A stretch of DNA of 51,153 nucleotides. Source: an uncultured archaeon. Its GTDB lineage: Archaea; Asgardarchaeota; Thorarchaeia; Thorarchaeales; Thorarchaeaceae. The notes under the pieces are model-generated. The model did not search any database and was not told where the DNA came from. It worked only from the letters and a program-made list of their open reading frames with translations. Where the stretch lies: contig CAZPWM010000013.1 of the NCBI GenBank assembly GCA_964590575.1, positions 1-51,153 on the forward strand, read 5' to 3'. The position numbers and the translations under genes were made by a program. Shown here in pieces: positions 1 through 51,153 of this stretch (position 1 is its first letter; the number at the start of each line of letters is the position of its first letter).

Positions 1-150
1 TCCGCAACTAGAACAAATTACTTCACCACGAGTGTGGTCAATATAGACATCAACGCAACTACAAGAAGAACAGATATAGCTGGCCGAACCATTAGCTTCT
101 CTCTTTTTCTGGGTCTTTGAGTGTCTGCTGGCCAGTCCAATCATCTCCAT
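1..150 (-). CDS. tfb: Transcription initiation factor IIB (TFB)-like protein, N-terminal Zn ribbon; partial, runs off the window start
   Basis: Manual minus-strand translation from ATG at 150: MEMIGLASRHSKTQKKREANGSASYICSSCSCVDVYIDHTRGEVICSSCG. This matches the TFIIB ribbon pattern CxxC...D..RGE.IC..CG. An in-frame TAA lies just upstream (157-159). Not in the supplied ORF track. Confidence 0.75.
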   Translation of the reverse strand, partial: MEMIGLASRHSKTQKKREANGSASYICSSCSCVDVYIDHTRGEVICSSCG

Positions 151-546
151 GCAGGCTTACTCTGGGAGTAGCACTGCGGTCAGAGCTGTGGGTTAATCTA
201 ATGCGTCAATTCCCTCTGGCGAGGAGAGAATCCTTATCGTTTGTGGCGCTGATGATTCGTCCAACGGGCGAACGAATACACTTGCGCAGACAATAAACGT
301 AAATAAACCCTTTGTCGGATTTTCAAATAGATGTTTGAACAAAAATCATCTTGATTGCCAGCTGTAATGTCGATACTTTGCACACTATTCCTTTTGAAAG
401 AACAGCTTCTACTATCATTAACTATTGTAACTCGTAGGCAGGACTTCTAGATAGACCTAGTCCGCGCATTCAAATCTTATACAGTCTAAGCGTTTCATTT
501 ATGAAGTAACAATGCAGACACTCACTTACTTGAGGATGATATACAA

Positions 547-2454
547 TTGATGAAAAGTTCCACAAACCCTTGGGAAACTGTTAGACTATCTGTAGTGAAT
601 ATGCTGTCTGACGTGTTCTCTGTTTCGCAAGATGATGTGGCGTTGTCAGTTGAAAAACCTCCGGATTCGACCTTGGGAGACCTTGCATCAACAATTGCGT
701 TCTCATTAGCAAAAAAGTACAAGAAGAATCCAGTCGCCATTATAACAGAATCATTACCTAAACTAGAAGCACTAGCCTCTGCGAACCCATTAGTCAAAGA
801 AGTCAAAGCCAGCGGACCGTACATCAATATATTCTTGGACTATGGAAAAATGGCTGAGCTGACGATTAAAAGTGTCCTTGAGTATGCGGGAGATTATGGC
901 CGTACTAAGGTGTTCAAGAATCAAAGAGCATTGATAGAGTCTCCAGCAGTTAACCCATCCAAACCTTGGCATGTAGGTCATGCCAGGAACGCCATCTTGG
1001 GGGACACTCTCTGTAACATACTTGACTGGGTGGGATATGATGCTGTCAGATTGGATTACATTAACGACCTAGGACTGCAAATCGCGCAGCTGATTTGGAA
1101 AATCTTACAGGTTGAGGAAAATGTAGGTGACGCCAAGTACGACCATTACCTTGGTCACCTATATGTTGCGGCGCAAGAGGAATTTGACAAGAATGAATCA
1201 GTTCAAGAGGAAATTCGAGAGATTTCTAGAAAATTGGAGGATCTTGAAAGTACAGAGGCAAAACTAAGTGGAAAAATTGTAACTAGATGTCTGAAAGCAC
1301 AATGTGAAACCTCATACCGACTCGGCATATTCCATGATTATCAGGTTTGGGAGAGTGCAATAGCACACAGCGGTATTTTAGAGCTAGCACAGAAGATGAT
1401 GCTAGAATCTGATAACATCTTCAAACTCGACGATGGAGAGAAAGCAGGCTGTATAGTCGCAGACCTTTCAGTGATTGATGAATTCAAAGATTTGAAAGAT
1501 CCCTACAAGATCTTGTTCAGATCTGATGGCACAAGAACATACACAGGAGCGGATGTTGCGCTACAGCTATGGAAGTTTGGAATAATAAATGACCCATTCA
1601 AATATTCAATTTTTGAGAAACAACCGAACAACAAAATAGTGATGCGTACGGACCTACATGGAAAGAAAGTCAATCTAGGCAAATTTGACATCGTGATGAA
1701 TGTTATAGGATCTCGACAGGCACATCCACAAAAAATGGTCTATACAATTCTAGACATTCTTGGTTATTCAAAGGAGAGCAATAATTCGCATCATATAGCC
1801 TATGAGTTTGTAGGACTCGAAGGAGAGGATATCTCCGGGCGACATGGAACATGGATTGGTTATTCCACTGATGACGTGCTCGATAAGGCAACAGAGCTAG
1901 CGAGAGTTGAGGTGGACAAAAGAAATCCTGACGAAGACGACGTCTTCAAGGACTCTGTTGCCAATCAAGTGGCGGTAGGTGCTGTACGTTATTTCATGCT
2001 CAATGCATCACCGGACAGACAGATAACCTTCAGATGGAATGAAGCATTAGATTTCAATGGTGACGCTGCACCGTACCTTCAATACTCTCATGCCAGAGCC
2101 CAAAGGATTTTAGAAAAAGCGGAAGATGAGTCAACGTCAAATCTAGACTTTGCAGTTCTCTCAACCGATGCAGAGTTTGAGTTAATAAAAGCAATAGCGC
2201 AGCTGCCAGAAGAACTATTAGAGGTGGCCAAGTCTCTAAAGAAGAATGTATGGGGTACTAGCTTCCCATCCAACAGAATCACAGCTTACACATATGGGCT
2301 AGCTAATCTCTTCAGTAAATTCTATGATTCGTGTCCAGTTCTCAAAGCAGAATCAGATGTAAGAGCTTCTCGACTTGCACTTGTACGTGCCTTCAAGATA
2401 GCAATCGCCAACTGTTTAACGGTTCTAGGAATTCCAATCATCAATCGGATGTAG
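547..2454 (+). CDS. argS: Arginyl-tRNA synthetase (archaeal type)
   Basis: HIGH-like motif NPSKPWHVGHARN, YINDLGLQ, RSDGT.TY, SGRHG at the KMSK position, PYLQYSHARA, and the C-terminal DALR-type domain (FYDSCPVL...RLAL). Start is TTG 547 or ATG 550. Confidence 0.97.
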   Translation: MMKSSTNPWETVRLSVVNMLSDVFSVSQDDVALSVEKPPDSTLGDLASTIAFSLAKKYKKNPVAIITESLPKLEALASANPLVKEVKASGPYINIFLDYGKMAELTIKSVLEYAGDYGRTKVFKNQRALIESPAVNPSKPWHVGHARNAILGDTLCNILDWVGYDAVRLDYINDLGLQIAQLIWKILQVEENVGDAKYDHYLGHLYVAAQEEFDKNESVQEEIREISRKLEDLESTEAKLSGKIVTRCLKAQCETSYRLGIFHDYQVWESAIAHSGILELAQKMMLESDNIFKLDDGEKAGCIVADLSVIDEFKDLKDPYKILFRSDGTRTYTGADVALQLWKFGIINDPFKYSIFEKQPNNKIVMRTDLHGKKVNLGKFDIVMNVIGSRQAHPQKMVYTILDILGYSKESNNSHHIAYEFVGLEGEDISGRHGTWIGYSTDDVLDKATELARVEVDKRNPDEDDVFKDSVANQVAVGAVRYFMLNASPDRQITFRWNEALDFNGDAAPYLQYSHARAQRILEKAEDESTSNLDFAVLSTDAEFELIKAIAQLPEELLEVAKSLKKNVWGTSFPSNRITAYTYGLANLFSKFYDSCPVLKAESDVRASRLALVRAFKIAIANCLTVLGIPIINRM

Positions 2455-2455
2455 C

Positions 2456-3805
2456 CTATCCTGAGGTGACAGTTGCTCTTTCTACAACAAACGAGGGCGT
2501 TATCATAGAGAGTGTAGTCCTAGTATCATTCCCAACCCGACTGATACGTTGTAGCAAATCACGCATGTTTATTCCAACAAGTGTGTTCTTCAAAGGATGT
2601 TTGATTTCGCCTTTCTCGATATAGAACCCCTCGTATAGCATTGCACTCAGGTCTCCAGTGGTCATGTTAGGTTGATCAGCGGTGTTTCTGCAGAGCACAC
2701 CCTTGTCAATCTCTGAAATCAGTTCATCCAGTGTTCCTTTTCCTGGTGATATAATGAAGTTCGATGTGGAGATTGAAGGAAGACCCGAATATGAAGGTCT
2801 GCTGGCATTGCCAGTATTTTGTACACCATCCTTGTTTGCGGTGTAGGAATTATGAAGCAACCCCTTCAAAACACCTTTTTCGATAATTGATGCTCTCTGT
2901 GAAGGATATCCTTCTGCATCGAAGCTACGAGAACCCAATCCCGAAGTTAAAAGCGCATCATCAATAATATCTAGTTTTTCAGATGCGATGACATCACCAA
3001 AAGCATTAGAGATGTATGAACGTCCTTTTTGTACTTCCTCTGCACTTATTGCACCAGCAAATCCATGTCCTATGACGGTTCCTGCTCCTAAGGGAGCAAA
3101 TACCACAGACATTTCACCACCTTCAATGGTCTTAGGACCCAAAATACTGAGTGTGCGTTTGGCTGCACTATCTCCTAACTGTTCAGGGTCAATCTCACTT
3201 AAATCCCGAGTTATTTGATAGTCAGAGCTTGCAGTTTGGTCATCTGCCTCCTTAACAATGGGATAACAGAACAATATGATTGAGGTCCGCGCCTCGGAGC
3301 ATGAAATGCCTAATGAATTAACAACTGCATTCATCCCAGAAGAACTTTGGACACCCGCGGAGATAGCATAGTTTCGACCTTCAAGGACTTGTTTTGAAGC
3401 ATCGATGATTCGGATTATCATGTCTGCGGTGGCTTCGGAAGGAAGCTCTGCGATGTTTTTGTCAAAGAGACCCTTCACTGTAGGGTATGAATTGTCATCC
3501 GATGGAAGACTAACAAAATCCGGATCGGGGATTGATGCTTTGGCAAGCTTTACCGACTTTGTTACTGCCTCACGTACATCATCATCTGAAAGTGTGGTGA
3601 CAAAAGCGAAACCAATCTTTTTGTTTATGACTGTTCGAATGCCAATGCCAGCATCACTCTTCTCCTCAGCATTCCGTATTGCAGAATTCTCAGCCTCTAT
3701 AGAAAAAGCACGAGATTGTCCAACGTACGCCTCTGCTTGAGATGCCCCGAGTTTCTCTGCCATTTTGACTGCAGTTTCAGCAATCTCAAGGAGTCTTTCT
3801 TTCAG
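2456..3805 (-). CDS. tldE: TldE/PmbA family protein
   Basis: FDAEG, LHNSYTA, STSNFII and TGDLS motifs with no HExxH. The track gives ATG at 3763, but the frame stays open to CTG at 3805, 7 nt downstream of GGAGGT. Confidence 0.9.
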   Translation of the reverse strand: MKERLLEIAETAVKMAEKLGASQAEAYVGQSRAFSIEAENSAIRNAEEKSDAGIGIRTVINKKIGFAFVTTLSDDDVREAVTKSVKLAKASIPDPDFVSLPSDDNSYPTVKGLFDKNIAELPSEATADMIIRIIDASKQVLEGRNYAISAGVQSSSGMNAVVNSLGISCSEARTSIILFCYPIVKEADDQTASSDYQITRDLSEIDPEQLGDSAAKRTLSILGPKTIEGGEMSVVFAPLGAGTVIGHGFAGAISAEEVQKGRSYISNAFGDVIASEKLDIIDDALLTSGLGSRSFDAEGYPSQRASIIEKGVLKGLLHNSYTANKDGVQNTGNASRPSYSGLPSISTSNFIISPGKGTLDELISEIDKGVLCRNTADQPNMTTGDLSAMLYEGFYIEKGEIKHPLKNTLVGINMRDLLQRISRVGNDTRTTLSMITPSFVVERATVTSG

Positions 3806-3806
3806 T

Positions 3807-5192
3807 TTACATACCTCCCACTGGTGCTTGTCGGATTCTTGCGTGAGGACCTCCTGTCATAGTGGGGACATTTTGGCCATCCTTCCCACAGGTGCCTCCT
3901 TCCAATTCGAAGTCTTTTCCAATGGCATCAATCTTTGCTAACACCTCAAGGATGTTACCTGCAAGTGAAACATCGCGAACCATTGTTCCTTTCTCCCCAT
4001 TTTCGATTAAATATCCATGACTCGCTTGGAACATGAATTGGCCCTTGGCAGACTGTGTATAGCCATAATTGAAACCACATAGAAGAATACCGTGTTTCGT
4101 ATCTTCTATAAGCTCATCAACATCCCAGTCTCTTGGCTCCATGAAGGTGTTACTCATTCGAGGCACAGGGACATGCATGAAGGATTGCGATCTTGCTGCA
4201 CCATTTGGTTCTAGTTCTAACCTGCTTGAGGTTTCCAGACTGTGTAGGAGATCTGTAAAAATACCATCTTTAACTAAAAACCGCTTCTTGGTCTTAGTAC
4301 CCTCCCAATCATATTCTGTAGACCCACGCATGCCTACCAATGTTGGATCGTCACTTATACTGAGATATTCGGGACCTACCTCTTTACCAATCTTATCCTC
4401 TAGTACAGTTGAATGGGCTGGCCAATTGTCAGCTTCGGCAGCATGTCCGAAAGCCTCATGAGTCACAACACCATTGAGCGCAGGGTCTAGTACAACATCA
4501 TAGATACCACCCTCCGCTGATTTTGAGGACAAGAGATCGATTGCGAGTTTAGCTGCTTTCGTGCCAATATTCTGTGCTTGTTCAGTTTCCATTTCTTCGA
4601 ACCCACTTCGAAGACTTATTGACTCCTGCATCCGCTGTCTGTTGGAACCCTCTTTTGCGGTTGGAATAGAGATAATTCGAGGAATGGAATTTTGAAGAGT
4701 GATACGGGTTCCCAATGAATTCGCGATGAAGATGTCTGAGGATAATTCACCATAGATAGTCATCGTGGATACAATTCGCTCGTCAAAATCGCGAGCTTGA
4801 TCATCAATCATTTTTACAAAGTCCATTTTCTCATCAATTGATACTTTATCGAATGGTTTCTTCACATCTAGTTGGACATTTGCTTCGAAAGTAGGACCAT
4901 TGATTGTGAACCTTTCTGCAACCTTCTCTTGAGTGGCTAGAGCTAATTTTGCAACTGACTCACTTGTTGCCCTCATTCCCGCTTTGGTAAGATCTGTGGT
5001 CTGTGCAAACGCCCATGCACCATCAATGAACGCACGTATCCCAGCCCCTTTCATGCGCGAAGCCATTGATTTTCTTGTGATACCATCATTAAGTTCAATG
5101 ATTATTGTCGTGGAGTTTTCGATTCGTACATCAGCAAAACTGACACCAGTCTTTAGAGCTGCGTCAATGGCCGCCAGTGCTAGGTCTTCCAT
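3807..5192 (-). CDS. tldD: TldD family metalloprotease
   Basis: HEAFGHAAEAD zinc motif, DDPT, YDWEG, PRMSNT and CGKDGQ.VP...GGP. ATG 5192 (MEDLALAAIDAA) fits the family N-terminus better than the track start at 5306. Confidence 0.95.
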   Translation of the reverse strand: MEDLALAAIDAALKTGVSFADVRIENSTTIIIELNDGITRKSMASRMKGAGIRAFIDGAWAFAQTTDLTKAGMRATSESVAKLALATQEKVAERFTINGPTFEANVQLDVKKPFDKVSIDEKMDFVKMIDDQARDFDERIVSTMTIYGELSSDIFIANSLGTRITLQNSIPRIISIPTAKEGSNRQRMQESISLRSGFEEMETEQAQNIGTKAAKLAIDLLSSKSAEGGIYDVVLDPALNGVVTHEAFGHAAEADNWPAHSTVLEDKIGKEVGPEYLSISDDPTLVGMRGSTEYDWEGTKTKKRFLVKDGIFTDLLHSLETSSRLELEPNGAARSQSFMHVPVPRMSNTFMEPRDWDVDELIEDTKHGILLCGFNYGYTQSAKGQFMFQASHGYLIENGEKGTMVRDVSLAGNILEVLAKIDAIGKDFELEGGTCGKDGQNVPTMTGGPHARIRQAPVGGM

Positions 5193-5358
5193 GGGTATCG
5201 CCTTTGAATTGAGCGCCAGCTCATGAAAGCGGATATAACTGATATGGCTTGTACATTTCTTCCAAATGATAGCCAACTGTACCCTCATGTTTCCAGTATA
5301 ATACACAGGTTATTCTTGGATAAGTCCTCGATGTAAGTAGACTACCGGAGGTACTCAC

Positions 5359-6936
5359 TTGACTAATGATTCCTCAGTTGGACATTGTATATCATGCCAG
5401 TCGAACAGAGCAACCCACATGTGTGAGGATTGTGGGGCTCCTTTGTGCTCTGAATGTCTTGAATCTAAATCTAGTGAGTATACGGTCTGTAGTGAGTGCC
5501 ATCACAATCTTGGTTCTCCAATACCGGGTGAAAAATTCGAAACCTGCCCCATGTGTAATTCTGAGGATCTTAGCAAGGGAAAAAAGACTGTAGACATCTG
5601 CTCAAGATGCCACTCCACGAGGGTAGTACTTCTAGAAGATCGAAGAAGGTCTCTGGCACTCGACATGCGACATGCAATAATGACCATTCAATATGGACAC
5701 ACAAAGCTTAGAGAGTTCACGAATAAACTTGCGAGTACAAAAAGAATACTTGTATCCCTCAGGATGGCTAACTTTCTCCACTATAGGTGGATTGAAGAGA
5801 AGATAGAGGGGATTCAGGACGAACTTCCAGCTATCAAGAATAGAATTTCTAGCCAAGCCGAGATCATTGCTAAAAGGATGGCTGCTGAAACTAAAGATTT
5901 CATTGACTACACGCGGTGGAACCCCAATCAATTCCCGTTTATTGAAGGAATCACCAATAGAATCACGGAAATGGGTATCTACTATAAACAGAATGTTGAC
6001 GAATCACTTGAGCCTTTACGAAGCACTTTGAAAGATGTAAGAAGGCAGCTTGATGGTCTTGATTACTACAAAGCACAGTTTACGACATTCTATGAACATT
6101 GTCAACTATCGGTTGGAGAACTTCCAGTCTGTGCACTTCCTGAAATCAAAATAGCAGGAAGTGACTTTCTCAAGAATGACAAAGCCTTTGGAACACTCTT
6201 CATCACCAACAAAAGACTACTCTTCATTGCTGAAACTGGAAGAGTCCGGAAGAAGATGGAAACGACTTTTGACTTTCCATTGATTTACTTGAAGTCCATT
6301 GAAGAAGATGGTCGATTCAGAAAGCGCTTAGTACTCAAATTGAAACAGGGTGAACTTAGAGCATCGTGCTCAGATCAAACGAAGAAAGTTCTTCCAGATT
6401 ATATTGAAATCGCACGAAAGTTTGACAAATACATCCAAACAGATATGCAAAGGGTTCGTAAAATTGAGCAAACCGATGTGAGTACTAGTGATGTCAGACT
6501 TAAGATTGAAGGAATGGTATATTCACTCCTCTCGACTAATGATAGATCACAGTACGATGAAGCCACACCTCTGATTCGACCAGGTCCAAGACCACGAGTT
6601 GACGAGTGGAGAGTAACTCCTCCCCGTCGTAATCCCTATGATGGGTACTACAGAAAACCCGAATCATTCCGTGACGAGCTCGATAGAACAATTGGACGTT
6701 ACGATCAAAGACGAAATATACCTCCAAACTACGATGCAGACCCCAGATTGCATTCGTTGCAAAAAGATGCATCATCGATTGAAACTGCAATTCGAGATAC
6801 AGTACATATGCTCCGAAGTGGACAGCTCTTCGCTGAAGATTTCATCCGAAGATATCGAGACCTGATGAGAGACTCATATCATAACAGACTTGAGATCGAA
6901 CGTATTTCAAGAGAAACCCTTGACAGCCGGTGGTAA
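5359..6936 (+). CDS. ESCRT-associated multidomain protein: Zn fingers, coiled coil, PH/GRAM-like domain and a C-terminal Vps23/Tsg101-like steadiness box
   Basis: Six CxxC pairs in the first ~90 aa, then a long helical region, GTLFITNKRLLF (PH/GRAM/GLUE-like) and a Pro/Arg-rich linker. C-terminal SIETAIRDTVHMLRSGQLFAEDFIRRYRDLMRDSY resembles the steadiness box. GGAGGT SD precedes the TTG start, and the gene is adjacent to ESCRT-III. Confidence 0.7.
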   Translation: MTNDSSVGHCISCQSNRATHMCEDCGAPLCSECLESKSSEYTVCSECHHNLGSPIPGEKFETCPMCNSEDLSKGKKTVDICSRCHSTRVVLLEDRRRSLALDMRHAIMTIQYGHTKLREFTNKLASTKRILVSLRMANFLHYRWIEEKIEGIQDELPAIKNRISSQAEIIAKRMAAETKDFIDYTRWNPNQFPFIEGITNRITEMGIYYKQNVDESLEPLRSTLKDVRRQLDGLDYYKAQFTTFYEHCQLSVGELPVCALPEIKIAGSDFLKNDKAFGTLFITNKRLLFIAETGRVRKKMETTFDFPLIYLKSIEEDGRFRKRLVLKLKQGELRASCSDQTKKVLPDYIEIARKFDKYIQTDMQRVRKIEQTDVSTSDVRLKIEGMVYSLLSTNDRSQYDEATPLIRPGPRPRVDEWRVTPPRRNPYDGYYRKPESFRDELDRTIGRYDQRRNIPPNYDADPRLHSLQKDASSIETAIRDTVHMLRSGQLFAEDFIRRYRDLMRDSYHNRLEIERISRETLDSRW

Positions 6937-6939
6937 GTC

Positions 6940-7557
6940 CTATACACCGAGTTCTCGTTCTAGTGCTTTGATATCAGCCTCTAAAGACTCAGCTTCACCG
7001 ACTGGTTTTGACGTAATAGGACCCTCAGTTAGTCCAGCTTCGGCGTCAATCTCTTGAAAGGCTGAAGACAAATCTTCAGAGGTCACTTCCATGGTTGAAT
7101 CAAGAGCCTCGTCAGAGATGCTAGCTTCAATCTCGAACTCCTCAAGCCTGTGTGCAATCTCATCCACATTGGCTACAACCTTCGAAGCATCAGTACTATC
7201 GCCAAGCATACCGAGAATCTTGGCAACTTCTTGGAGAGCTATCGATGTCTTTGCTGATGTTTGAGCTCGATTCAGGTGAGCCAGAATCTTGAGGATTTGT
7301 AGTCGTGATTTATCAACGGAAAGTGCATATCTACGGAATCGCACCATTTCTGTTGCATATGTTTGATATGCTTCCGTCTGACCAGCTTTTCTTGCACGCA
7401 CAGCACGTCCTTTCGCATCTCGTTCTTCCTTCTCCAACTTGTTCCTTTGGCGCGCTAGTTGTTTTGACAAAATCCTGAGACGACTGGATATCTCACCAAT
7501 GTCTGGTTTCTTTTTGCCCCAGGAGAATGCCTTTCTAATTGAACCCAAGAATCTCAC
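6940..7557 (-). CDS. ESCRT-III subunit, Vps2/24/46-like
   Basis: N-terminal amphipathic helix, basic helical hairpin (RKAGQTEAYQTYATEMVRFRR), acidic C-terminal half and terminal MIM-like helix (LEADIKALEREL). Divergent from vps4. Confidence 0.9.
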   Translation of the reverse strand: MRFLGSIRKAFSWGKKKPDIGEISSRLRILSKQLARQRNKLEKEERDAKGRAVRARKAGQTEAYQTYATEMVRFRRYALSVDKSRLQILKILAHLNRAQTSAKTSIALQEVAKILGMLGDSTDASKVVANVDEIAHRLEEFEIEASISDEALDSTMEVTSEDLSSAFQEIDAEAGLTEGPITSKPVGEAESLEADIKALERELGV

Positions 7558-7699
7558 CTTATTCTAGGAGTGTTAACTCAGTCATTCAGAGGGATGTTAA
7601 CGTTTAAACCTTCGCAGTTCGCAGATGATATTGTGTATGTATGTACCGGGTGTGACAGAAATTCTTAACACCTTATAGGCAGTGTACACATGAACTCGA
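7558..7699. promoter_or_regulatory. Divergent promoter region between ESCRT-III and vps4
   Basis: 142-nt intergenic region between divergent starts, with TATA-like TTTAAA (~7603) and CTTATAG (~7672), and two GTTAAC palindromes (7572, 7596). Confidence 0.45.
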
Positions 7700-8920
7700 A
7701 TGTGTGCAGATAGAGTAGACCAGGGACTTAAAGCATTGCTTGCAAAAGCGATAGAGTTGGACCAGAGGGGTATGAAGAAAGATGCTTGTCAAGAGTATCT
7801 CAAAGCAAGTAAGATTCTCATTAAATTATCAAACTCTGCAGCATTGCCTTCGGTCAAAAAACATTATTTTGACAGGGCTCAAGAATGTGTAGACAGAGTC
7901 AGGTATCTCTCTGGGATCAAAAAGAAGTCACATGGACCAGTTGATGGTCTTATGGCTCCACCGAAGGTCGAAGGTGATGTAGCAGAACCAGTACGAATTC
8001 AAGAAACATCAAGGGCTGAACCAAGTCTTGATGAAGAAGAAAAACGACTCAGAGAGATGATATCAGATACTATCATCACCGAACGTCCTAAAATTAAGAT
8101 GTCAGAAGTTGCAGGTCTTGCTGATGCAAAACAAGCAATTGATGATGCAATACTGACACCCATGAAACATCCAGAGCTTTTCAAAGGTAAAGCAAGACAA
8201 CCATGGAGAGGTATTTTGTTCTATGGACCTGCAGGGTGTGGAAAGACCCTTGTTGCCAAAGCAGTGGCATCAGAAGTCAATGCAACGTTCTTCAACGTTT
8301 CAGCTGCAAACATTGTGAGCAAATGGCTAGGTGAATCAGAGCGTCTTGTGATGAACCTTTTTGAGCTCGCAAGAAAGAACCAGCCGGCAATCATTTTCAT
8401 TGACGAACTGGACTCAATAGGTGTTTCTAGATCAGGGGATGATGTTGGAGGGGAGAGACGATTGAAGACGCAATTGCTTACTGAGCTTCAAGGGCTAGCA
8501 AGCAATGTAGAAGAGCGCATTACACTCATTGGAGCAACCAATTTGCCTTGGGAGCTGGATTTCGCACTACGCTCAAGGTTTGAGAAAAAGATACATGTTC
8601 CACTTCCAGATAGACAAGCCCGTTCGAAGATATTCGAGATTCATATGGAAGATATTGAGGTTTCTCCCAACATCGAATACGACGAACTCGCAGACCTTAC
8701 GGAGGGGTATAGTGGAAGAGACATCAGTGTGGTCTGTCGGGAGGCATCCATGGAACCGATTAGGGATTTACAACGAACAGGTAGAATGGATGATGAGCAG
8801 GAGATTCTGGACATCCGTCCTGTATCAAGGGATGACTTTCTGCATGCTATAGAAAACATCCGCCCTGCAACTCCACCAGAGGATGTCAAGAGATACATTG
8901 ACTGGGCGGAGGGTTCCTAA
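7700..8920 (+). CDS. vps4: Vps4 AAA+ ATPase with N-terminal MIT domain
   Basis: MIT-like N-terminus (AKAIELDQRG...A...Y), PWRGILFYGPAGCGKT Walker A, SKWLGESE pore loop, IIFIDELD Walker B, GATNLPWELD, TEGYSGRDI; ESCRT context. Confidence 0.96.
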   Translation: MCADRVDQGLKALLAKAIELDQRGMKKDACQEYLKASKILIKLSNSAALPSVKKHYFDRAQECVDRVRYLSGIKKKSHGPVDGLMAPPKVEGDVAEPVRIQETSRAEPSLDEEEKRLREMISDTIITERPKIKMSEVAGLADAKQAIDDAILTPMKHPELFKGKARQPWRGILFYGPAGCGKTLVAKAVASEVNATFFNVSAANIVSKWLGESERLVMNLFELARKNQPAIIFIDELDSIGVSRSGDDVGGERRLKTQLLTELQGLASNVEERITLIGATNLPWELDFALRSRFEKKIHVPLPDRQARSKIFEIHMEDIEVSPNIEYDELADLTEGYSGRDISVVCREASMEPIRDLQRTGRMDDEQEILDIRPVSRDDFLHAIENIRPATPPEDVKRYIDWAEGS

Positions 8921-8923
8921 AGA

Positions 8924-9661
8924 GTGGGCGTCAAGGAGAGAAAGCGAGAGAAGAAGCAAACAGAGGAATCAACAAAACCCGCTGAACAGGGACAGGTTGA
9001 ATCATCTCCAAGCAGCAAAGAAATCGTAATTGAGGACGAGGTTCATTCCCCAGAGGTTGTTGTTGAGGTCAAAGAAACCGTGATGACTTCAGAACCGGAT
9101 CAACTAGTTGAAACTGCAAATGAAACAGCGCCAGAGAGCACTGTGAACGAACTTGATATCGCAATGCCCAGTTGGGGAAGTGTCGAAGAAACAGAATGGA
9201 TGTACGGAATCCCAACTAGAGCGGAAGATAGAGAACTCTGGGCAATGGAATGGGCGGACTACCTATTAGAATGGGCAGAGAACAAGAAAGTACACATTCT
9301 CTCATTGGCGGCCTTCATCAGTGAACCACCATTTAAGGATTTGAGAAATAAGGTAGACTCATTCAAGGCGATTGCTGCAGTCCTTGTAGACAAAGAAGTG
9401 GCTGAATGGCAAGATAAGAAAAAAAGACAACTAAGAGTCTATTGGCGACCTCTTGAGGATTGGGCAGACATTCTATACCAATGGTCACTCAAGACAGGAA
9501 AACTCAGACTTGATGTGAAATCTATTATCATTCAAGAAATTGATGAGGATTTTGCAAGTCTTCCGGAGAAAGACATACACATTGTTTTGGCTCTAATGGT
9601 GAAGAAAGGACTGGCTGAATGGATAGATGAGAAAAGGGGAGCTATTTTGATTTCTACTTAG
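8924..9661 (+). CDS. vps25: ESCRT-II Vps25-like protein with acidic, low-complexity N-terminal extension
   Basis: Vps25-like Trp pattern W..EWADYLLEW, AEW......RVYWRPLEDWADILYQW and a second winged helix ending LMVKKGLAEW; 3 nt downstream of vps4. Confidence 0.85.
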   Translation: MGVKERKREKKQTEESTKPAEQGQVESSPSSKEIVIEDEVHSPEVVVEVKETVMTSEPDQLVETANETAPESTVNELDIAMPSWGSVEETEWMYGIPTRAEDRELWAMEWADYLLEWAENKKVHILSLAAFISEPPFKDLRNKVDSFKAIAAVLVDKEVAEWQDKKKRQLRVYWRPLEDWADILYQWSLKTGKLRLDVKSIIIQEIDEDFASLPEKDIHIVLALMVKKGLAEWIDEKRGAILIST

Positions 9662-9663
9662 AA

Positions 9664-10422
9664 TTAATACATCCCGCTTGATTTTGTATCATTATTATCC
9701 CGAGCCCTGAGTCCTGGGAAGTAATAGCGACCACCTGTTGAGAACCGGATGTCTGCAACAGCCATCCCAGTTTCTACCAAACTGGATAGGACTTGCCGTG
9801 CATGATCTTCGGACCATTTGAGTTCCATAATGAGTTCCTCTACAGAAACATACCCTTTTGATGCTGCTAAGTTGATAACATCAGCTTGGTCTCTTCGTAG
9901 TTCAAGTGGTCGTAGTTCTACAACTTTCACTCCGCCTCTTAGAGTCCGTATTCCGGGAATGAGTCCGTTTTTAGCGACACGATTCACAGATTCTATGACA
10001 TCATTGTATGTCACAGATTCGATTTCAGGGAGACGTCGAACAACCTCAACTATTAGTTCTGCTAGACCCATAAGTCCCTTTGACGAGTGCTCAGTTGCAA
10101 CATCAAGTATTGCCAATCCAATATAGTCATAGTATTGGTCCATCGTCATACCCTGAGGCGATTGCCTTTGAGCATGACTTTCAAGCCGAAGCAGAGTGGT
10201 TGCTTCAGGAAAAGTTTCGAGGATTCGTTCACCAGATACAAATGTACCAATGTCAAGACCCATACGTCGCAGATTCTCAATCTGGGATTGAACATCTTGG
10301 AGAAGAGCTTGCGACTCTCTTTGAAAAGAACGAATATCAACCGCACCGAGGTCATAGAGTTTCTTCAATTGGTCTAACGTGGCGATTGATGCGTAGAGTT
10401 CTGAATGAAGGCGCTCGTGCAT
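9664..10422 (-). CDS. ESCRT-II Vps22/Vps36 (EAP30)-like protein fused to an N-terminal Vps28-N-like domain
   Basis: C-terminal tandem winged helices (YYDYIGLAILDV...GLMGLAEL; PLELRRDQADVI..A..KGYVS....LKWS......L..LVETG). N-terminal ELYASIATLDQLKKLYDLGAVD..SF......LL resembles the Vps28 N-terminus. Confidence 0.8.
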   Translation of the reverse strand: MHERLHSELYASIATLDQLKKLYDLGAVDIRSFQRESQALLQDVQSQIENLRRMGLDIGTFVSGERILETFPEATTLLRLESHAQRQSPQGMTMDQYYDYIGLAILDVATEHSSKGLMGLAELIVEVVRRLPEIESVTYNDVIESVNRVAKNGLIPGIRTLRGGVKVVELRPLELRRDQADVINLAASKGYVSVEELIMELKWSEDHARQVLSSLVETGMAVADIRFSTGGRYYFPGLRARDNNDTKSSGMY

Positions 10423-10503
10423 TGGAGGGTATTCCTTAGTTTTCTGACCTGCACTAGGCTGGTAAATGTATTAGACTGATTTGGGCTTTAAGAGCGCGTA
10501 TTA

Positions 10504-11862
10504 TCAGGGTGTCAGCCGGTCGCGATCACGAGGCAGAAGTGTTGCCTCCCGGATATTTTCAATACCCAGGAGCTGCATGGTCATTCGTTCAACACCTAGT
10601 CCTAAACCACCATGCGGTGGAGCCCCATATTTGAAGGGATCCAGATAGAACGCAAAGTGTTCCGGATCAAAATCTTTAGCTTTGAACCGCTCAACTAGCA
10701 AATCATAAAGATGGATGCGCTGACCACCTGTTGTAATCTCCATCCCCTTGTAGGTTAAATCAAAACTCTCAGTCATGCCCTCATCAGTAAGACTGGGCAT
10801 TGTGTAAGCAGGTCGAAGCTCTAAAGGATAATGGGTGATGAACACCATATCGGTTCCATACTTCTCAGGAAATATTTCGCCCAAAATACGTTCGCACTCA
10901 GGATCTAAGTCATCTGTTATCGTCAGGTTCTTTCCTGCCTCATTGACAAGTTCAATGGCTTCTGTGTATTTTATTCTCTTGAAGGGAACCTTTGGAACCT
11001 CTAGGTCAACTCCAAGAATCTCAAGTTCTGCAGCGGCGTGCTTCTTGGTCAGCTTGAAAGAGTGATGGAGCATGTTTTCCTCCATTTTCATAACATCTTC
11101 AACACCACTGATCCAAGCCATTTCATAGTCAAAGGAAGTGTATTCGTTGACGTGTCGGCGTGTGTTATGTTTCTCAGCCCTGAACACTGGTGCAATCTCA
11201 TAGACTCTACCAAACCCAGCTAAAAGCATAAGCTGTTTGTAGAACTGCGGGCTCTGGGCAAGGTATGCTTTCCTCTCAAAATATTTGACCTCGAAGAGAT
11301 TCGCACCACCCTCTGTAGCTTCAGCAACAAGCTTTGGTGTGTGAATCTCAACAAAGTCATTGCTCTCTAGGAAAGCCCTAGCAAACCGAACTAGATTGTG
11401 CTGAACCTTGAAGATTGAATTGATTGATGGCTTTCTGAGGTCGAGAATTCGATGATTTAATCGAGTATCAAGTTCGATGTCAGTCTTGCCCTCTACAACA
11501 TCTATAGGGAGCCGTTCGGCAGTGTTGATTATCCTAATCTTCTTTGGAATCACTTCGACACCTGATTCAACCTGTTGGGTTGCCACGACCTTACCAGTGA
11601 CAGAAACCGCGGTCTCAGGTTTCAGTAATTCTGAAGTCTTGAAGACATCTTCTGGCACCATTTTCTGAGGAATGGTGATCTGTATGGTCCCACGTTCATC
11701 TCTAAGAATGAGGAACTTGATTTTCCCCTTATCTCTCAGGATGTGTGTCCAACCCATTAGGACTACTTCAGTCCCAGCCAGTTCAGCGGTTATCTCACTA
11801 CTGAAGTGAGTCCGAACTTCATCACCAATTGGTTCAGTGCCTGCAGCTTTGTAGAAATCCAT
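10504..11862 (-). CDS. aspS: Aspartyl-tRNA synthetase, archaeal/eukaryotic type, possibly non-discriminating
   Basis: OB-fold N-terminus, ATEGGA, YLAQSPQFYKQ, FRAEKHNT.RH, EITTGGQRIH, YGAPPHGGLGLGVER, PRDRDRLTP. Confidence 0.96.
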   Translation of the reverse strand: MDFYKAAGTEPIGDEVRTHFSSEITAELAGTEVVLMGWTHILRDKGKIKFLILRDERGTIQITIPQKMVPEDVFKTSELLKPETAVSVTGKVVATQQVESGVEVIPKKIRIINTAERLPIDVVEGKTDIELDTRLNHRILDLRKPSINSIFKVQHNLVRFARAFLESNDFVEIHTPKLVAEATEGGANLFEVKYFERKAYLAQSPQFYKQLMLLAGFGRVYEIAPVFRAEKHNTRRHVNEYTSFDYEMAWISGVEDVMKMEENMLHHSFKLTKKHAAAELEILGVDLEVPKVPFKRIKYTEAIELVNEAGKNLTITDDLDPECERILGEIFPEKYGTDMVFITHYPLELRPAYTMPSLTDEGMTESFDLTYKGMEITTGGQRIHLYDLLVERFKAKDFDPEHFAFYLDPFKYGAPPHGGLGLGVERMTMQLLGIENIREATLLPRDRDRLTP

Positions 11863-11943
11863 CCGTCATGCCTCAGTCTGAGTTCAATCAGCAGGTGTTG
11901 GAGTGCATTATGAGCCTTTTGGAAACACTCAGAAATTGGAGTT

Positions 11944-11979
11944 GAAGATGGTCTGGGAGGTTTCCCAGACATCATCTTC
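11944..11979. terminator. Strong hairpin between the wHTH gene and aspS; terminator or leader structure
   Basis: GAAGATG-GTCTGGGA-ggtt-TCCCAGAC-at-CATCTTC: 15 bp stem with a 2-nt bulge, 17 nt past the wHTH stop. There is no clear U-tract. Confidence 0.5.
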
Positions 11980-11995
11980 TGAATCACTGTTCCCA

Positions 11996-12229
11996 TTACA
12001 TGGGTGCCTGAACCAGCTCATAGACCCTCTCCCTCGCGTCGCCCTCATGTTCTTCTTCCCGAATAAGACCTAGAGCCTTCAGTCTACTGAGACCATAGTT
12101 CACAGTTCTAGGAGGAAGATATGTGTTGCTAATCAAGTCTTGCCGGGACATTCGTCGCCGGTCCCTAAGCAGCACGTAGAGAAACTTCGCAGAAGGAGGT
12201 AGAGACAAGAATGAGCGTCTGGCAAACAT
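11996..12229 (-). CDS. Small winged-helix DNA-binding protein (MarR/TrmB-like)
   Basis: LPPSAK.....L.....MS..DL...T.L..RTV.Y.L.RL...GLI.......DAR..VYEL pattern typical of small archaeal wHTH proteins; GGTGG SD-like motif upstream. Confidence 0.85.
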   Translation of the reverse strand: MFARRSFLSLPPSAKFLYVLLRDRRRMSRQDLISNTYLPPRTVNYGLSRLKALGLIREEEHEGDARERVYELVQAPM

Positions 12230-12348
12230 GATCCCACCGTAAGATTGTTACCATGTATCATATACCTCCGTATCGTTTCGATTTCTAGTTGTAGGTTTAT
12301 TGATAAGCCTTGGCATCAGAGAACTTTGTATATTGAGGAGCTGACTCT

Positions 12349-13008
12349 ATGACGATTTCCAGTGTCCAACTGAATATCAAGGGATATGGTGGTAGACATT
12401 TGAAAAATAGACTCTTAAAACAGTCTGTTGATACTCAAGAAGTTGCTCTCATTTTCCCAGGATTGGCATATAATTCCAATATGCCACTTCTTCATTATTC
12501 AATTGAGACCATTCTTACTAGTGGCATCAATGTACTCACCGTAGATTATGATTATTCTAACAATCCTGAATTCTTGAAACAGGTGCAAAGTACGAGGTCA
12601 GATTGGCTGATTGAAGACGTAGAATCTGCTTTTAATGTCATAACTGAGGAAGAGAATCAAAAAGTAGTTTGTTTGACTGGTAAATCATTGGGAACAATAG
12701 CATTGGGACATTTACTTGAAACACATGAAGAATTAAGGGATGCCAAAACCATTTGGTTAACCCCTTTGATCAAGAATCCTCAACTTCTGGAGCAGATGTT
12801 GAAATATATGAAAGATGCAGTTCTGGTCATAGGAACTGAAGATCCCCAGTATGATCGGGACACCGTCGATCGTTTGAACGCATCTACTCAACTGAGGGGG
12901 ATAATTATAGATGGAGCAAATCATAGCCTTGAGATAGAGGGAGATGTTACCCAATCATTGAGGGTGCTTATGCAAATTGTTGCCATTTTGCAGCAGTTCC
13001 TAGCTTGA
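12349..13008 (+). CDS. Alpha/beta hydrolase
   Basis: FPG..Y oxyanion region, GKSLG nucleophile elbow, GTED acid and GANHSL histidine; GAGGAG SD. Confidence 0.9.
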   Translation: MTISSVQLNIKGYGGRHLKNRLLKQSVDTQEVALIFPGLAYNSNMPLLHYSIETILTSGINVLTVDYDYSNNPEFLKQVQSTRSDWLIEDVESAFNVITEEENQKVVCLTGKSLGTIALGHLLETHEELRDAKTIWLTPLIKNPQLLEQMLKYMKDAVLVIGTEDPQYDRDTVDRLNASTQLRGIIIDGANHSLEIEGDVTQSLRVLMQIVAILQQFLA

Positions 13009-13019
13009 ACAAGGGAACT

Positions 13020-14291
13020 CTAGTGTGTAGGAACATACTGTTCAGTCGCAGGCATACTTGGTCGTTCATTGGATTGCCAAAAGTCCACAATCTTGTTCAA
13101 TAGTTCAGAGATTCCCTGTCCGGTTATAGTTGAAGCTTCAATGAAAAATAGTGGATGAGATTGTCCATTTTCACCCAGAGTCTTTGCAACCTTGTCACAA
13201 TAATCACGAGCTTCTTCTGTTGAAACAGGAACATCCACTTCATCATCCTCGTCGTCATAAACTGGATGATCACGAAGATCTGTCTTGTTTCCAACTATAA
13301 TTATCGGTGGAGGAATCAAGAAAGCATTGGATACTTCCCGCACCCAGAAATCAAGACTATCGAAGCTCCATCTATCAGCAACCGAATAAACAAGTACTAC
13401 AATTCCTGAACCTGTGTAGAATTCTGTCTTGGGCACTTTGGCGTCCATACTCTTCGGGAATGTCCAGGCATCAACTCGAACATTTGTTCCATTGTGCTCA
13501 ACTATGTTGCTGAATGTGAAAGGTTTGGTAGGTGGAAGGTTAAGAGAGGAGTAATCATTTCCAAGTTTCAGATTGCACTCAAAGATTATACTATTAACTC
13601 CAACTCCTTCCTCGCCGAGGAATAAGACCTTCAGGTCAAATAAGTCTGAGATGTCTTCAGCTGAGGGTTTCATCTCTTGAGATACATCTTCTATGGATGC
13701 TATAACTTCAGGTTCATCCCAAATGAATTTCACAGGCGTAGCTTCATCAGTATCATCAGAAGATTGTGTTCGTGGTGTTGGAGTACTTGTCGGAATATTT
13801 TCCGAGTGGAAGGAGTAAACTAACTCTTTGACTTCATCGCTGCGAGGAACATCCCATATGCTCATTGTCTGTGGAGCGGGAGTTTCTGTGCTCAGGCCTT
13901 CAAGTTCAGGGGAGGAATCAATTAGGTTACTTTCGTCATCATGAGCAATCTTGAATTTACCAGTTGGGGAGAGGAATTCATCCTTCAGCGAATCAAGCAT
14001 ATTCAAAGCTCGGGATAGCTCAAGAAGGTCATCCTTTGTTAGCTCATCCTCCCCAGGAATCACATCAACCTCAGGAAGGCCAACTCTTTTCAACATGAAT
14101 TTGAGAATAGGTTGAGGAACATTGAACCCTCGAAGATAAGCGAATCGTTGCACTTCCTCCATAATTTCTTTGAAGGATCTACCAGAGAACTCGAGTCTTC
14201 GAGTGACAGCGGGGTCTGTAATGTATAAACGCTTGGCCTTGAGACTTACATCAATGTTGGTCCCTGGGATTTGCATCTTTACGACAACCAC
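13020..14291 (-). CDS. Rab/Ras-like small GTPase domain protein with long N-terminal extension and degenerate G1/G3
   Basis: LKVLFLGEEGVGVNS (G1), VLVYSVADRWSF..L..W, IIVGNKTDL (G4), FIEAS..TGQGI.EL (G5). About 235 aa precede the G domain. Confidence 0.85.
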   Translation of the reverse strand: MVVVKMQIPGTNIDVSLKAKRLYITDPAVTRRLEFSGRSFKEIMEEVQRFAYLRGFNVPQPILKFMLKRVGLPEVDVIPGEDELTKDDLLELSRALNMLDSLKDEFLSPTGKFKIAHDDESNLIDSSPELEGLSTETPAPQTMSIWDVPRSDEVKELVYSFHSENIPTSTPTPRTQSSDDTDEATPVKFIWDEPEVIASIEDVSQEMKPSAEDISDLFDLKVLFLGEEGVGVNSIIFECNLKLGNDYSSLNLPPTKPFTFSNIVEHNGTNVRVDAWTFPKSMDAKVPKTEFYTGSGIVVLVYSVADRWSFDSLDFWVREVSNAFLIPPPIIIVGNKTDLRDHPVYDDEDDEVDVPVSTEEARDYCDKVAKTLGENGQSHPLFFIEASTITGQGISELLNKIVDFWQSNERPSMPATEQYVPTH

Positions 14292-14528
14292 GCTTTCCTC
14301 TTTATAATCGAATATATGATATATGAATAATAACTATTTTTATATATTAAAGGTTTTCTGACATCATTGAATGGCCGAAAAATAATATCTAGATACTCTT
14401 GAGAAAGCCAAGATGCAAGAGCAAGCAAACAAACTGAGCCCTAATACAAAGAAGGATGATATGAAGCGCCATATATTGAAATGTGAGAGATTCCTTTCTA
14501 TTTTTAGGATTTCCAGAATTAAACAAGT
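14292..14528. promoter_or_regulatory. AT-rich divergent promoter region
   Basis: Strongly AT-rich, with TTTATA/TTTTTATATA boxes (~14301, ~14337), between divergent GTPase-like and LRR genes. Confidence 0.4.
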
Positions 14529-15161
14529 GTGTTGAAAGTGATAGAAGTTATTGTCACCCTATCGGATGGTACTAACGAAGCAATTGCCATCGAAGCGCAT
14601 TCAAAGATAGTGAACCTTTCAAATCGTTCAATTATTACGGTCGATCTTACAGAACTCGATAATTTGGAGGGGCTTGAAGAGCTTATTCTAAGCGGGAATA
14701 GTCTAATGACCATTGATTTGACAGTGCTAGCTTTCAGTCCTGCAATTCGAACTATACTTCTAGATCATAACAATTTACAGATTTTAAACATAGATTCGTT
14801 AGGTTATTGCACAAATTTGGAGCAGTTTAATCTGAGTTCAAATCAACTCCTAAGAGTTGATCTCTCTGCAATTTCAGGGTGTAAGAACCTAGTATCTCTA
14901 AACTTGGAAAAAAATAAGCTCATGAATCTAGATGTTGCTCCCATCTCAAAATGTGCAAAATTAGAGGAACTAAACCTTCTTGAGAATCCACTCAAACGAC
15001 TAGATTTAACAGCTCTTTTCTCATGCGCGTCTCTCCGATCGCTGTTGATTCCAGAAGACACTAGGCTGATCTCAAAGAAAAAATTTGAGATTGAGATACT
15101 AAATCCTCCAGCACTCAACGAGCTGATGTCCAATGGGAGAATTGAATTCTCTTTAGATTAG
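14529..15161 (+). CDS. Leucine-rich repeat protein, predicted cytoplasmic
   Basis: About six 22-aa LxxLxLxxNxLxxxDL repeats (LEELILSGNSL, LEQFNLSSNQL, LVSLNLEKNKL, LEELNLLENPL); no signal peptide. Start uncertain. Confidence 0.9.
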   Translation: MLKVIEVIVTLSDGTNEAIAIEAHSKIVNLSNRSIITVDLTELDNLEGLEELILSGNSLMTIDLTVLAFSPAIRTILLDHNNLQILNIDSLGYCTNLEQFNLSSNQLLRVDLSAISGCKNLVSLNLEKNKLMNLDVAPISKCAKLEELNLLENPLKRLDLTALFSCASLRSLLIPEDTRLISKKKFEIEILNPPALNELMSNGRIEFSLD

Positions 15162-15341
15162 TTTAACACCCTTTCGTCAAAGCTATTGAATTTCTTATTG
15201 ATTCATAATTCTGATTGTGAATGTTCGAATTAGCGTCTAATACGACCAAAAATTGTATTAGAATATACTAGATTGTCTTATTTTTTAATAGTTTGATTGT
15301 TTTTTGGTCATTTGACGTGGTTATCTTAAGGAGCAGGTAGT

Positions 15342-18300
15342 ATGAAAAAGGAAATAGCCGCTTTAGCAATAGTATTCATTTTCTTAATTCCTTTAGCTAG
15401 TGGTCCTGCTCCTGAAGGGAGATTCCCTTACTTTGAGGGAGCTACATCTAAGGGAGATGATTTTCTTCTTAGTGATTGGCAGGATGGCACCTCGGGTAAT
15501 GGAGATCCTTTACTCGGGAACCTCAACGGGCTGAGAGTTGCTAGTGGAACATCTGTCATTGATTATACACATTCGGGTTATGTTGGCATTGATCCGCCCT
15601 TGGGGTGGAGTTCTGGAGAACTGGAAGGACAGCTTGACCATCTTTCCATGTGGGTGGATTCAGAACTTGTTAATCCAAGACTTGATACATATCACACTGA
15701 AAAGCGATTCTTCACTGGTTCTGACTCGCAGTATAATGGTGATGATTTCCGTGTCCCTGATGGTTGGACACTCGTGAAGAATGACATCCCCTCTGCTGGA
15801 ACTCAACATCCTGAGCACGGGTGCTTAGAGGTTAATTCCTATAGTGGAAATGGATATGATAGTACTATGGGCTGGAGGTTCGATGCCAATTATGGTAGTG
15901 GCGAAATTCTTAGTCCCTCGGTCGAGGTATATATGAACCAACTGATTGCAGCACCTTGGCGAGCGATATATTCTGCAGAAATCTCCTTCCGCTACTACGT
16001 TTCATCCGTATCCGTCATGGATGATGACTTCTACATTTTCACTAGATTAGAAAGCTACACTTCAAAACATCATGTGTTTGAATCAACCGACCCTACAGAA
16101 ACCTGGCTTGAAGCTACAGCATCTGTCCCATCTTCATTTCTAGAATATTTGGAAAATCCAAATTCACTGCTTTTTGACATAGGTCTTGGAACTGACCTAA
16201 GTGGCCTATCAGGTGCTTCGGATCACGAAGTGTATATTGATGAGATAGAGCTGAGGCTCTTTGTACGCCCATTCCCTGAACAGATTGATCTCCGCGCTAA
16301 TGGAGCTCAGGTGACCGGTTCAACTCAGGGTAGTGTGAGCCCGTATGTTCCTGACGGAGCTAACAGGGATTGCTATAGCTGGGAGGATGATGGAGGCGTA
16401 GATCTTGATGGTTATGGCAACAATGGTTGGTTAGAGGTTGGGGCGGATGCGCCAGCATATCCGGACTGGAGTACTGCTTCTTCATATCAGGTTGGGTTTC
16501 AATTCCCTCTTTATGTGTCCCAAGGAGCATCTATTACATCAGCATATATGAGAGTCGAAGCAGCAAGTGACTCAACTGGTTATCCTGGTATGCGTGTTTA
16601 TGTAGCAAATGAGGATAATGTAGCTGCATTCACAAATGGATACCCTACTCTCCCAGATAGGTATGACTGGGTGAATACAAGTATCTATTGGCGTCCAACA
16701 ACATGGACAGTCAATGGGAGGTATGATACACCGGATATTTCAGCCCTCATTCAGGATGTGGTTTCGAAACCGGGGTGGCAGAGCGGCAACTACATCTGTA
16801 TAATGCTAGATTATGCTTATTCAAACCAAGACTATACATATAATCAAATTAAAGGCTCAACAGGATTCACACAAGCAGATCTTGCTAGACTCTTTGTAGA
16901 TTTCATTGAAAAAGAGCCTAGTGACACAATACCTAGTTTCAGTTTCAACAAGAAGCTGGTCATTGACCATACCAAAGTCATTTCGGATCTTCAAGATTTC
17001 CCGGTTCTTATTGACATATGGGACGAGAATCTTCATCTGGATGCCCAGGCAGATGGCGATGACATTGCTTTCATGTACAATGGTCAAGTGATTGACCACG
17101 AAATTGAGTTATTCGAAAAACAGGGAAATGGAACTCATGCACATCTAGTCTGTTGGGCCAAAGTTCCTCATCTGTCATCATCTGAAGACACCACAATAAC
17201 AATGGTGTATGGTGATGACGATCTTGGAAGTCAAGAAAATCCGGAAGGTGTATGGGATTCTGGTTACTCAACAGTTTGGCATCTGAATGACAACCCAGCT
17301 CAGCCCCAATGGGTTTCTGCCTACGCCGATTACGTGCCGCATCAACCTCAGGTTCTAGATAGTACATCACCCATGACTGGTGGTACAACCTATGGGACAA
17401 TGACATCAACTGATAGTGTCAGTGGCCAAATCGGAAGTGCAATTGATCTTGAAGGCGTGAATGATTTTGTTGATTTCGGAGACCCAACGGAATTGCAGAT
17501 GGCTGGAGCATTCACAGTCGAAGCTTGGTTCAAGGCCGATTTCATAGATAATGACTATCTTGTTGTTAAGTCCGGTGAGAGTAACTACCGTGGTTGGGAT
17601 ATCAGTTTTGATGATGACTCTTCCATAAGTCCTGCGGGTTGGGTTATGTTTAGATTTAGTCCAGATGGGGTAAACACAAACATCGTGGGTTTTGAGCGTG
17701 TTGATACAGGTCAATGGTATCATGTTGTTGGAGTCTTCAATCCTTCAGTATCTGCAAGATTCTACCTAAATGGTGAACTAGTCGATGAGATGACGTCCGG
17801 TGTGCCAGCGTCCGTGAACGACCCAAGTCGCCCTGTTAGAATTGGTCGGAGATCCGATAATCCTGGAGGAACGTCATATCTTGATGCGATTGTTGATGAG
17901 GTACGGATTTCGAATGTTGCTAGGTCTGATGCTTGGATTAGGACGCAATATTACAATCAGAGAAATCCCGAGCTCTTCATCGCTGTTGACGAAGAAAGTG
18001 TCAACTTCCAGTATATGAAAGACATTACTATCAATCACAATGAAGTTGCATCTGACCTCAAGGGTTTCCCGGTATTGATTGACATCTTTGATGCTGACCT
18101 GCACACAAATGTCCAGTCAGATGGCGATGACATAATGTTCACCTCAAATGGAAGAAGTATTCCACATGAGATAGAACTGTTTGACCAACAATACAATGCT
18201 ACTCATGCACACCTGATTGCTTGGGTCAAAGCAGACCTTTCTTCTTCATCTGACACGATACTGACAATGTACTACGACAACCCATCAATAGGAAGCCAAG

Positions 18301-21300
18301 AAAATCCCGACGAAGTTTGGCGTGCAGATTATGCAGGTGTCTGGCATCTTGGCGAATTAAGTGGTAGCGCTATTGATTCCACTTCCTTTGGTATATCCGG
18401 CTCAGTCAGTGCAGGAGTCACCAGAAATCAAGTAGGCATCGCTGGAAGTTGCTACGAATTCAATGGCGCAAACGGGAATGTCAACTTTGGAAATCCATCT
18501 GATGGTCATCTTGATTATGGAGAGAACGCCTTTTCCTTTAGTCTATGGGTCCGTGTAGACCAAAGCACAGGAAACTATCAGCTCCCCTTGTTCAAAGGAG
18601 GTACTACAACGTCTGATGCAGGATATGAGATTGAAAGCAATGTAGTAGGATCAAATCTGAAAGCTGAAGTCTCAGATGGGGCAATACAAGTAATCTCAGA
18701 CTCAACTCCTGTAACTTTTGGGCAATGGCTTTACCTAGTAGCTGTTGTGGATGTTGCGGCAAGCCTTCTCAGATTCTATAGCAACGGTGCTTTAGTGGGC
18801 TCATCGATGGACATTAGTTCGTTGGGTGATGTGAGTAACTCTCAGAATTTTCAGTTATCCCCCCTGTTATATCCGGTTGATGGTGCAATTGACGAACTTC
18901 GAGTGATGAGTAAAGCACTTACAGCAAGTTGGATTCTTACGGAGTATAATAATCAACTAAATCCGTCTAACTTCTATAACATAGGAAGTGAACAAGAAGT
19001 CATAATTCCTAAAGAAGTCCCCCTTGGATTCATGTACCAGAAAGTAATCAGCATAGACCATAACATGGTGGATGCAGACCTCTCTGGATTTCCAGTTCTT
19101 ATTGATATGTATGATACTGACCTTCGAACTGATGTTCAGGTTGATGGCGATGATATCCTATTTGTAAAGGATGGGTGGATACTACCACACGAAATCGAAC
19201 TATTTGACCAATCGTATAACTCCTCACATGGACATCTCATTGCATGGGTAAGAACAGACCTCTCTTCTACGTTTGATACAATTTTGTCAATGTACTATGG
19301 AAACCCTAGTTCAGAAAAGCAAGAGAATCCAGAAGGAGTTTGGGATACTTCCTTTGCCGCAGTCTGGCATCTTAGCGAAGATCCAGCTAGTGCAGTTTAT
19401 GATAGCACTGCAAACAGCAACGAGGGCATAGGGCTTTCAAGCGGCTCTGAACCCACCCTTCAGACAGGAAAAATATACGAATGCATTGAGTTCTTTGGAG
19501 AAGCTACTAACGACCGAATTCAGGTGGCTCACTCTTCATCTCTTGTGCTCCAAACTAATATCATGGTAGAAGCATGGATACGTACAAACAATACTGATTC
19601 AACATCAGACGCAATTCTCGCCAAATGGGGAGATGTAGGTCATAGAAACTATTGGCTGGGCAAGTTCGATGGGTCAACTCTCGCATTTTATGTTGACAAC
19701 ATGCAGAGTGTTACTGCATCACTGAGCTATGTAAATGATGGCGACTGGCATCATGTCGTGGGTGTGGCGAATTCAGGAACAGGTAACTTGCTTCTGTATA
19801 TTGATGGGATTGAACGTGGAAATGCAGCCTACAGTGGGTCAACACAAACTGGAACCTCAGTCCTTCATATTGCTAACAATCCGGGCTCGGTTGGGTTCAT
19901 TCAGGAATGGGATGGTCGAATAGATGAAGTGCGTGTTTCAAGCTCATCTAGGAGTTCTGGTTGGATTTCAACAGAATTCAAGAATCAGTATAATCCAACC
20001 AGTTTCTATTCAATCGGATCAGAAGTACCTGTTCAACCTGTTAGGTTATCATATAAGAAAGATATAGTGGTCGATCACACTAAGGTCGTAGCGGACCTGA
20101 CAGGCTTCCCACTTCTCATTGATATCTTTGATAGTGATCTTAAGACGAGGACTCAGCTAGATGGAGATGATATTATCTTTAAATCAGGGGCGTCACTGTT
20201 ACCACATGAAATTGAACTCTTTGATCCTGATTACAACTCCACGCATGCCCATCTTGTCGTATGGGTCAAGATTGATCTATCATCAACTGTAGACACTTAC
20301 GTCACAATGTACTATGGCAACTCAGAAGCGACCAACCAAGAAAATCCTGCAGGAGTATGGGATGACAATTATATTGGAGTGTGGCACTTGGGAGAAACCA
20401 CCGGTGGTAGCAACTCAATCAAAGATTCAACATCACAGGCTAACCATGGCACTGACTTTGGCGGTCCTACATTTGGAGTTAATGGGGCAATTGGAAATGC
20501 CATCGGATTCGATAGTAGCCCTTACATCCAGATCCAAGATAGTGTTAGTCTGGACTCAATAGCAACCGGAATCACAATTTCGGTTTGGACTCAAGCAGAT
20601 CCATACGTATGGGAAATACCAGTACTTGCAAAAGGAGGGGAGGATACTGGTGCATTCTCTCTATTTTATTACCGTTCAAGTGGTACGAACGACATATGCT
20701 ATAACTTGGACGGGGTTTCTAGCGGACCTCAGCATACTGGAGAACCCGTAACAAGGACTGGATGGATGCATGTTGTTCTTACCTATGATGGACTCTACCT
20801 AAAAGTCTACAAAAACGGCGCTCTAGCATCTTCACAGCTTATTCCTTCTACCCCATCAATCATCAGTAATAACGAGCCCTTGTATATCGGGTATGAATCG
20901 GACTATGATGATGATTTCTTGGGCATTATCGATGAAGCAAGACTTTCAGCCTCTGCCAAGCCAGAAGATTGGATACTAACAGAATACAATAACCAATACA
21001 ATCCAAGCTCCTTCTATTCCATTGGATTGGAGGAACAAATCAGTGACAATGGATACATCTTCACTACAAGTTCTGAATCTAGTGTAACAATTGGAGCTAA
21101 GCTTTCACTAGGAGTTCAGACCTCTGCACATAGCTATGCAGATGATTTTACTTTAGGCACATCATTCTCAATAGAAAATAGTACCCTACCAATTTGGACT
21201 GCAGGTGTGTTGGTTTCTCCGCCACCTGAAATAACGGCGCTATCATTCGAGATTTCCTATCCAGAGGGTGAATGGTGGCCATTTTCTGTCAAGAGTCCTT

Positions 21301-24300
21301 CAGGTGCAGAGAAGGGATTTGCTACGGACTGGACATGTTTTGATGGAAGACTAATTGTGGGATCAGATGCAATAGACGAATATGGTATGTGGCAGATACA
21401 ATTCCTGGACAGGAACCATGTTCTTGACACACAAATGGGTCCAACTGGAGGGCCCTATTCATCCACCGACCAGTTCACAATTGGCGAAGACATCCAGTTC
21501 CGGGTCTGGAGTTCTGGAACTATAGGGTCTACAATCTCTCTTGAGTTGACAGACCCATCAGGCTCTTCGTGGTATACGGGATCTACAACATTTCAAGGAC
21601 AGAGATTCACGCTACCATACTACCACAGAAAGTATCTAACAATTAGTCATGAAAATGTTGCTGAAGACCTTGGTAACTTTCCAGTACTTGTTAACATATA
21701 TGACTCTGACCTTCGTACAGATGTTCGTTCCGATGGTAGAGATATCGCCTTCGCGATTGGTGAAGAAACACTCTCGCACGAGATAGAACTTTTCGACCAG
21801 ACATACAACCTAACTCATGCTCATCTTGTGGCATGGGTAAATGTGCCAGTGCTCTCAGGTTCGACTGACACCGTAATTAGTATGTATTATAGTAATCCTT
21901 TGGCTCCAATAGTATATGATTCTGGACCAGTTTGGGATTCTGGTTATTTGGGAGTCTGGCATCTAGCGGAAAGTGGAACTGGAGCACCAGACGAGTATCT
22001 AGACAGCAGCCAGTACAAGAACCATGGGCAAGGTGGAGAAGGAAACAGCTCATTCGTTCCAACTCAGGTCTCCGGCAAGATTGGCTCTGGTCAGGACTTC
22101 AACAATCTAGACGGGTATTATGATCTTATCGACTGCGGTGATAGTCCTCTATGGGATATTGATGGGTATCAGATAACTCTCGAAGCATGGATTCAGCATG
22201 ATATCACTCCCAATAATCATGTCTATGGGATTATGAATCACAAGGGATGGTATGATGGGTATGCTTTGTACATCAATTACGGAGGTGGCTCAACCCTAAA
22301 ACCAACCTTTAGTCTTCCAGGTGAAACTCATCAACTAGTAGGAGCCAATGATGTAACGGGTAGTTCTTGGCACCACATTGTTGCAACGTACGATGGGTCA
22401 CTGATGAGGATCTATGTGGATGGTGTTCAGGATCCAAATGTTTTGGTGAAGACAGATGCGATAAAACCTTCAGCATACGAGAAGGATTTCTGGATAGGAC
22501 ACGGAGACCAGCCAAAGGATAAAGCTTGGAGTGCTGAATGGGAGGGCCAGATTGACGAGGTGCGTATTTCTGATGTTTTACGATCAGTAGGTTGGATTCA
22601 GACAGAGTTTGAGAACCAATATAATCCAAGTAGTTTCTACTCGGTTGGAGCAGAAGAAACTATAGGGTATTCAGAGTCTGCTTCCATCAATTTGGATACT
22701 TCAGCTCCTGCAGGAGTCTGGCGTGCAACAGCTCGATACAGTGATGGTAGTTCTTATGTGAGTCATAGAGTGGGCATGTTTGCTAGGAGCTTTATCGTGA
22801 AGCGTGGAACTTCATTAAGCCTCACCGCACCTGGAGATGCTATAGCAGATGGTATTTCAACCAAACTTGTTGGTGAGCAACTCTATGTTGAATTTGAGCT
22901 AGAAGATGCATTGAATGCGGCATTGGTGAGTGGAGCAACAGTATACATGAACTGGAGTGTTAGTGGTGTGCCCACGGAAGTCCAGCTCAACGATTATGGA
23001 GATGGGAGATATGGTAAGACTTTCAATACGTCTGATCTGGGAAGTTATGGAAGATGGCGACTAGACCTTGAAGCGTCGCACCAGTTTTATACTAATGCAA
23101 CAGATTTCTTCTATTTGGATCTCTCTCATAGGACTTTTCTGACCTACGAACCTCCACTTGACGCACCGTATGGAGATAATTTTGAAATCAGATTGACGTT
23201 AAAGGACCAGCTTGATAATGCACCTCTGACAGGCGCATCTATCTCATGCAATGCAACAATTCTAGGAATACCAACTGACTATGGAAATGGCACGTACTTG
23301 GTGACGGTTGATAGTTTAGGGTTCTCTATTGGAGAGTATACATTTAGGTTCACAGCCACGCCAAGCACTTCATACCTCCTGAGTAGCAATATTGATGTTC
23401 AGTTTAGTTACCGACCCATTGCTACTGATGCGACACCTCTTAGTCCTGATTCTGTTGAAGCACCATGGGGTCAGCAAGCCAATACAAGCATATACTGGTA
23501 TGATGTCGATCACGCAGGAATTGGAGTAGAGGGCGGTTCATTGAACATCTCTCCATTTGTCCAGACTCAGACTTTTGAGGGAGGCGGCGGTTTCTATGAT
23601 GTAATAATCGATGTCAGTTCCTTTACACCTGGAACCCACTTCTTCAACCTAACATGGTCAAAACTGAACTATCAATCATTAATAACCACCATAAGCGTCA
23701 CAATTCTTGCACATAGAACAACACTCAGTGTAGAGTATAACTCAACTATCCCTGTTGGGACTGATGCTTACTTTGATGTTTCTTGGTTGGATTTGAATCT
23801 TGACTCAAGTGCAGTCAATAGCGGTAATCTAAGTCAGGTAAATTTGGATTGGGGTATAGGAAGCGCAAGTTCCCTTACTCTTGGATTCTGGTTGGATACC
23901 AGTAGTTGGTCGATTGGTTCGTACTCAATTAACGTGACAATAAGCGCAACAGATTCTCCAAGATTCTACATGGATTCTTACATTTTGATTAACCTTGAGG
24001 TCCGAAAATTAAATGTATACTTGAGTTGGGATCCTCTTGAGCCATTTCCTAATGGAAACGACTTCGTGATGTTTATCCATGTGAATGTAAGCGAACCGGG
24101 TGGTTCAATCGATGGCACACCCATTACGGGGCTTGATCAGACCTATTTTAGTGCGAGAAATGAAACGGGCGGACTCTACACCTTCGAGAGCTTCACAAAC
24201 CTCGGAAATGGACTCTATCAACTCACCATTGACAGCACAAGGTTCTTAGAAGGACAGTATAAGATCATTGTTTTTGTTGATTTCCTACCAGCAGAAAACT

Positions 24301-27300
24301 ATAGAGATACTAATACTCCTCAAATTCAATTTACGTATCGTCCAATTCTGACATATCTATCATCTCCAGACTATCCGACAGTGACAACTAGTTTTGACAC
24401 AAATGTCACAATCACACTCTCATATGTTGATATTGATCATGTTCAGAATATTACTATCGGTATAATCACCTCAGGGGGAGCATCGATTGTCTGGCAACAC
24501 ATGGGTAGTGGAGTATATGAGGTTCTGATAATTGTCCAGGGATGGGACCTTGGAGCTCATGAAGTGAATCTAACAGCAGATGCAAGTGGTTACCAGGCGA
24601 AGACACTGACTTTTCAGATTCTCGTTCAAATTGCATATGCATATGCTAGGTCTTCAGTTTCTATAATCGATTTGCCAGTTGGGGATACCGCAGTCTTTTA
24701 CGCAGACTACTGGGACATCACACATGATGATCCCATTCTCGGAGCAACTGTCAATCATAACTGGACCTATTCTTTGAGTATTAGTTGGACCGGTGACCAA
24801 TATAGAATCGAACTGCCAAGTAAAGACACAGACGCACTGGGTTCCTACTTGATTATCTTCAACTTTTCAAAGGGGTCCAACTATCAATTTGGATACTTCA
24901 ACATAAGCATCATTCTAAGGACTCATTTAACCGAGTTTAGACTTGCGAGTGCTGTTGAACCTACAAGCTATAATGCCATGGTCAACATATCGATATATTG
25001 TGGCGATCTCGATAATGATGCCGGAATTATTGATGCTCCGGTTAATCTGTCAATATACGGTGACTCAGGATGGATTCTTGCAACCTTTGAAAATGACTCA
25101 GCATTGGGAGATGGATACTATATTATTAGATTCGCAGCTACGAATTTGGGAATCTCTGGTATCTACCAACTCACCGTATATTTCAACTGGACAGGTCCTG
25201 TTCAGAAATACTACGACCGTTCAGTTACAGCATTTGTGAGTATAGTTGGAGAGGCATCAAATCTTGAGTTGATTGATTCATCTGAACCCACGCCATATCT
25301 AGGAAATCTGAGTTATACCTACCTCTATAGTGAACTTTACAGTGGAAATGGCATCTCTAACGTATCTGCTCCAGCAGGAAATGTGTTTATCTATGTAGAT
25401 TTTGTTGGCCAAGCATTCAGTCCGTCTCTGTTTACAATTACCGAGGATAGCGGAAATCCAGGTTATTATTCAATCGAGTTCAACAGCACGATATTTGAAC
25501 GACCAGGAGTATACACAATGATTGTATACGTGAATTGGTCGAAGGGGGTTGAGCCGGGTTATGGCAACTGGACTGATACTGTTTCAGTTCGTATCATTCC
25601 AAGAAGTACTGTGGTCAATTTGATTCCACCTGAAAGCACGCCCTATGGAGTCAATGCAACATTCTCTTTCTCATTTGATGACGTGGCAGAAAGCAGTACA
25701 TACAGAATTGCAAACAGTCCTCAGATGACAATCAGTATTGGGTTGCCAGATTATTCCATAACATATAACGAGTTCACAAGACAATTCCAAGTTTCCTTTA
25801 ACACTAGCATCTTAGGAGAACCTCTGGGAAGCCGACAGTTCACAATAAGTGTCACTTGGAGTGGATCCCCATACTATGCTAATGTGACTGGAAGACAAGT
25901 TATCATTAGTATTAGATTCCGTGAAACAGAATTTGATTATTCGACAGTTAGTCCAACAGCCTATGGTGACAATGTGACTCTGCGTTTCATGTTCACTGAT
26001 ATCACATTAGGAATATCGAAAGCAATCGAAGATGGATTAGTCACCCTATATAATGGCTCACAGGAAATCCCTGTATCTGAATACTCTTTCACGCCACTTG
26101 GAAATGGAGAGTATGATATCGAGCTGAGGACAACATACTTCACAAACCCAGGCACATATACAATTACAGTACAAATGAGTACAAGCCATTTCTACTATGC
26201 TTTAGTCACCGCCTCACGAACACTTAGCCTACAATATAGACTGACTGTCCTTCTTGTAGAGCCTGTGGCAGAGACCCCATACAACAACTCCCTTGAAGTA
26301 GTGTTCCATTATAGTGATCTACTGACTCTGACTGAAATTGACAATAGTTCAACACCAACAACAATTCGAATCCTAAATGGAAGTTCATGGCTCTTCAGTT
26401 CAGTATGGAGAGGCGCTTCAGAAGATTATCTTCTCACAGTCCTAACATATAATCAAAATCTTGAGATAAACAGGGATTATATTCTTTGGATCGAGGTTAG
26501 CTATCCGGACTCCTCGCCATTCTATCTGTCTGCTGAAGCATTTGTGTCATTCACTCTGCGAGAGCGAGCGACCAACCTGGAACTAACATCATCACCGGAA
26601 CCAACGCAATATCTAGAGAACATCAACTTCACAGTATATTATCAAGACTCGTTGTCCTTGGATGGGATCGCTGGAGCCACCATTACTCTAACAGTCGGTG
26701 GAGTGGACCTAGTTGAAGGAACCGACTACATACTACAAAGTCCAACAGAGGGTATCTATGAAATTTCACTCAACACAACCGCACTAGGACCAGCTGGGAC
26801 AACAATTAACCTAGGATTAGGAGCATCTTGGACCTCAAATGCACCATATTACTCGACTTCTACAATAAGTTTCACGCTCAGTGTTACGCAGAGAAACTCC
26901 ATTACTGAAATTTTGGCTTCGACAACGCAAGTCGAATTCCTTGAGAATGTCACGTTCACAATAATGTATGGTGATGAAACAACAGGACAAGTAATCCAGC
27001 TAAGCAAAGATCAGTTGCTGATATACAGCGAGGGGGTTCTATTACAAAGCAATGATTTCTCGATGAATTATTCAGGCTCCAGCTATGAGGTTTCTCTCAA
27101 CTCGTCAGTTTTGAATATTGGATTAGTCAGTAATTGGAATCTCACATTCTATATAAATTGGCAGAACAATGTTGCACCATACTATGCTGATGGTCGTGCA
27201 TCAGCTTGGGTAACCGTGGTCAACAGAGTCGGGATTGTAATCCGTGATGCAGCACCGACTGTTCCAATACATGACAACATGACCCTCAAGTTCACATATG

Positions 27301-30300
27301 TTGACAAATCAACAGGTGCAGGAATCGATGATGCAATCGTAATATTCGATTGTCTCAGTCCTAGTGGTCTTGTAGAGGGTGCAGATTTCTGGATCCTTCG
27401 AAACACTGGCAATTACTCAATCCTTGTTGACACTACAAGTCTTGGAAATACTGGCGCCTTTACTTTCTCTCTACGTCTTCTCTGGAACCCCACTCTAGCA
27501 CCATTTTATAGAAATACTACAACTATTTTCCTTCAGGGAACAGTCCGACTAATTCAGGTACAGCTTACGAATGAAGAGCCAGACCCATCTACTGTGCCAA
27601 TAAATGACAACGTTTCAGTCGTCCTGAACCTTCAAGATTTGGATCATGCAATTCCAATCATTGGAGCTGAGAGTTCATTCTCAGTGAGATACAAGACGAA
27701 TGAGTCCGGACCAGCAATATGGAGCATAACTCCGATTTCAATAGGAGTATATGAATTGGTCGTAGATTGTTCTGATGCAGGTGCAACAGGGACAAACGCA
27801 CTCATCATAGCCCTATCTTTCTCAGATTATCAGACAGTTGAGATACAGGTTCCATTTCAAATCAGACTCCGTCAGGGAGAACTGAATGAGGTTGCATCAC
27901 CAAGCACATTCCATGGCGAAGCAACATATGTTATAGTAGAGCTTATTGACAAAGATGCGAGTAACACACCCATCAGCGATGCTATTTTGATAATAACATG
28001 GCCAGACATTGGATATACGCCTGACTATACATCTCTTGGAAATGGTTCATACATAATAAATCTGACAACAACTAGTCTAGATGCAGGTCTCTATACACTA
28101 GTGGTTGGTGCTATGAAGAGTGGCTATTTCGTTTCGGACATTTCCGTCCCAGTTCAAATCAAAAGCATACCTACGGAACTTATTCTCCCTCAAACCATTC
28201 CAGATGTCTATTGGGGTGAAGATGTATCAATCTGGGTGATGTTCAACAACACTCGTGATAATAGTCTGATATCTGGAGCTATGCTTGTCTATCAGTTCGG
28301 TGTTCTGAACAACGTTCTGATTGAAGGTGCACCAGCAGGAAATTACTCATTTATTGTTGATACTGGTAATCTTGCAGTAGCTACCACTTATGTTGTATCA
28401 ATCACAGCCACACTCAAGAACTATGTCACAATTACAGGACAGGTAATAGTGAATGTCTTAAAATTACCGATCGCATTGACTGTTGTTAGTGAGGCACAAC
28501 AGGAGGTTTTCAAGGGCAGTCCTGTGAATATTACGGTCTACGTAAATAACACATATAATAATGTCCCATTGCTCGGAGCAACGGTCGAAGTTACTTGGAC
28601 GGCACAGGGAATCCAGACAATGATACTGTCTCCAGTCCTTGGCAAGAATGGATACTATGAAGGATTCATTGATACAAGCGACCTCTTTGTGGGAGACTAT
28701 GTCATCACGATAAGAACAGGCGGAGTGAATTATCTGTCTGTGGCAACCTCAGTAAGTATTAGAATTAAACAGATAGCCACAGTTCTTCTACTTGACGCTC
28801 TCACCTCATCTTATAGCACACAAACTTTCAACTGGACAGACACAATTCGAATTGGAGTATATGTACTTGCACCATCGCTGAATGAATCGTATCCATTATC
28901 AACAGGCTTGCCTAACTGCACTGTGCTATGGTCACTTTCAGGAACATCATTTACAGGTGAATTCCTGAACGGAACATCAATTGGCGGACCAGGATATTTC
29001 TACTTTGATTTTGAAACATGGGACTATAGTGCAACTACTTACACACTAAGAATCACGGCATATCCCAATATTGGAATGTTTGCTTATTCAAGTAATCTTA
29101 CCACACTGATCATCGAACCAATTGAAACGTCAGTGGAGTCTTCGTACCTGAGTCCTAAAATTTGGGGTTGGTCAGGCTGGGTGAATCTTACTTATTGGGA
29201 CCTCCTATTTGATAGAGGCATAGCTGGTGCCAATATAGTTGTAGATTGGGATGGCGTTGAGAGCATATTCCGACATATTGGAAATGGGACATATCAGATA
29301 TTCATAAACGCATCATTAGTGAGCCCAGGGATTTATCCGGTTTCTGTTCGTTTTCTGATGGACAACTACAAGAGTGGCACTGGAGTCTTCACACTCACTG
29401 TAAGAGAGGTTCCAACAAGTATCAACGTATTTGCACCCACAATAAATCAGATTCATGGCGATGTTCTGAATTTGGAGGTGCCATATGGTGACATACTTCC
29501 ATTAGAGCTGTTCTATAATGACACATGGTACAACAGGGGCATCCCTGGTGCGACCGAGATGACCGGCGTGATTCTTGGCTCTACGGTCCCAGGCACGAAT
29601 TATCTCCTTATTGAAGAACTAGCATATGGAAATTACAGCCTATTGCTAGATACAACACATTGGGAAGTAAGTCCAATCCCATACAAAGTGGTTGTAAGCT
29701 TCTATCTTGCCAACTGGAGTAGGGCAACAATCAATATTCATATCACAATCATAGATGTTCCAACTGCTCTCCAAATCGATGGACTATCTCTGAGTATGAG
29801 CTATGGACAAGTATACAGTATCTGGGTATTCTATTTCGATAATTGGACCGGTCATGCAGGCGAAGGAATAGCAGGAGGTTCAATAAATGCTACGAGTTTA
29901 GATCCTCGCTATGTAATTGTGTCACTAAACCAATCTGATCCTTCTAGACCGGGGTGGTATGAAATCAGAGTGCTTTCTCAAAGAACCCAGGGATCAGCAA
30001 TTGTTTCAATTATCCTTTCAAAAGAGAATTACGAGTCCTCTAGCGCATATATCGCAATTTCAGTGGAACCATCTGAATTTGATATACTTCTTGAACGGGC
30101 TATGATATACGGGATTCCCATTGGACTAATTTTACTAGTTGGAGCAGTATTATGGACTCGACTATTCAGTGTACCGAAACGATTACGAGAGCTAAGAGGG
30201 ATGGTAAAGACCATCAGTAAAGGCAAGATTCCGAAACCTCCAGATAATGTTCCTAGTAGGCAAGAGATTGTCGCAGGCTTATTCAATGAAATTGCAGAAC

Positions 30301-30872
30301 CTATTGGCATCACAAAGGCAGTGTCAAGTATGCCAAGCGAAGCCATTGCTACAGATGTTCCTGAAATAGAAGAGTTACTTGTTCAATTATCAATCCTGTC
30401 AAAGCTGACGTCAGATGAACTTGAAGACTTCAAGCTTGATGTTTCGAAGATGAAACTAAGTGAACAAGTGATTTTTGTCAAGGAAGTAATCAACCAGGAA
30501 GCCATCAAGCAGGGAAAAATAGAAAGAAAGCCCATGGAGTTGATTTTAGAGGAAACAGCTGCCAAAGCACGCGCTGTATTGGCTGGGGAAGTGATCGAAG
30601 AAGTCACGGAACCCGAACCAGTTGAAGAGAGTGTCGAAGCGGAGAGAGTAGAAGAACTTGAGGAGGCTGTTCCAGAGCCTCTTGATTTTGATGAAGTCGA
30701 TTCAACTGATAGACTTAGTGAATATGAGCTGGAAGAGATACGTCAACGACTAATGAATGCCGGAATTAAAAGAACTGAACTTGAAACCATCATGGATCAA
30801 ACACGCGAACTTCCAAGGGAGCTTGCAGAGGAGCTTCTGAAGAGCATTCTCGGGAAGGAAGGTGAAGACTAG
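15342..30872 (+). CDS. Giant single-pass surface protein A (5176 aa): signal peptide, 5 x DUF2341+LamG-like modules, Ig-like stalk, TM helix, cytoplasmic tail
   Basis: MKK + hydrophobic signal with GGAG SD. Five modules of K.I.IDH..V..DL..FPVL...VWHL...W.H.V...IDEVR.S....S..WI.TEY.NQ.NP. Repeated ~100-aa beta-rich units (P.YG.N.T...Y.D....I.GA...G.Y), TM at ~30100-30155 and an acidic tail. Confidence 0.9.
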   Translation: MKKEIAALAIVFIFLIPLASGPAPEGRFPYFEGATSKGDDFLLSDWQDGTSGNGDPLLGNLNGLRVASGTSVIDYTHSGYVGIDPPLGWSSGELEGQLDHLSMWVDSELVNPRLDTYHTEKRFFTGSDSQYNGDDFRVPDGWTLVKNDIPSAGTQHPEHGCLEVNSYSGNGYDSTMGWRFDANYGSGEILSPSVEVYMNQLIAAPWRAIYSAEISFRYYVSSVSVMDDDFYIFTRLESYTSKHHVFESTDPTETWLEATASVPSSFLEYLENPNSLLFDIGLGTDLSGLSGASDHEVYIDEIELRLFVRPFPEQIDLRANGAQVTGSTQGSVSPYVPDGANRDCYSWEDDGGVDLDGYGNNGWLEVGADAPAYPDWSTASSYQVGFQFPLYVSQGASITSAYMRVEAASDSTGYPGMRVYVANEDNVAAFTNGYPTLPDRYDWVNTSIYWRPTTWTVNGRYDTPDISALIQDVVSKPGWQSGNYICIMLDYAYSNQDYTYNQIKGSTGFTQADLARLFVDFIEKEPSDTIPSFSFNKKLVIDHTKVISDLQDFPVLIDIWDENLHLDAQADGDDIAFMYNGQVIDHEIELFEKQGNGTHAHLVCWAKVPHLSSSEDTTITMVYGDDDLGSQENPEGVWDSGYSTVWHLNDNPAQPQWVSAYADYVPHQPQVLDSTSPMTGGTTYGTMTSTDSVSGQIGSAIDLEGVNDFVDFGDPTELQMAGAFTVEAWFKADFIDNDYLVVKSGESNYRGWDISFDDDSSISPAGWVMFRFSPDGVNTNIVGFERVDTGQWYHVVGVFNPSVSARFYLNGELVDEMTSGVPASVNDPSRPVRIGRRSDNPGGTSYLDAIVDEVRISNVARSDAWIRTQYYNQRNPELFIAVDEESVNFQYMKDITINHNEVASDLKGFPVLIDIFDADLHTNVQSDGDDIMFTSNGRSIPHEIELFDQQYNATHAHLIAWVKADLSSSSDTILTMYYDNPSIGSQENPDEVWRADYAGVWHLGELSGSAIDSTSFGISGSVSAGVTRNQVGIAGSCYEFNGANGNVNFGNPSDGHLDYGENAFSFSLWVRVDQSTGNYQLPLFKGGTTTSDAGYEIESNVVGSNLKAEVSDGAIQVISDSTPVTFGQWLYLVAVVDVAASLLRFYSNGALVGSSMDISSLGDVSNSQNFQLSPLLYPVDGAIDELRVMSKALTASWILTEYNNQLNPSNFYNIGSEQEVIIPKEVPLGFMYQKVISIDHNMVDADLSGFPVLIDMYDTDLRTDVQVDGDDILFVKDGWILPHEIELFDQSYNSSHGHLIAWVRTDLSSTFDTILSMYYGNPSSEKQENPEGVWDTSFAAVWHLSEDPASAVYDSTANSNEGIGLSSGSEPTLQTGKIYECIEFFGEATNDRIQVAHSSSLVLQTNIMVEAWIRTNNTDSTSDAILAKWGDVGHRNYWLGKFDGSTLAFYVDNMQSVTASLSYVNDGDWHHVVGVANSGTGNLLLYIDGIERGNAAYSGSTQTGTSVLHIANNPGSVGFIQEWDGRIDEVRVSSSSRSSGWISTEFKNQYNPTSFYSIGSEVPVQPVRLSYKKDIVVDHTKVVADLTGFPLLIDIFDSDLKTRTQLDGDDIIFKSGASLLPHEIELFDPDYNSTHAHLVVWVKIDLSSTVDTYVTMYYGNSEATNQENPAGVWDDNYIGVWHLGETTGGSNSIKDSTSQANHGTDFGGPTFGVNGAIGNAIGFDSSPYIQIQDSVSLDSIATGITISVWTQADPYVWEIPVLAKGGEDTGAFSLFYYRSSGTNDICYNLDGVSSGPQHTGEPVTRTGWMHVVLTYDGLYLKVYKNGALASSQLIPSTPSIISNNEPLYIGYESDYDDDFLGIIDEARLSASAKPEDWILTEYNNQYNPSSFYSIGLEEQISDNGYIFTTSSESSVTIGAKLSLGVQTSAHSYADDFTLGTSFSIENSTLPIWTAGVLVSPPPEITALSFEISYPEGEWWPFSVKSPSGAEKGFATDWTCFDGRLIVGSDAIDEYGMWQIQFLDRNHVLDTQMGPTGGPYSSTDQFTIGEDIQFRVWSSGTIGSTISLELTDPSGSSWYTGSTTFQGQRFTLPYYHRKYLTISHENVAEDLGNFPVLVNIYDSDLRTDVRSDGRDIAFAIGEETLSHEIELFDQTYNLTHAHLVAWVNVPVLSGSTDTVISMYYSNPLAPIVYDSGPVWDSGYLGVWHLAESGTGAPDEYLDSSQYKNHGQGGEGNSSFVPTQVSGKIGSGQDFNNLDGYYDLIDCGDSPLWDIDGYQITLEAWIQHDITPNNHVYGIMNHKGWYDGYALYINYGGGSTLKPTFSLPGETHQLVGANDVTGSSWHHIVATYDGSLMRIYVDGVQDPNVLVKTDAIKPSAYEKDFWIGHGDQPKDKAWSAEWEGQIDEVRISDVLRSVGWIQTEFENQYNPSSFYSVGAEETIGYSESASINLDTSAPAGVWRATARYSDGSSYVSHRVGMFARSFIVKRGTSLSLTAPGDAIADGISTKLVGEQLYVEFELEDALNAALVSGATVYMNWSVSGVPTEVQLNDYGDGRYGKTFNTSDLGSYGRWRLDLEASHQFYTNATDFFYLDLSHRTFLTYEPPLDAPYGDNFEIRLTLKDQLDNAPLTGASISCNATILGIPTDYGNGTYLVTVDSLGFSIGEYTFRFTATPSTSYLLSSNIDVQFSYRPIATDATPLSPDSVEAPWGQQANTSIYWYDVDHAGIGVEGGSLNISPFVQTQTFEGGGGFYDVIIDVSSFTPGTHFFNLTWSKLNYQSLITTISVTILAHRTTLSVEYNSTIPVGTDAYFDVSWLDLNLDSSAVNSGNLSQVNLDWGIGSASSLTLGFWLDTSSWSIGSYSINVTISATDSPRFYMDSYILINLEVRKLNVYLSWDPLEPFPNGNDFVMFIHVNVSEPGGSIDGTPITGLDQTYFSARNETGGLYTFESFTNLGNGLYQLTIDSTRFLEGQYKIIVFVDFLPAENYRDTNTPQIQFTYRPILTYLSSPDYPTVTTSFDTNVTITLSYVDIDHVQNITIGIITSGGASIVWQHMGSGVYEVLIIVQGWDLGAHEVNLTADASGYQAKTLTFQILVQIAYAYARSSVSIIDLPVGDTAVFYADYWDITHDDPILGATVNHNWTYSLSISWTGDQYRIELPSKDTDALGSYLIIFNFSKGSNYQFGYFNISIILRTHLTEFRLASAVEPTSYNAMVNISIYCGDLDNDAGIIDAPVNLSIYGDSGWILATFENDSALGDGYYIIRFAATNLGISGIYQLTVYFNWTGPVQKYYDRSVTAFVSIVGEASNLELIDSSEPTPYLGNLSYTYLYSELYSGNGISNVSAPAGNVFIYVDFVGQAFSPSLFTITEDSGNPGYYSIEFNSTIFERPGVYTMIVYVNWSKGVEPGYGNWTDTVSVRIIPRSTVVNLIPPESTPYGVNATFSFSFDDVAESSTYRIANSPQMTISIGLPDYSITYNEFTRQFQVSFNTSILGEPLGSRQFTISVTWSGSPYYANVTGRQVIISIRFRETEFDYSTVSPTAYGDNVTLRFMFTDITLGISKAIEDGLVTLYNGSQEIPVSEYSFTPLGNGEYDIELRTTYFTNPGTYTITVQMSTSHFYYALVTASRTLSLQYRLTVLLVEPVAETPYNNSLEVVFHYSDLLTLTEIDNSSTPTTIRILNGSSWLFSSVWRGASEDYLLTVLTYNQNLEINRDYILWIEVSYPDSSPFYLSAEAFVSFTLRERATNLELTSSPEPTQYLENINFTVYYQDSLSLDGIAGATITLTVGGVDLVEGTDYILQSPTEGIYEISLNTTALGPAGTTINLGLGASWTSNAPYYSTSTISFTLSVTQRNSITEILASTTQVEFLENVTFTIMYGDETTGQVIQLSKDQLLIYSEGVLLQSNDFSMNYSGSSYEVSLNSSVLNIGLVSNWNLTFYINWQNNVAPYYADGRASAWVTVVNRVGIVIRDAAPTVPIHDNMTLKFTYVDKSTGAGIDDAIVIFDCLSPSGLVEGADFWILRNTGNYSILVDTTSLGNTGAFTFSLRLLWNPTLAPFYRNTTTIFLQGTVRLIQVQLTNEEPDPSTVPINDNVSVVLNLQDLDHAIPIIGAESSFSVRYKTNESGPAIWSITPISIGVYELVVDCSDAGATGTNALIIALSFSDYQTVEIQVPFQIRLRQGELNEVASPSTFHGEATYVIVELIDKDASNTPISDAILIITWPDIGYTPDYTSLGNGSYIINLTTTSLDAGLYTLVVGAMKSGYFVSDISVPVQIKSIPTELILPQTIPDVYWGEDVSIWVMFNNTRDNSLISGAMLVYQFGVLNNVLIEGAPAGNYSFIVDTGNLAVATTYVVSITATLKNYVTITGQVIVNVLKLPIALTVVSEAQQEVFKGSPVNITVYVNNTYNNVPLLGATVEVTWTAQGIQTMILSPVLGKNGYYEGFIDTSDLFVGDYVITIRTGGVNYLSVATSVSIRIKQIATVLLLDALTSSYSTQTFNWTDTIRIGVYVLAPSLNESYPLSTGLPNCTVLWSLSGTSFTGEFLNGTSIGGPGYFYFDFETWDYSATTYTLRITAYPNIGMFAYSSNLTTLIIEPIETSVESSYLSPKIWGWSGWVNLTYWDLLFDRGIAGANIVVDWDGVESIFRHIGNGTYQIFINASLVSPGIYPVSVRFLMDNYKSGTGVFTLTVREVPTSINVFAPTINQIHGDVLNLEVPYGDILPLELFYNDTWYNRGIPGATEMTGVILGSTVPGTNYLLIEELAYGNYSLLLDTTHWEVSPIPYKVVVSFYLANWSRATINIHITIIDVPTALQIDGLSLSMSYGQVYSIWVFYFDNWTGHAGEGIAGGSINATSLDPRYVIVSLNQSDPSRPGWYEIRVLSQRTQGSAIVSIILSKENYESSSAYIAISVEPSEFDILLERAMIYGIPIGLILLVGAVLWTRLFSVPKRLRELRGMVKTISKGKIPKPPDNVPSRQEIVAGLFNEIAEPIGITKAVSSMPSEAIATDVPEIEELLVQLSILSKLTSDELEDFKLDVSKMKLSEQVIFVKEVINQEAIKQGKIERKPMELILEETAAKARAVLAGEVIEEVTEPEPVEESVEAERVEELEEAVPEPLDFDEVDSTDRLSEYELEEIRQRLMNAGIKRTELETIMDQTRELPRELAEELLKSILGKEGED
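16942..22655 (+). repeat. Five diverged DUF2341+LamG coding repeats (starts ~16942, 18007, 19030, 20052, 21618)
   Basis: Recurring peptides FPVLIDI.D.DL, Q.DGDDI.F, HEIELF, HAHL..W and QENP.GVWD at ~1-kb spacing. The fifth copy follows a ~590-nt spacer. Boundaries approximate. Confidence 0.85.
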
Positions 30873-33800
30873 TGAGTATAACTATTGCCTCTAAAAAACG
30901 TGTAAAGAAATGGAAGCACGTGTGTTCCAGAGTCATAATTCCGTGCATCATTCTGATAATATTCTGTTCCCCTGCAGGTTTCACTCTAAATCAGTCTGAT
31001 TTGGTTAGTGAGATGCCCATTAGTAACAGCTCACCATACTGGTTTGAACCTGCAGAAGGACCCCAGGAGTACAGCTCAACCGGATCATCACAACCAGTTG
31101 CGTTTGGTGGTTTGTTCTCTAATGCTACTCAGCCTATCGTTATGCTCGATTCATCGGCACCAGCAACAGTTTCTATCGCTGCGCCTCAAGGTTGGAGCGC
31201 AAACGATCTAAGTGGAACAATAGAACACATCTCCACAGAAGTTGGTGGATTAACAAACGAGCTTCTTGATGACTACCACTCAGAACGATGCATTATAACT
31301 GGTTCCGCATGGAATTCTGAAACATACTATGTACCTGATGACTGGTCACTTCTAAAGAGCGGTGACTCAACAATCCATCCCGGACACGGAGGACTCTATT
31401 GGTATACGTCATCAGGATCTGGTAGAGAAGATTCTATGGGATGGAGACCTAGCGTGTTGTTTGATACATCCAAGACTATTGATCCAAGCATGGAGATATA
31501 CCTTAGCCAGCAAGTCCAATTACCATGGAGAGAAGTGTACTCCTGCAAAATATCATTCTATCACAGAGTGCCAAGTGGTCAGACATTAAGTGGTATATTC
31601 TACTTGTTCATAAGAGTAGGCAGCTACGAAGCCAAATTTAACGTACTCAGTGCGGGTTATACTACTGACACATGGATTCAGACAACTGTTGATGTTCCAG
31701 CGTCTGTATTCTCGAATATCCCAGTGCCTGGTTCTGTTCCAGTTTCAATTGGTCTGAGCACTGACTTCTCGGGTCAACCCTCATCCAATATAAACAACTA
31801 TGTGTACATTGATGAAATAGAAGCTGTCTTCGAGGCACGGCCATTCCCAGAACAAATTGGTCTCAGCGTAAATCAGAGTATCTTGACCAGTTCTGTGTCT
31901 GGGAGCGTATCACCTTATGTTCCTGATGGAGTATATCGTGACTGCTCTGATAACCCTACAACAGGAATTGTTTCTTCTCCAATGGACGTCGGCGTGAAAG
32001 GAGCAGCGTGGAGTAGTGCTAGCAAGTATCAAACTGCATTTCAGTTCCAGCTAGCAATACCAAAAGGTGCAGTCATAACCTCCGCGCGACTAGAAATTGA
32101 AGCACAGAGTTCGGTAGGTGGAGGAAACAATGGACTTCGAGTTTATGCGGCTCAGGAGGATAATTTTGCGCCCTTCAGTAGTGGTCTCCCACATCTTGAG
32201 GATAGATACGACTGGAGCGCAACAAGTGTAAACTGGTTGCTGACCTCATGGGTTTCAAGTAACAGGTACATGTCACCAGACATATCATCGTTGGTGCAGG
32301 GTGTTATTTCGAGAGATGGGTGGTCAAGCGACAACTACATCTGTATAATGCTTGATTATATGTTCTCAGATAGCTATAATGACTATAACAGAATTAAGGG
32401 AACATCTAGCTATAACGGAGAAGATCTCGCTAGGCTTTTTGTGGACTTCATGATACCTCTGCCAGAAGATAGCATTTCATTGTTCAAATACAAGAAGGAT
32501 ATTGTTGTCGACCACACAAAAGTAAGTTCGAACCTTCAAGATTTCCCAGTCTTAATAGACATTTTTGACAGCGACCTGAAAGTTAATGCTCAAGAAGATG
32601 GAGATGATATCAGATTCTGGAGTGGAAATGAGCTACTTGACTATCAGATGGAGTTGTATGATTCGAACTATAATCTAACCCATGCTCATCTGATTGCATG
32701 GGTGCGAGTCCCATTTTTGTCCTCTTCAATTGACACAACTATAAGCATGCGGTATGGCGTTCCAGACATTAGTAGTCTGGAAAGTTCTCTTGGTGTTTGG
32801 CAGGACAGATATCAGAGTATATGGCATATGTCTGAATCGTCTGGCTCTGGAGCCTATCTGAAAGACTCAAGTTCATACGGTCATGATGGTACCCCGACGG
32901 GTACTGTCTTTATGGATAGTGGGAAGATTGATGGAGCGAGATACTTACAGAATTCAGGATACAGCTATATCATGTTTGAGGGAGGAGAGGATCTTCTGGA
33001 TGGGTGGTCAGACTGGCAGTTTTCATTTTGGATGTATCCAGACTTCAGTAGCACCTCAGAGTGGCAAGCAGGATCAAGCGAGCCTGACGTGTTCTACAAA
33101 GGAGCGTCTATGAGTTTAGCTCGTGTCTACTCATATGGAGGCTCTGATGGAACATTTCAGATTGATACGCACTTTCAGAGTAGCGGCACCAGCTATCTAA
33201 CAGTTTCAATCAGGAACAGAGCCTGGAACTATGTAGTTATGAAGTATGAGAGCTCAGGTGATGGTAGACTCAGGGCATACTCCTACGTGAATGGTGGTCT
33301 TTTTGATTCATTCAATGAGTTAGTAGGAACTGGGGACAGATTAGTAAATGATGCTAGTGCCTTTTTGCTTGGGGCGACGAATCCCGATACAGCGTTTTGC
33401 GGGGGAATGGATGAATATCGTTTCATCAAGGAGGGATATACATCTCTAGCATGGATTCAAACCGAGTATGCAAATCAATACGACCCTACAAGCTTTTCCG
33501 CGGTGGGTGAGGAGCAGACGACTCAAATTGAGGACACAACAACGCTCGTTTTCGCAACAACTAATCCATCTATTGTTGAAATCTTGCCAAGACTGAAGCT
33601 CAATGTTACTTATGATGGACTTACTTTTGATGCAAACTTCCAAGAAGGCACGTCATTCAGTGTGAATAATGGCACTGATGTCACATGGATTGCCAATGTT
33701 TTGGTAAGCCCTCCGACCGGTATCAGCGACCTCAGTTTCAACCTAAGCAATCCTGCAGTATGGTCATTGACGAACGTCTCTGATTCAGTCGGTCAAAGCA

Positions 33801-36800
33801 GACTCTCAGAAATTACTGCAACAAGCACACAGGTCATGGTGTCGTCATCGGTGCTTGACGTCTTTGGAGTCTGGAAATTCACGTTCTCCTCGAGCAATGA
33901 AGCCTCGCTACTTGAGTGTGGTATAAATGCAGGAACGTATGGAAACACCATAGAACTTCAAATAGGAGATCTTGCAAAGTTCAGAGGCACTGCTGCGGTG
34001 ATTCCTGGATCGGCAATGCGTCTTCGCTTAGTGGATCCAAGTGGTCAGCTCTTTTACAGCACAGATGATTTGAGCCAAGACGGCAGTGGTCAGTTCGAAT
34101 GGACTGGAATCAGTGTGACTAGCGCTTGGCCAAACGGGCTGTGGGAGGCTCATGTCGACTTTAACAACACAGCAGACTCTACTCCAGAGAGGGTTGGGAG
34201 ATACAGTAGATTATTCACTGTCAAACATGCCTCATCACTGACTCTGTTGTCACCAGCTGATGCAGTGGGCGATGGCGTTTCAGTTCGGACTGCAGGAGAA
34301 CTCCTTGAAGTGGAGGTTCAACTGATCAATACTGAAACTACTCAGAATGTAGCAGGCTCGACTGTCATGATGAACTGGAGCGTATCGGGTATTGAAACTC
34401 AGGTCCAGTTCGAAGATTATGGCAATGGTGTCTATGGTAAAACTCTCAATACTTCTGACCTAGGGCAACCAGGAAACTGGAGGCTCAATATTGTCTCAAG
34501 TCATCACTATCTTATTGATGCAACAACCTTCTTTGATTTGAAGCTCTCACATAACACAGTTCTGACTTACAGAACACCAGCATCAACACCATATGGTGAC
34601 GACTTTAGCGTCAGAGTTAATCTCCAAGATGCTATTACCGGAGCGCATTATGATGGAGCATCCTTTACCTCAAATGGTACGATCAGTGGTGTTACAGATT
34701 ATAATAATGGCACATATCTTGTCAACATAGATTCAACAGGCTTGAGTGTCGGAACATACTGCTTCAAAATAAACACAATTCCATCACAAAGCTTTGTAAT
34801 TGAGAGCTCAGTCGATGTGGTCTTTCATTATAGAGAGATTAAAACAGACCTCATTCAAATCGAAACAAACCCAGTAAGTGTGCCATGGGGTCAAAATGCA
34901 ACGGTCATGATAAATTGGTTGGATATTGATCATGGTAGCGGGGGAATATCTGGAGGAACGTTGAGTGGTGATGGAACATTTCAATATGTTGACTTGCTTG
35001 ATGGTAGATACTCCATCCAAATTGATGTTGAATCATTCAATGTCGGCATATACACATTCAATTTCACTATCGTTCGCACGAATTATCAGTCAAGTGAGAT
35101 CGCAGTGGCTGTGACCGTAAGACCGCACGGGACAACTGTTGTAGCCGCATATGACAGTTCCATACCTATGGGAACGAATGTCACAGTCACTCTTACATTT
35201 TTAGATCGTGATGCTGGAAATACAGTAATTTCAGGAAATCTCTCAAGCGTTCTCGCGGAATGGACCGGGGGGTCTGATATTTACGGTACGCTTCAGATCC
35301 TAATAGAATCTCAGAATTGGGCGATTGGGACTTATACGATTGATATTACAGTGCATGCGACTACATCTCCAAGATACTACTATGATGTAACTATAGTAAT
35401 ATTACTTAGAGTTGAAAAGTTAACTACATTCCTTTCGTGGGATAACTTGGGCGTCTTTCCAATCGGGGATGACTTCGAAGTAACTGGCTATGTGACCGTG
35501 AATGATTCACGTTCCATCTATGATAATATGCCAGTCAATGGTCTTCTTCAAAGCAACTTTATTATCAGGGACAAGAATGGTACGGCCTACAACATCAAGA
35601 CATTTTCAGCCCAGGCTGCAGGAACCTATGTCCTGACCCTCGACAAATCGTATTTCCCCGGAGGTTCTTACGGGATACGTATATTCCTTGTCTTTGGGGT
35701 TTCTGAGAATTACTCTAATGCACAAACACCCATCATTAGTTTTCAATTCAGCAAAGCTAGAAGTGACCTGAGTTCTCCGGATTATCCACTTCTGACCATT
35801 TCATATAGTACAAATGGTGTTATTACCCTAGAGTTTGTTGATATTGATAGAGGACAAGGTATAGACACAGCAACATTCTATGTTGTAGGAGCAGGAAAAC
35901 TCGGTCAGCAATTGATTAGCAGTGGTAGATACAGAGTAACGGTTGACACTTCCTCTTGGAGTATTGGAGTTGCCACTGTGAACTTCACAGCTTCAGCGTT
36001 AAACTATGAGAACAAGACAATTTCAATTGACATCCAAATCAGGGAAATCAGAACATATGCCACGGCAACTGTAGGTACTCTGGAAATACCTGTAGGTGAT
36101 TCCCAAACCTTCTATGTTGATTACATTGACATGGACCACAACCTTCCAATCCCCACTCTGAGCCATTCTTGTAATTGGACTGTAGCCCACTATGATATTG
36201 TCTGGACAGGTGATCGGTATAGTATCACAATCCGTACCTATGACAGCGATGCCTTGACATCCTATCTTTTAGTCTTTGATTTTGCAGCTGGATTGGAGTA
36301 TGAAGCAGCTACATTCAATGTCACTATTGTGATTCGAACAATCAAGACCGAGTTGCGTTTCTTATCGCCCGTTCAAGATACAACTTCTGATGGGAAGATC
36401 AATATTTCAGTGTATTACGGTGATCGAGATCACCTACAAGGGATTGCATCTACTTTTGTCCTATGTACAGTCTGGAACACGACTCACCAACTCACAATTT
36501 ATTGGGAAAACGATACGGTCAATGGTGAGGGATATTACATCATATCAATTGCAGCCTCACAGTTTGGAGGCATTGGAATTCAGCAATTAACTATCTTCTT
36601 CAATTGGACTGGAAGTATCCAAGAGTATGAGAACAAATACCTATCTGTTGATGTTGAGATTGTAGGAGCGGATACAGAACTAACATTGACTGAGGCTGCA
36701 CTTCCTTCTCCATGCCTCGATTACATGGTCTACACGTTCCTATATTCAAGTCCATCCACTGGCGGGATTACAAATGATACCTTCAATGTGATAATAAGCA

Positions 36801-39800
36801 TTGATTTCGTTGGTGTCACAGTTGATCTATCACAAGTTGATATTTGGGAAATAGATAGTGGTGGAAGTCCAGGAGAGTATTCTATTGGATTCAATAATTC
36901 GATACTTGGCGGAACGGGAATCTTTTCCTTGAGGGTTTTCATAAACTGGTCTGCTGGTGTTTCCCCATTTTATACCAATAGGACTGACTTGATTTCAGTA
37001 AGAGTGCTTCCAAGGACCGCAATTTTCTCAGTTATACCTCCCACTAGTATTCCATTTGGTGAGAACGCCACATTTTCATTCACATATGAAGACACGACAG
37101 GAGGCGCTGCCAGTTCTATTGCTTATAACTCACTAGCAATGACGTTATCACTCAATGTACCTGATTTCACAATGACTTACAACTCGCTCGATGGATTGTA
37201 TACAATCTCATTCAACACGAGTCAATTGGGTGCTCCATTAGGAAAGAGATTACTCAGCCTAAGCCTTGCTTGGAGTGGGTTGCCATTCTATTCTAATGTC
37301 ACTGGACGGCTCATAGAAATAACACTGATAGAGCGTCAGACACTTCTAACGTATCCCACTCCTCCTGCGACGCCTTATGGGAATAATGTTACCTTTACAA
37401 TTGCATATGTTGACATCGCAGGTTCGAACTCGAAAGCTGTCCTAGGAACCATTATTGAGATATATGATGGACCAACAGAGATTCCCTCTAGTTATATTCA
37501 CATAATGCACCTAGGCTCAGGGGAATACCAAATCGAACTGAACACGTCCTATTTCAGCCAACCCGGGCTCGTTTTACTTAGAATTGAAGCTTCATCTGGA
37601 CAGTTTTACTATCAAGCCAGAAATGCAACAAAAAGCCTCGAAGTCAATCTTCGTACTACATTGTTGACAACTGAGCCTATTGGATCTGTTCCATATGGCA
37701 ACTCATTTAGTATAGTTCTACATTATCAGGATCTTGATTCACTTGTCCCATTAGGAAATGATACTGGAGTTATGACTAGTTTAGAGATTCTGAATGGGAC
37801 CAGTTGGCAATTTACCTGTATTTGGCGAGCTTCGCTACAGAACTATCTTCTCACAGTTGAAACTTACAACCAAATCCTTGAGCTAGGACAGACCTATTAT
37901 CTTTGGTTGAATATCAGCTCTGAATATACAATACCGTTTTATCAGTCCGATGATGTTTTGGTGCCCTTCCAAATGCGCGAAAGGGACACTAGTCTGGTCT
38001 TGATATCGGCACCATCACAGACGCACTATCGAGACTATGCAAACTTCACTATCATGTTCAAGGATGTATTATCATCATCAGGGATCACTGGCAGTTCAAT
38101 TCATCTATATTTCGGAGTAGTACTTCTTCAGCCCTCAATAGACTACACAATTATTGAAGTCAGTGCAGGTCTCTACACAATTTCCGTGGACACCGCAGTC
38201 CTAGGTGTGCCAGGAACAAAAACATTGCAGGTGATTGCTGACTGGTCTGCAGGACCTCCGCATTACCGTGATGCTCAACGGAACATAATTGTTCCAGTCA
38301 CCGAGAGACCAACAAACGTTGAGGTCGTGTTTCCACCAGGAAAGACTTGGTACCTTGACAACATGACATTGGATTTCGCTTTCGTAGATATATCAACAGG
38401 TGAAAGAGTGGTTGTGTCTCTCAGCGACATTAAGGTATACAGTGGGCCCACACTTCTTGCATATGGCGAATATGCAATTCAATCCATTGGCCCAATATTT
38501 AGACTATTGATCAATTCTACCATCATTAGCGCGACCTTAGTGAGCAATTGGAACATAACAATTCAGATTGATTGGACTGCGGGAGCACCGTATTATGAAA
38601 ATGATGCAACCTCGGTCTTTGTAAGCACTGTAGGTAGAGGTGGAAGCATTGAGTTGAGTCAAATTGAGGAAACACCTTTTGGAGATATCATGAATATTAG
38701 CTTGATATATACAGATCAAAGGACAGGGAAGGCAATAGAAGGCGCAATTATTGTTCTTCATTGTGATCAGGTGCCGGGTCTGGCTGAAGGGGTTGACTAT
38801 TGGGTACAGATGTTAACTGGTATTGATTCAGGGACCTATAGAATTCTTGTCAGCACACCTTCATTAGGAAGCCTTGGAAGTTTCACCTTTGAAATTGAAG
38901 TACAATGGAGTGCCTTAGTAAGTCCATATTATAGCAATATCATTTCACCAGAAGTACAGGGACTTGTTCGTGCAATTCAGACATCTGTTTCAAGTGATTT
39001 ACCATCACCCTCAGTTGTTGCATTCTATGAAGACATTTCGTTTGTGATGCAATTTACAGATACAGATCATGGAGTACCAATAAATGGGGCTGAAGGACAG
39101 ATTTCTGTGAGGTATCAATCAACAGGATTGGAACCATCATCTTGGTCAGTCCAAGTACTAGGTAGCGGACAATATAACATTACTTTGAGCATGATGGATT
39201 CTTTGAATGTTGGTCTACAATCCGTCATTGTGACAATCAATCGTCCACTATACCAAATTGCTCAGACATCAGTTGTATTTGGATTACGGAACAGAGTTGC
39301 TGGATTATCTGCAATTATAGCACCTACAAATTATGCAGGTTATGCGACATCGGTCATGATATACCTCGTTGATTATGATGCTAATGATAGTCCACTTTCA
39401 GGAGCTAGTCTGGTTCGAACTTGGGGAGACTCATCATCATATATTGATCTAGGAGATGGCAGCTATAACGTAACCCTTCAGACTGGCAATTTGAATTTTG
39501 GCTCACAAATCTTGACTGTACACGCTAATCGACTACACTACTCAATTACATCATTGAATATAGAAATTAACCTTCTTGCCGTCCCTTCCGAGCTAATAGT
39601 CACTTGGAGTGGGCCTAGGCTAACTAGTGAAATTTATTGGGGCGAACCCCTTACAATATTCGCGGTAATCAACGATACTCTTAGGAATCAGACAATTTCA
39701 GTGGCGACCATTACATATGACTGGATTGGAGGACCTGGTTCATTTCTGCCTTCAGGGGTACCCGGTAACTACATAGCGATTCTCGATACTAGCTTAGGCG

Positions 39801-42800
39801 CTATTTCAGATACCATAATCGTTAGGATTGAAGGCAGTGCGCCAAACTACATTGATGCATCATATCAGCTAGTTTTCAGACTTTTACCAAGACCAATGGA
39901 AATCATTCCTGAGGGAAATAAATACGTCTTCACTGTGTCCTATGGTGATACTGCGGAAGTAATTGTTTACCTAGAAGACTCGCTTGGTCCCAGTCTTGTA
40001 ACTGAGGCAAATCTTGCAGCAAGATGGGACTATGAAACCAATCTAACGTTGGTTGAGATACCAAGTAGACCTGGTTATTACAGACTTTCAATACCAACAG
40101 GAACAGCTGGTTTTGGAAGCTACGAAATTCAGATAGATGCATCAAAACAAAACTATGGTAGTACATCAGCAACACTGATTATGGCAATTTCAAAAATCCA
40201 AATGGTTGTATGGCTCGATAATGTCACTGCAACCTATGAATACACTTCTTTCTATTGGTCTGAGGTAGTCAGAATTGGAGTATATGTTCTTGCTCCAGCA
40301 CTTAACGCATCGTATCCACTCTCCACAGGATTAGACGGTCTGGTTGTCACATGGAACTCGCCGGAACTTGGTACAAATGGAACACTTGTGAATGGAATCA
40401 TGATAGGTGGTTCGGGGTATTATTATTATGACTTCAATACCAGTCAAGGTATTGCTGCGCTACACACATTCATTATCTCAGCTAATCCACCGGATCCTGA
40501 TTACGAGAGAGCAGATAATTCTACATCAATTTTCGTAAGAAATCTAGAAGCAACCATTGTGTCACCAGGTTCACCTGAATTGGTGTGGGGATGGACTGGT
40601 CTTGTTAATGTTACATATTATGACAACTTTCATGTGCAAGGTGTACAGGCGGACTTCTCTTCATTTTCATGGGCTGGAGGATCTGGTAGTGCTGTCTATC
40701 TAGGCGAAGGAATCTATGGTATTCCAATGAATACAACAAAGCTCAGACCAGGAACATATACAATCACAATTGAGTTTCGTAAAGCAAACTATGATGACAC
40801 GGAAATAACGATCAGAATTCATATTGCATCGGTTCCTACTGAAATCGCGGTTCTTCTCCCTGAAATATATCGAATAGGTGATACGTGGACAAATCTACAG
40901 ATTCCTTATGGAGATATACTTACGGTCACGTTACTTTACAATGATACAAATAGTGCCAGAGGAATTCCTGACGCTGTAATCAACAACTCGGTTTATACTG
41001 GACCAGGAGTCTATGAAGATACTCTAATACTAACGAATCATGGTAATGGCAACTATTCATTTATCTTCAATACACTTGATTGGAGTCTGCATTCTAGTAT
41101 TTCATATCATATTCGATTCATGCTTGAGAATTATACAACAGCAGAATTTGTTTTCGAGATCACAATTATCAAAATCCAAACCAGTCTCGAAATAGATGGA
41201 CCTTCCGTAATGTCACTTCACTGGGGGATGAATACCACCTTCTGGGTTCATTATTCAGATGCATGGCCAGGACACTCAGGAGAGGGTATTACTGATGCGA
41301 TGATTGTAATCGAAAATCTTCCACCCAACTGTGCAACAATCGAGTTCTTGGGTCCTGATGGAAGTCGTCCAGGTTACTATCAGTTCAGAGTCGTAGCACT
41401 TAGAGTAGCAGGTGTAGCAGGATTCACAATACATTTCAACAAGACATACTATGATGCCAACTCAATAACGCTTTCCGTTTCGGTAAGTCCGTCTGCAGAA
41501 GATATTGCATTGCAGAATGCAATCACATGGGGAGGCGCACTTGCTATAATTTTGATACTTGGTTCTCTTGTATGGGTGCGTATCTTGAGAGTGCCAAAAA
41601 TAATCAGGATAATTAGTGGTCAGATTCGACAGATACGCAAAGGGCGAATACCCAAACCAGCTAAGGGTGTTCAGGCAAGACAAGCGCTTGTTGCAGAGAT
41701 GTTTAATGAGCTTTATGAACCGGTTGGAGTACGAAGAAAGATTTCTCAAATGCCTGCAGAGCCAATTATAATTGAAGTTCCTGAAATCGATGAACTGATT
41801 ATAGATCTCTCAATCCTTACTGGAATGACCCAACAGGAACTTGATGATTTCAGATTTGAAATATCAAAAATGAAGATGAGTCAGCAAACCAGTTTTGTTA
41901 GAGAGGTAATTAAGCAGGAGGTCATAAGAGTTGCAGGTGTCCAGAATAAGTCAATAGAACAGGTTCTAGAAGAAGTTGTAGAAGATAGAAAAAGAAGAAT
42001 TGGTGGAGCTGCAACACCGGTTAAACCAGAGGTCTACGAAGTAATCGAAGAGGACACCGAAGTTGCTGAGCCAGAAGAAAAAGGAATCGATTTTGAAAAT
42101 ACGATGAGAGAATTTGAGCTCGAAGAAATGGCGATTGAGTTGGAAAAACGTGGTATTCCAAAACATGAGATTGAATCATTCATCTCTCAGGCTCGAGAGC
42201 TCCCGAAAGATGTGGTAGAGATGCTTCTTCAAAGTTTCCAGCCTAAGGAAAAAGTAGAAGCAGTTGAAAAAGAAGTCGAGCATCTCTCTGAAGAGGAGAT
42301 TGAGAAACTTCGTTCTGAACTAATCAAACGAAAAGCTAGTGACCGTGAAATCGAGTCAATCATTGACCAAGCAAGAAGTCTTCCTAGAGAACTTGCTCTC
42401 GAATTCTTTAAAGAACCAGAGAAACCAACTAGAAAGAAACGAGTCAAGAAAGAGGAATTGCTTTCTAAAGAGGAACTTGCAGATCTACGAGCCGAGTTGG
42501 AAGAAAAACGAGTGCCTAAAGATGAGATTAAGTCAATTATGAAGCAGGCTCAAACAGTTCCGAGGGATCTAGTTGAAGAATTCCTAAAGACAATTGAAGA
42601 CAAAGAGCCAAAAGAGCATCTTGAGGAAGTTGAGTTTGAAGACAGACTCAGTGAGTTCGAGGCCGAGGAGCTTCGCTTACAGCTTTTGGAACGAGGTCTT
42701 CCAGAGGAGGAAATTGAGTCAATTGTTAAGCAAGCCAAGAATCTTCCCACCGCTCTAATTGAAGACCTTTTGAAGAGTATCGATGCGGACTTGGATAAGA

Positions 42801-42805
42801 GGTAG
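30872..42805 (+). CDS. Giant single-pass surface protein B (3977 aa), paralog of A, with 1 DUF2341+LamG module and 4 cytoplasmic repeats
   Basis: Colinear with A (RPFPEQI.L, GSVSPYVPDG, LSSPDYP, IRIGVYVLAP.LN.SYPLSTGL, VPEI.EL...LSIL, SKMK.S.Q..FV.EVI.QE). TM at ~41520-41580. GTG start overlaps the TAG of A by 1 nt, with GGTGA SD upstream. Confidence 0.9.
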   Translation: MSITIASKKRVKKWKHVCSRVIIPCIILIIFCSPAGFTLNQSDLVSEMPISNSSPYWFEPAEGPQEYSSTGSSQPVAFGGLFSNATQPIVMLDSSAPATVSIAAPQGWSANDLSGTIEHISTEVGGLTNELLDDYHSERCIITGSAWNSETYYVPDDWSLLKSGDSTIHPGHGGLYWYTSSGSGREDSMGWRPSVLFDTSKTIDPSMEIYLSQQVQLPWREVYSCKISFYHRVPSGQTLSGIFYLFIRVGSYEAKFNVLSAGYTTDTWIQTTVDVPASVFSNIPVPGSVPVSIGLSTDFSGQPSSNINNYVYIDEIEAVFEARPFPEQIGLSVNQSILTSSVSGSVSPYVPDGVYRDCSDNPTTGIVSSPMDVGVKGAAWSSASKYQTAFQFQLAIPKGAVITSARLEIEAQSSVGGGNNGLRVYAAQEDNFAPFSSGLPHLEDRYDWSATSVNWLLTSWVSSNRYMSPDISSLVQGVISRDGWSSDNYICIMLDYMFSDSYNDYNRIKGTSSYNGEDLARLFVDFMIPLPEDSISLFKYKKDIVVDHTKVSSNLQDFPVLIDIFDSDLKVNAQEDGDDIRFWSGNELLDYQMELYDSNYNLTHAHLIAWVRVPFLSSSIDTTISMRYGVPDISSLESSLGVWQDRYQSIWHMSESSGSGAYLKDSSSYGHDGTPTGTVFMDSGKIDGARYLQNSGYSYIMFEGGEDLLDGWSDWQFSFWMYPDFSSTSEWQAGSSEPDVFYKGASMSLARVYSYGGSDGTFQIDTHFQSSGTSYLTVSIRNRAWNYVVMKYESSGDGRLRAYSYVNGGLFDSFNELVGTGDRLVNDASAFLLGATNPDTAFCGGMDEYRFIKEGYTSLAWIQTEYANQYDPTSFSAVGEEQTTQIEDTTTLVFATTNPSIVEILPRLKLNVTYDGLTFDANFQEGTSFSVNNGTDVTWIANVLVSPPTGISDLSFNLSNPAVWSLTNVSDSVGQSRLSEITATSTQVMVSSSVLDVFGVWKFTFSSSNEASLLECGINAGTYGNTIELQIGDLAKFRGTAAVIPGSAMRLRLVDPSGQLFYSTDDLSQDGSGQFEWTGISVTSAWPNGLWEAHVDFNNTADSTPERVGRYSRLFTVKHASSLTLLSPADAVGDGVSVRTAGELLEVEVQLINTETTQNVAGSTVMMNWSVSGIETQVQFEDYGNGVYGKTLNTSDLGQPGNWRLNIVSSHHYLIDATTFFDLKLSHNTVLTYRTPASTPYGDDFSVRVNLQDAITGAHYDGASFTSNGTISGVTDYNNGTYLVNIDSTGLSVGTYCFKINTIPSQSFVIESSVDVVFHYREIKTDLIQIETNPVSVPWGQNATVMINWLDIDHGSGGISGGTLSGDGTFQYVDLLDGRYSIQIDVESFNVGIYTFNFTIVRTNYQSSEIAVAVTVRPHGTTVVAAYDSSIPMGTNVTVTLTFLDRDAGNTVISGNLSSVLAEWTGGSDIYGTLQILIESQNWAIGTYTIDITVHATTSPRYYYDVTIVILLRVEKLTTFLSWDNLGVFPIGDDFEVTGYVTVNDSRSIYDNMPVNGLLQSNFIIRDKNGTAYNIKTFSAQAAGTYVLTLDKSYFPGGSYGIRIFLVFGVSENYSNAQTPIISFQFSKARSDLSSPDYPLLTISYSTNGVITLEFVDIDRGQGIDTATFYVVGAGKLGQQLISSGRYRVTVDTSSWSIGVATVNFTASALNYENKTISIDIQIREIRTYATATVGTLEIPVGDSQTFYVDYIDMDHNLPIPTLSHSCNWTVAHYDIVWTGDRYSITIRTYDSDALTSYLLVFDFAAGLEYEAATFNVTIVIRTIKTELRFLSPVQDTTSDGKINISVYYGDRDHLQGIASTFVLCTVWNTTHQLTIYWENDTVNGEGYYIISIAASQFGGIGIQQLTIFFNWTGSIQEYENKYLSVDVEIVGADTELTLTEAALPSPCLDYMVYTFLYSSPSTGGITNDTFNVIISIDFVGVTVDLSQVDIWEIDSGGSPGEYSIGFNNSILGGTGIFSLRVFINWSAGVSPFYTNRTDLISVRVLPRTAIFSVIPPTSIPFGENATFSFTYEDTTGGAASSIAYNSLAMTLSLNVPDFTMTYNSLDGLYTISFNTSQLGAPLGKRLLSLSLAWSGLPFYSNVTGRLIEITLIERQTLLTYPTPPATPYGNNVTFTIAYVDIAGSNSKAVLGTIIEIYDGPTEIPSSYIHIMHLGSGEYQIELNTSYFSQPGLVLLRIEASSGQFYYQARNATKSLEVNLRTTLLTTEPIGSVPYGNSFSIVLHYQDLDSLVPLGNDTGVMTSLEILNGTSWQFTCIWRASLQNYLLTVETYNQILELGQTYYLWLNISSEYTIPFYQSDDVLVPFQMRERDTSLVLISAPSQTHYRDYANFTIMFKDVLSSSGITGSSIHLYFGVVLLQPSIDYTIIEVSAGLYTISVDTAVLGVPGTKTLQVIADWSAGPPHYRDAQRNIIVPVTERPTNVEVVFPPGKTWYLDNMTLDFAFVDISTGERVVVSLSDIKVYSGPTLLAYGEYAIQSIGPIFRLLINSTIISATLVSNWNITIQIDWTAGAPYYENDATSVFVSTVGRGGSIELSQIEETPFGDIMNISLIYTDQRTGKAIEGAIIVLHCDQVPGLAEGVDYWVQMLTGIDSGTYRILVSTPSLGSLGSFTFEIEVQWSALVSPYYSNIISPEVQGLVRAIQTSVSSDLPSPSVVAFYEDISFVMQFTDTDHGVPINGAEGQISVRYQSTGLEPSSWSVQVLGSGQYNITLSMMDSLNVGLQSVIVTINRPLYQIAQTSVVFGLRNRVAGLSAIIAPTNYAGYATSVMIYLVDYDANDSPLSGASLVRTWGDSSSYIDLGDGSYNVTLQTGNLNFGSQILTVHANRLHYSITSLNIEINLLAVPSELIVTWSGPRLTSEIYWGEPLTIFAVINDTLRNQTISVATITYDWIGGPGSFLPSGVPGNYIAILDTSLGAISDTIIVRIEGSAPNYIDASYQLVFRLLPRPMEIIPEGNKYVFTVSYGDTAEVIVYLEDSLGPSLVTEANLAARWDYETNLTLVEIPSRPGYYRLSIPTGTAGFGSYEIQIDASKQNYGSTSATLIMAISKIQMVVWLDNVTATYEYTSFYWSEVVRIGVYVLAPALNASYPLSTGLDGLVVTWNSPELGTNGTLVNGIMIGGSGYYYYDFNTSQGIAALHTFIISANPPDPDYERADNSTSIFVRNLEATIVSPGSPELVWGWTGLVNVTYYDNFHVQGVQADFSSFSWAGGSGSAVYLGEGIYGIPMNTTKLRPGTYTITIEFRKANYDDTEITIRIHIASVPTEIAVLLPEIYRIGDTWTNLQIPYGDILTVTLLYNDTNSARGIPDAVINNSVYTGPGVYEDTLILTNHGNGNYSFIFNTLDWSLHSSISYHIRFMLENYTTAEFVFEITIIKIQTSLEIDGPSVMSLHWGMNTTFWVHYSDAWPGHSGEGITDAMIVIENLPPNCATIEFLGPDGSRPGYYQFRVVALRVAGVAGFTIHFNKTYYDANSITLSVSVSPSAEDIALQNAITWGGALAIILILGSLVWVRILRVPKIIRIISGQIRQIRKGRIPKPAKGVQARQALVAEMFNELYEPVGVRRKISQMPAEPIIIEVPEIDELIIDLSILTGMTQQELDDFRFEISKMKMSQQTSFVREVIKQEVIRVAGVQNKSIEQVLEEVVEDRKRRIGGAATPVKPEVYEVIEEDTEVAEPEEKGIDFENTMREFELEEMAIELEKRGIPKHEIESFISQARELPKDVVEMLLQSFQPKEKVEAVEKEVEHLSEEEIEKLRSELIKRKASDREIESIIDQARSLPRELALEFFKEPEKPTRKKRVKKEELLSKEELADLRAELEEKRVPKDEIKSIMKQAQTVPRDLVEEFLKTIEDKEPKEHLEEVEFEDRLSEFEAEELRLQLLERGLPEEEIESIVKQAKNLPTALIEDLLKSIDADLDKR
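42100..42790 (+). repeat. Four ~45-aa helical repeats in the cytoplasmic tail of protein B
   Basis: Consensus LSE.E.EELR..L..RG.P..EIESI..QA..LP..L.E..LK at ~42100, 42281, 42461 and 42641; a single copy ends protein A (~30710-30850). Confidence 0.85.
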
Positions 42806-42841
42806 TTACTTGGAATACGCGACATCATCAAAATGGTACTG

Positions 42842-44209
42842 CTACTTCCTTAGGATTAGTATCCATTCACCCACCATACGCTCAGGACGGGGAATTCGGA
42901 TGAAGTGACGAATCAATTTCGAGAAGAAAGTTCGTTCGAGTTTAAAACCAATAGCAGAAGTTGCAATCTCTGAGAGTATTATGTCTGACTTTACCTCCAC
43001 ACCACGGATGAGATTGTTTCCAATAGCAATACAATACCGACTCCCAGGTTTTAGAATCCGAAACATCTCTGCGAGCTGCAATTCCATGTCTTTAAAGAAC
43101 TTGAAAACGATGAACGACCTTCTTGGGTCTGAGTTGTATATCTTCTCGAGTATTGGGTCCAATGTCTCATATCCCGAGGTCTTCAGATTGTTGTACTCAT
43201 TTTTATAGACCGCTTCAGTGCCAATATACCTCCTCTTTACAAACGATAACGACCTTTTTTCAAGAAGACCAAGCCAATACATCTCCAACTGATGTGTTCG
43301 CGGATAGTCAACCGCATTGATGTATGGAGGGGAAGTCAATGCAAGATCAATAGAATTAGTATCAAGTCCAGTTTGAATGGCGTTTGCAATCGGTAGCTGA
43401 ACTTCACTGACATCCAGTTTCTGCGAAATCTCGGAGAACTCATACATTGCGCTACTCTGTTGAAACAATTTCTGAGAAAATTTAGAGTAGGTGTCGCCTG
43501 GAGAGAGGCTCTTGACGACCTTCTTTCGAAGGACAGTTCGTGTGCAGTGGGGGTCTGCGTTGGATACATCCCGAATGATAGAGGACAAGACAACTCGGAA
43601 GAAATCACCTATGTTTTGCCATTCGGTGTTATTCTGATGTTTTGAGAGAAGCCCTTCAATACTATCATTGATGATTGCTAATTCTCTTAAGACAAATGAT
43701 CGGAACCAATTGTCCCTATAATGAAACTCAGGTATTAGTGGTTCATACTCTGAGTTGGCATCCAAATCTTGGATTTGCGCTACAAGGTGCTGTACTGCAA
43801 GGGTTAGAGTTTCAGAATCAATTGGTGTGGTTTTGACCTTTGTAATTAGTCGAGCAATTGGGTCTATGTCAATCCCAATCCCAATCCGATTGTTCAACAT
43901 CGCCTCCAAGACTGCAGTTCCGCTACCGCACATAGGGTCTAGAACTGTTTCACCAATATTGGAATACTTCCGAATCAGATAGCGTGGAAGTTCCGGAAAG
44001 AACTTCGCTGGAAACTTGTGAATTCCATGAGTAAGATAGGATTGATCAAGGCTAATGATGAGAATCTTGCTTTGATTTGGAATGTTAAAACTAGGGTCAA
44101 TATCACCTTCAAACTCGATTAATTCACCTGAATCCCTTTGAGCAGGTTCTTCGAAACCATCGATTGTTGATGACGAATCCATTTGACAAAACCCCTTGCA
44201 GTTCACCAT
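42842..44209 (-). CDS. DNA amino-methyltransferase, probably N4-cytosine, alpha motif order; no cognate endonuclease in window
   Basis: THGIHKFPAKF, LDPMCGSGT (motif I) preceding LTSPPY (motif IV), EMFRILKPG. Start may be ATG 44182. Confidence 0.88.
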   Translation of the reverse strand: MVNCKGFCQMDSSSTIDGFEEPAQRDSGELIEFEGDIDPSFNIPNQSKILIISLDQSYLTHGIHKFPAKFFPELPRYLIRKYSNIGETVLDPMCGSGTAVLEAMLNNRIGIGIDIDPIARLITKVKTTPIDSETLTLAVQHLVAQIQDLDANSEYEPLIPEFHYRDNWFRSFVLRELAIINDSIEGLLSKHQNNTEWQNIGDFFRVVLSSIIRDVSNADPHCTRTVLRKKVVKSLSPGDTYSKFSQKLFQQSSAMYEFSEISQKLDVSEVQLPIANAIQTGLDTNSIDLALTSPPYINAVDYPRTHQLEMYWLGLLEKRSLSFVKRRYIGTEAVYKNEYNNLKTSGYETLDPILEKIYNSDPRRSFIVFKFFKDMELQLAEMFRILKPGSRYCIAIGNNLIRGVEVKSDIILSEIATSAIGFKLERTFFSKLIRHFIRIPRPERMVGEWILILRK

Positions 44210-44280
44210 GATTGGGTGACTTCACAAAATAACTCTGACCCTTATAGGTTAACAGCTCTAGTTAACATTCGTTAAGCACA

Positions 44281-44328
44281 CTTGGTGGTGCATTGGTCAT
44301 CATCGGCGCGATACTACTGTTAGCATAG
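44281..44328 (+). pseudogene. 3' remnant of a paralog of the 108-aa membrane protein
   Basis: Encodes LGGALVIIGAILLLA* versus LGGVLVIIGAILLLL* at 44867-44914. An in-frame TAA at 44263-44265 and no start codon in between. Confidence 0.8.
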
Positions 44329-44330
44329 GA

Positions 44331-44390
44331 TAGGTTTGCTCCATATCAGTTCTCTTGGACTGATGGGAGCATTCCATTTTCTCTTTTTTT
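44331..44390 (+). terminator. Hairpin plus pyrimidine/T tract, copy 1
   Basis: GCTCC-at-ATCAGTTC-tctt-GGACTGAT-g-GGAGC followed by ATTCCATTTTCTCTTTTTTT, directly after the remnant stop codon. Confidence 0.7.
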
Positions 44391-44587
44391 AGTTGATTGT
44401 AATCGAATTGCCTCGCGAAAGTTGCATTACCGGTTGCAGTGACAAGTCCACTTGTCAGACCGCCCTATTGCTGTCCATCAGCACGTTGTATTAGAAAAAC
44501 ATATGGACCTCATATGTTATATACAAGTTATAGTTACAAAATAACACATTTCTAAGTGTTCAACAAAGAAGGAGAGAGATTTATACA

Positions 44588-44914
44588 ATGTCAGATCTAC
44601 ATAAAATTGGAGACCTACTAATTCTTATTGGCGGTATTATAGGCTTGATCGAGGGTATCCTAACAGTGTTAGGTATTGCCGGGTTGCCTTTTCTACCAGG
44701 CTGGGACTTTGGTCTAGATGGACTGATTATGGGAATCCTTGGAATCTTGTTCTCACTTATTGCCTTGGTGAATAGCGGCGCAATCAAGATTAGTGCTCTC
44801 AATTTTGGCAACAAGTGGCTTATAGTATTAGTAATGGGTATTCTCATGTACCTGTTTACCGCTAGACTAGGTGGCGTTCTAGTCATTATCGGTGCGATAC
44901 TACTGTTGCTTTAG
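44588..44914 (+). CDS. Small multi-pass (about 4 TM) membrane protein of unknown function
   Basis: 108 aa, Gly/Leu/Ile-rich hydrophobic segments, AAGGAG upstream. Confidence 0.85.
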   Translation: MSDLHKIGDLLILIGGIIGLIEGILTVLGIAGLPFLPGWDFGLDGLIMGILGILFSLIALVNSGAIKISALNFGNKWLIVLVMGILMYLFTARLGGVLVIIGAILLLL

Positions 44915-44916
44915 TT

Positions 44917-44974
44917 TAGGTTTACTCCGCACCAGTTCTCTTGAGCTGGTGGGAGCATCCCATTTTCTCTTTTT
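44917..44974 (+). terminator. Hairpin plus pyrimidine/T tract, copy 2
   Basis: CTCC-gc-ACCAGTTC-tctt-GAGCTGGT-g-GGAG followed by CATCCCATTTTCTCTTTTT, between convergent stops. Confidence 0.7.
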
Positions 44975-44975
44975 G

Positions 44976-46325
44976 TTATTGAATGGACTCTGAGATAGCT
45001 TTGTCAAGCCTATTTACAGCATCATCTATGTTCTCCTTGGTTATGATATAACTAGGAGTGAATCTAAGCACGTTTTGGCCACATCCAAGCATCCAGAGCT
45101 TTTGCTTCTGAACAGCATTTTTCAGGACTTGATCGCGAAGTTTTCGTGCCTTTTCCTTGGACTTCTTATCCTTCACAAGCTCAATACCTGCCATTAGACC
45201 TATGCCGCGAGCATCGCCAACGACCTCGTATTTGTCTTTCAGATCATTGAATCGCTTTAGAAGATAGGAGCCATTTTCTGCATTCTTCTTGAGGTAGCCA
45301 CCATCCTCTAAATGCTTGAAGAGCCATAATGACAGGAGGGACATCTTCGGTTCTGCAGAGAAAGTTTCAGAGTGTCTAGACCCTCCAGCGAACATAGGTG
45401 AAGGACCGATTGAAGCCCCCATTGGGTAGCCGCCTCCGATTGCCTTTCCCATTGCGATGTAATCAGGAACCACTCCATGATTTTCAATTGCGCACCACTT
45501 ACCGGTTCGACCCATTCCAGCCTGAACCTCATCAGACATGAAATAAGCCCCAAATTCACGTGTCAATTTGTAGAATCCTTGAACTGTTTTTGCAGGTGGA
45601 ACGATAAGACCACCTTCGCCAGAAATCGGTTCCATCACGGTGGCTGCTATGTCATCCCCTTCAACTTGTAGGGCATATCGTAGTGCCTCAACACACTCCA
45701 AACTACAATCTTCAACTTCTGCCCCGTATGGACAACGATAACAATAAGGATAGTAAACGCGGATGACATCCACGCCCTGTGGAAAACCAGACTTATGTTT
45801 GGAATTTGAAGCCGTCAGTGCCAAGGCATAACCAGTACGTCCATGAAAGGCAGGCCGGAATGCAACAAATCTACGTTTGCCAGATAGGTCCATTGCAGAT
45901 TTCATACATCCTTCTACAGCTCTACCTCCAGAGGTTGTGAATACCACTCTCTTCTTGTGGTTTCCTGGAGTAATTCCAGCAACACGCTCACCGAGTAAAG
46001 TCTGGGGGATAGCATCAAAATCCATCCCTGGTAGTTCATGAACTACATCTAGGATGCTTTCTTCGAAATCAAGGAAGGGCTTGTATCGAAGTCCCAGAGC
46101 TCTCACAGCGACTCCACCTGTGACATCTAAATATTCTGTTCCTTCAACATCGAAAATCCTGACTCCTTCACCGACAGTATGGTCAAGACAGCCATAGACA
46201 TCACGGTCTTGAGTAGTGAGGGCAAGAGCATCAGCAGCTCTCTTTTTCCAATAGTCGTTGGTCATCATATTCTTGTCAATATCAAACCCAAGATCCTTTA
46301 GGATCCGAACGTGTTTGTCATCCAT
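44976..46325 (-). CDS. Class III PLP-dependent aminotransferase (ornithine/GABA/lysine aminotransferase-like)
   Basis: AFHGRT, MEPISGEGG, SDEVQAGMGRTGKW, PDYIAMGKAIGGG (PLP Lys), RGIGLMAGIEL. Substrate not assignable. Confidence 0.93.
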   Translation of the reverse strand: MDDKHVRILKDLGFDIDKNMMTNDYWKKRAADALALTTQDRDVYGCLDHTVGEGVRIFDVEGTEYLDVTGGVAVRALGLRYKPFLDFEESILDVVHELPGMDFDAIPQTLLGERVAGITPGNHKKRVVFTTSGGRAVEGCMKSAMDLSGKRRFVAFRPAFHGRTGYALALTASNSKHKSGFPQGVDVIRVYYPYCYRCPYGAEVEDCSLECVEALRYALQVEGDDIAATVMEPISGEGGLIVPPAKTVQGFYKLTREFGAYFMSDEVQAGMGRTGKWCAIENHGVVPDYIAMGKAIGGGYPMGASIGPSPMFAGGSRHSETFSAEPKMSLLSLWLFKHLEDGGYLKKNAENGSYLLKRFNDLKDKYEVVGDARGIGLMAGIELVKDKKSKEKARKLRDQVLKNAVQKQKLWMLGCGQNVLRFTPSYIITKENIDDAVNRLDKAISESIQ

Positions 46326-46415
46326 ATCATCAACCTTCTATAGATTGAACTGGGGTTGTAAGAAAGTATCCTCATTATCTAATTTCCGATGCCGGCGAGA
46401 GTAGCAAACCAGACC

Positions 46416-46787
46416 TTACTTTCTGAATACTAGTAGCAGTCCACCTAGTAGAATCATAAGACCTGCAAGTGTATATAGACTTCTGAGCCAAGCGATTGGG
46501 TCTAATGTGATTCCCGGATATGAAACAATCAAGATGATTATAAATCCAAACAAGCTAAGTAGACCCCCTGACTTCTGCACCTTCCAGTAAATAAAGCCAC
46601 ATGCGTCAAAGGAGAGAGCCACCATTAGTATGATTATGATACTGAGCAGGATTTCAATTACACCCTCCAAAGTACCGGGACCAGGACCCATCATTGCTTG
46701 ATAGATTCGTTCAATGGCATATACAAGAAGCACAATTCCACCAAGAACTGTGAAGCCTTGTGCTGCACCTTCAGCTTTACAACCCAT
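46416..46787 (-). CDS. Small multi-pass (about 4 TM) membrane protein of unknown function
   Basis: 123 aa with four hydrophobic segments, GGAGG SD; organisation similar to the 108-aa protein. Confidence 0.85.
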   Translation of the reverse strand: MGCKAEGAAQGFTVLGGIVLLVYAIERIYQAMMGPGPGTLEGVIEILLSIIIILMVALSFDACGFIYWKVQKSGGLLSLFGFIIILIVSYPGITLDPIAWLRSLYTLAGLMILLGGLLLVFRK

Positions 46788-46929
46788 TTCTCAAATTCCT
46801 CCGCGTGAACCTCTGCACTATACCTGCTAGACGCTGATATATAACTATCACGCGTCAGACCCAGATAATACATACACCTGTATTGCTCTGAGGGCATGGT
46901 CGTATGACATCTAGTCAGTATTTTGAGAG

Positions 46930-47763
46930 GTGGCAGACACGAGAAATTATAGCTATGACGGGAATAAGAGCACAGAACGGTCAGTGCGACTTGACAAGAC
47001 TGAAGGCCACATCATCATTGAGGGACGTGCATATCCTGCTCGAGAGATAGTGGAAGCTCTGGCACAGAGCGGGTATTCTGAGATGAGGGCTGTGGGCGAT
47101 TCACTTGTCCTTGGAAATAGACGTATCACTCCAATATTCAAATCACGCCAGGACCGTGCGATGGCATCCCTCTGTCATGGTAGTCTCTCATATTGTTGCC
47201 CATTATCCAAGAGATGTGCGGAAAGGGACAGAGCTCTAGAAATTCTCGGACTTACACCAGATGAATATGAACAATTGAAAAGTGATGCTCATGTAAAGTT
47301 CGTTGAAACAGCCAGAGGGCTGTCGAACCTAGACCCAAGTTGGCAACACCAAGCCTCAAGAGAGCGATTAGCTAATCGTCCTGCAACAGACCCAGGCTAT
47401 GGCTCCGACGACTATAGACAAGACTTCGAGTCACTTGATCATGCTATGAAATCTTTAACTTCTCAGTATGCCGATCGTTCAGGACCATGGCGGGAGGATA
47501 GAGCAGATTCAAGACAGTCTGAAGATACTATTCGCTATCAAGGAGATAGTCGGATTTTCAGCGAGGAAGAAGAGTGCAAGGTTTGCAACAATCAACCCGA
47601 TGAATCAATTGAAGGGATTGGTACACTGTTCTCTCAAGGAGAGCTCAGTCCATTTACTGATGATTCCCGAAAAGAGAACGATGGACACTGTTTCTGCTTC
47701 TCATGTGGACGAAGTGTCAGGTCAGATAATAGAGTATGTCCTTATTGTAGTGCAAGACTGTGA
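46930..47763 (+). CDS. Hypothetical protein with a methanogenesis-marker-9-like Cys motif and C-terminal Zn ribbon
   Basis: CHGSLSYCCPLSKRCAERDRALEILGLTPDEYEQLK and terminal CFSCG...CPYC. Confidence 0.65.
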   Translation: MADTRNYSYDGNKSTERSVRLDKTEGHIIIEGRAYPAREIVEALAQSGYSEMRAVGDSLVLGNRRITPIFKSRQDRAMASLCHGSLSYCCPLSKRCAERDRALEILGLTPDEYEQLKSDAHVKFVETARGLSNLDPSWQHQASRERLANRPATDPGYGSDDYRQDFESLDHAMKSLTSQYADRSGPWREDRADSRQSEDTIRYQGDSRIFSEEEECKVCNNQPDESIEGIGTLFSQGELSPFTDDSRKENDGHCFCFSCGRSVRSDNRVCPYCSARL

Positions 47764-47766
47764 ATT

Positions 47767-48822
47767 CTAGTAATTGCCAATTGCACTCTCACGTCGGCGA
47801 GAGTAGTCAGATGGATAGTGAAATGTGCTCACAATCCGATCAATACCTACATCTTTGCCAAGAGCTTTCAGTTCCTGTAATTGTTCAATGGCTGTGACAC
47901 CCCAGCGAAAGAGCGATGCTCTGCCGCCTCTTCGGGTGAACTCGTTGACAAAGTAGAGTGATTCCACAAGTTCACTATACTCGGAACTTCCCTTTGATGG
48001 GAGATCTGGAGACCACGGAAACAGATTAATCAATACATTCTTCGTAATCTCACCAATTCTAGAATAATCAATACCGTATTCATTACGGGCACCCTCAGAA
48101 AGACCAGTCTCAGGGTCAAGTAGTACTTCAACAGAAAGCTTCAATGGATGTTCTCGGCCTGTAGCCTCATCCGACTCGGAAGCAGCATCTTGGAGGTATT
48201 GAAGACCTTCATGCACTTTGTCACTACGAAATTGATGCCACTTCTCATGATAATCCTCATTCTCAAGGAGATACGCATAGCTAAGTCGAGCCGGTTCTTG
48301 GTCAACAATTGGCGCGAACTCAGTCCTGCAGCGTTCACAGAAACAGAAGTGGTCACGAATATAACCTGTTCCAAATAGGAGAATCTCGTTAATCGGGTAT
48401 GCTCCAATTTCTTTGACTATCTCAGCACCATATTGCCAAAACTCCTTGCGATTGGGACAGATTTGATGCTCCATCTTTACACCCTTGTCATCCATAGTCT
48501 GATACTTTGGATCACGAGCAAACCATCCATCAGTATAGAAGTCCATTCCCACGACTCCATGAATACCAAGTGCGTCATTTAATTGAACCCATTCAGCAAA
48601 GAACTCTGTGTGGTTTTCTTTTACTGGCGCAGTCTTACTGGGGAAGATTACATAACCATCAGGGCCTTTACCAACAATCCCAACGTCTTCCATGTAAGAA
48701 GCGTAGGTAGAAATGAAGTCCTTCGCAGACACCTCGATGTCTTCGGGTTTGAACATGATTAGCATCTTCTGCATGAAGAATTCACGATAATTCAACTTCA
48801 TTCTCTTTGTACCCCGTCGCAA
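47767..48822 (-). CDS. Putative glycoside-hydrolase-like TIM-barrel protein with Zn-binding CP...CFCERC
   Basis: ICPN...Y..EIVKEI..YPINEILL......FCFCERCR..F and W..FR pattern typical of GH42/GHL-like barrels. Start probably downstream of 48822. Confidence 0.55.
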   Translation of the reverse strand: MRRGTKRMKLNYREFFMQKMLIMFKPEDIEVSAKDFISTYASYMEDVGIVGKGPDGYVIFPSKTAPVKENHTEFFAEWVQLNDALGIHGVVGMDFYTDGWFARDPKYQTMDDKGVKMEHQICPNRKEFWQYGAEIVKEIGAYPINEILLFGTGYIRDHFCFCERCRTEFAPIVDQEPARLSYAYLLENEDYHEKWHQFRSDKVHEGLQYLQDAASESDEATGREHPLKLSVEVLLDPETGLSEGARNEYGIDYSRIGEITKNVLINLFPWSPDLPSKGSSEYSELVESLYFVNEFTRRGGRASLFRWGVTAIEQLQELKALGKDVGIDRIVSTFHYPSDYSRRRESAIGNY

Positions 48823-48910
48823 TCAGTGTAAATCTGGCTCTCTGTCTTCATGCGTGTATCAAGCCACCGCTATAAGAATTTCTTATTCAGACTCTCAACC
48901 AATTCTCGTG

Positions 48911-51153
48911 TTAGAAGAACTGGTCAAGGGTTGTGAAACCAAGAAACTCATCAAAGTCGAGACCGACTGAATCGAGAACCTGTTCAAACACACTCTTCAA
49001 AATATCTATGTATGCGTCCTTATCAATCCAGTAGCTAACACCTTTTGCGAGCTCAACAGGTAATACTGTTTCTTGACCTTTGGTCTTTATGTATGCTACA
49101 ATGGTACCAGGTAGTGCTTTCGTAGGGTCTTGGGTCTTCTCTACAAGCATTCTTGCTGCTCTAACATGAGGAATGTCTGTGTCGTATGAATGGAGTGCTT
49201 TCGTCATCTGAATTCTGAAAGCCAATTCTTCAGGACTATATGGTTCTGATTTTCCTTCCAACCGATCAATGACCGTGTTTACAATCTCACGAATCTCAGC
49301 CTTCGCTTGTTCAAACCCCTCAGGGTCATTAACTCTACTAAGAACGTCCAACATCTGTCGGAATGCCTCTTGCGCAAAGTCGGGAGTATTGCGTTTCTTT
49401 CCACTGAGACCCTTAACCTCTACTTGTCCATCCTTGTATACACCAATGTAGTTCTTCTTGCGTTCAGAAAGGGCTACATACTTGTATGTCTTCTCGACCT
49501 CGAGGTCGATACCTAGTTCCTTGCGAGACCAGAGCACCAGTTCTTCTTGCTGTTTCTTGGAGGGATTGTCTAAGAAAACCGAGTCAGTATCACCGTATAG
49601 AACTCGAATTCCCATGGACTCAGCCTTTGCCTTAGTTCGGATAATGGCATCACGTCCATATGCAGTGACACTCTCTGCAGCGGGCATACAAAAGAGTTCG
49701 AAGTGCTGCGCACCAGTCACGCCATAAGAATTGTGAACGATACACCCGTTGGATGTGACAAACCATCCATTTTCTGTTTCTATATCATAGACTGGGACAG
49801 TACCTAGAGCTACAATAGATTTCACACGGGCTGGACGTGTGCCATTGAAGTCAATTAGGCCTCTTCCTTTTCGTCGATACCGATGTCCCTTAGTTTCTAC
49901 AATTCTAAATAGCTCTTCATTATTGCTTCGATGAATAGAAACGTATCTACCTAGTGATCCAAGAATCATTACTAAATCATTGGCAAGTTGTCTGCTTGCA
50001 GTGCTATATCTTTTATTTCCTCTAATATTGAAGTTGCCGTCGCCTTTGAAGTAAGCATCTAGCAGAATTCTTGCAGTAGATGGGTCTAAAAGCCAAATTG
50101 GAATCCGTTTGTTTTTCGCACCTGAACCACATAAGCTATGCATTAAACGCATAATTACATTCGAGTGAACGACATACTGTCGACCGCTGTAATTAGCCAA
50201 GGGCCAACCTAGGTTATTAACTATCGATTCAATTTCGGCACAATTATCCGGATTGTGAATATCATATTGTGCGATGCCAACTCGGTTCTTATCGGTATTA
50301 CCTTCTGCAATATACCACCCTAAGAATGAAAAGAAGTCTTTGGACAGAGGAAGTATACAATTAATCCACTTCCCAGCTTCATTTCCTATTTTAATCGAAA
50401 ACTGGAAACCATCATTCGCAGCATCTTTGACAACTTGTTTTTCATGGAGTGATAATTTATCCCATTCTGACTTGTATTTCTTTGACACTTTAGAATATTC
50501 AAATTGACGATTGATAATCTGGATTAATTCATCATCTGTATCCTGATTTGTTCGATAAGAGCGTTTTTTGTAAGTACTTCTTGAGATTGCAATAAACAAA
50601 TCGCTAGTGTCTATTATTTCAGGGATGAAGAGTTTTTTCGGAGATGATTTTGATAGTAGCATGTTATGAAGTACAAGTATGTCATCACCTATTTCTAAAT
50701 CCTCAACCGCAATCTCCTCTATACGCATTTCTGGATTTCGTATTGTTTTACCAATGGCATGTTTTGGTCGTAGAACGGGAATCACATGGTTCGGAGTACA
50801 TGTCAGGATTCTACCATCATGTAGAGTAATTCTAAGAAGCTGTGATTTTCCGGAATTTGAAAACCCTCTAATTGGTGCGAAAACAGGAGCGCCAAATCGA
50901 CTATCAGAGAAGTCATTTTGAATTGAGAGAATCTCTAGATTATTCCAATCGTCTGCAATTTCGCTTATTTTTCGTTTATTGATTAACCCTTCAGAAGTTC
51001 TGACAATTACTTCTTCATCAGCTGGTAAGCACGCATTGACGAACACCTTTAGCGCTTTCTCAACGACTGAATACCAGTTCTGTGTATTCTTATCAAGCGC
51101 TTTGTCCTTGCTCTTAGGTTTGAACCATTTGACTCGTGTGTCTCTGAAGAATC
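48911..51153 (-). CDS. polB: Family B DNA polymerase (PolB1-like), 3' part, intein-containing; runs off the window end
   Basis: Frame open to the window end: FFRDTRVKWFKPK...VVEKALKVFVNA|intein|SYGVTGA, then AESVTAYGR, YGDTDS, KKNYIG and KGLSGKKRNTP, resembling crenarchaeal-type PolB1. Confidence 0.95.
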   Translation of the reverse strand, partial: FFRDTRVKWFKPKSKDKALDKNTQNWYSVVEKALKVFVNACLPADEEVIVRTSEGLINKRKISEIADDWNNLEILSIQNDFSDSRFGAPVFAPIRGFSNSGKSQLLRITLHDGRILTCTPNHVIPVLRPKHAIGKTIRNPEMRIEEIAVEDLEIGDDILVLHNMLLSKSSPKKLFIPEIIDTSDLFIAISRSTYKKRSYRTNQDTDDELIQIINRQFEYSKVSKKYKSEWDKLSLHEKQVVKDAANDGFQFSIKIGNEAGKWINCILPLSKDFFSFLGWYIAEGNTDKNRVGIAQYDIHNPDNCAEIESIVNNLGWPLANYSGRQYVVHSNVIMRLMHSLCGSGAKNKRIPIWLLDPSTARILLDAYFKGDGNFNIRGNKRYSTASRQLANDLVMILGSLGRYVSIHRSNNEELFRIVETKGHRYRRKGRGLIDFNGTRPARVKSIVALGTVPVYDIETENGWFVTSNGCIVHNSYGVTGAQHFELFCMPAAESVTAYGRDAIIRTKAKAESMGIRVLYGDTDSVFLDNPSKKQQEELVLWSRKELGIDLEVEKTYKYVALSERKKNYIGVYKDGQVEVKGLSGKKRNTPDFAQEAFRQMLDVLSRVNDPEGFEQAKAEIREIVNTVIDRLEGKSEPYSPEELAFRIQMTKALHSYDTDIPHVRAARMLVEKTQDPTKALPGTIVAYIKTKGQETVLPVELAKGVSYWIDKDAYIDILKSVFEQVLDSVGLDFDEFLGFTTLDQFF
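49730..51031 (-). mobile_element. Intein (434 aa) with LAGLIDADG homing endonuclease
   Basis: Starts CLPADE, block B TCTPNH, LAGLIDADG motifs FLGWYIAEG and LLDAYFKGDG, block F VYDIET, ends IVHN followed by Ser. 1302 nt and visibly more AT-rich than the extein. Confidence 0.95.

Follow-up and report, generated by a model that had tools for sequence, protein, structure and literature searches.

Eukaryotic ESCRT-II consists of Vps22, Vps36 with its GLUE domain and two copies of Vps25, and the headpiece of eukaryotic ESCRT-I is made of three helical hairpins. The closest described archaeal system is the Thorarchaeota AB_25 gene set of Hatano et al. 2022 (Nat Commun 13:3398, PMC9192718), whose Supplementary Data 1 lists ThorAB25_08990 as SB, 09000 as ESCRT3A, 09010 as Vps4, 09020 as Vps25 and 09030 as Vps22. 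According to these authors Thorarchaeota are seemingly without ubiquitin, and their Thorarchaeota construct list includes no separate Vps28. Their article also reports a self-interaction of Thorarchaeota Vps22 in yeast two-hybrid, and its text says of the free-standing SB protein only that it possibly interacts with Vps28.

Two of these proteins were defined further by Makarova et al. 2024 (mBio 15:e00335-24, PMC10936438). The first, Znr_CC_PH_SB (asCOG cog.011556), combines three Zn ribbons with a coiled coil, a PH domain and a steadiness box. These authors regard it as a likely part of ESCRT-I, probably already present in the Asgard ancestor, and expect its PH domain to associate with membranes. 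The second, named “Vps22#” or “EAP30/Vps36 family protein fused to Vps28” (asCOG cog.002769, Tables S2 and S3), includes KXH75178.1 from SMTZ1-45, whose residues 1-70 match PF03997 with a probability of 99 (Table S3).

A conserved five-gene cluster

The window analysed here is the whole stretch of 51,153 nucleotides. Its positions 5359-10422 are filled by exactly five contiguous ORFs, designated A to E, on alternating strands (A+ B− C+ D+ E−). The initial annotation had described a Zn-ribbon/coiled-coil/PH/steadiness-box gene (A), ESCRT-III (B), Vps4 (C), Vps25 (D) and a Vps28-N/Vps22 fusion (E), and all five assignments were upheld by Pfam, PDB profiles and AlphaFold2 models, no Pfam family being above cut-off for A.

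Thirty related loci were found, 24 of them labelled Thorarchaeota, AB_25 and SMTZ1-45 included. Among the 30, all 24 loci of sufficient length kept the order and strands of A to E, and all 24 had the same flanks, a TldD/PmbA pair and AspRS. The AB_25 set comes from a different species-level genome and has the same five genes in the same order, with identities to the window of 85% for A (ThorAB25_08990, “SB”), 90% for B (ThorAB25_09000, “ESCRT3A”), 92% for C, 80% for D and 87% for E. The locus is almost certainly a conserved chromosomal ESCRT cluster of Thorarchaeia, gene-for-gene orthologous to ThorAB25_08990-09030; it is an ordinary, highly conserved membrane-remodelling ESCRT cluster of Thorarchaeota.

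Gene A, a probable ESCRT-I-like adaptor

Gene A (5359..6936, + strand, TTG start) encodes a 525 aa protein of the Znr_CC_PH_SB type, with 166 homologues at E≤1e-3, of which the full-length ones listed span all 525 residues. Its AlphaFold2 model has a mean pLDDT of 86.4; in Pfam, only matches below cut-off were obtained (zf-B_box 8.3e-4, bPH_3 0.019). The SB construct of Hatano et al., 505 aa long, begins at the position that is Met21 in A.

Residues 1-91 (5359..5631, +) hold three Zn ribbons with 12 conserved cysteines: over 52 homologues, C81 and C84 are invariant, and C10, C13, C22, C25, C30, C33, C44, C47, C63 and C66 each reach 90% conservation or more. Residues 20-91 are modelled as beta strands, and the region has sub-threshold matches to zf-B_box and to RING/B-box/FYVE profiles. 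Next come three long helices (92-136, 144-177 and 189-247, pLDDT mostly above 90) forming the coiled-coil or stalk region, residues 92-247 (5632..6099, +). The PH-like domain, about residues 243-360 (6100..6438 for residues 248-360, +), was recognised by structure comparison with the MTMR2 PH-GRAM domain 1lw3 (Z 12.5, rmsd 2.8, 107 aa), Lam6 5yqr (Z 11.5) and the EAP45 GLUE domain 2hth_B (Z 11.4, rmsd 3.5, 106 aa). These best matches are tied within about 1 Z unit, with the GRAM/GLUE type among them, and Foldseek concurs. By analogy, this domain may bind the membrane. Residues 400-457 (6556..6729, +) are a disordered linker, with pLDDT below 50 at 395-436 and 445-457 and a mean identity of 0.42 over 23 paired orthologs, compared to 0.64-0.84 in the folded parts. 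The protein ends with a helical hairpin, residues 458-525 (6730..6933, +; helices 462-487 and 492-524, pLDDT 91-97), whose profile matches the steadiness box of yeast Vps23 (2p22_A 2.2e-5, 2f66_A 3.2e-5, 2caz_A 9.6e-5), then TSG101 (6vme_B 0.0029) and CdvA (0.02). All four parts of the published Znr_CC_PH_SB were thus found, and A shows no difference of substance from it.

It could be objected that A merely lies beside the ESCRT genes, conserved but with no part in the ESCRT machinery, the cluster being a frozen housekeeping neighbourhood: ArgRS, the TldD/PmbA pair and AspRS on its flanks are equally conserved, and in Lokiarchaeum the cog.011556 gene is away from the ESCRT genes, with a ribosomal protein gene on one side and MetE on the other, unlike gene A, which adjoins ESCRT-III and Vps4. 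We consider this very improbable: A has a Vps23-type steadiness box (E 2e-5), UEV-Vps23 genes from other Asgard families match the same profile region at their C-terminal ends, and both Hatano et al. and Makarova et al. class A as ESCRT-I-like.

The initial annotation had also proposed that ESCRT-I is rearranged here. The PH domain does sit on the steadiness-box protein, rather than on the EAP30 protein as in eukaryotic ESCRT-II, but this is not special to a ubiquitin-free system, as full-length relatives of A are widespread across the phylum and coexist with ubiquitin in many Asgard families.

Genes B, C and D

Gene B (6940..7557, − strand, 205 aa) encodes an ESCRT-III protein of class A, Vps2/24/46-like (Snf7 2.2e-10), with CHMP1B (9e-9), CHMP2A (6.2e-5), CdvB (7.1e-5) and CHMP3 (1.6e-4) as best PDB matches. 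The class B ESCRT-III gene is on a separate contig (C18), so the recruitment chain that had been proposed for this single locus has its class A member here and is not wholly encoded at the locus. Gene C (7700..8920, + strand, 406 aa) encodes the Vps4 AAA+ ATPase, as judged from Pfam matches above cut-off to AAA (9.9e-40), AAA_lid_3 (2.7e-13) and Vps4_C (7.8e-5), and one below it to MIT (7.3e-4); the NCBIfam CdvC match (8e-80) is under the curated cut-off of that model. Gene D (8924..9661, + strand, 245 aa) encodes the ESCRT-II subunit Vps25 (PF05871 6e-15, residues 100-194), preceded by an acidic N-terminal extension of about 95 aa, and is the sole PF05871 match genome-wide.

Gene E joins Vps28-N to Vps22

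Gene E (9664..10422, − strand) encodes a 252 aa protein matching EAP30 (4.7e-15, residues 66-224), the only match above cut-off in the genome. A second, weak EAP30 match was rejected, as it corresponds to the winged helix of MCM. Residues 94-240 (9703..10143, −) are the two winged helices of Vps22, by profile (SNF8/Vps22 3cuq_A, 6.8e-17) and by model (2zme_A Z 10.1, 1u5t_A Z 10.0, 3cuq_A Z 9.4).

Residues 1-80 (10183..10422, −) were assigned to the N-terminal, headpiece domain of Vps28 by modelling and structure comparison. The model has helices at 2-24 and 30-53 and short helices up to 78, and its residues 1-79 superpose on 6vme_U (Z 11.4, rmsd 1.8, 77 aa) and on the Vps28-N chain 2f6m_D (Z 10.5, rmsd 2.0, 78 aa); the Z score with 2caz_B is 9.4. 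A profile of the first 80 residues picks up free-standing Vps28 genes of Asgard archaea, with E-values from 1e-17 to 1e-7. The Pfam VPS28 match of E itself is sub-threshold (0.068, residues 7-63), and that of a sister-family ortholog is above cut-off (PF03997, 5e-6, 26.9 bits). By sequence only, comparison with PDB Vps28 is not significant, the hits (E 0.2-0.6) being interleaved with ferritin and MukE, and in one genome of the same genus a profile search did not detect the domain. The structural matches and the Asgard Vps28 profile bear out the earlier proposal that Vps28-N sits on an ESCRT-II subunit.

Hatano et al. called this protein simply Vps22; cog.002769 is like E in having the Vps28-N (SB) domain ahead of two winged helices. 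With the Thorarchaeial N-domain profile, the fused form was found only in the taxonomic order to which the window belongs, in 25 of the 26 genomes of family f1 and in the single genome of f2; outside that order the profile matches stand-alone Vps28 or UEV-Vps23-Vps28 fusions. The table of Makarova et al. puts the cog.002769 label on Lokiarch_37450 as well.

Compared to the eukaryotic ESCRT-I headpiece (2F6M, 2F66, 2CAZ, 2P22, 6VME), the hairpin of A resembles Vps23 at the level of the sequence profile, and the N-domain of E resembles the Vps28 chain in structure. The Vps23-like subunit is here without UEV, Vps37 and Mvb12 are not detectable, the Vps28 C-terminal domain is missing, and Vps28-N is covalently attached to ESCRT-II. 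As in eukaryotic ESCRT-II, there is a Vps22-type double winged helix, a Vps25 and, in the system as a whole, a GLUE-like PH fold; in contrast to it, EAP30 is represented by one paralogue only and Vps36 is missing.

A possible pairing of A with E

By homology with the solved Vps23-C:Vps28-N complex, the steadiness-box hairpin of A may well contact Vps28-N of E directly, a contact that we favour slightly. The hairpin of A matches the Vps23 sequence (u26322) contained in entries 2f66 and 2f6m, and the N-domain of E matches the Vps28 chains of 2f6m, entitled “Structure of a Vps23-C:Vps28-N subcomplex”. Of the 22,028 ORFs from six-frame translation of the genome, each hairpin HMM retrieves only its own (next E-values 0.94 and 0.12). 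The two hairpins show no detectable homology to each other by hhalign (probability 0.8%), which fits a heterotypic pair, and ortholog comparison shows that both are conserved and the linkers are not. Only two kinds of hairpin are detectable here, versus three in the eukaryotic headpiece, and this counts against the contact.

The main role of the N-terminal hairpin of E might instead be dimerisation of E, with the hairpin taking over the ESCRT-II stalk from the N-terminal helices of Vps22/Vps36 that it replaced, and A would dock elsewhere or not at all. The EAP30 match of E begins at profile position 75, so that the native Vps22 N-terminal helices, which probably promote the Vps22-Vps36 contact (Makarova et al. 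2024), are gone; the genome has a single EAP30 gene, and the two-hybrid self-interaction of Vps22 reported by Hatano et al. points the same way. We nevertheless judge this alternative unlikely, because the domain is Vps28-N by structure, the partner of Vps28-N in the solved complex is the Vps23 hairpin, and the only Vps23-type hairpin of the genome sits on A. Dimerisation and binding of A are also compatible: two Vps28-N and one steadiness box would add up to the three hairpins of the eukaryotic headpiece.

The mechanism that we propose would run as follows. Judging from its folds, A would take an ESCRT-I-like adaptor role, in which the Zn ribbons and the PH-like domain would meet membrane and/or cargo, and its hairpin would pack on Vps28-N of E as Vps23-C does on Vps28-N. 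Since Vps28-N and the Vps22 winged helices share one chain, ESCRT-I and ESCRT-II would be joined covalently via E, and the non-covalent Vps28-C bridge would be unneeded. E would self-associate, as Thorarchaeota Vps22 does in the two-hybrid assay of Hatano et al. 2022, and would bind Vps25 (D), by homology. By homology and from the two-hybrid summary of Hatano et al., Vps25 would recruit ESCRT-IIIB, encoded on the other contig, and ESCRT-IIIA (B) and Vps4 (C) would finally remodel the membrane and disassemble the polymer.

Entry into the pathway

The initial annotation had seen no ubiquitin components. In the window, no ubiquitin-system family was found among the 17 other ORFs at 1e-5, and a six-frame search of the 3.40 Mb genome gave no ubiquitin, UQ_con or UEV; the genome-wide check did return one ThiF (2.1e-67, contig C53) and one JAB (1.0e-4, contig C49), neither near the ESCRT locus. 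As the assembly is a draft of 194 contigs, 91.45% complete, failing to find a gene as small as that of ubiquitin is no proof of its absence, though 43 relatives agree. Within its own family, ubiquitin was found in 0/43, UEV in 0/17 and E2 in 0/9 genomes, whereas the phylum-wide positive controls gave ubiquitin in 139/201, UEV in 41/121 and E2 in 61/81 Asgard genomes. With ubiquitin, E2 and UEV missing from the lineage, within the limits of draft genomes, pathway entry would not be ubiquitin-directed. Taken as a whole, a conserved ESCRT cluster of the published type working by the above mechanism is the best explanation, with a probability of about 0.8. The domain fusions and the missing ubiquitin of the lineage are real, yet already in print (2022, 2024), and are not new.

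Entry could still depend on a tag if the Zn ribbons of A were to read another small modifier, for instance a SAMP of the ThiS/MoaD type or a Urm1-like protein, which the ThiF-type E1 would activate. The genome does have one ThiF and one JAB, the three ribbons are putative ligand-binders, and in yeast Vps36 one of the Zn fingers recognises ubiquitinated cargo (Makarova et al. 2024). This scheme appears improbable, however, given that genome and family searches found neither E2 nor UEV, that ThiF and JAB are both away from the ESCRT locus, and that ThiF was detected in 12 of 14 control genomes, which indicates ordinary sulfur-carrier chemistry.

The ESCRT locus and its conservation

Five ORFs fill positions 5359-10422, the largest gap between them being 143 bases. 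Gene A (5359-6936, plus strand) is an ORF of 525 aa with a TTG start, for which no Pfam match was found above cut-off. The other four genes are identified outright by Pfam: gene B (6940-7557, minus strand, 205 aa) matches Snf7 (2.2e-10), gene C (7700-8920, plus strand, 406 aa) matches AAA (9.9e-40) and AAA_lid_3 (2.7e-13), gene D (8924-9661, plus strand, 245 aa) matches Vps25 (PF05871, 6e-15), and gene E (9664-10422, minus strand, 252 aa) matches EAP30 (4.7e-15, residues 66-224). Gene C is of the Vps4 type, with Vps4_C above the Pfam cut-off and MIT below it. An NCBIfam scan of the locus gave only CdvB and CdvC similarities, both sub-cut-off. The initial annotation had read the five genes as a protein with Zn ribbons, coiled coil, PH domain and steadiness box (SB), followed by ESCRT-III, Vps4, Vps25 and a Vps28-N/Vps22 fusion, and this reading was borne out by Pfam, by PDB profiles and by structure models of A and E.

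A locus search returned 30 related loci, 24 of them with Thorarchaeota in the record title, and including those of AB_25 and SMTZ1-45. In the synteny survey, the order and strands of the five genes were identical in all 24 loci whose contig was long enough; the remaining six, interrupted by a contig end (L005, L010, L012, L013, L017 and L028), were left out of this count. The flanks are conserved as well, with ArgRS and a TldD/PmbA pair upstream and AspRS downstream. Among 23 paired orthologs, identity is 0.64-0.84 in the folded domains of A and 0.76-0.89 in those of E, and the linkers of the two proteins are poorly conserved (0.42 and 0.46, respectively). The public sequencing runs listed as containing the locus were 20 DNA runs and no RNA run.

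This ESCRT locus is real, conserved, correctly read in the initial annotation, and already known. Orthologs of all five genes from AB_25 are the Thorarchaeota two-hybrid constructs of Hatano et al. 2022 (PMC9192718), whose text states that ubiquitin is seemingly lacking in Thorarchaeota; the preprint (10.1101/2021.08.17.456605) agrees with this. In the text and tables of Makarova et al. 2024 (PMC10936438), Znr_CC_PH_SB (cog.011556) is considered a likely part of ESCRT-I, probably ancestral, whose PH domain is membrane-associated; Asgard Vps22 (cog.002769) is described as fused to an SB; the annotation 'EAP30/Vps36 family protein fused to Vps28' is given to Thorarchaeota proteins; and a match of KXH75178.1 (1-70) to PF03997 is reported with a probability of 99. 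The locus architecture is already published in these sources, and the window represents one more genome in that picture, with no new component. Asgard ESCRT systems serve the reconstruction of the origins of eukaryotic membrane trafficking, and A and E form a compact, well-conserved pair that could be used to study the tag-independent recruitment of an ESCRT-I/II module in a system lacking ubiquitin.

Protein A is widespread in Asgard archaea

Protein A has 166 near full-length homologues at E<=1e-3, with identities of 52-90% among the 120 matches listed (the window's own gene call, P0023, apart). The sources named among these are all uncultured Asgard labels, mostly 'Candidatus Thorarchaeota archaeon'. 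P0023 (418 aa) covers 80% of the query at 100% identity, its start lying some 107 residues after the one at 5359 (window 5359-5679). Since homologues conserve all 525 residues, the TTG at 5359 is a better start than the later one of P0023, and the Zn-ribbon part of A was probably dropped by automatic annotation. By a nearest-start rule, the start codon in the 30 related loci is TTG in 22 cases, ATG in 6 (one of these being a truncated locus) and GTG in 2. When 1.84 billion cluster representatives were searched with A, 93 matches were obtained, the distant ones (20-30% identity) covering residues about 10-395 only.

In the AlphaFold2 model of A (mean pLDDT 86.4, pTM 0.67), beta strands corresponding to the Zn ribbons (residues 20-91) are followed by long helices of high pLDDT (92-136, 144-177 and 189-247), a beta sandwich with a capping helix (256-353), a disordered stretch (about 395-457) and a confident helical hairpin (462-524). 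An alignment of 52 sequences shows twelve Cys, arranged in CxxC pairs, each of them invariant or conserved at 90% or more. Residues 243-359 match PH-GRAM, GLUE and other PH domains in VIA-align (Z 10.6-12.5); MTMR2 PH-GRAM (Z 12.5, rmsd 2.8, 107 aa), Lam6 (Z 11.5), EAP45 GLUE (Z 11.4, rmsd 3.5, 106 aa) and BBS5 (Z 11.3) are top matches tied within about 1 Z. Foldseek also supports the PH domain (E 5.7e-5 to 2.3e-4), and the beta sandwich is a PH-like domain. The top Foldseek matches were DH-PH RhoGEFs, with E values of 8e-6 or weaker, a TM of about 0.2 and an rmsd of about 20 A; we read these as 'long helices plus PH', and A was not retained as a RhoGEF. In VIA-align, the PH part alone is well placed.

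The family profile of the C-terminal hairpin matched yeast Vps23 in three ESCRT-I core PDB entries (2.2e-5 to 9.6e-5), as the initial annotation had anticipated, with human TSG101 (0.0029) and CdvA (0.02) behind; the Pfam Vps23_core family matched A weakly (0.146). By profile, the hairpin is a Vps23-type steadiness box; EDF-RR and LM are among its invariant positions. Protein A displays all four features of Znr_CC_PH_SB (cog.011556), namely three Zn ribbons, long helices or coiled coil, PH, and a C-terminal SB.

The presence of a PH fold on an ESCRT-I-like subunit had been proposed to be a Thorarchaeial rearrangement. This proposal has to be abandoned: a profile of protein A found matches in 147 of 151 Asgard genomes, ubiquitin-bearing families included. 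Matches over the full length (model positions about 5-510, E<1e-100) came from families f7, f9, f12, f15, f16 and f19, in which ubiquitin was detected in 5/5, 39/40, 17/19, 4/4, 5/5 and 6/6 genomes, respectively. Outside Thorarchaeia, therefore, a PH-bearing SB protein and the ubiquitin route occur together.

Protein E is a Vps28-N/Vps22 chimera

Homologues of E number 136 at E<=1e-3, with identities of 61-99% among the 120 matches listed; those named carry uncultured Asgard MAG labels, mostly Thorarchaeota, with two Promethearchaeota and one Lokiarchaeota. Residues 94-240 match human SNF8/Vps22 (3cuq_A) at 6.8e-17. The Pfam VPS28 family (PF03997) is sub-threshold on E (0.068, residues 7-63) and is aligned over profile positions 2-60 only. 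E also contains an invariant stretch, ELYASIATLD. In the structure model (pLDDT 73.4), a hairpin (helices 2-24 and 30-53) and short helices up to residue 78 precede two winged helices. In structural alignment, residues 1-79 fit chain U of 6VME, the human ESCRT-I headpiece (Z 11.4, rmsd 1.8, 77 aa; subunit not named in the alignment output), as well as two chains of Vps28-N, namely 2f6m_D (Z 10.5, rmsd 2.0, 78 aa, with 22% identity) and 2caz_B (Z 9.4), the rmsd of these three best matches being 1.8-2.1 over 77-78 residues.

A profile made from the first 80 residues of E matched 100 of 151 Asgard genomes. Among these were 25 of the 26 genomes of f1, the family of the window, besides the window's own genome, and the one genome searched of the sister family, f2; the matching frames in these two families are 191-320 aa long, nearly all about 250-280 aa. 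In other families, the matches were Asgard Vps28 proteins (1e-17 to 1e-7), in frames mostly of 205-235 aa (some to about 357 aa) or of 467-490 aa. Against the PDB, by sequence alone, Vps28 was not significant (E 0.2-0.6) and was mixed with ferritin and MukE. The f2 ortholog, a 265-aa protein encoded next to Vps25, matches both EAP30 (8.9e-15) and VPS28 above cut-off (5e-6, 26.9 bits). Like the cog.002769 fusion, E has an N-terminal Vps28-N domain and two EAP30 winged helices. Protein E is a true Vps28-N/Vps22 chimera, and among the genomes searched this fused form is restricted to the window's own order.

In one genome of another family (G070), the matching frame is a full-length Vps28 (PF03997 2.5e-17, profile 2-186), flanked by a UEV-Vps23 gene and a full-length Vps22, all three co-directional. 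Because vps28 lies directly upstream of vps22 in that family, and because the EAP30 match starts at profile position 75, the simplest origin of E would be a deletion joining these two neighbouring genes.

Ubiquitin and other ESCRT components in the genome

No ubiquitin, UQ_con (E2) or UEV (PF05743) match was found in the 3.40 Mb of the window's genome (194 contigs, 91.45% complete). The same searches across the phylum served as positive controls for the negatives in the window's family: ubiquitin was found in 139/201 genomes across the phylum and in 0/43 in f1, UEV in 41/121 and 0/17, and E2 in 61/81 and 0/9. A few other families resemble f1 in this respect: ubiquitin was found in 0/5 genomes of f17 and 1/7 of f20, and no match was found in single genomes of f2, f6 and f11. 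One ThiF and one JAB gene are present in the genome, outside the locus; ThiF was matched in 12 of 14 control genomes, and is therefore not evidence of a ubiquitin system. The absence of ubiquitin from this genome and family is real, as the initial annotation had claimed for the window, and the genome-wide search brought up no ubiquitin, E2 or UEV-Vps23 system elsewhere.

The ESCRT-III/Vps4 core is complete in the genome, with Snf7 genes of both classes and a Vps4 carrying MIT (below the Pfam cut-off), AAA and Vps4_C. Of the two Snf7 genes, B is of class A (CHMP1B 9e-9; also CHMP2A, CdvB and CHMP3) and the other, on contig C18 (4564-5229, minus strand; N-terminus MGFLSGKK), is of class B (Heimdallarchaeota ESCRT-IIIB 9ftl 1.1e-11, Snf7 4e-6). 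The class reported in the text of Hatano et al. as the Vps25 partner is therefore absent from the locus. It had been suggested that the locus holds a whole recruitment chain; ESCRT-IIIA, Vps4, Vps25 and Vps22 are indeed there, but with ESCRT-IIIB elsewhere the chain is not fully encoded in it.

Vps25 (PF05871) is single copy in the genome. Residues 1-95 of D (window 8924-9208) form an acidic low-complexity extension outside the Pfam match (100-194), which is less conserved than the remainder of D; across related loci, identities of D are the lowest of the five genes (45-80%). Extra N-terminal subdomains of Asgard Vps25 are mentioned in the text of Makarova et al. 2024 (PMC10936438).

Compared to eukaryote-type ESCRT-II, Vps25 is present, whereas no GLUE-bearing Vps36 paralogue was found in the genome, a single EAP30 gene being above cut-off. 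A second, weak EAP30 match (contig C9) was traced to an MCM winged helix and discarded. Compared to eukaryote-type ESCRT-I, neither a UEV-bearing Vps23 nor a full Vps28 with its C-terminal four-helix domain was found in the genome, and the N-terminus of A consists of Zn ribbons instead. Two weak PF03997 matches were discarded as Vps28 candidates: a 410-aa protein on contig C53, for which Pfam and PDB give no support, and a protein on contig C171 that carries an IFT52 GIFT domain.

Thorarchaeia look like a lineage that kept the PH-bearing SB branch and lost the UEV/ubiquitin branch. As A is phylum-wide, the fusion is confined to the window's order among the genomes searched, and another family has vps28 and vps22 side by side in the same direction, the Thorarchaeial state suggests loss of the ubiquitin/UEV-Vps23 branch together with a vps28-vps22 gene fusion, and has little resemblance to an independent invention. 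It is in Thorarchaeia that ESCRT-I/II-like parts are most clearly seen to work in the absence of ubiquitin.

A possible pairing of the A and E hairpins

The A hairpin and the E N-domain correspond to Vps23-C and Vps28-N, respectively, in the solved structure of their complex (2F6M), from which we infer that the SB of A would contact the Vps28-N of E, as proposed initially. By hhalign, these two hairpins have no homology to each other. Among 22,028 six-frame ORFs of the whole genome, HMMs of the A hairpin and of the E N-domain matched only themselves, and no third hairpin was found with them. An alternative, not exclusive of A binding, is that the E hairpin mainly dimerises E; a self-interaction of Thorarchaeota Vps22 is reported by Hatano et al. 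2022 (PMC9192718).

We give about an even chance to the following scheme. Thorarchaeial ESCRT-I and ESCRT-II would have collapsed into one hard-wired assembly, in which a Vps28N-Vps22 dimer has its Vps28-N domains clamped by the SB of A, perhaps with one SB and two Vps28-N in a headpiece of three hairpins, and in which PH and Zn ribbons select membrane or cargo without ubiquitin. If true, ESCRT-III would have in this assembly a minimal, naturally occurring route of entry that needs no tag. No explicit mention of binding between the Znr_CC_PH_SB hairpin and the Vps28-N part of the fused Vps22 was found in the text of Hatano 2022, of its preprint or of Makarova 2024, nor of the stoichiometry of such an assembly or the ligand of the Zn ribbons; an SB-Vps22 link may be shown in Fig. 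5A and the supplementary PDF figures of Hatano 2022 or in Figs 2, 3C and 6 of Makarova 2024. The supplementary data of Hatano 2022 hold no two-hybrid table.

A Thorarchaeota 'BAR-SB' protein, KXH73277.1, is listed in Table S3 of Makarova 2024 (PMC10936438) with BAR (1-110) and the Vps28 entry 2J9U_A (155-235), each with a probability of 84, and may represent an additional ESCRT adaptor of the lineage.

Neighbouring genes

Downstream of AspRS, a 77-aa ORF (11996-12229, minus strand) without any Pfam match at 1e-5 is 75-96% identical in 24 of the 30 related loci; its SMTZ1-45 counterpart is an ArsR-family HTH regulator according to Table S2 of Makarova 2024 (PMC10936438). At a distance of 2.6 kb from the ESCRT genes, a 423-aa protein is encoded (13020-14291, minus strand) whose Ras/Roc small-GTPase domain is limited to residues 221-402, its N-terminal half of about 220 aa being without assigned domain. 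Of the 30 related loci, 10 also have the GTPase downstream (L004, L008, L009, L014, L015, L016, L018, L022, L023 and L024), and the deeper-branching ones do not. Its gene adjoins that of a 210-aa leucine-rich-repeat protein (14529-15161, plus strand).

Two giant abutting ORFs follow on the plus strand, of 5176 aa (15342-30872) and 3977 aa (30872-42805). Residues 1-3000 of the first contain five Laminin_G_3 stretches (8.1e-96) and DUF2341; no Pfam family was found at 1e-5 in the rest of it, nor in the whole of the second. These are probably huge surface proteins. Finally, positions 48911-51046 (minus strand, open at the window end) encode a fragment of a family B DNA polymerase (DNA_pol_B 2.2e-26) interrupted by an intein (Intein_splicing 7.2e-6) with a LAGLIDADG-like domain (LAGLIDADG_3 2.2e-6).

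Follow-up and report, generated by a model that had tools for sequence, protein, structure and literature searches.

An overlapping gene pair for giant putative surface proteins with equally long Ig-like stalks in a Thorarchaeota genome

The window, i.e., the whole stretch of 51,153 nt that was analysed, carries a ~30-kb block of four genes, newly recognised here, in which the overlapping genes A and B stand together with genes for a Ras-like protein and an LRR protein. The genes and the junction between A and B are as follows.

13020..14291, minus strand: Ras/Roc-like protein, first gene of the indel block, 423 aa, atypical P-loop
14529..15161, plus strand: small LRR protein of 210 aa, same direction as A, ending 180 nt before its start
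15342..30872, plus strand: gene A, type-I giant membrane protein, 5176 aa, ATG start (ORF listing)
30857..30874, plus strand: A/B junction, GGAAGGTGA (Shine-Dalgarno-like), 6 nt of spacer, and TAG and GTG sharing 1 nt
30872..42805, plus strand: gene B, type-I giant membrane protein, 3977 aa, GTG start (ORF listing)

At 5176 and 3977 codons, the two open frames are too long to be products of chance. At the junction, the letters TAGTG hold both the stop codon of A (TAG, 30870–30872) and the start codon of B (GTG, 30872–30874), and the 1-nt overlap is given by the ORF coordinates and the junction letters alike. The hydrophobic signal segment of B precedes the first internal Met, so that its translation requires the start at the overlapping GTG. 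In the four other species, an overlap of the form ATGA or GTGA comes after GGAGGTG at the junction, and A and B are adjacent, with a stop/start overlap and an upstream GGAGGTG-type motif, in all five species with a readable junction. Contigs of two DNA runs, one of which may be the source sample, bridge the junction independently (X1 record 4, 30669–32149, 0 other letters; X2 record 11, 30217–31505, 3 other letters). Five 151-nt pieces on the A/B locus were found in one metatranscriptome run only (X20); two of them, at 30727–30877 and 30935–31084, are identical to the window, and none bridges the junction with 31 letters on both sides. This RNA signal is weak, since DNA carry-over may account for it.

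The two proteins are divided into the following parts, with signal segments and transmembrane (TM) helices assigned by hydropathy.

15342..15410, plus strand: A signal peptide, aa 1–23, hydrophobic segment aa 4–23
15411..16931, plus strand: A N-terminal membrane-distal domain, aa 24–530, no known family
16938..21044, plus strand: A head modules 1–4 (DUF2341 + Laminin_G_3, ~350 aa each), aa 533–1901
21045..21623, plus strand: A insert domain, aa 1902–2094, homologous to B aa 886–1060
21624..22697, plus strand: A head module 5, aa 2095–2452
22830..30071, plus strand: A stalk, 23 Ig-like units, aa 2497–4910, rich in N-x-S/T sequons
30096..30158, plus strand: A TM helix, aa 4919–4939, contains GIPIG
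30159..30596, plus strand: A cytoplasmic helical domain, aa 4940–5085, SVPKRLR and KGKIPKP motifs, then a helical bundle
30597..30713, plus strand: A acidic disordered linker, pLDDT about 47–54 (model residues ~180–210)
30714..30857, plus strand: A single terminal three-helix repeat, aa 5125–5172
30920..30991, plus strand: B N-terminal hydrophobic signal segment, aa 17–40
30992..32482, plus strand: B N-terminal distal domain, aa 41–537
32483..33526, plus strand: B single DUF2341 + LamG-like module, aa 538–885
33527..34252, plus strand: B insert domain and pre-stalk segment, aa 886–1127
34253..41491, plus strand: B stalk, 23 Ig-like units, aa 1128–3540
41519..41596, plus strand: B TM helix, aa 3550–3575, contains GGALA
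41597..42031, plus strand: B cytoplasmic helical domain, aa 3576–3720
42104..42787, plus strand: B four terminal three-helix repeats, aa 3745–3972

A and B are colinear paralogues, with 38% identity in BLASTP both over 2766 columns from the end of the head to the tail (A2432–5173 and B1061–3793) and in the N-terminal part (A72–885 and B91–881); A1569–2079 further aligns with B538–1063 (35.5% identity). The N-terminal domain of A, which is 43% identical to those of B and of the paralogue C, had no Pfam family even at E 10 and no PDB sequence match at E ≤ 1. An ESM Atlas search gave scores of 0.86–0.89, including CBM96 clusters, which we take as a lead and no more. Its 31 homologues are all fragments, either from MAGs labelled Thor, Sif or Hod or from Promethearchaeota MAGs, and are named hypothetical, DUF2341 or LamG-like, with a functional name in 0 of the 31. 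By the Pfam gathering cut-off, both proteins belong to the Laminin_G_3/DUF2341 module proteins: A matches Laminin_G_3 (PF13385; 320.2 bits; cut-off, 27.6; E 2.7e-96) in five stretches and DUF2341 (PF10102; 90.6 bits; cut-off, 23.4; E 8.8e-26), and B has one DUF2341 match (24.1 bits; cut-off, 23.4), its LamG part escaping Pfam and emerging with the local module HMM alone (E 6.5e-78). These matches indicate the fold class, not the ligand. In agreement with Pfam, a local HMM of the whole module found five modules in A and one in B, and the insert domain of A had no Pfam match. B has one head module in all five species, and A has 5, 6 or 7–8 in the three full-length copies.

The stalks, with a repeat period of ~108 aa, were resolved by an iterated HMM of the unit into 23 contiguous units in A and likewise 23 in B. 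At ~4 nm per unit, such an array would extend over roughly 80–100 nm. An AlphaFold2 model of four of the 23 units of A (aa 3416–3852; 13-sequence alignment) is all-beta with a pLDDT of 90.9, and places the stalk, as predicted, in the Ig-like tandem beta-sandwich fold class. At least 500 structures matched this model in Foldseek at E ≤ 1e-3, the best being titin I65–I70 (6.4e-15), and the titin Ig, protocadherin EC and RTX-adhesin extender tandems reached E 6e-15 to 1e-10; since titin, cadherin and RTX adhesin are tied as top matches, only the generic Ig-like fold is shared. Sequons are 2.3–2.4 times as frequent in the stalks as the shuffle mean (67 vs 28.1 ± 4.5 in A aa 2453–4915; 56 vs 24.6 ± 4.4 in the B stalk), with a density of 2.3–2.7 per 100 aa against a genome background of 0.55. 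They are depleted in the head modules of A (8 vs 17.4 ± 3.7 in shuffles), and nearly absent in the cytoplasmic tails of A and B (0 and 1, respectively). In four of five species, the span of stalk plus TM helix is 2509–2511 aa in A and 2509–2510 aa in B, and in the fifth the aligned spans are 2504 and 2502 aa; thus the two are equal within 2 aa despite an identity of 37%. The same length is found in the paralogues C and D and in a singleton of another genus (G025), and is therefore a property of the family, not one specific to the A–B pair.

Each protein has one C-terminal TM helix, with a small-xxx-small motif at its outer end (GIPIG in A and GGALA in B). Motifs of this type mediate the pairing of TM helices. 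The sequence that follows is 237 aa long in A, where it contains 55 Asp/Glu against 32 Lys/Arg, and 402 aa long in B. The juxtamembrane domains of A and B are 44% identical over 135 aa. In the AlphaFold2 model, the cytoplasmic domain of A has seven helices with pLDDT mostly above 90, and its tail ends in a three-helix bundle at model residues 217–264; B likewise has an acidic linker between the cytoplasmic helical domain and the tail repeats. A repeat HMM found one tail repeat in A and four in B, the same numbers in all five species, and the ~145-aa tail domain with its 1–4 three-helix bundles is conserved at 40–80% identity. Searches with the tail domain gave sub-threshold noise in Pfam at E ≤ 10, nothing relevant in NCBIfam and no usable match in the ESM Atlas; the best PDB sequence-profile hit of the tail was ribosomal eL36 (E 0.026), the best Foldseek hit against the PDB had E 1.1, and the best wide VIA-align hit (Z 6.2 over 56 residues) stayed below what helical models give as noise. 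For the tail repeat, the leading fold matches were viral phosphoprotein three-helix bundles, within noise (Z 4.6–5.1), and a SAP/HeH or UBA identity of the repeat is unsupported, SAP being absent for either tail even at E ≤ 10. The tail is without a detectable relative of known function, so that a docking platform is what we infer for it. In the window's own genome, no stand-alone protein with the tail repeat or the juxtamembrane motif was found beyond the family members A–F. Weak matches to the tail occur in the same genome, in a giant protein on contig C25 (E 0.015) and in a 182-aa ORF on contig C87 (E 0.025). No NCBIfam model for a PGF-CTERM anchor matched A or B at E ≤ 0.01. The architecture described in the initial annotation is thus recovered: a 1-nt overlap, colinear paralogues with shared N-terminal domains, five lectin-like modules against one, near-equal ~2400-aa Ig-like stalks of roughly two dozen units (exactly 23 each by the unit HMM), one TM helix with a conserved ~140-aa juxtamembrane domain, one tail repeat against four, and anchoring unlike that of PGF-CTERM proteins.

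In comparison with known systems, A and B share with eukaryotic single-pass adhesion receptors (protocadherins and FAT cadherins; integrin alpha/beta pairs), on paper, the type-I layout, an ectodomain of tandem beta-sandwiches and a tail that may dock partners. With E 5e-12 to 1e-10, ectodomains of protocadherin and E-cadherin rank near the top in the Foldseek search of the stalk model, whereas no Cadherin, integrin, VWA or FG-GAP family of Pfam matched A or B at E ≤ 0.01, and membership in the cadherin superfamily is rejected on the lack of a Cadherin match at this threshold. The tail of A and B, in contrast to those of eukaryotic adhesion receptors, is without a relative among solved structures. 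Bacterial RTX adhesins are anchored by a type-1 secretion retention module and carry C-terminal RTX repeats. A and B differ from them, with a signal peptide at one end and a TM helix plus folded cytoplasmic domain at the other, the C-terminal one, and an assignment to the RTX or type-1-secreted adhesins is rejected on this C-terminus and on the lack of any RTX-type Pfam match. The likeness to the RTX adhesin extender of Aeromonas hydrophila (PDB ID: 6xi1; rank 3 in the Foldseek search of the stalk model; E 7e-12) lies in an array of ~100-aa Ig-like domains with distal ligand-binding modules. Giant archaeal proteins with Laminin_G_3 at the N-terminus have been surveyed (PMC11573180), where their function "is not understood" and three huge proteins are counted in Thorarchaeota. 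These resemble A and B in carrying at least one Laminin_G_3 domain towards the N-terminus; the passages of the survey that deal with them contain no tandem pairing, stalk unit count, cytoplasmic domain or gene context, and B (3977 aa) is below its 5000-aa threshold. In the literature searched, the A–B pair, the family and the four-gene block were not found described; "surface", "S-layer", "adhesi", "glycosyl" and "large protein" are all absent from the text of PMC6737245.

The first gene of the block encodes a protein matching Ras (E 5e-12) and Roc (E 1e-6) of Pfam at residues 221–402, in which GEEGVGVNS stands against the GxxxxGK[ST] of Ras and DAWT against DxxG, with NKTD retained. Three of four further copies (in G002 and G006) have the same atypical motifs, the P-loop of the fourth not being located. 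Without the P-loop Lys/Ser and the DxxG glycine, the protein may be no working switch. Its orthologues (at least 61% identity) occur in all 11 genomes with both A and B, and in one more (G007). The LRR protein matches LRR_8 (E 4e-15) and LRR_5 (E 1e-10) of Pfam, its translation has no N-terminal hydrophobic segment, and it is predicted to be cytosolic; its orthologues adjoin A in G002 and G006. In two congeners (G001 and G024), all four block genes are missing between the same flanks, where a methylase directly adjoins a hydrolase or AspRS. No COR domain was matched by Pfam in the Ras-like or LRR genes, and a ROCO protein is rejected, LRR and Roc/Ras being on two divergent genes. The window also holds an ESCRT cluster (Snf7, Vps4, ESCRT-II and EAP30), 5 kb upstream, and these genes, like the closest titled relatives of the family, bear out the Asgard origin assumed in the initial annotation; because G001 and G024 keep this cluster and the flanks without the block, a functional link of A and B to ESCRT is rejected. 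A further link to a GTPase is given by the distant family member on contig C25, whose gene shares 4 nt with a 298-aa ORF that has canonical Arf/Roc-type motifs. Neither the C/D nor the E/F locus has a GTPase or LRR gene next to it, and the GTPase link is therefore not family-wide.

Among 1.84 billion cluster representatives, a profile of the TM helix and tail matched only 150 at E ≤ 1e-3. In the 54 top-scoring ones, the match is full-length and ends at most ~270 residues from the C-terminus, and several of these proteins are 3,000–5,500 aa long. Most of the 80 titled genome loci retained are from Thorarchaeota MAGs, and the closest titled ones from Candidatus Thorarchaeota MAGs. The family was found in 24 of 24 sampled congeners and in the one sampled genome of another genus of the order; elsewhere in the phylum, 3 of 15 genomes gave matches, all of them weak and partial. 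Its members stand mostly in tandem pairs: six are encoded in the window's genome (A–F), where E and F also overlap (ATGA), and C and D are uncoupled, ~190–230 nt apart; one true singleton exists (G025:C21). In the tree, each pair is a tandem duplication of its own (support, 96/95 for A+B and 100/100 for C+D); for the A/B duplication, the stem branches are 0.71 and 1.08 changes per site, against 0.07–0.24 between species. Both A and B are present in 11 congeners, B alone in one (a 74%-complete genome), A alone in none, and neither was found in 12; all genomes counted here belong to a single genus and are, as relatives, not independent, and one subclade could explain the counts. The best explanation, which as a whole we regard as probable, is that A and B are members of a Thorarchaeota-restricted family of giant surface proteins, made together from one translationally coupled message.

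In this explanation, A and B are giant single-pass type-I surface proteins, probably heavily N-glycosylated, and candidate adhesins or receptors, the label receptor being one that we infer from architecture and gene context. The sequon-poor distal head, composed of the N-terminal domain and the DUF2341/LamG modules, would bind external ligands, most likely glycans on particles or partner cells, and the fixed array of 23 individually conserved Ig-like domains would keep it far from the membrane. The TM helix would join the stalk to the structured helical domain of no known family, from which the acidic leash would lead to one (A) or four (B) three-helix bundles as putative docking sites for cytoplasmic partners. 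A and B are inherited as a block with the presumably cytosolic LRR protein and the atypical Ras-like protein, to which they may be linked in function.

As to the relation between the two proteins, A and B may tentatively be seen as independent paralogues, i.e., separate monomers or homo-oligomers with different ligands, adjacent owing to a recent tandem duplication in a compact genome. The tree topology, the recurrence of tandem duplication in the family and the different head content of A and B agree with such independence, but the duplication is old, as judged from the stem branches, and yet the overlap, the upstream motif and the co-occurrence have all been retained; furthermore, neither gene was found alone in any genome more than 74% complete. 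An obligate 1:1 heterodimer comparable to an integrin, an idea drawn from gene coupling and co-occurrence, is on the unlikely side; its equal stalks would stand side by side with contacts through the TM helices and juxtamembrane domains, and its binding heads would come mainly from A, its cytoplasmic docking sites mainly from B. It would be consistent with the coupling kept in five of five species, the joint presence in 11 congeners, the 23 units and matched spans, the TM-helix motifs and the conserved reciprocal asymmetry, and the two further tandem pairs, with the overlap in E/F, would fit a repeated evolution from homodimer to heterodimer. Against the heterodimer, the equal stalk length extends to C, D and the G025 singleton, pairs from separate tandem duplications are also expected from ordinary family growth, C and D are uncoupled, a true singleton exists, and the head number of A varies between species. 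A complex prediction with the TM and juxtamembrane parts of A (residues 1–178) and B (1–175) scored 0.00 and 0.00, control-free, and is evidence neither way. Owing to the separate duplications, the family-wide stalk length and this prediction without a verdict, the heteromer proposed in the initial annotation is kept as a candidate only: the conserved pair, overlap and co-occurrence speak for it, and the equal stalks, being a family trait, do not. The accompanying proposal of a reciprocal specialisation, A outside and B inside, stands in the counts (one module and four repeats in B in five of five species; 5–8 modules and one repeat in A). The pair is conserved in other genomes, adjacent and overlapping in five species and co-occurring in 11 congeners. 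Homologues are mostly tandem pairs of fixed stalk length, with one singleton, rather than mostly singletons of variable length, so that this check of the initial annotation did not refute it.

Rather unlikely is a passive cell coat, an amorphous envelope in place of an S-layer for which A and B would supply structural glycoproteins in bulk, with a tail that only anchors or sorts and passes no signal inward. Cultured Asgard archaea are described in a preprint as having an amorphous protein coat and no S-layer (bioRxiv 10.1101/2025.11.06.686947), and the long sequon-rich stalks, the six family members in one genome and the constant stalk length among paralogues, which one would expect if the layer had a set height, would suit such a coat. 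The conserved ~145-aa folded domain with its bundles, however, far exceeds the needs of an anchor, the four bundles of B are kept in five of five species, the heads are lectin-type and variable in number, and A and B were not found in 12 of 24 congeners, so that the pair is dispensable for the envelope. Improbable is a two-chain integrin-like A–B receptor whose tails (helical domain plus five bundles per pair) would recruit the LRR and Ras-like proteins. Integrins are two-chain receptors as well, but their alpha and beta chains are not paralogous, whereas A and B are mutual paralogues, and an integrin alpha/beta identity is rejected on this ground and on the lack of a Pfam match to an FG-GAP propeller or VWA/beta-I domain.

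If such a receptor did exist, it would constitute an outside-in pathway from adhesion to a GTPase module in the closest prokaryotic relatives of eukaryotes. If the tail has no partners, A and B would be large lineage-specific adhesins, useful for annotation and unsurprising. The A/B family provides concrete candidates for the coat proteins of Thorarchaeota. The layout of A and B resembles that of eukaryotic receptors, with a single TM helix between a presumably glycosylated ectodomain and a folded region inside the cell that may serve for docking. Should the tail bind the block proteins or further partners in the cytoplasm, this would open a first way into the question of how surface contact in Asgard archaea is passed to the intracellular machinery, and would bear on models of partner-cell engagement in eukaryogenesis.

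Two co-directional open frames, A followed by B, fill positions 15342-42805 of the window, which is contig C13 of a genome of 3.4 Mb in 194 contigs.

15342..30872, gene A, 5176 aa, ATG start
30872..42805, gene B, 3977 aa, GTG start

The last base of A's TAG stop (30870-30872) is the first of B's GTG, and this overlapping GTG is needed as the start of B because a hydrophobic segment (aa 17-40) precedes B's first internal Met. The junction is bridged by contigs from two DNA runs, X1 (30669-32149) and X2 (30217-31505), with 0 and 3 differences, respectively; the source sample may be one of the two. Besides the shared base, colinear paralogy had been claimed in the initial annotation, and both were borne out: two BLASTP blocks (A2432-5173 versus B1061-3793 over 2766 columns, and A72-885 versus B91-881) each align at 38% identity.

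Both proteins have the same order of parts, namely a signal segment (a hydrophobic N-terminus), an N-terminal domain (~500 aa), head modules, an insert domain (~190 aa), a stalk, a transmembrane (TM) helix, and a cytoplasmic region. For the N-terminal domain, Pfam gave no family up to E 10 and the PDB no matching sequence; its 31 homologues, all fragments, are from MAGs labelled Thor-, Sif-, Hod- or Promethearchaeota and are named hypothetical, DUF2341 or LamG-like. The head modules (DUF2341+Laminin_G_3, ~350 aa each) number five in A and one in B, and the terminal three-helix bundles of the tail (tail repeats) number one in A and four in B, exactly the reciprocal counts first noted. One LamG module (A aa 1010-1192; window 18369-18917) also matches Pfam Toxin_R_bind_N (E 6.6e-9); a toxin identity was set aside, and the match is interpreted as cross-matching between members of the concanavalin-like jelly-roll fold class. 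In a survey of proteins of at least 5000 aa, Laminin_G_3 is the commonest domain in archaeal huge proteins, typically placed close to the N-terminus in one or several copies, with a function "not understood", and three such proteins are counted in Thorarchaeota (PMC11573180).

The stalk consists of exactly 23 contiguous units of ~105 aa in each protein (A 2497-4910; B 1128-3540), followed by the TM helix (A 4919-4939; B 3550-3575). Four units (A 3416-3852) were modelled as four beta-sandwiches (pLDDT 90.9) matching titin Ig, protocadherin and E-cadherin EC, and RTX-adhesin extender domains at E 6e-15 to 1e-10; the tie between them establishes no more than a generic Ig-like fold, and neither A nor B has a Cadherin Pfam hit. 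Sequons of the N-x-S/T type are far more frequent in the stalks than in shuffles (67 versus 28.1 +/- 4.5 for A; 56 versus 24.6 +/- 4.4 for B), depleted in the head modules of A (8 versus 17.4 +/- 3.7), and nearly absent from both tails. This pattern fits a stalk that would be outside the cell and glycosylated, with the binding heads left bare. Across species, stalk and TM helix together cover 2509-2511 aa in A and 2509-2510 aa in B (aligned spans in the relative G016, 2504 versus 2502). The proteins C and D, another pair of the same genome, and a 4431-aa singleton of G025, a genome of another genus, align colinearly with most of A's stalk; therefore, the fixed stalk is a property of the family. 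Of the near-equal stalks described initially, the equality stands and the pair-specificity does not.

In A the cytoplasmic region is 237 aa long, in B 402 aa. The last 266 residues of A, modelled from a 40-sequence alignment (pLDDT 88.6), form the TM helix and, after an invariant SVPK-x-x-R motif, a basic helix. A KGKIPKP loop comes next, then a further five helices reaching model residue 170, an acidic linker that is disordered, and the three-helix bundle (model residues 217-264). Searches with the cytoplasmic regions gave no Pfam match, only E >= 0.026 with PDB sequence profiles, only E >= 1.1 with Foldseek, VIA-align Z <= 6.2 (under the noise level for helical models), and no usable match in the ESM Atlas. 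The TM+tail profile matched 150 of 1.84 billion cluster representatives at E<=1e-3, 126 of them at <=1e-10; the 54 strongest matches are full-length and end at most ~270 residues from the C-terminus, several being proteins of 3,000-5,500 aa. Within the genome of the window, the tail repeat and juxtamembrane motif are confined to six giants, A-F, the only further hits being a weak one to a seventh giant on contig C25 and one to a 182-aa ORF on C87 (E 0.025). The titled relatives nearest to the A/B tail are Candidatus Thorarchaeota MAGs, and Snf7, Vps4, ESCRT-II, and EAP30 genes flank the pair; therefore, the Asgard origin guessed initially is right.

Among 41 sampled genomes, the TM+tail of B matched 29, including all 24 congeners, the one representative of the order from a different genus, and, weakly and in part, three genomes from the rest of the phylum. 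A B orthologue (>=70% identity) is present in 12 of the 24 congeners, 11 of which also have an A orthologue, the exception being G019 (74% complete); neither was found in the other 12. On the contigs holding both (G002, G005, G006, and G016), A lies immediately upstream of B, with GGAGGTG followed by an ATGA or GTGA overlap, so that adjacency with stop/start overlap is seen in five of five species, window counted. In these five, B has 3975-4011 aa, one module, and four tail repeats, and the full-length copies of A have 5176, 5894, and 6208 aa with 5, 6, and 7-8 modules, respectively, and always one tail repeat; open frames of 5898 and 6555 aa are present in another two species.

The pair is preceded by the following genes.

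6940..10422, ESCRT cluster
6940..7557, minus strand, Snf7
7700..8920, plus strand, Vps4
8924..9661, plus strand, ESCRT-II/Vps25-like gene
9664..10422, minus strand, EAP30/Vps22-36-like gene
13020..14291, minus strand, Ras/Roc-like gene with a ~220-aa N-terminal extension

The full order (ESCRT genes, AspRS, hydrolase, Ras-like gene(s), LRR gene, A, B, methylase, and aminotransferase) is kept in G002 and G006. G001 and G024, without A and B, have the same flanks, the methylase directly adjoining the hydrolase or AspRS; thus, 13020-42805 (Ras-like gene, LRR gene, A, and B) is one ~30-kb insertion/deletion unit. The ESCRT cluster has the same order in all four genomes, block present or not, which shows its proximity to A/B to be incidental. 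Ras-like orthologues (>=61% identity) were found in all 11 genomes holding A and B and in G007, and not in the other 11 A/B-less congeners or G019; these block and co-occurrence counts are drawn from related, not independent, genomes. Two tandem Ras-like copies are present in G002, G006, and G018, and G014 and G021 likewise give two matches. Ras proteins carry a GxxxxGK[ST] P-loop and a DxxG motif; the P-loop here is GEEGVGVNS, without Lys or Ser, DAWT replaces DxxG, and NKTD is kept. Of four further copies that were read, three show this pattern, and in the fourth the P-loop was not located; the block's protein may be a conserved pseudo-GTPase. The seventh giant, whose tail is acidic and whose TM/juxtamembrane motif is weakly related, also adjoins a GTPase gene.

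G000 (source genome) C25 11163-19147 (locus L099 6164-14148), 2365-aa giant and GTPase

The giant overlaps by 4 nt a 298-aa ORF whose C-terminal half is a canonical small GTPase (GHGGTGKTT, DLGGQ, NKQD; Pfam Arf E 1.7e-11). No GTPase-type neighbours were found at the C/D or E/F loci. Elsewhere in the window, a 525-aa protein (5359-6936, plus strand) with an N-terminal B-box zinc-finger match below the Pfam cut-off (E 8e-4) adjoins Snf7, as in G001 and G024, and a family-B DNA polymerase gene (48911-51046, minus strand; DNA_pol_B, Intein_splicing, LAGLIDADG_3) is split by an intein with a LAGLIDADG domain, its frame continuing past the window end.

The other tandem pairs of the genome are C/D, split across contigs C129, C72, and C1 (C, two modules; D, one; gap ~190-230 nt), and E/F on C26 (~2600 aa each, without LamG module; ATGA overlap here, 4-nt spacer in G025). 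Both recur in other species, e.g. C/D on G001:C1 and E/F on G025:C33. A maximum-likelihood tree was built from the last 950 residues of 19 members and rooted at the midpoint for drawing only; in it, A groups with B (96/95) and C with D (100/100), with E/F apart; therefore, each pair represents its own tandem duplication. The A/B stem branches measure 0.71 and 1.08 changes per site, B's being longer, versus 0.07-0.24 between species, and judging from these lengths the A/B split is old. The ends of C129 (end), C72 (both ends), and C1 (start) overlap in protein sequence, and the three probably join into one locus; a repeat-induced assembly break at C72/C1 is likely, because the overlap there differs at two residues. 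Directly upstream of E/F lies an ORF of 721 aa (C26 30649-32811, minus strand) that has no Pfam family; its N-terminus is signal-like and its C-terminus carries a TM anchor.

The 1:1 heteromeric adhesion/receptor complex proposed in the initial annotation survives the refutation test set out with it. That A and B are conservedly coupled, occur together, and are reciprocally asymmetric counts in favour of a putative heteromer, whereas the equal stalks, part of its original basis, are not pair-specific. It is also possible that A and B constitute a purely structural coat, or that they are fully independent paralogues. Literature searches turned up no description of the pairing, the tail domain, or the block. 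Expression signal for the locus consists of five 151-nt pieces in one metatranscriptome only. The best-supported explanation is that A and B belong to a family of giant single-pass surface proteins that is specific to the lineage and probably glycosylated. In this reading, a stalk fixed at 23 units would carry lectin-type heads, the unusually elaborate cytoplasmic part would be a putative docking region, and A and B would be co-expressed from one coupled message inside the four-gene block.
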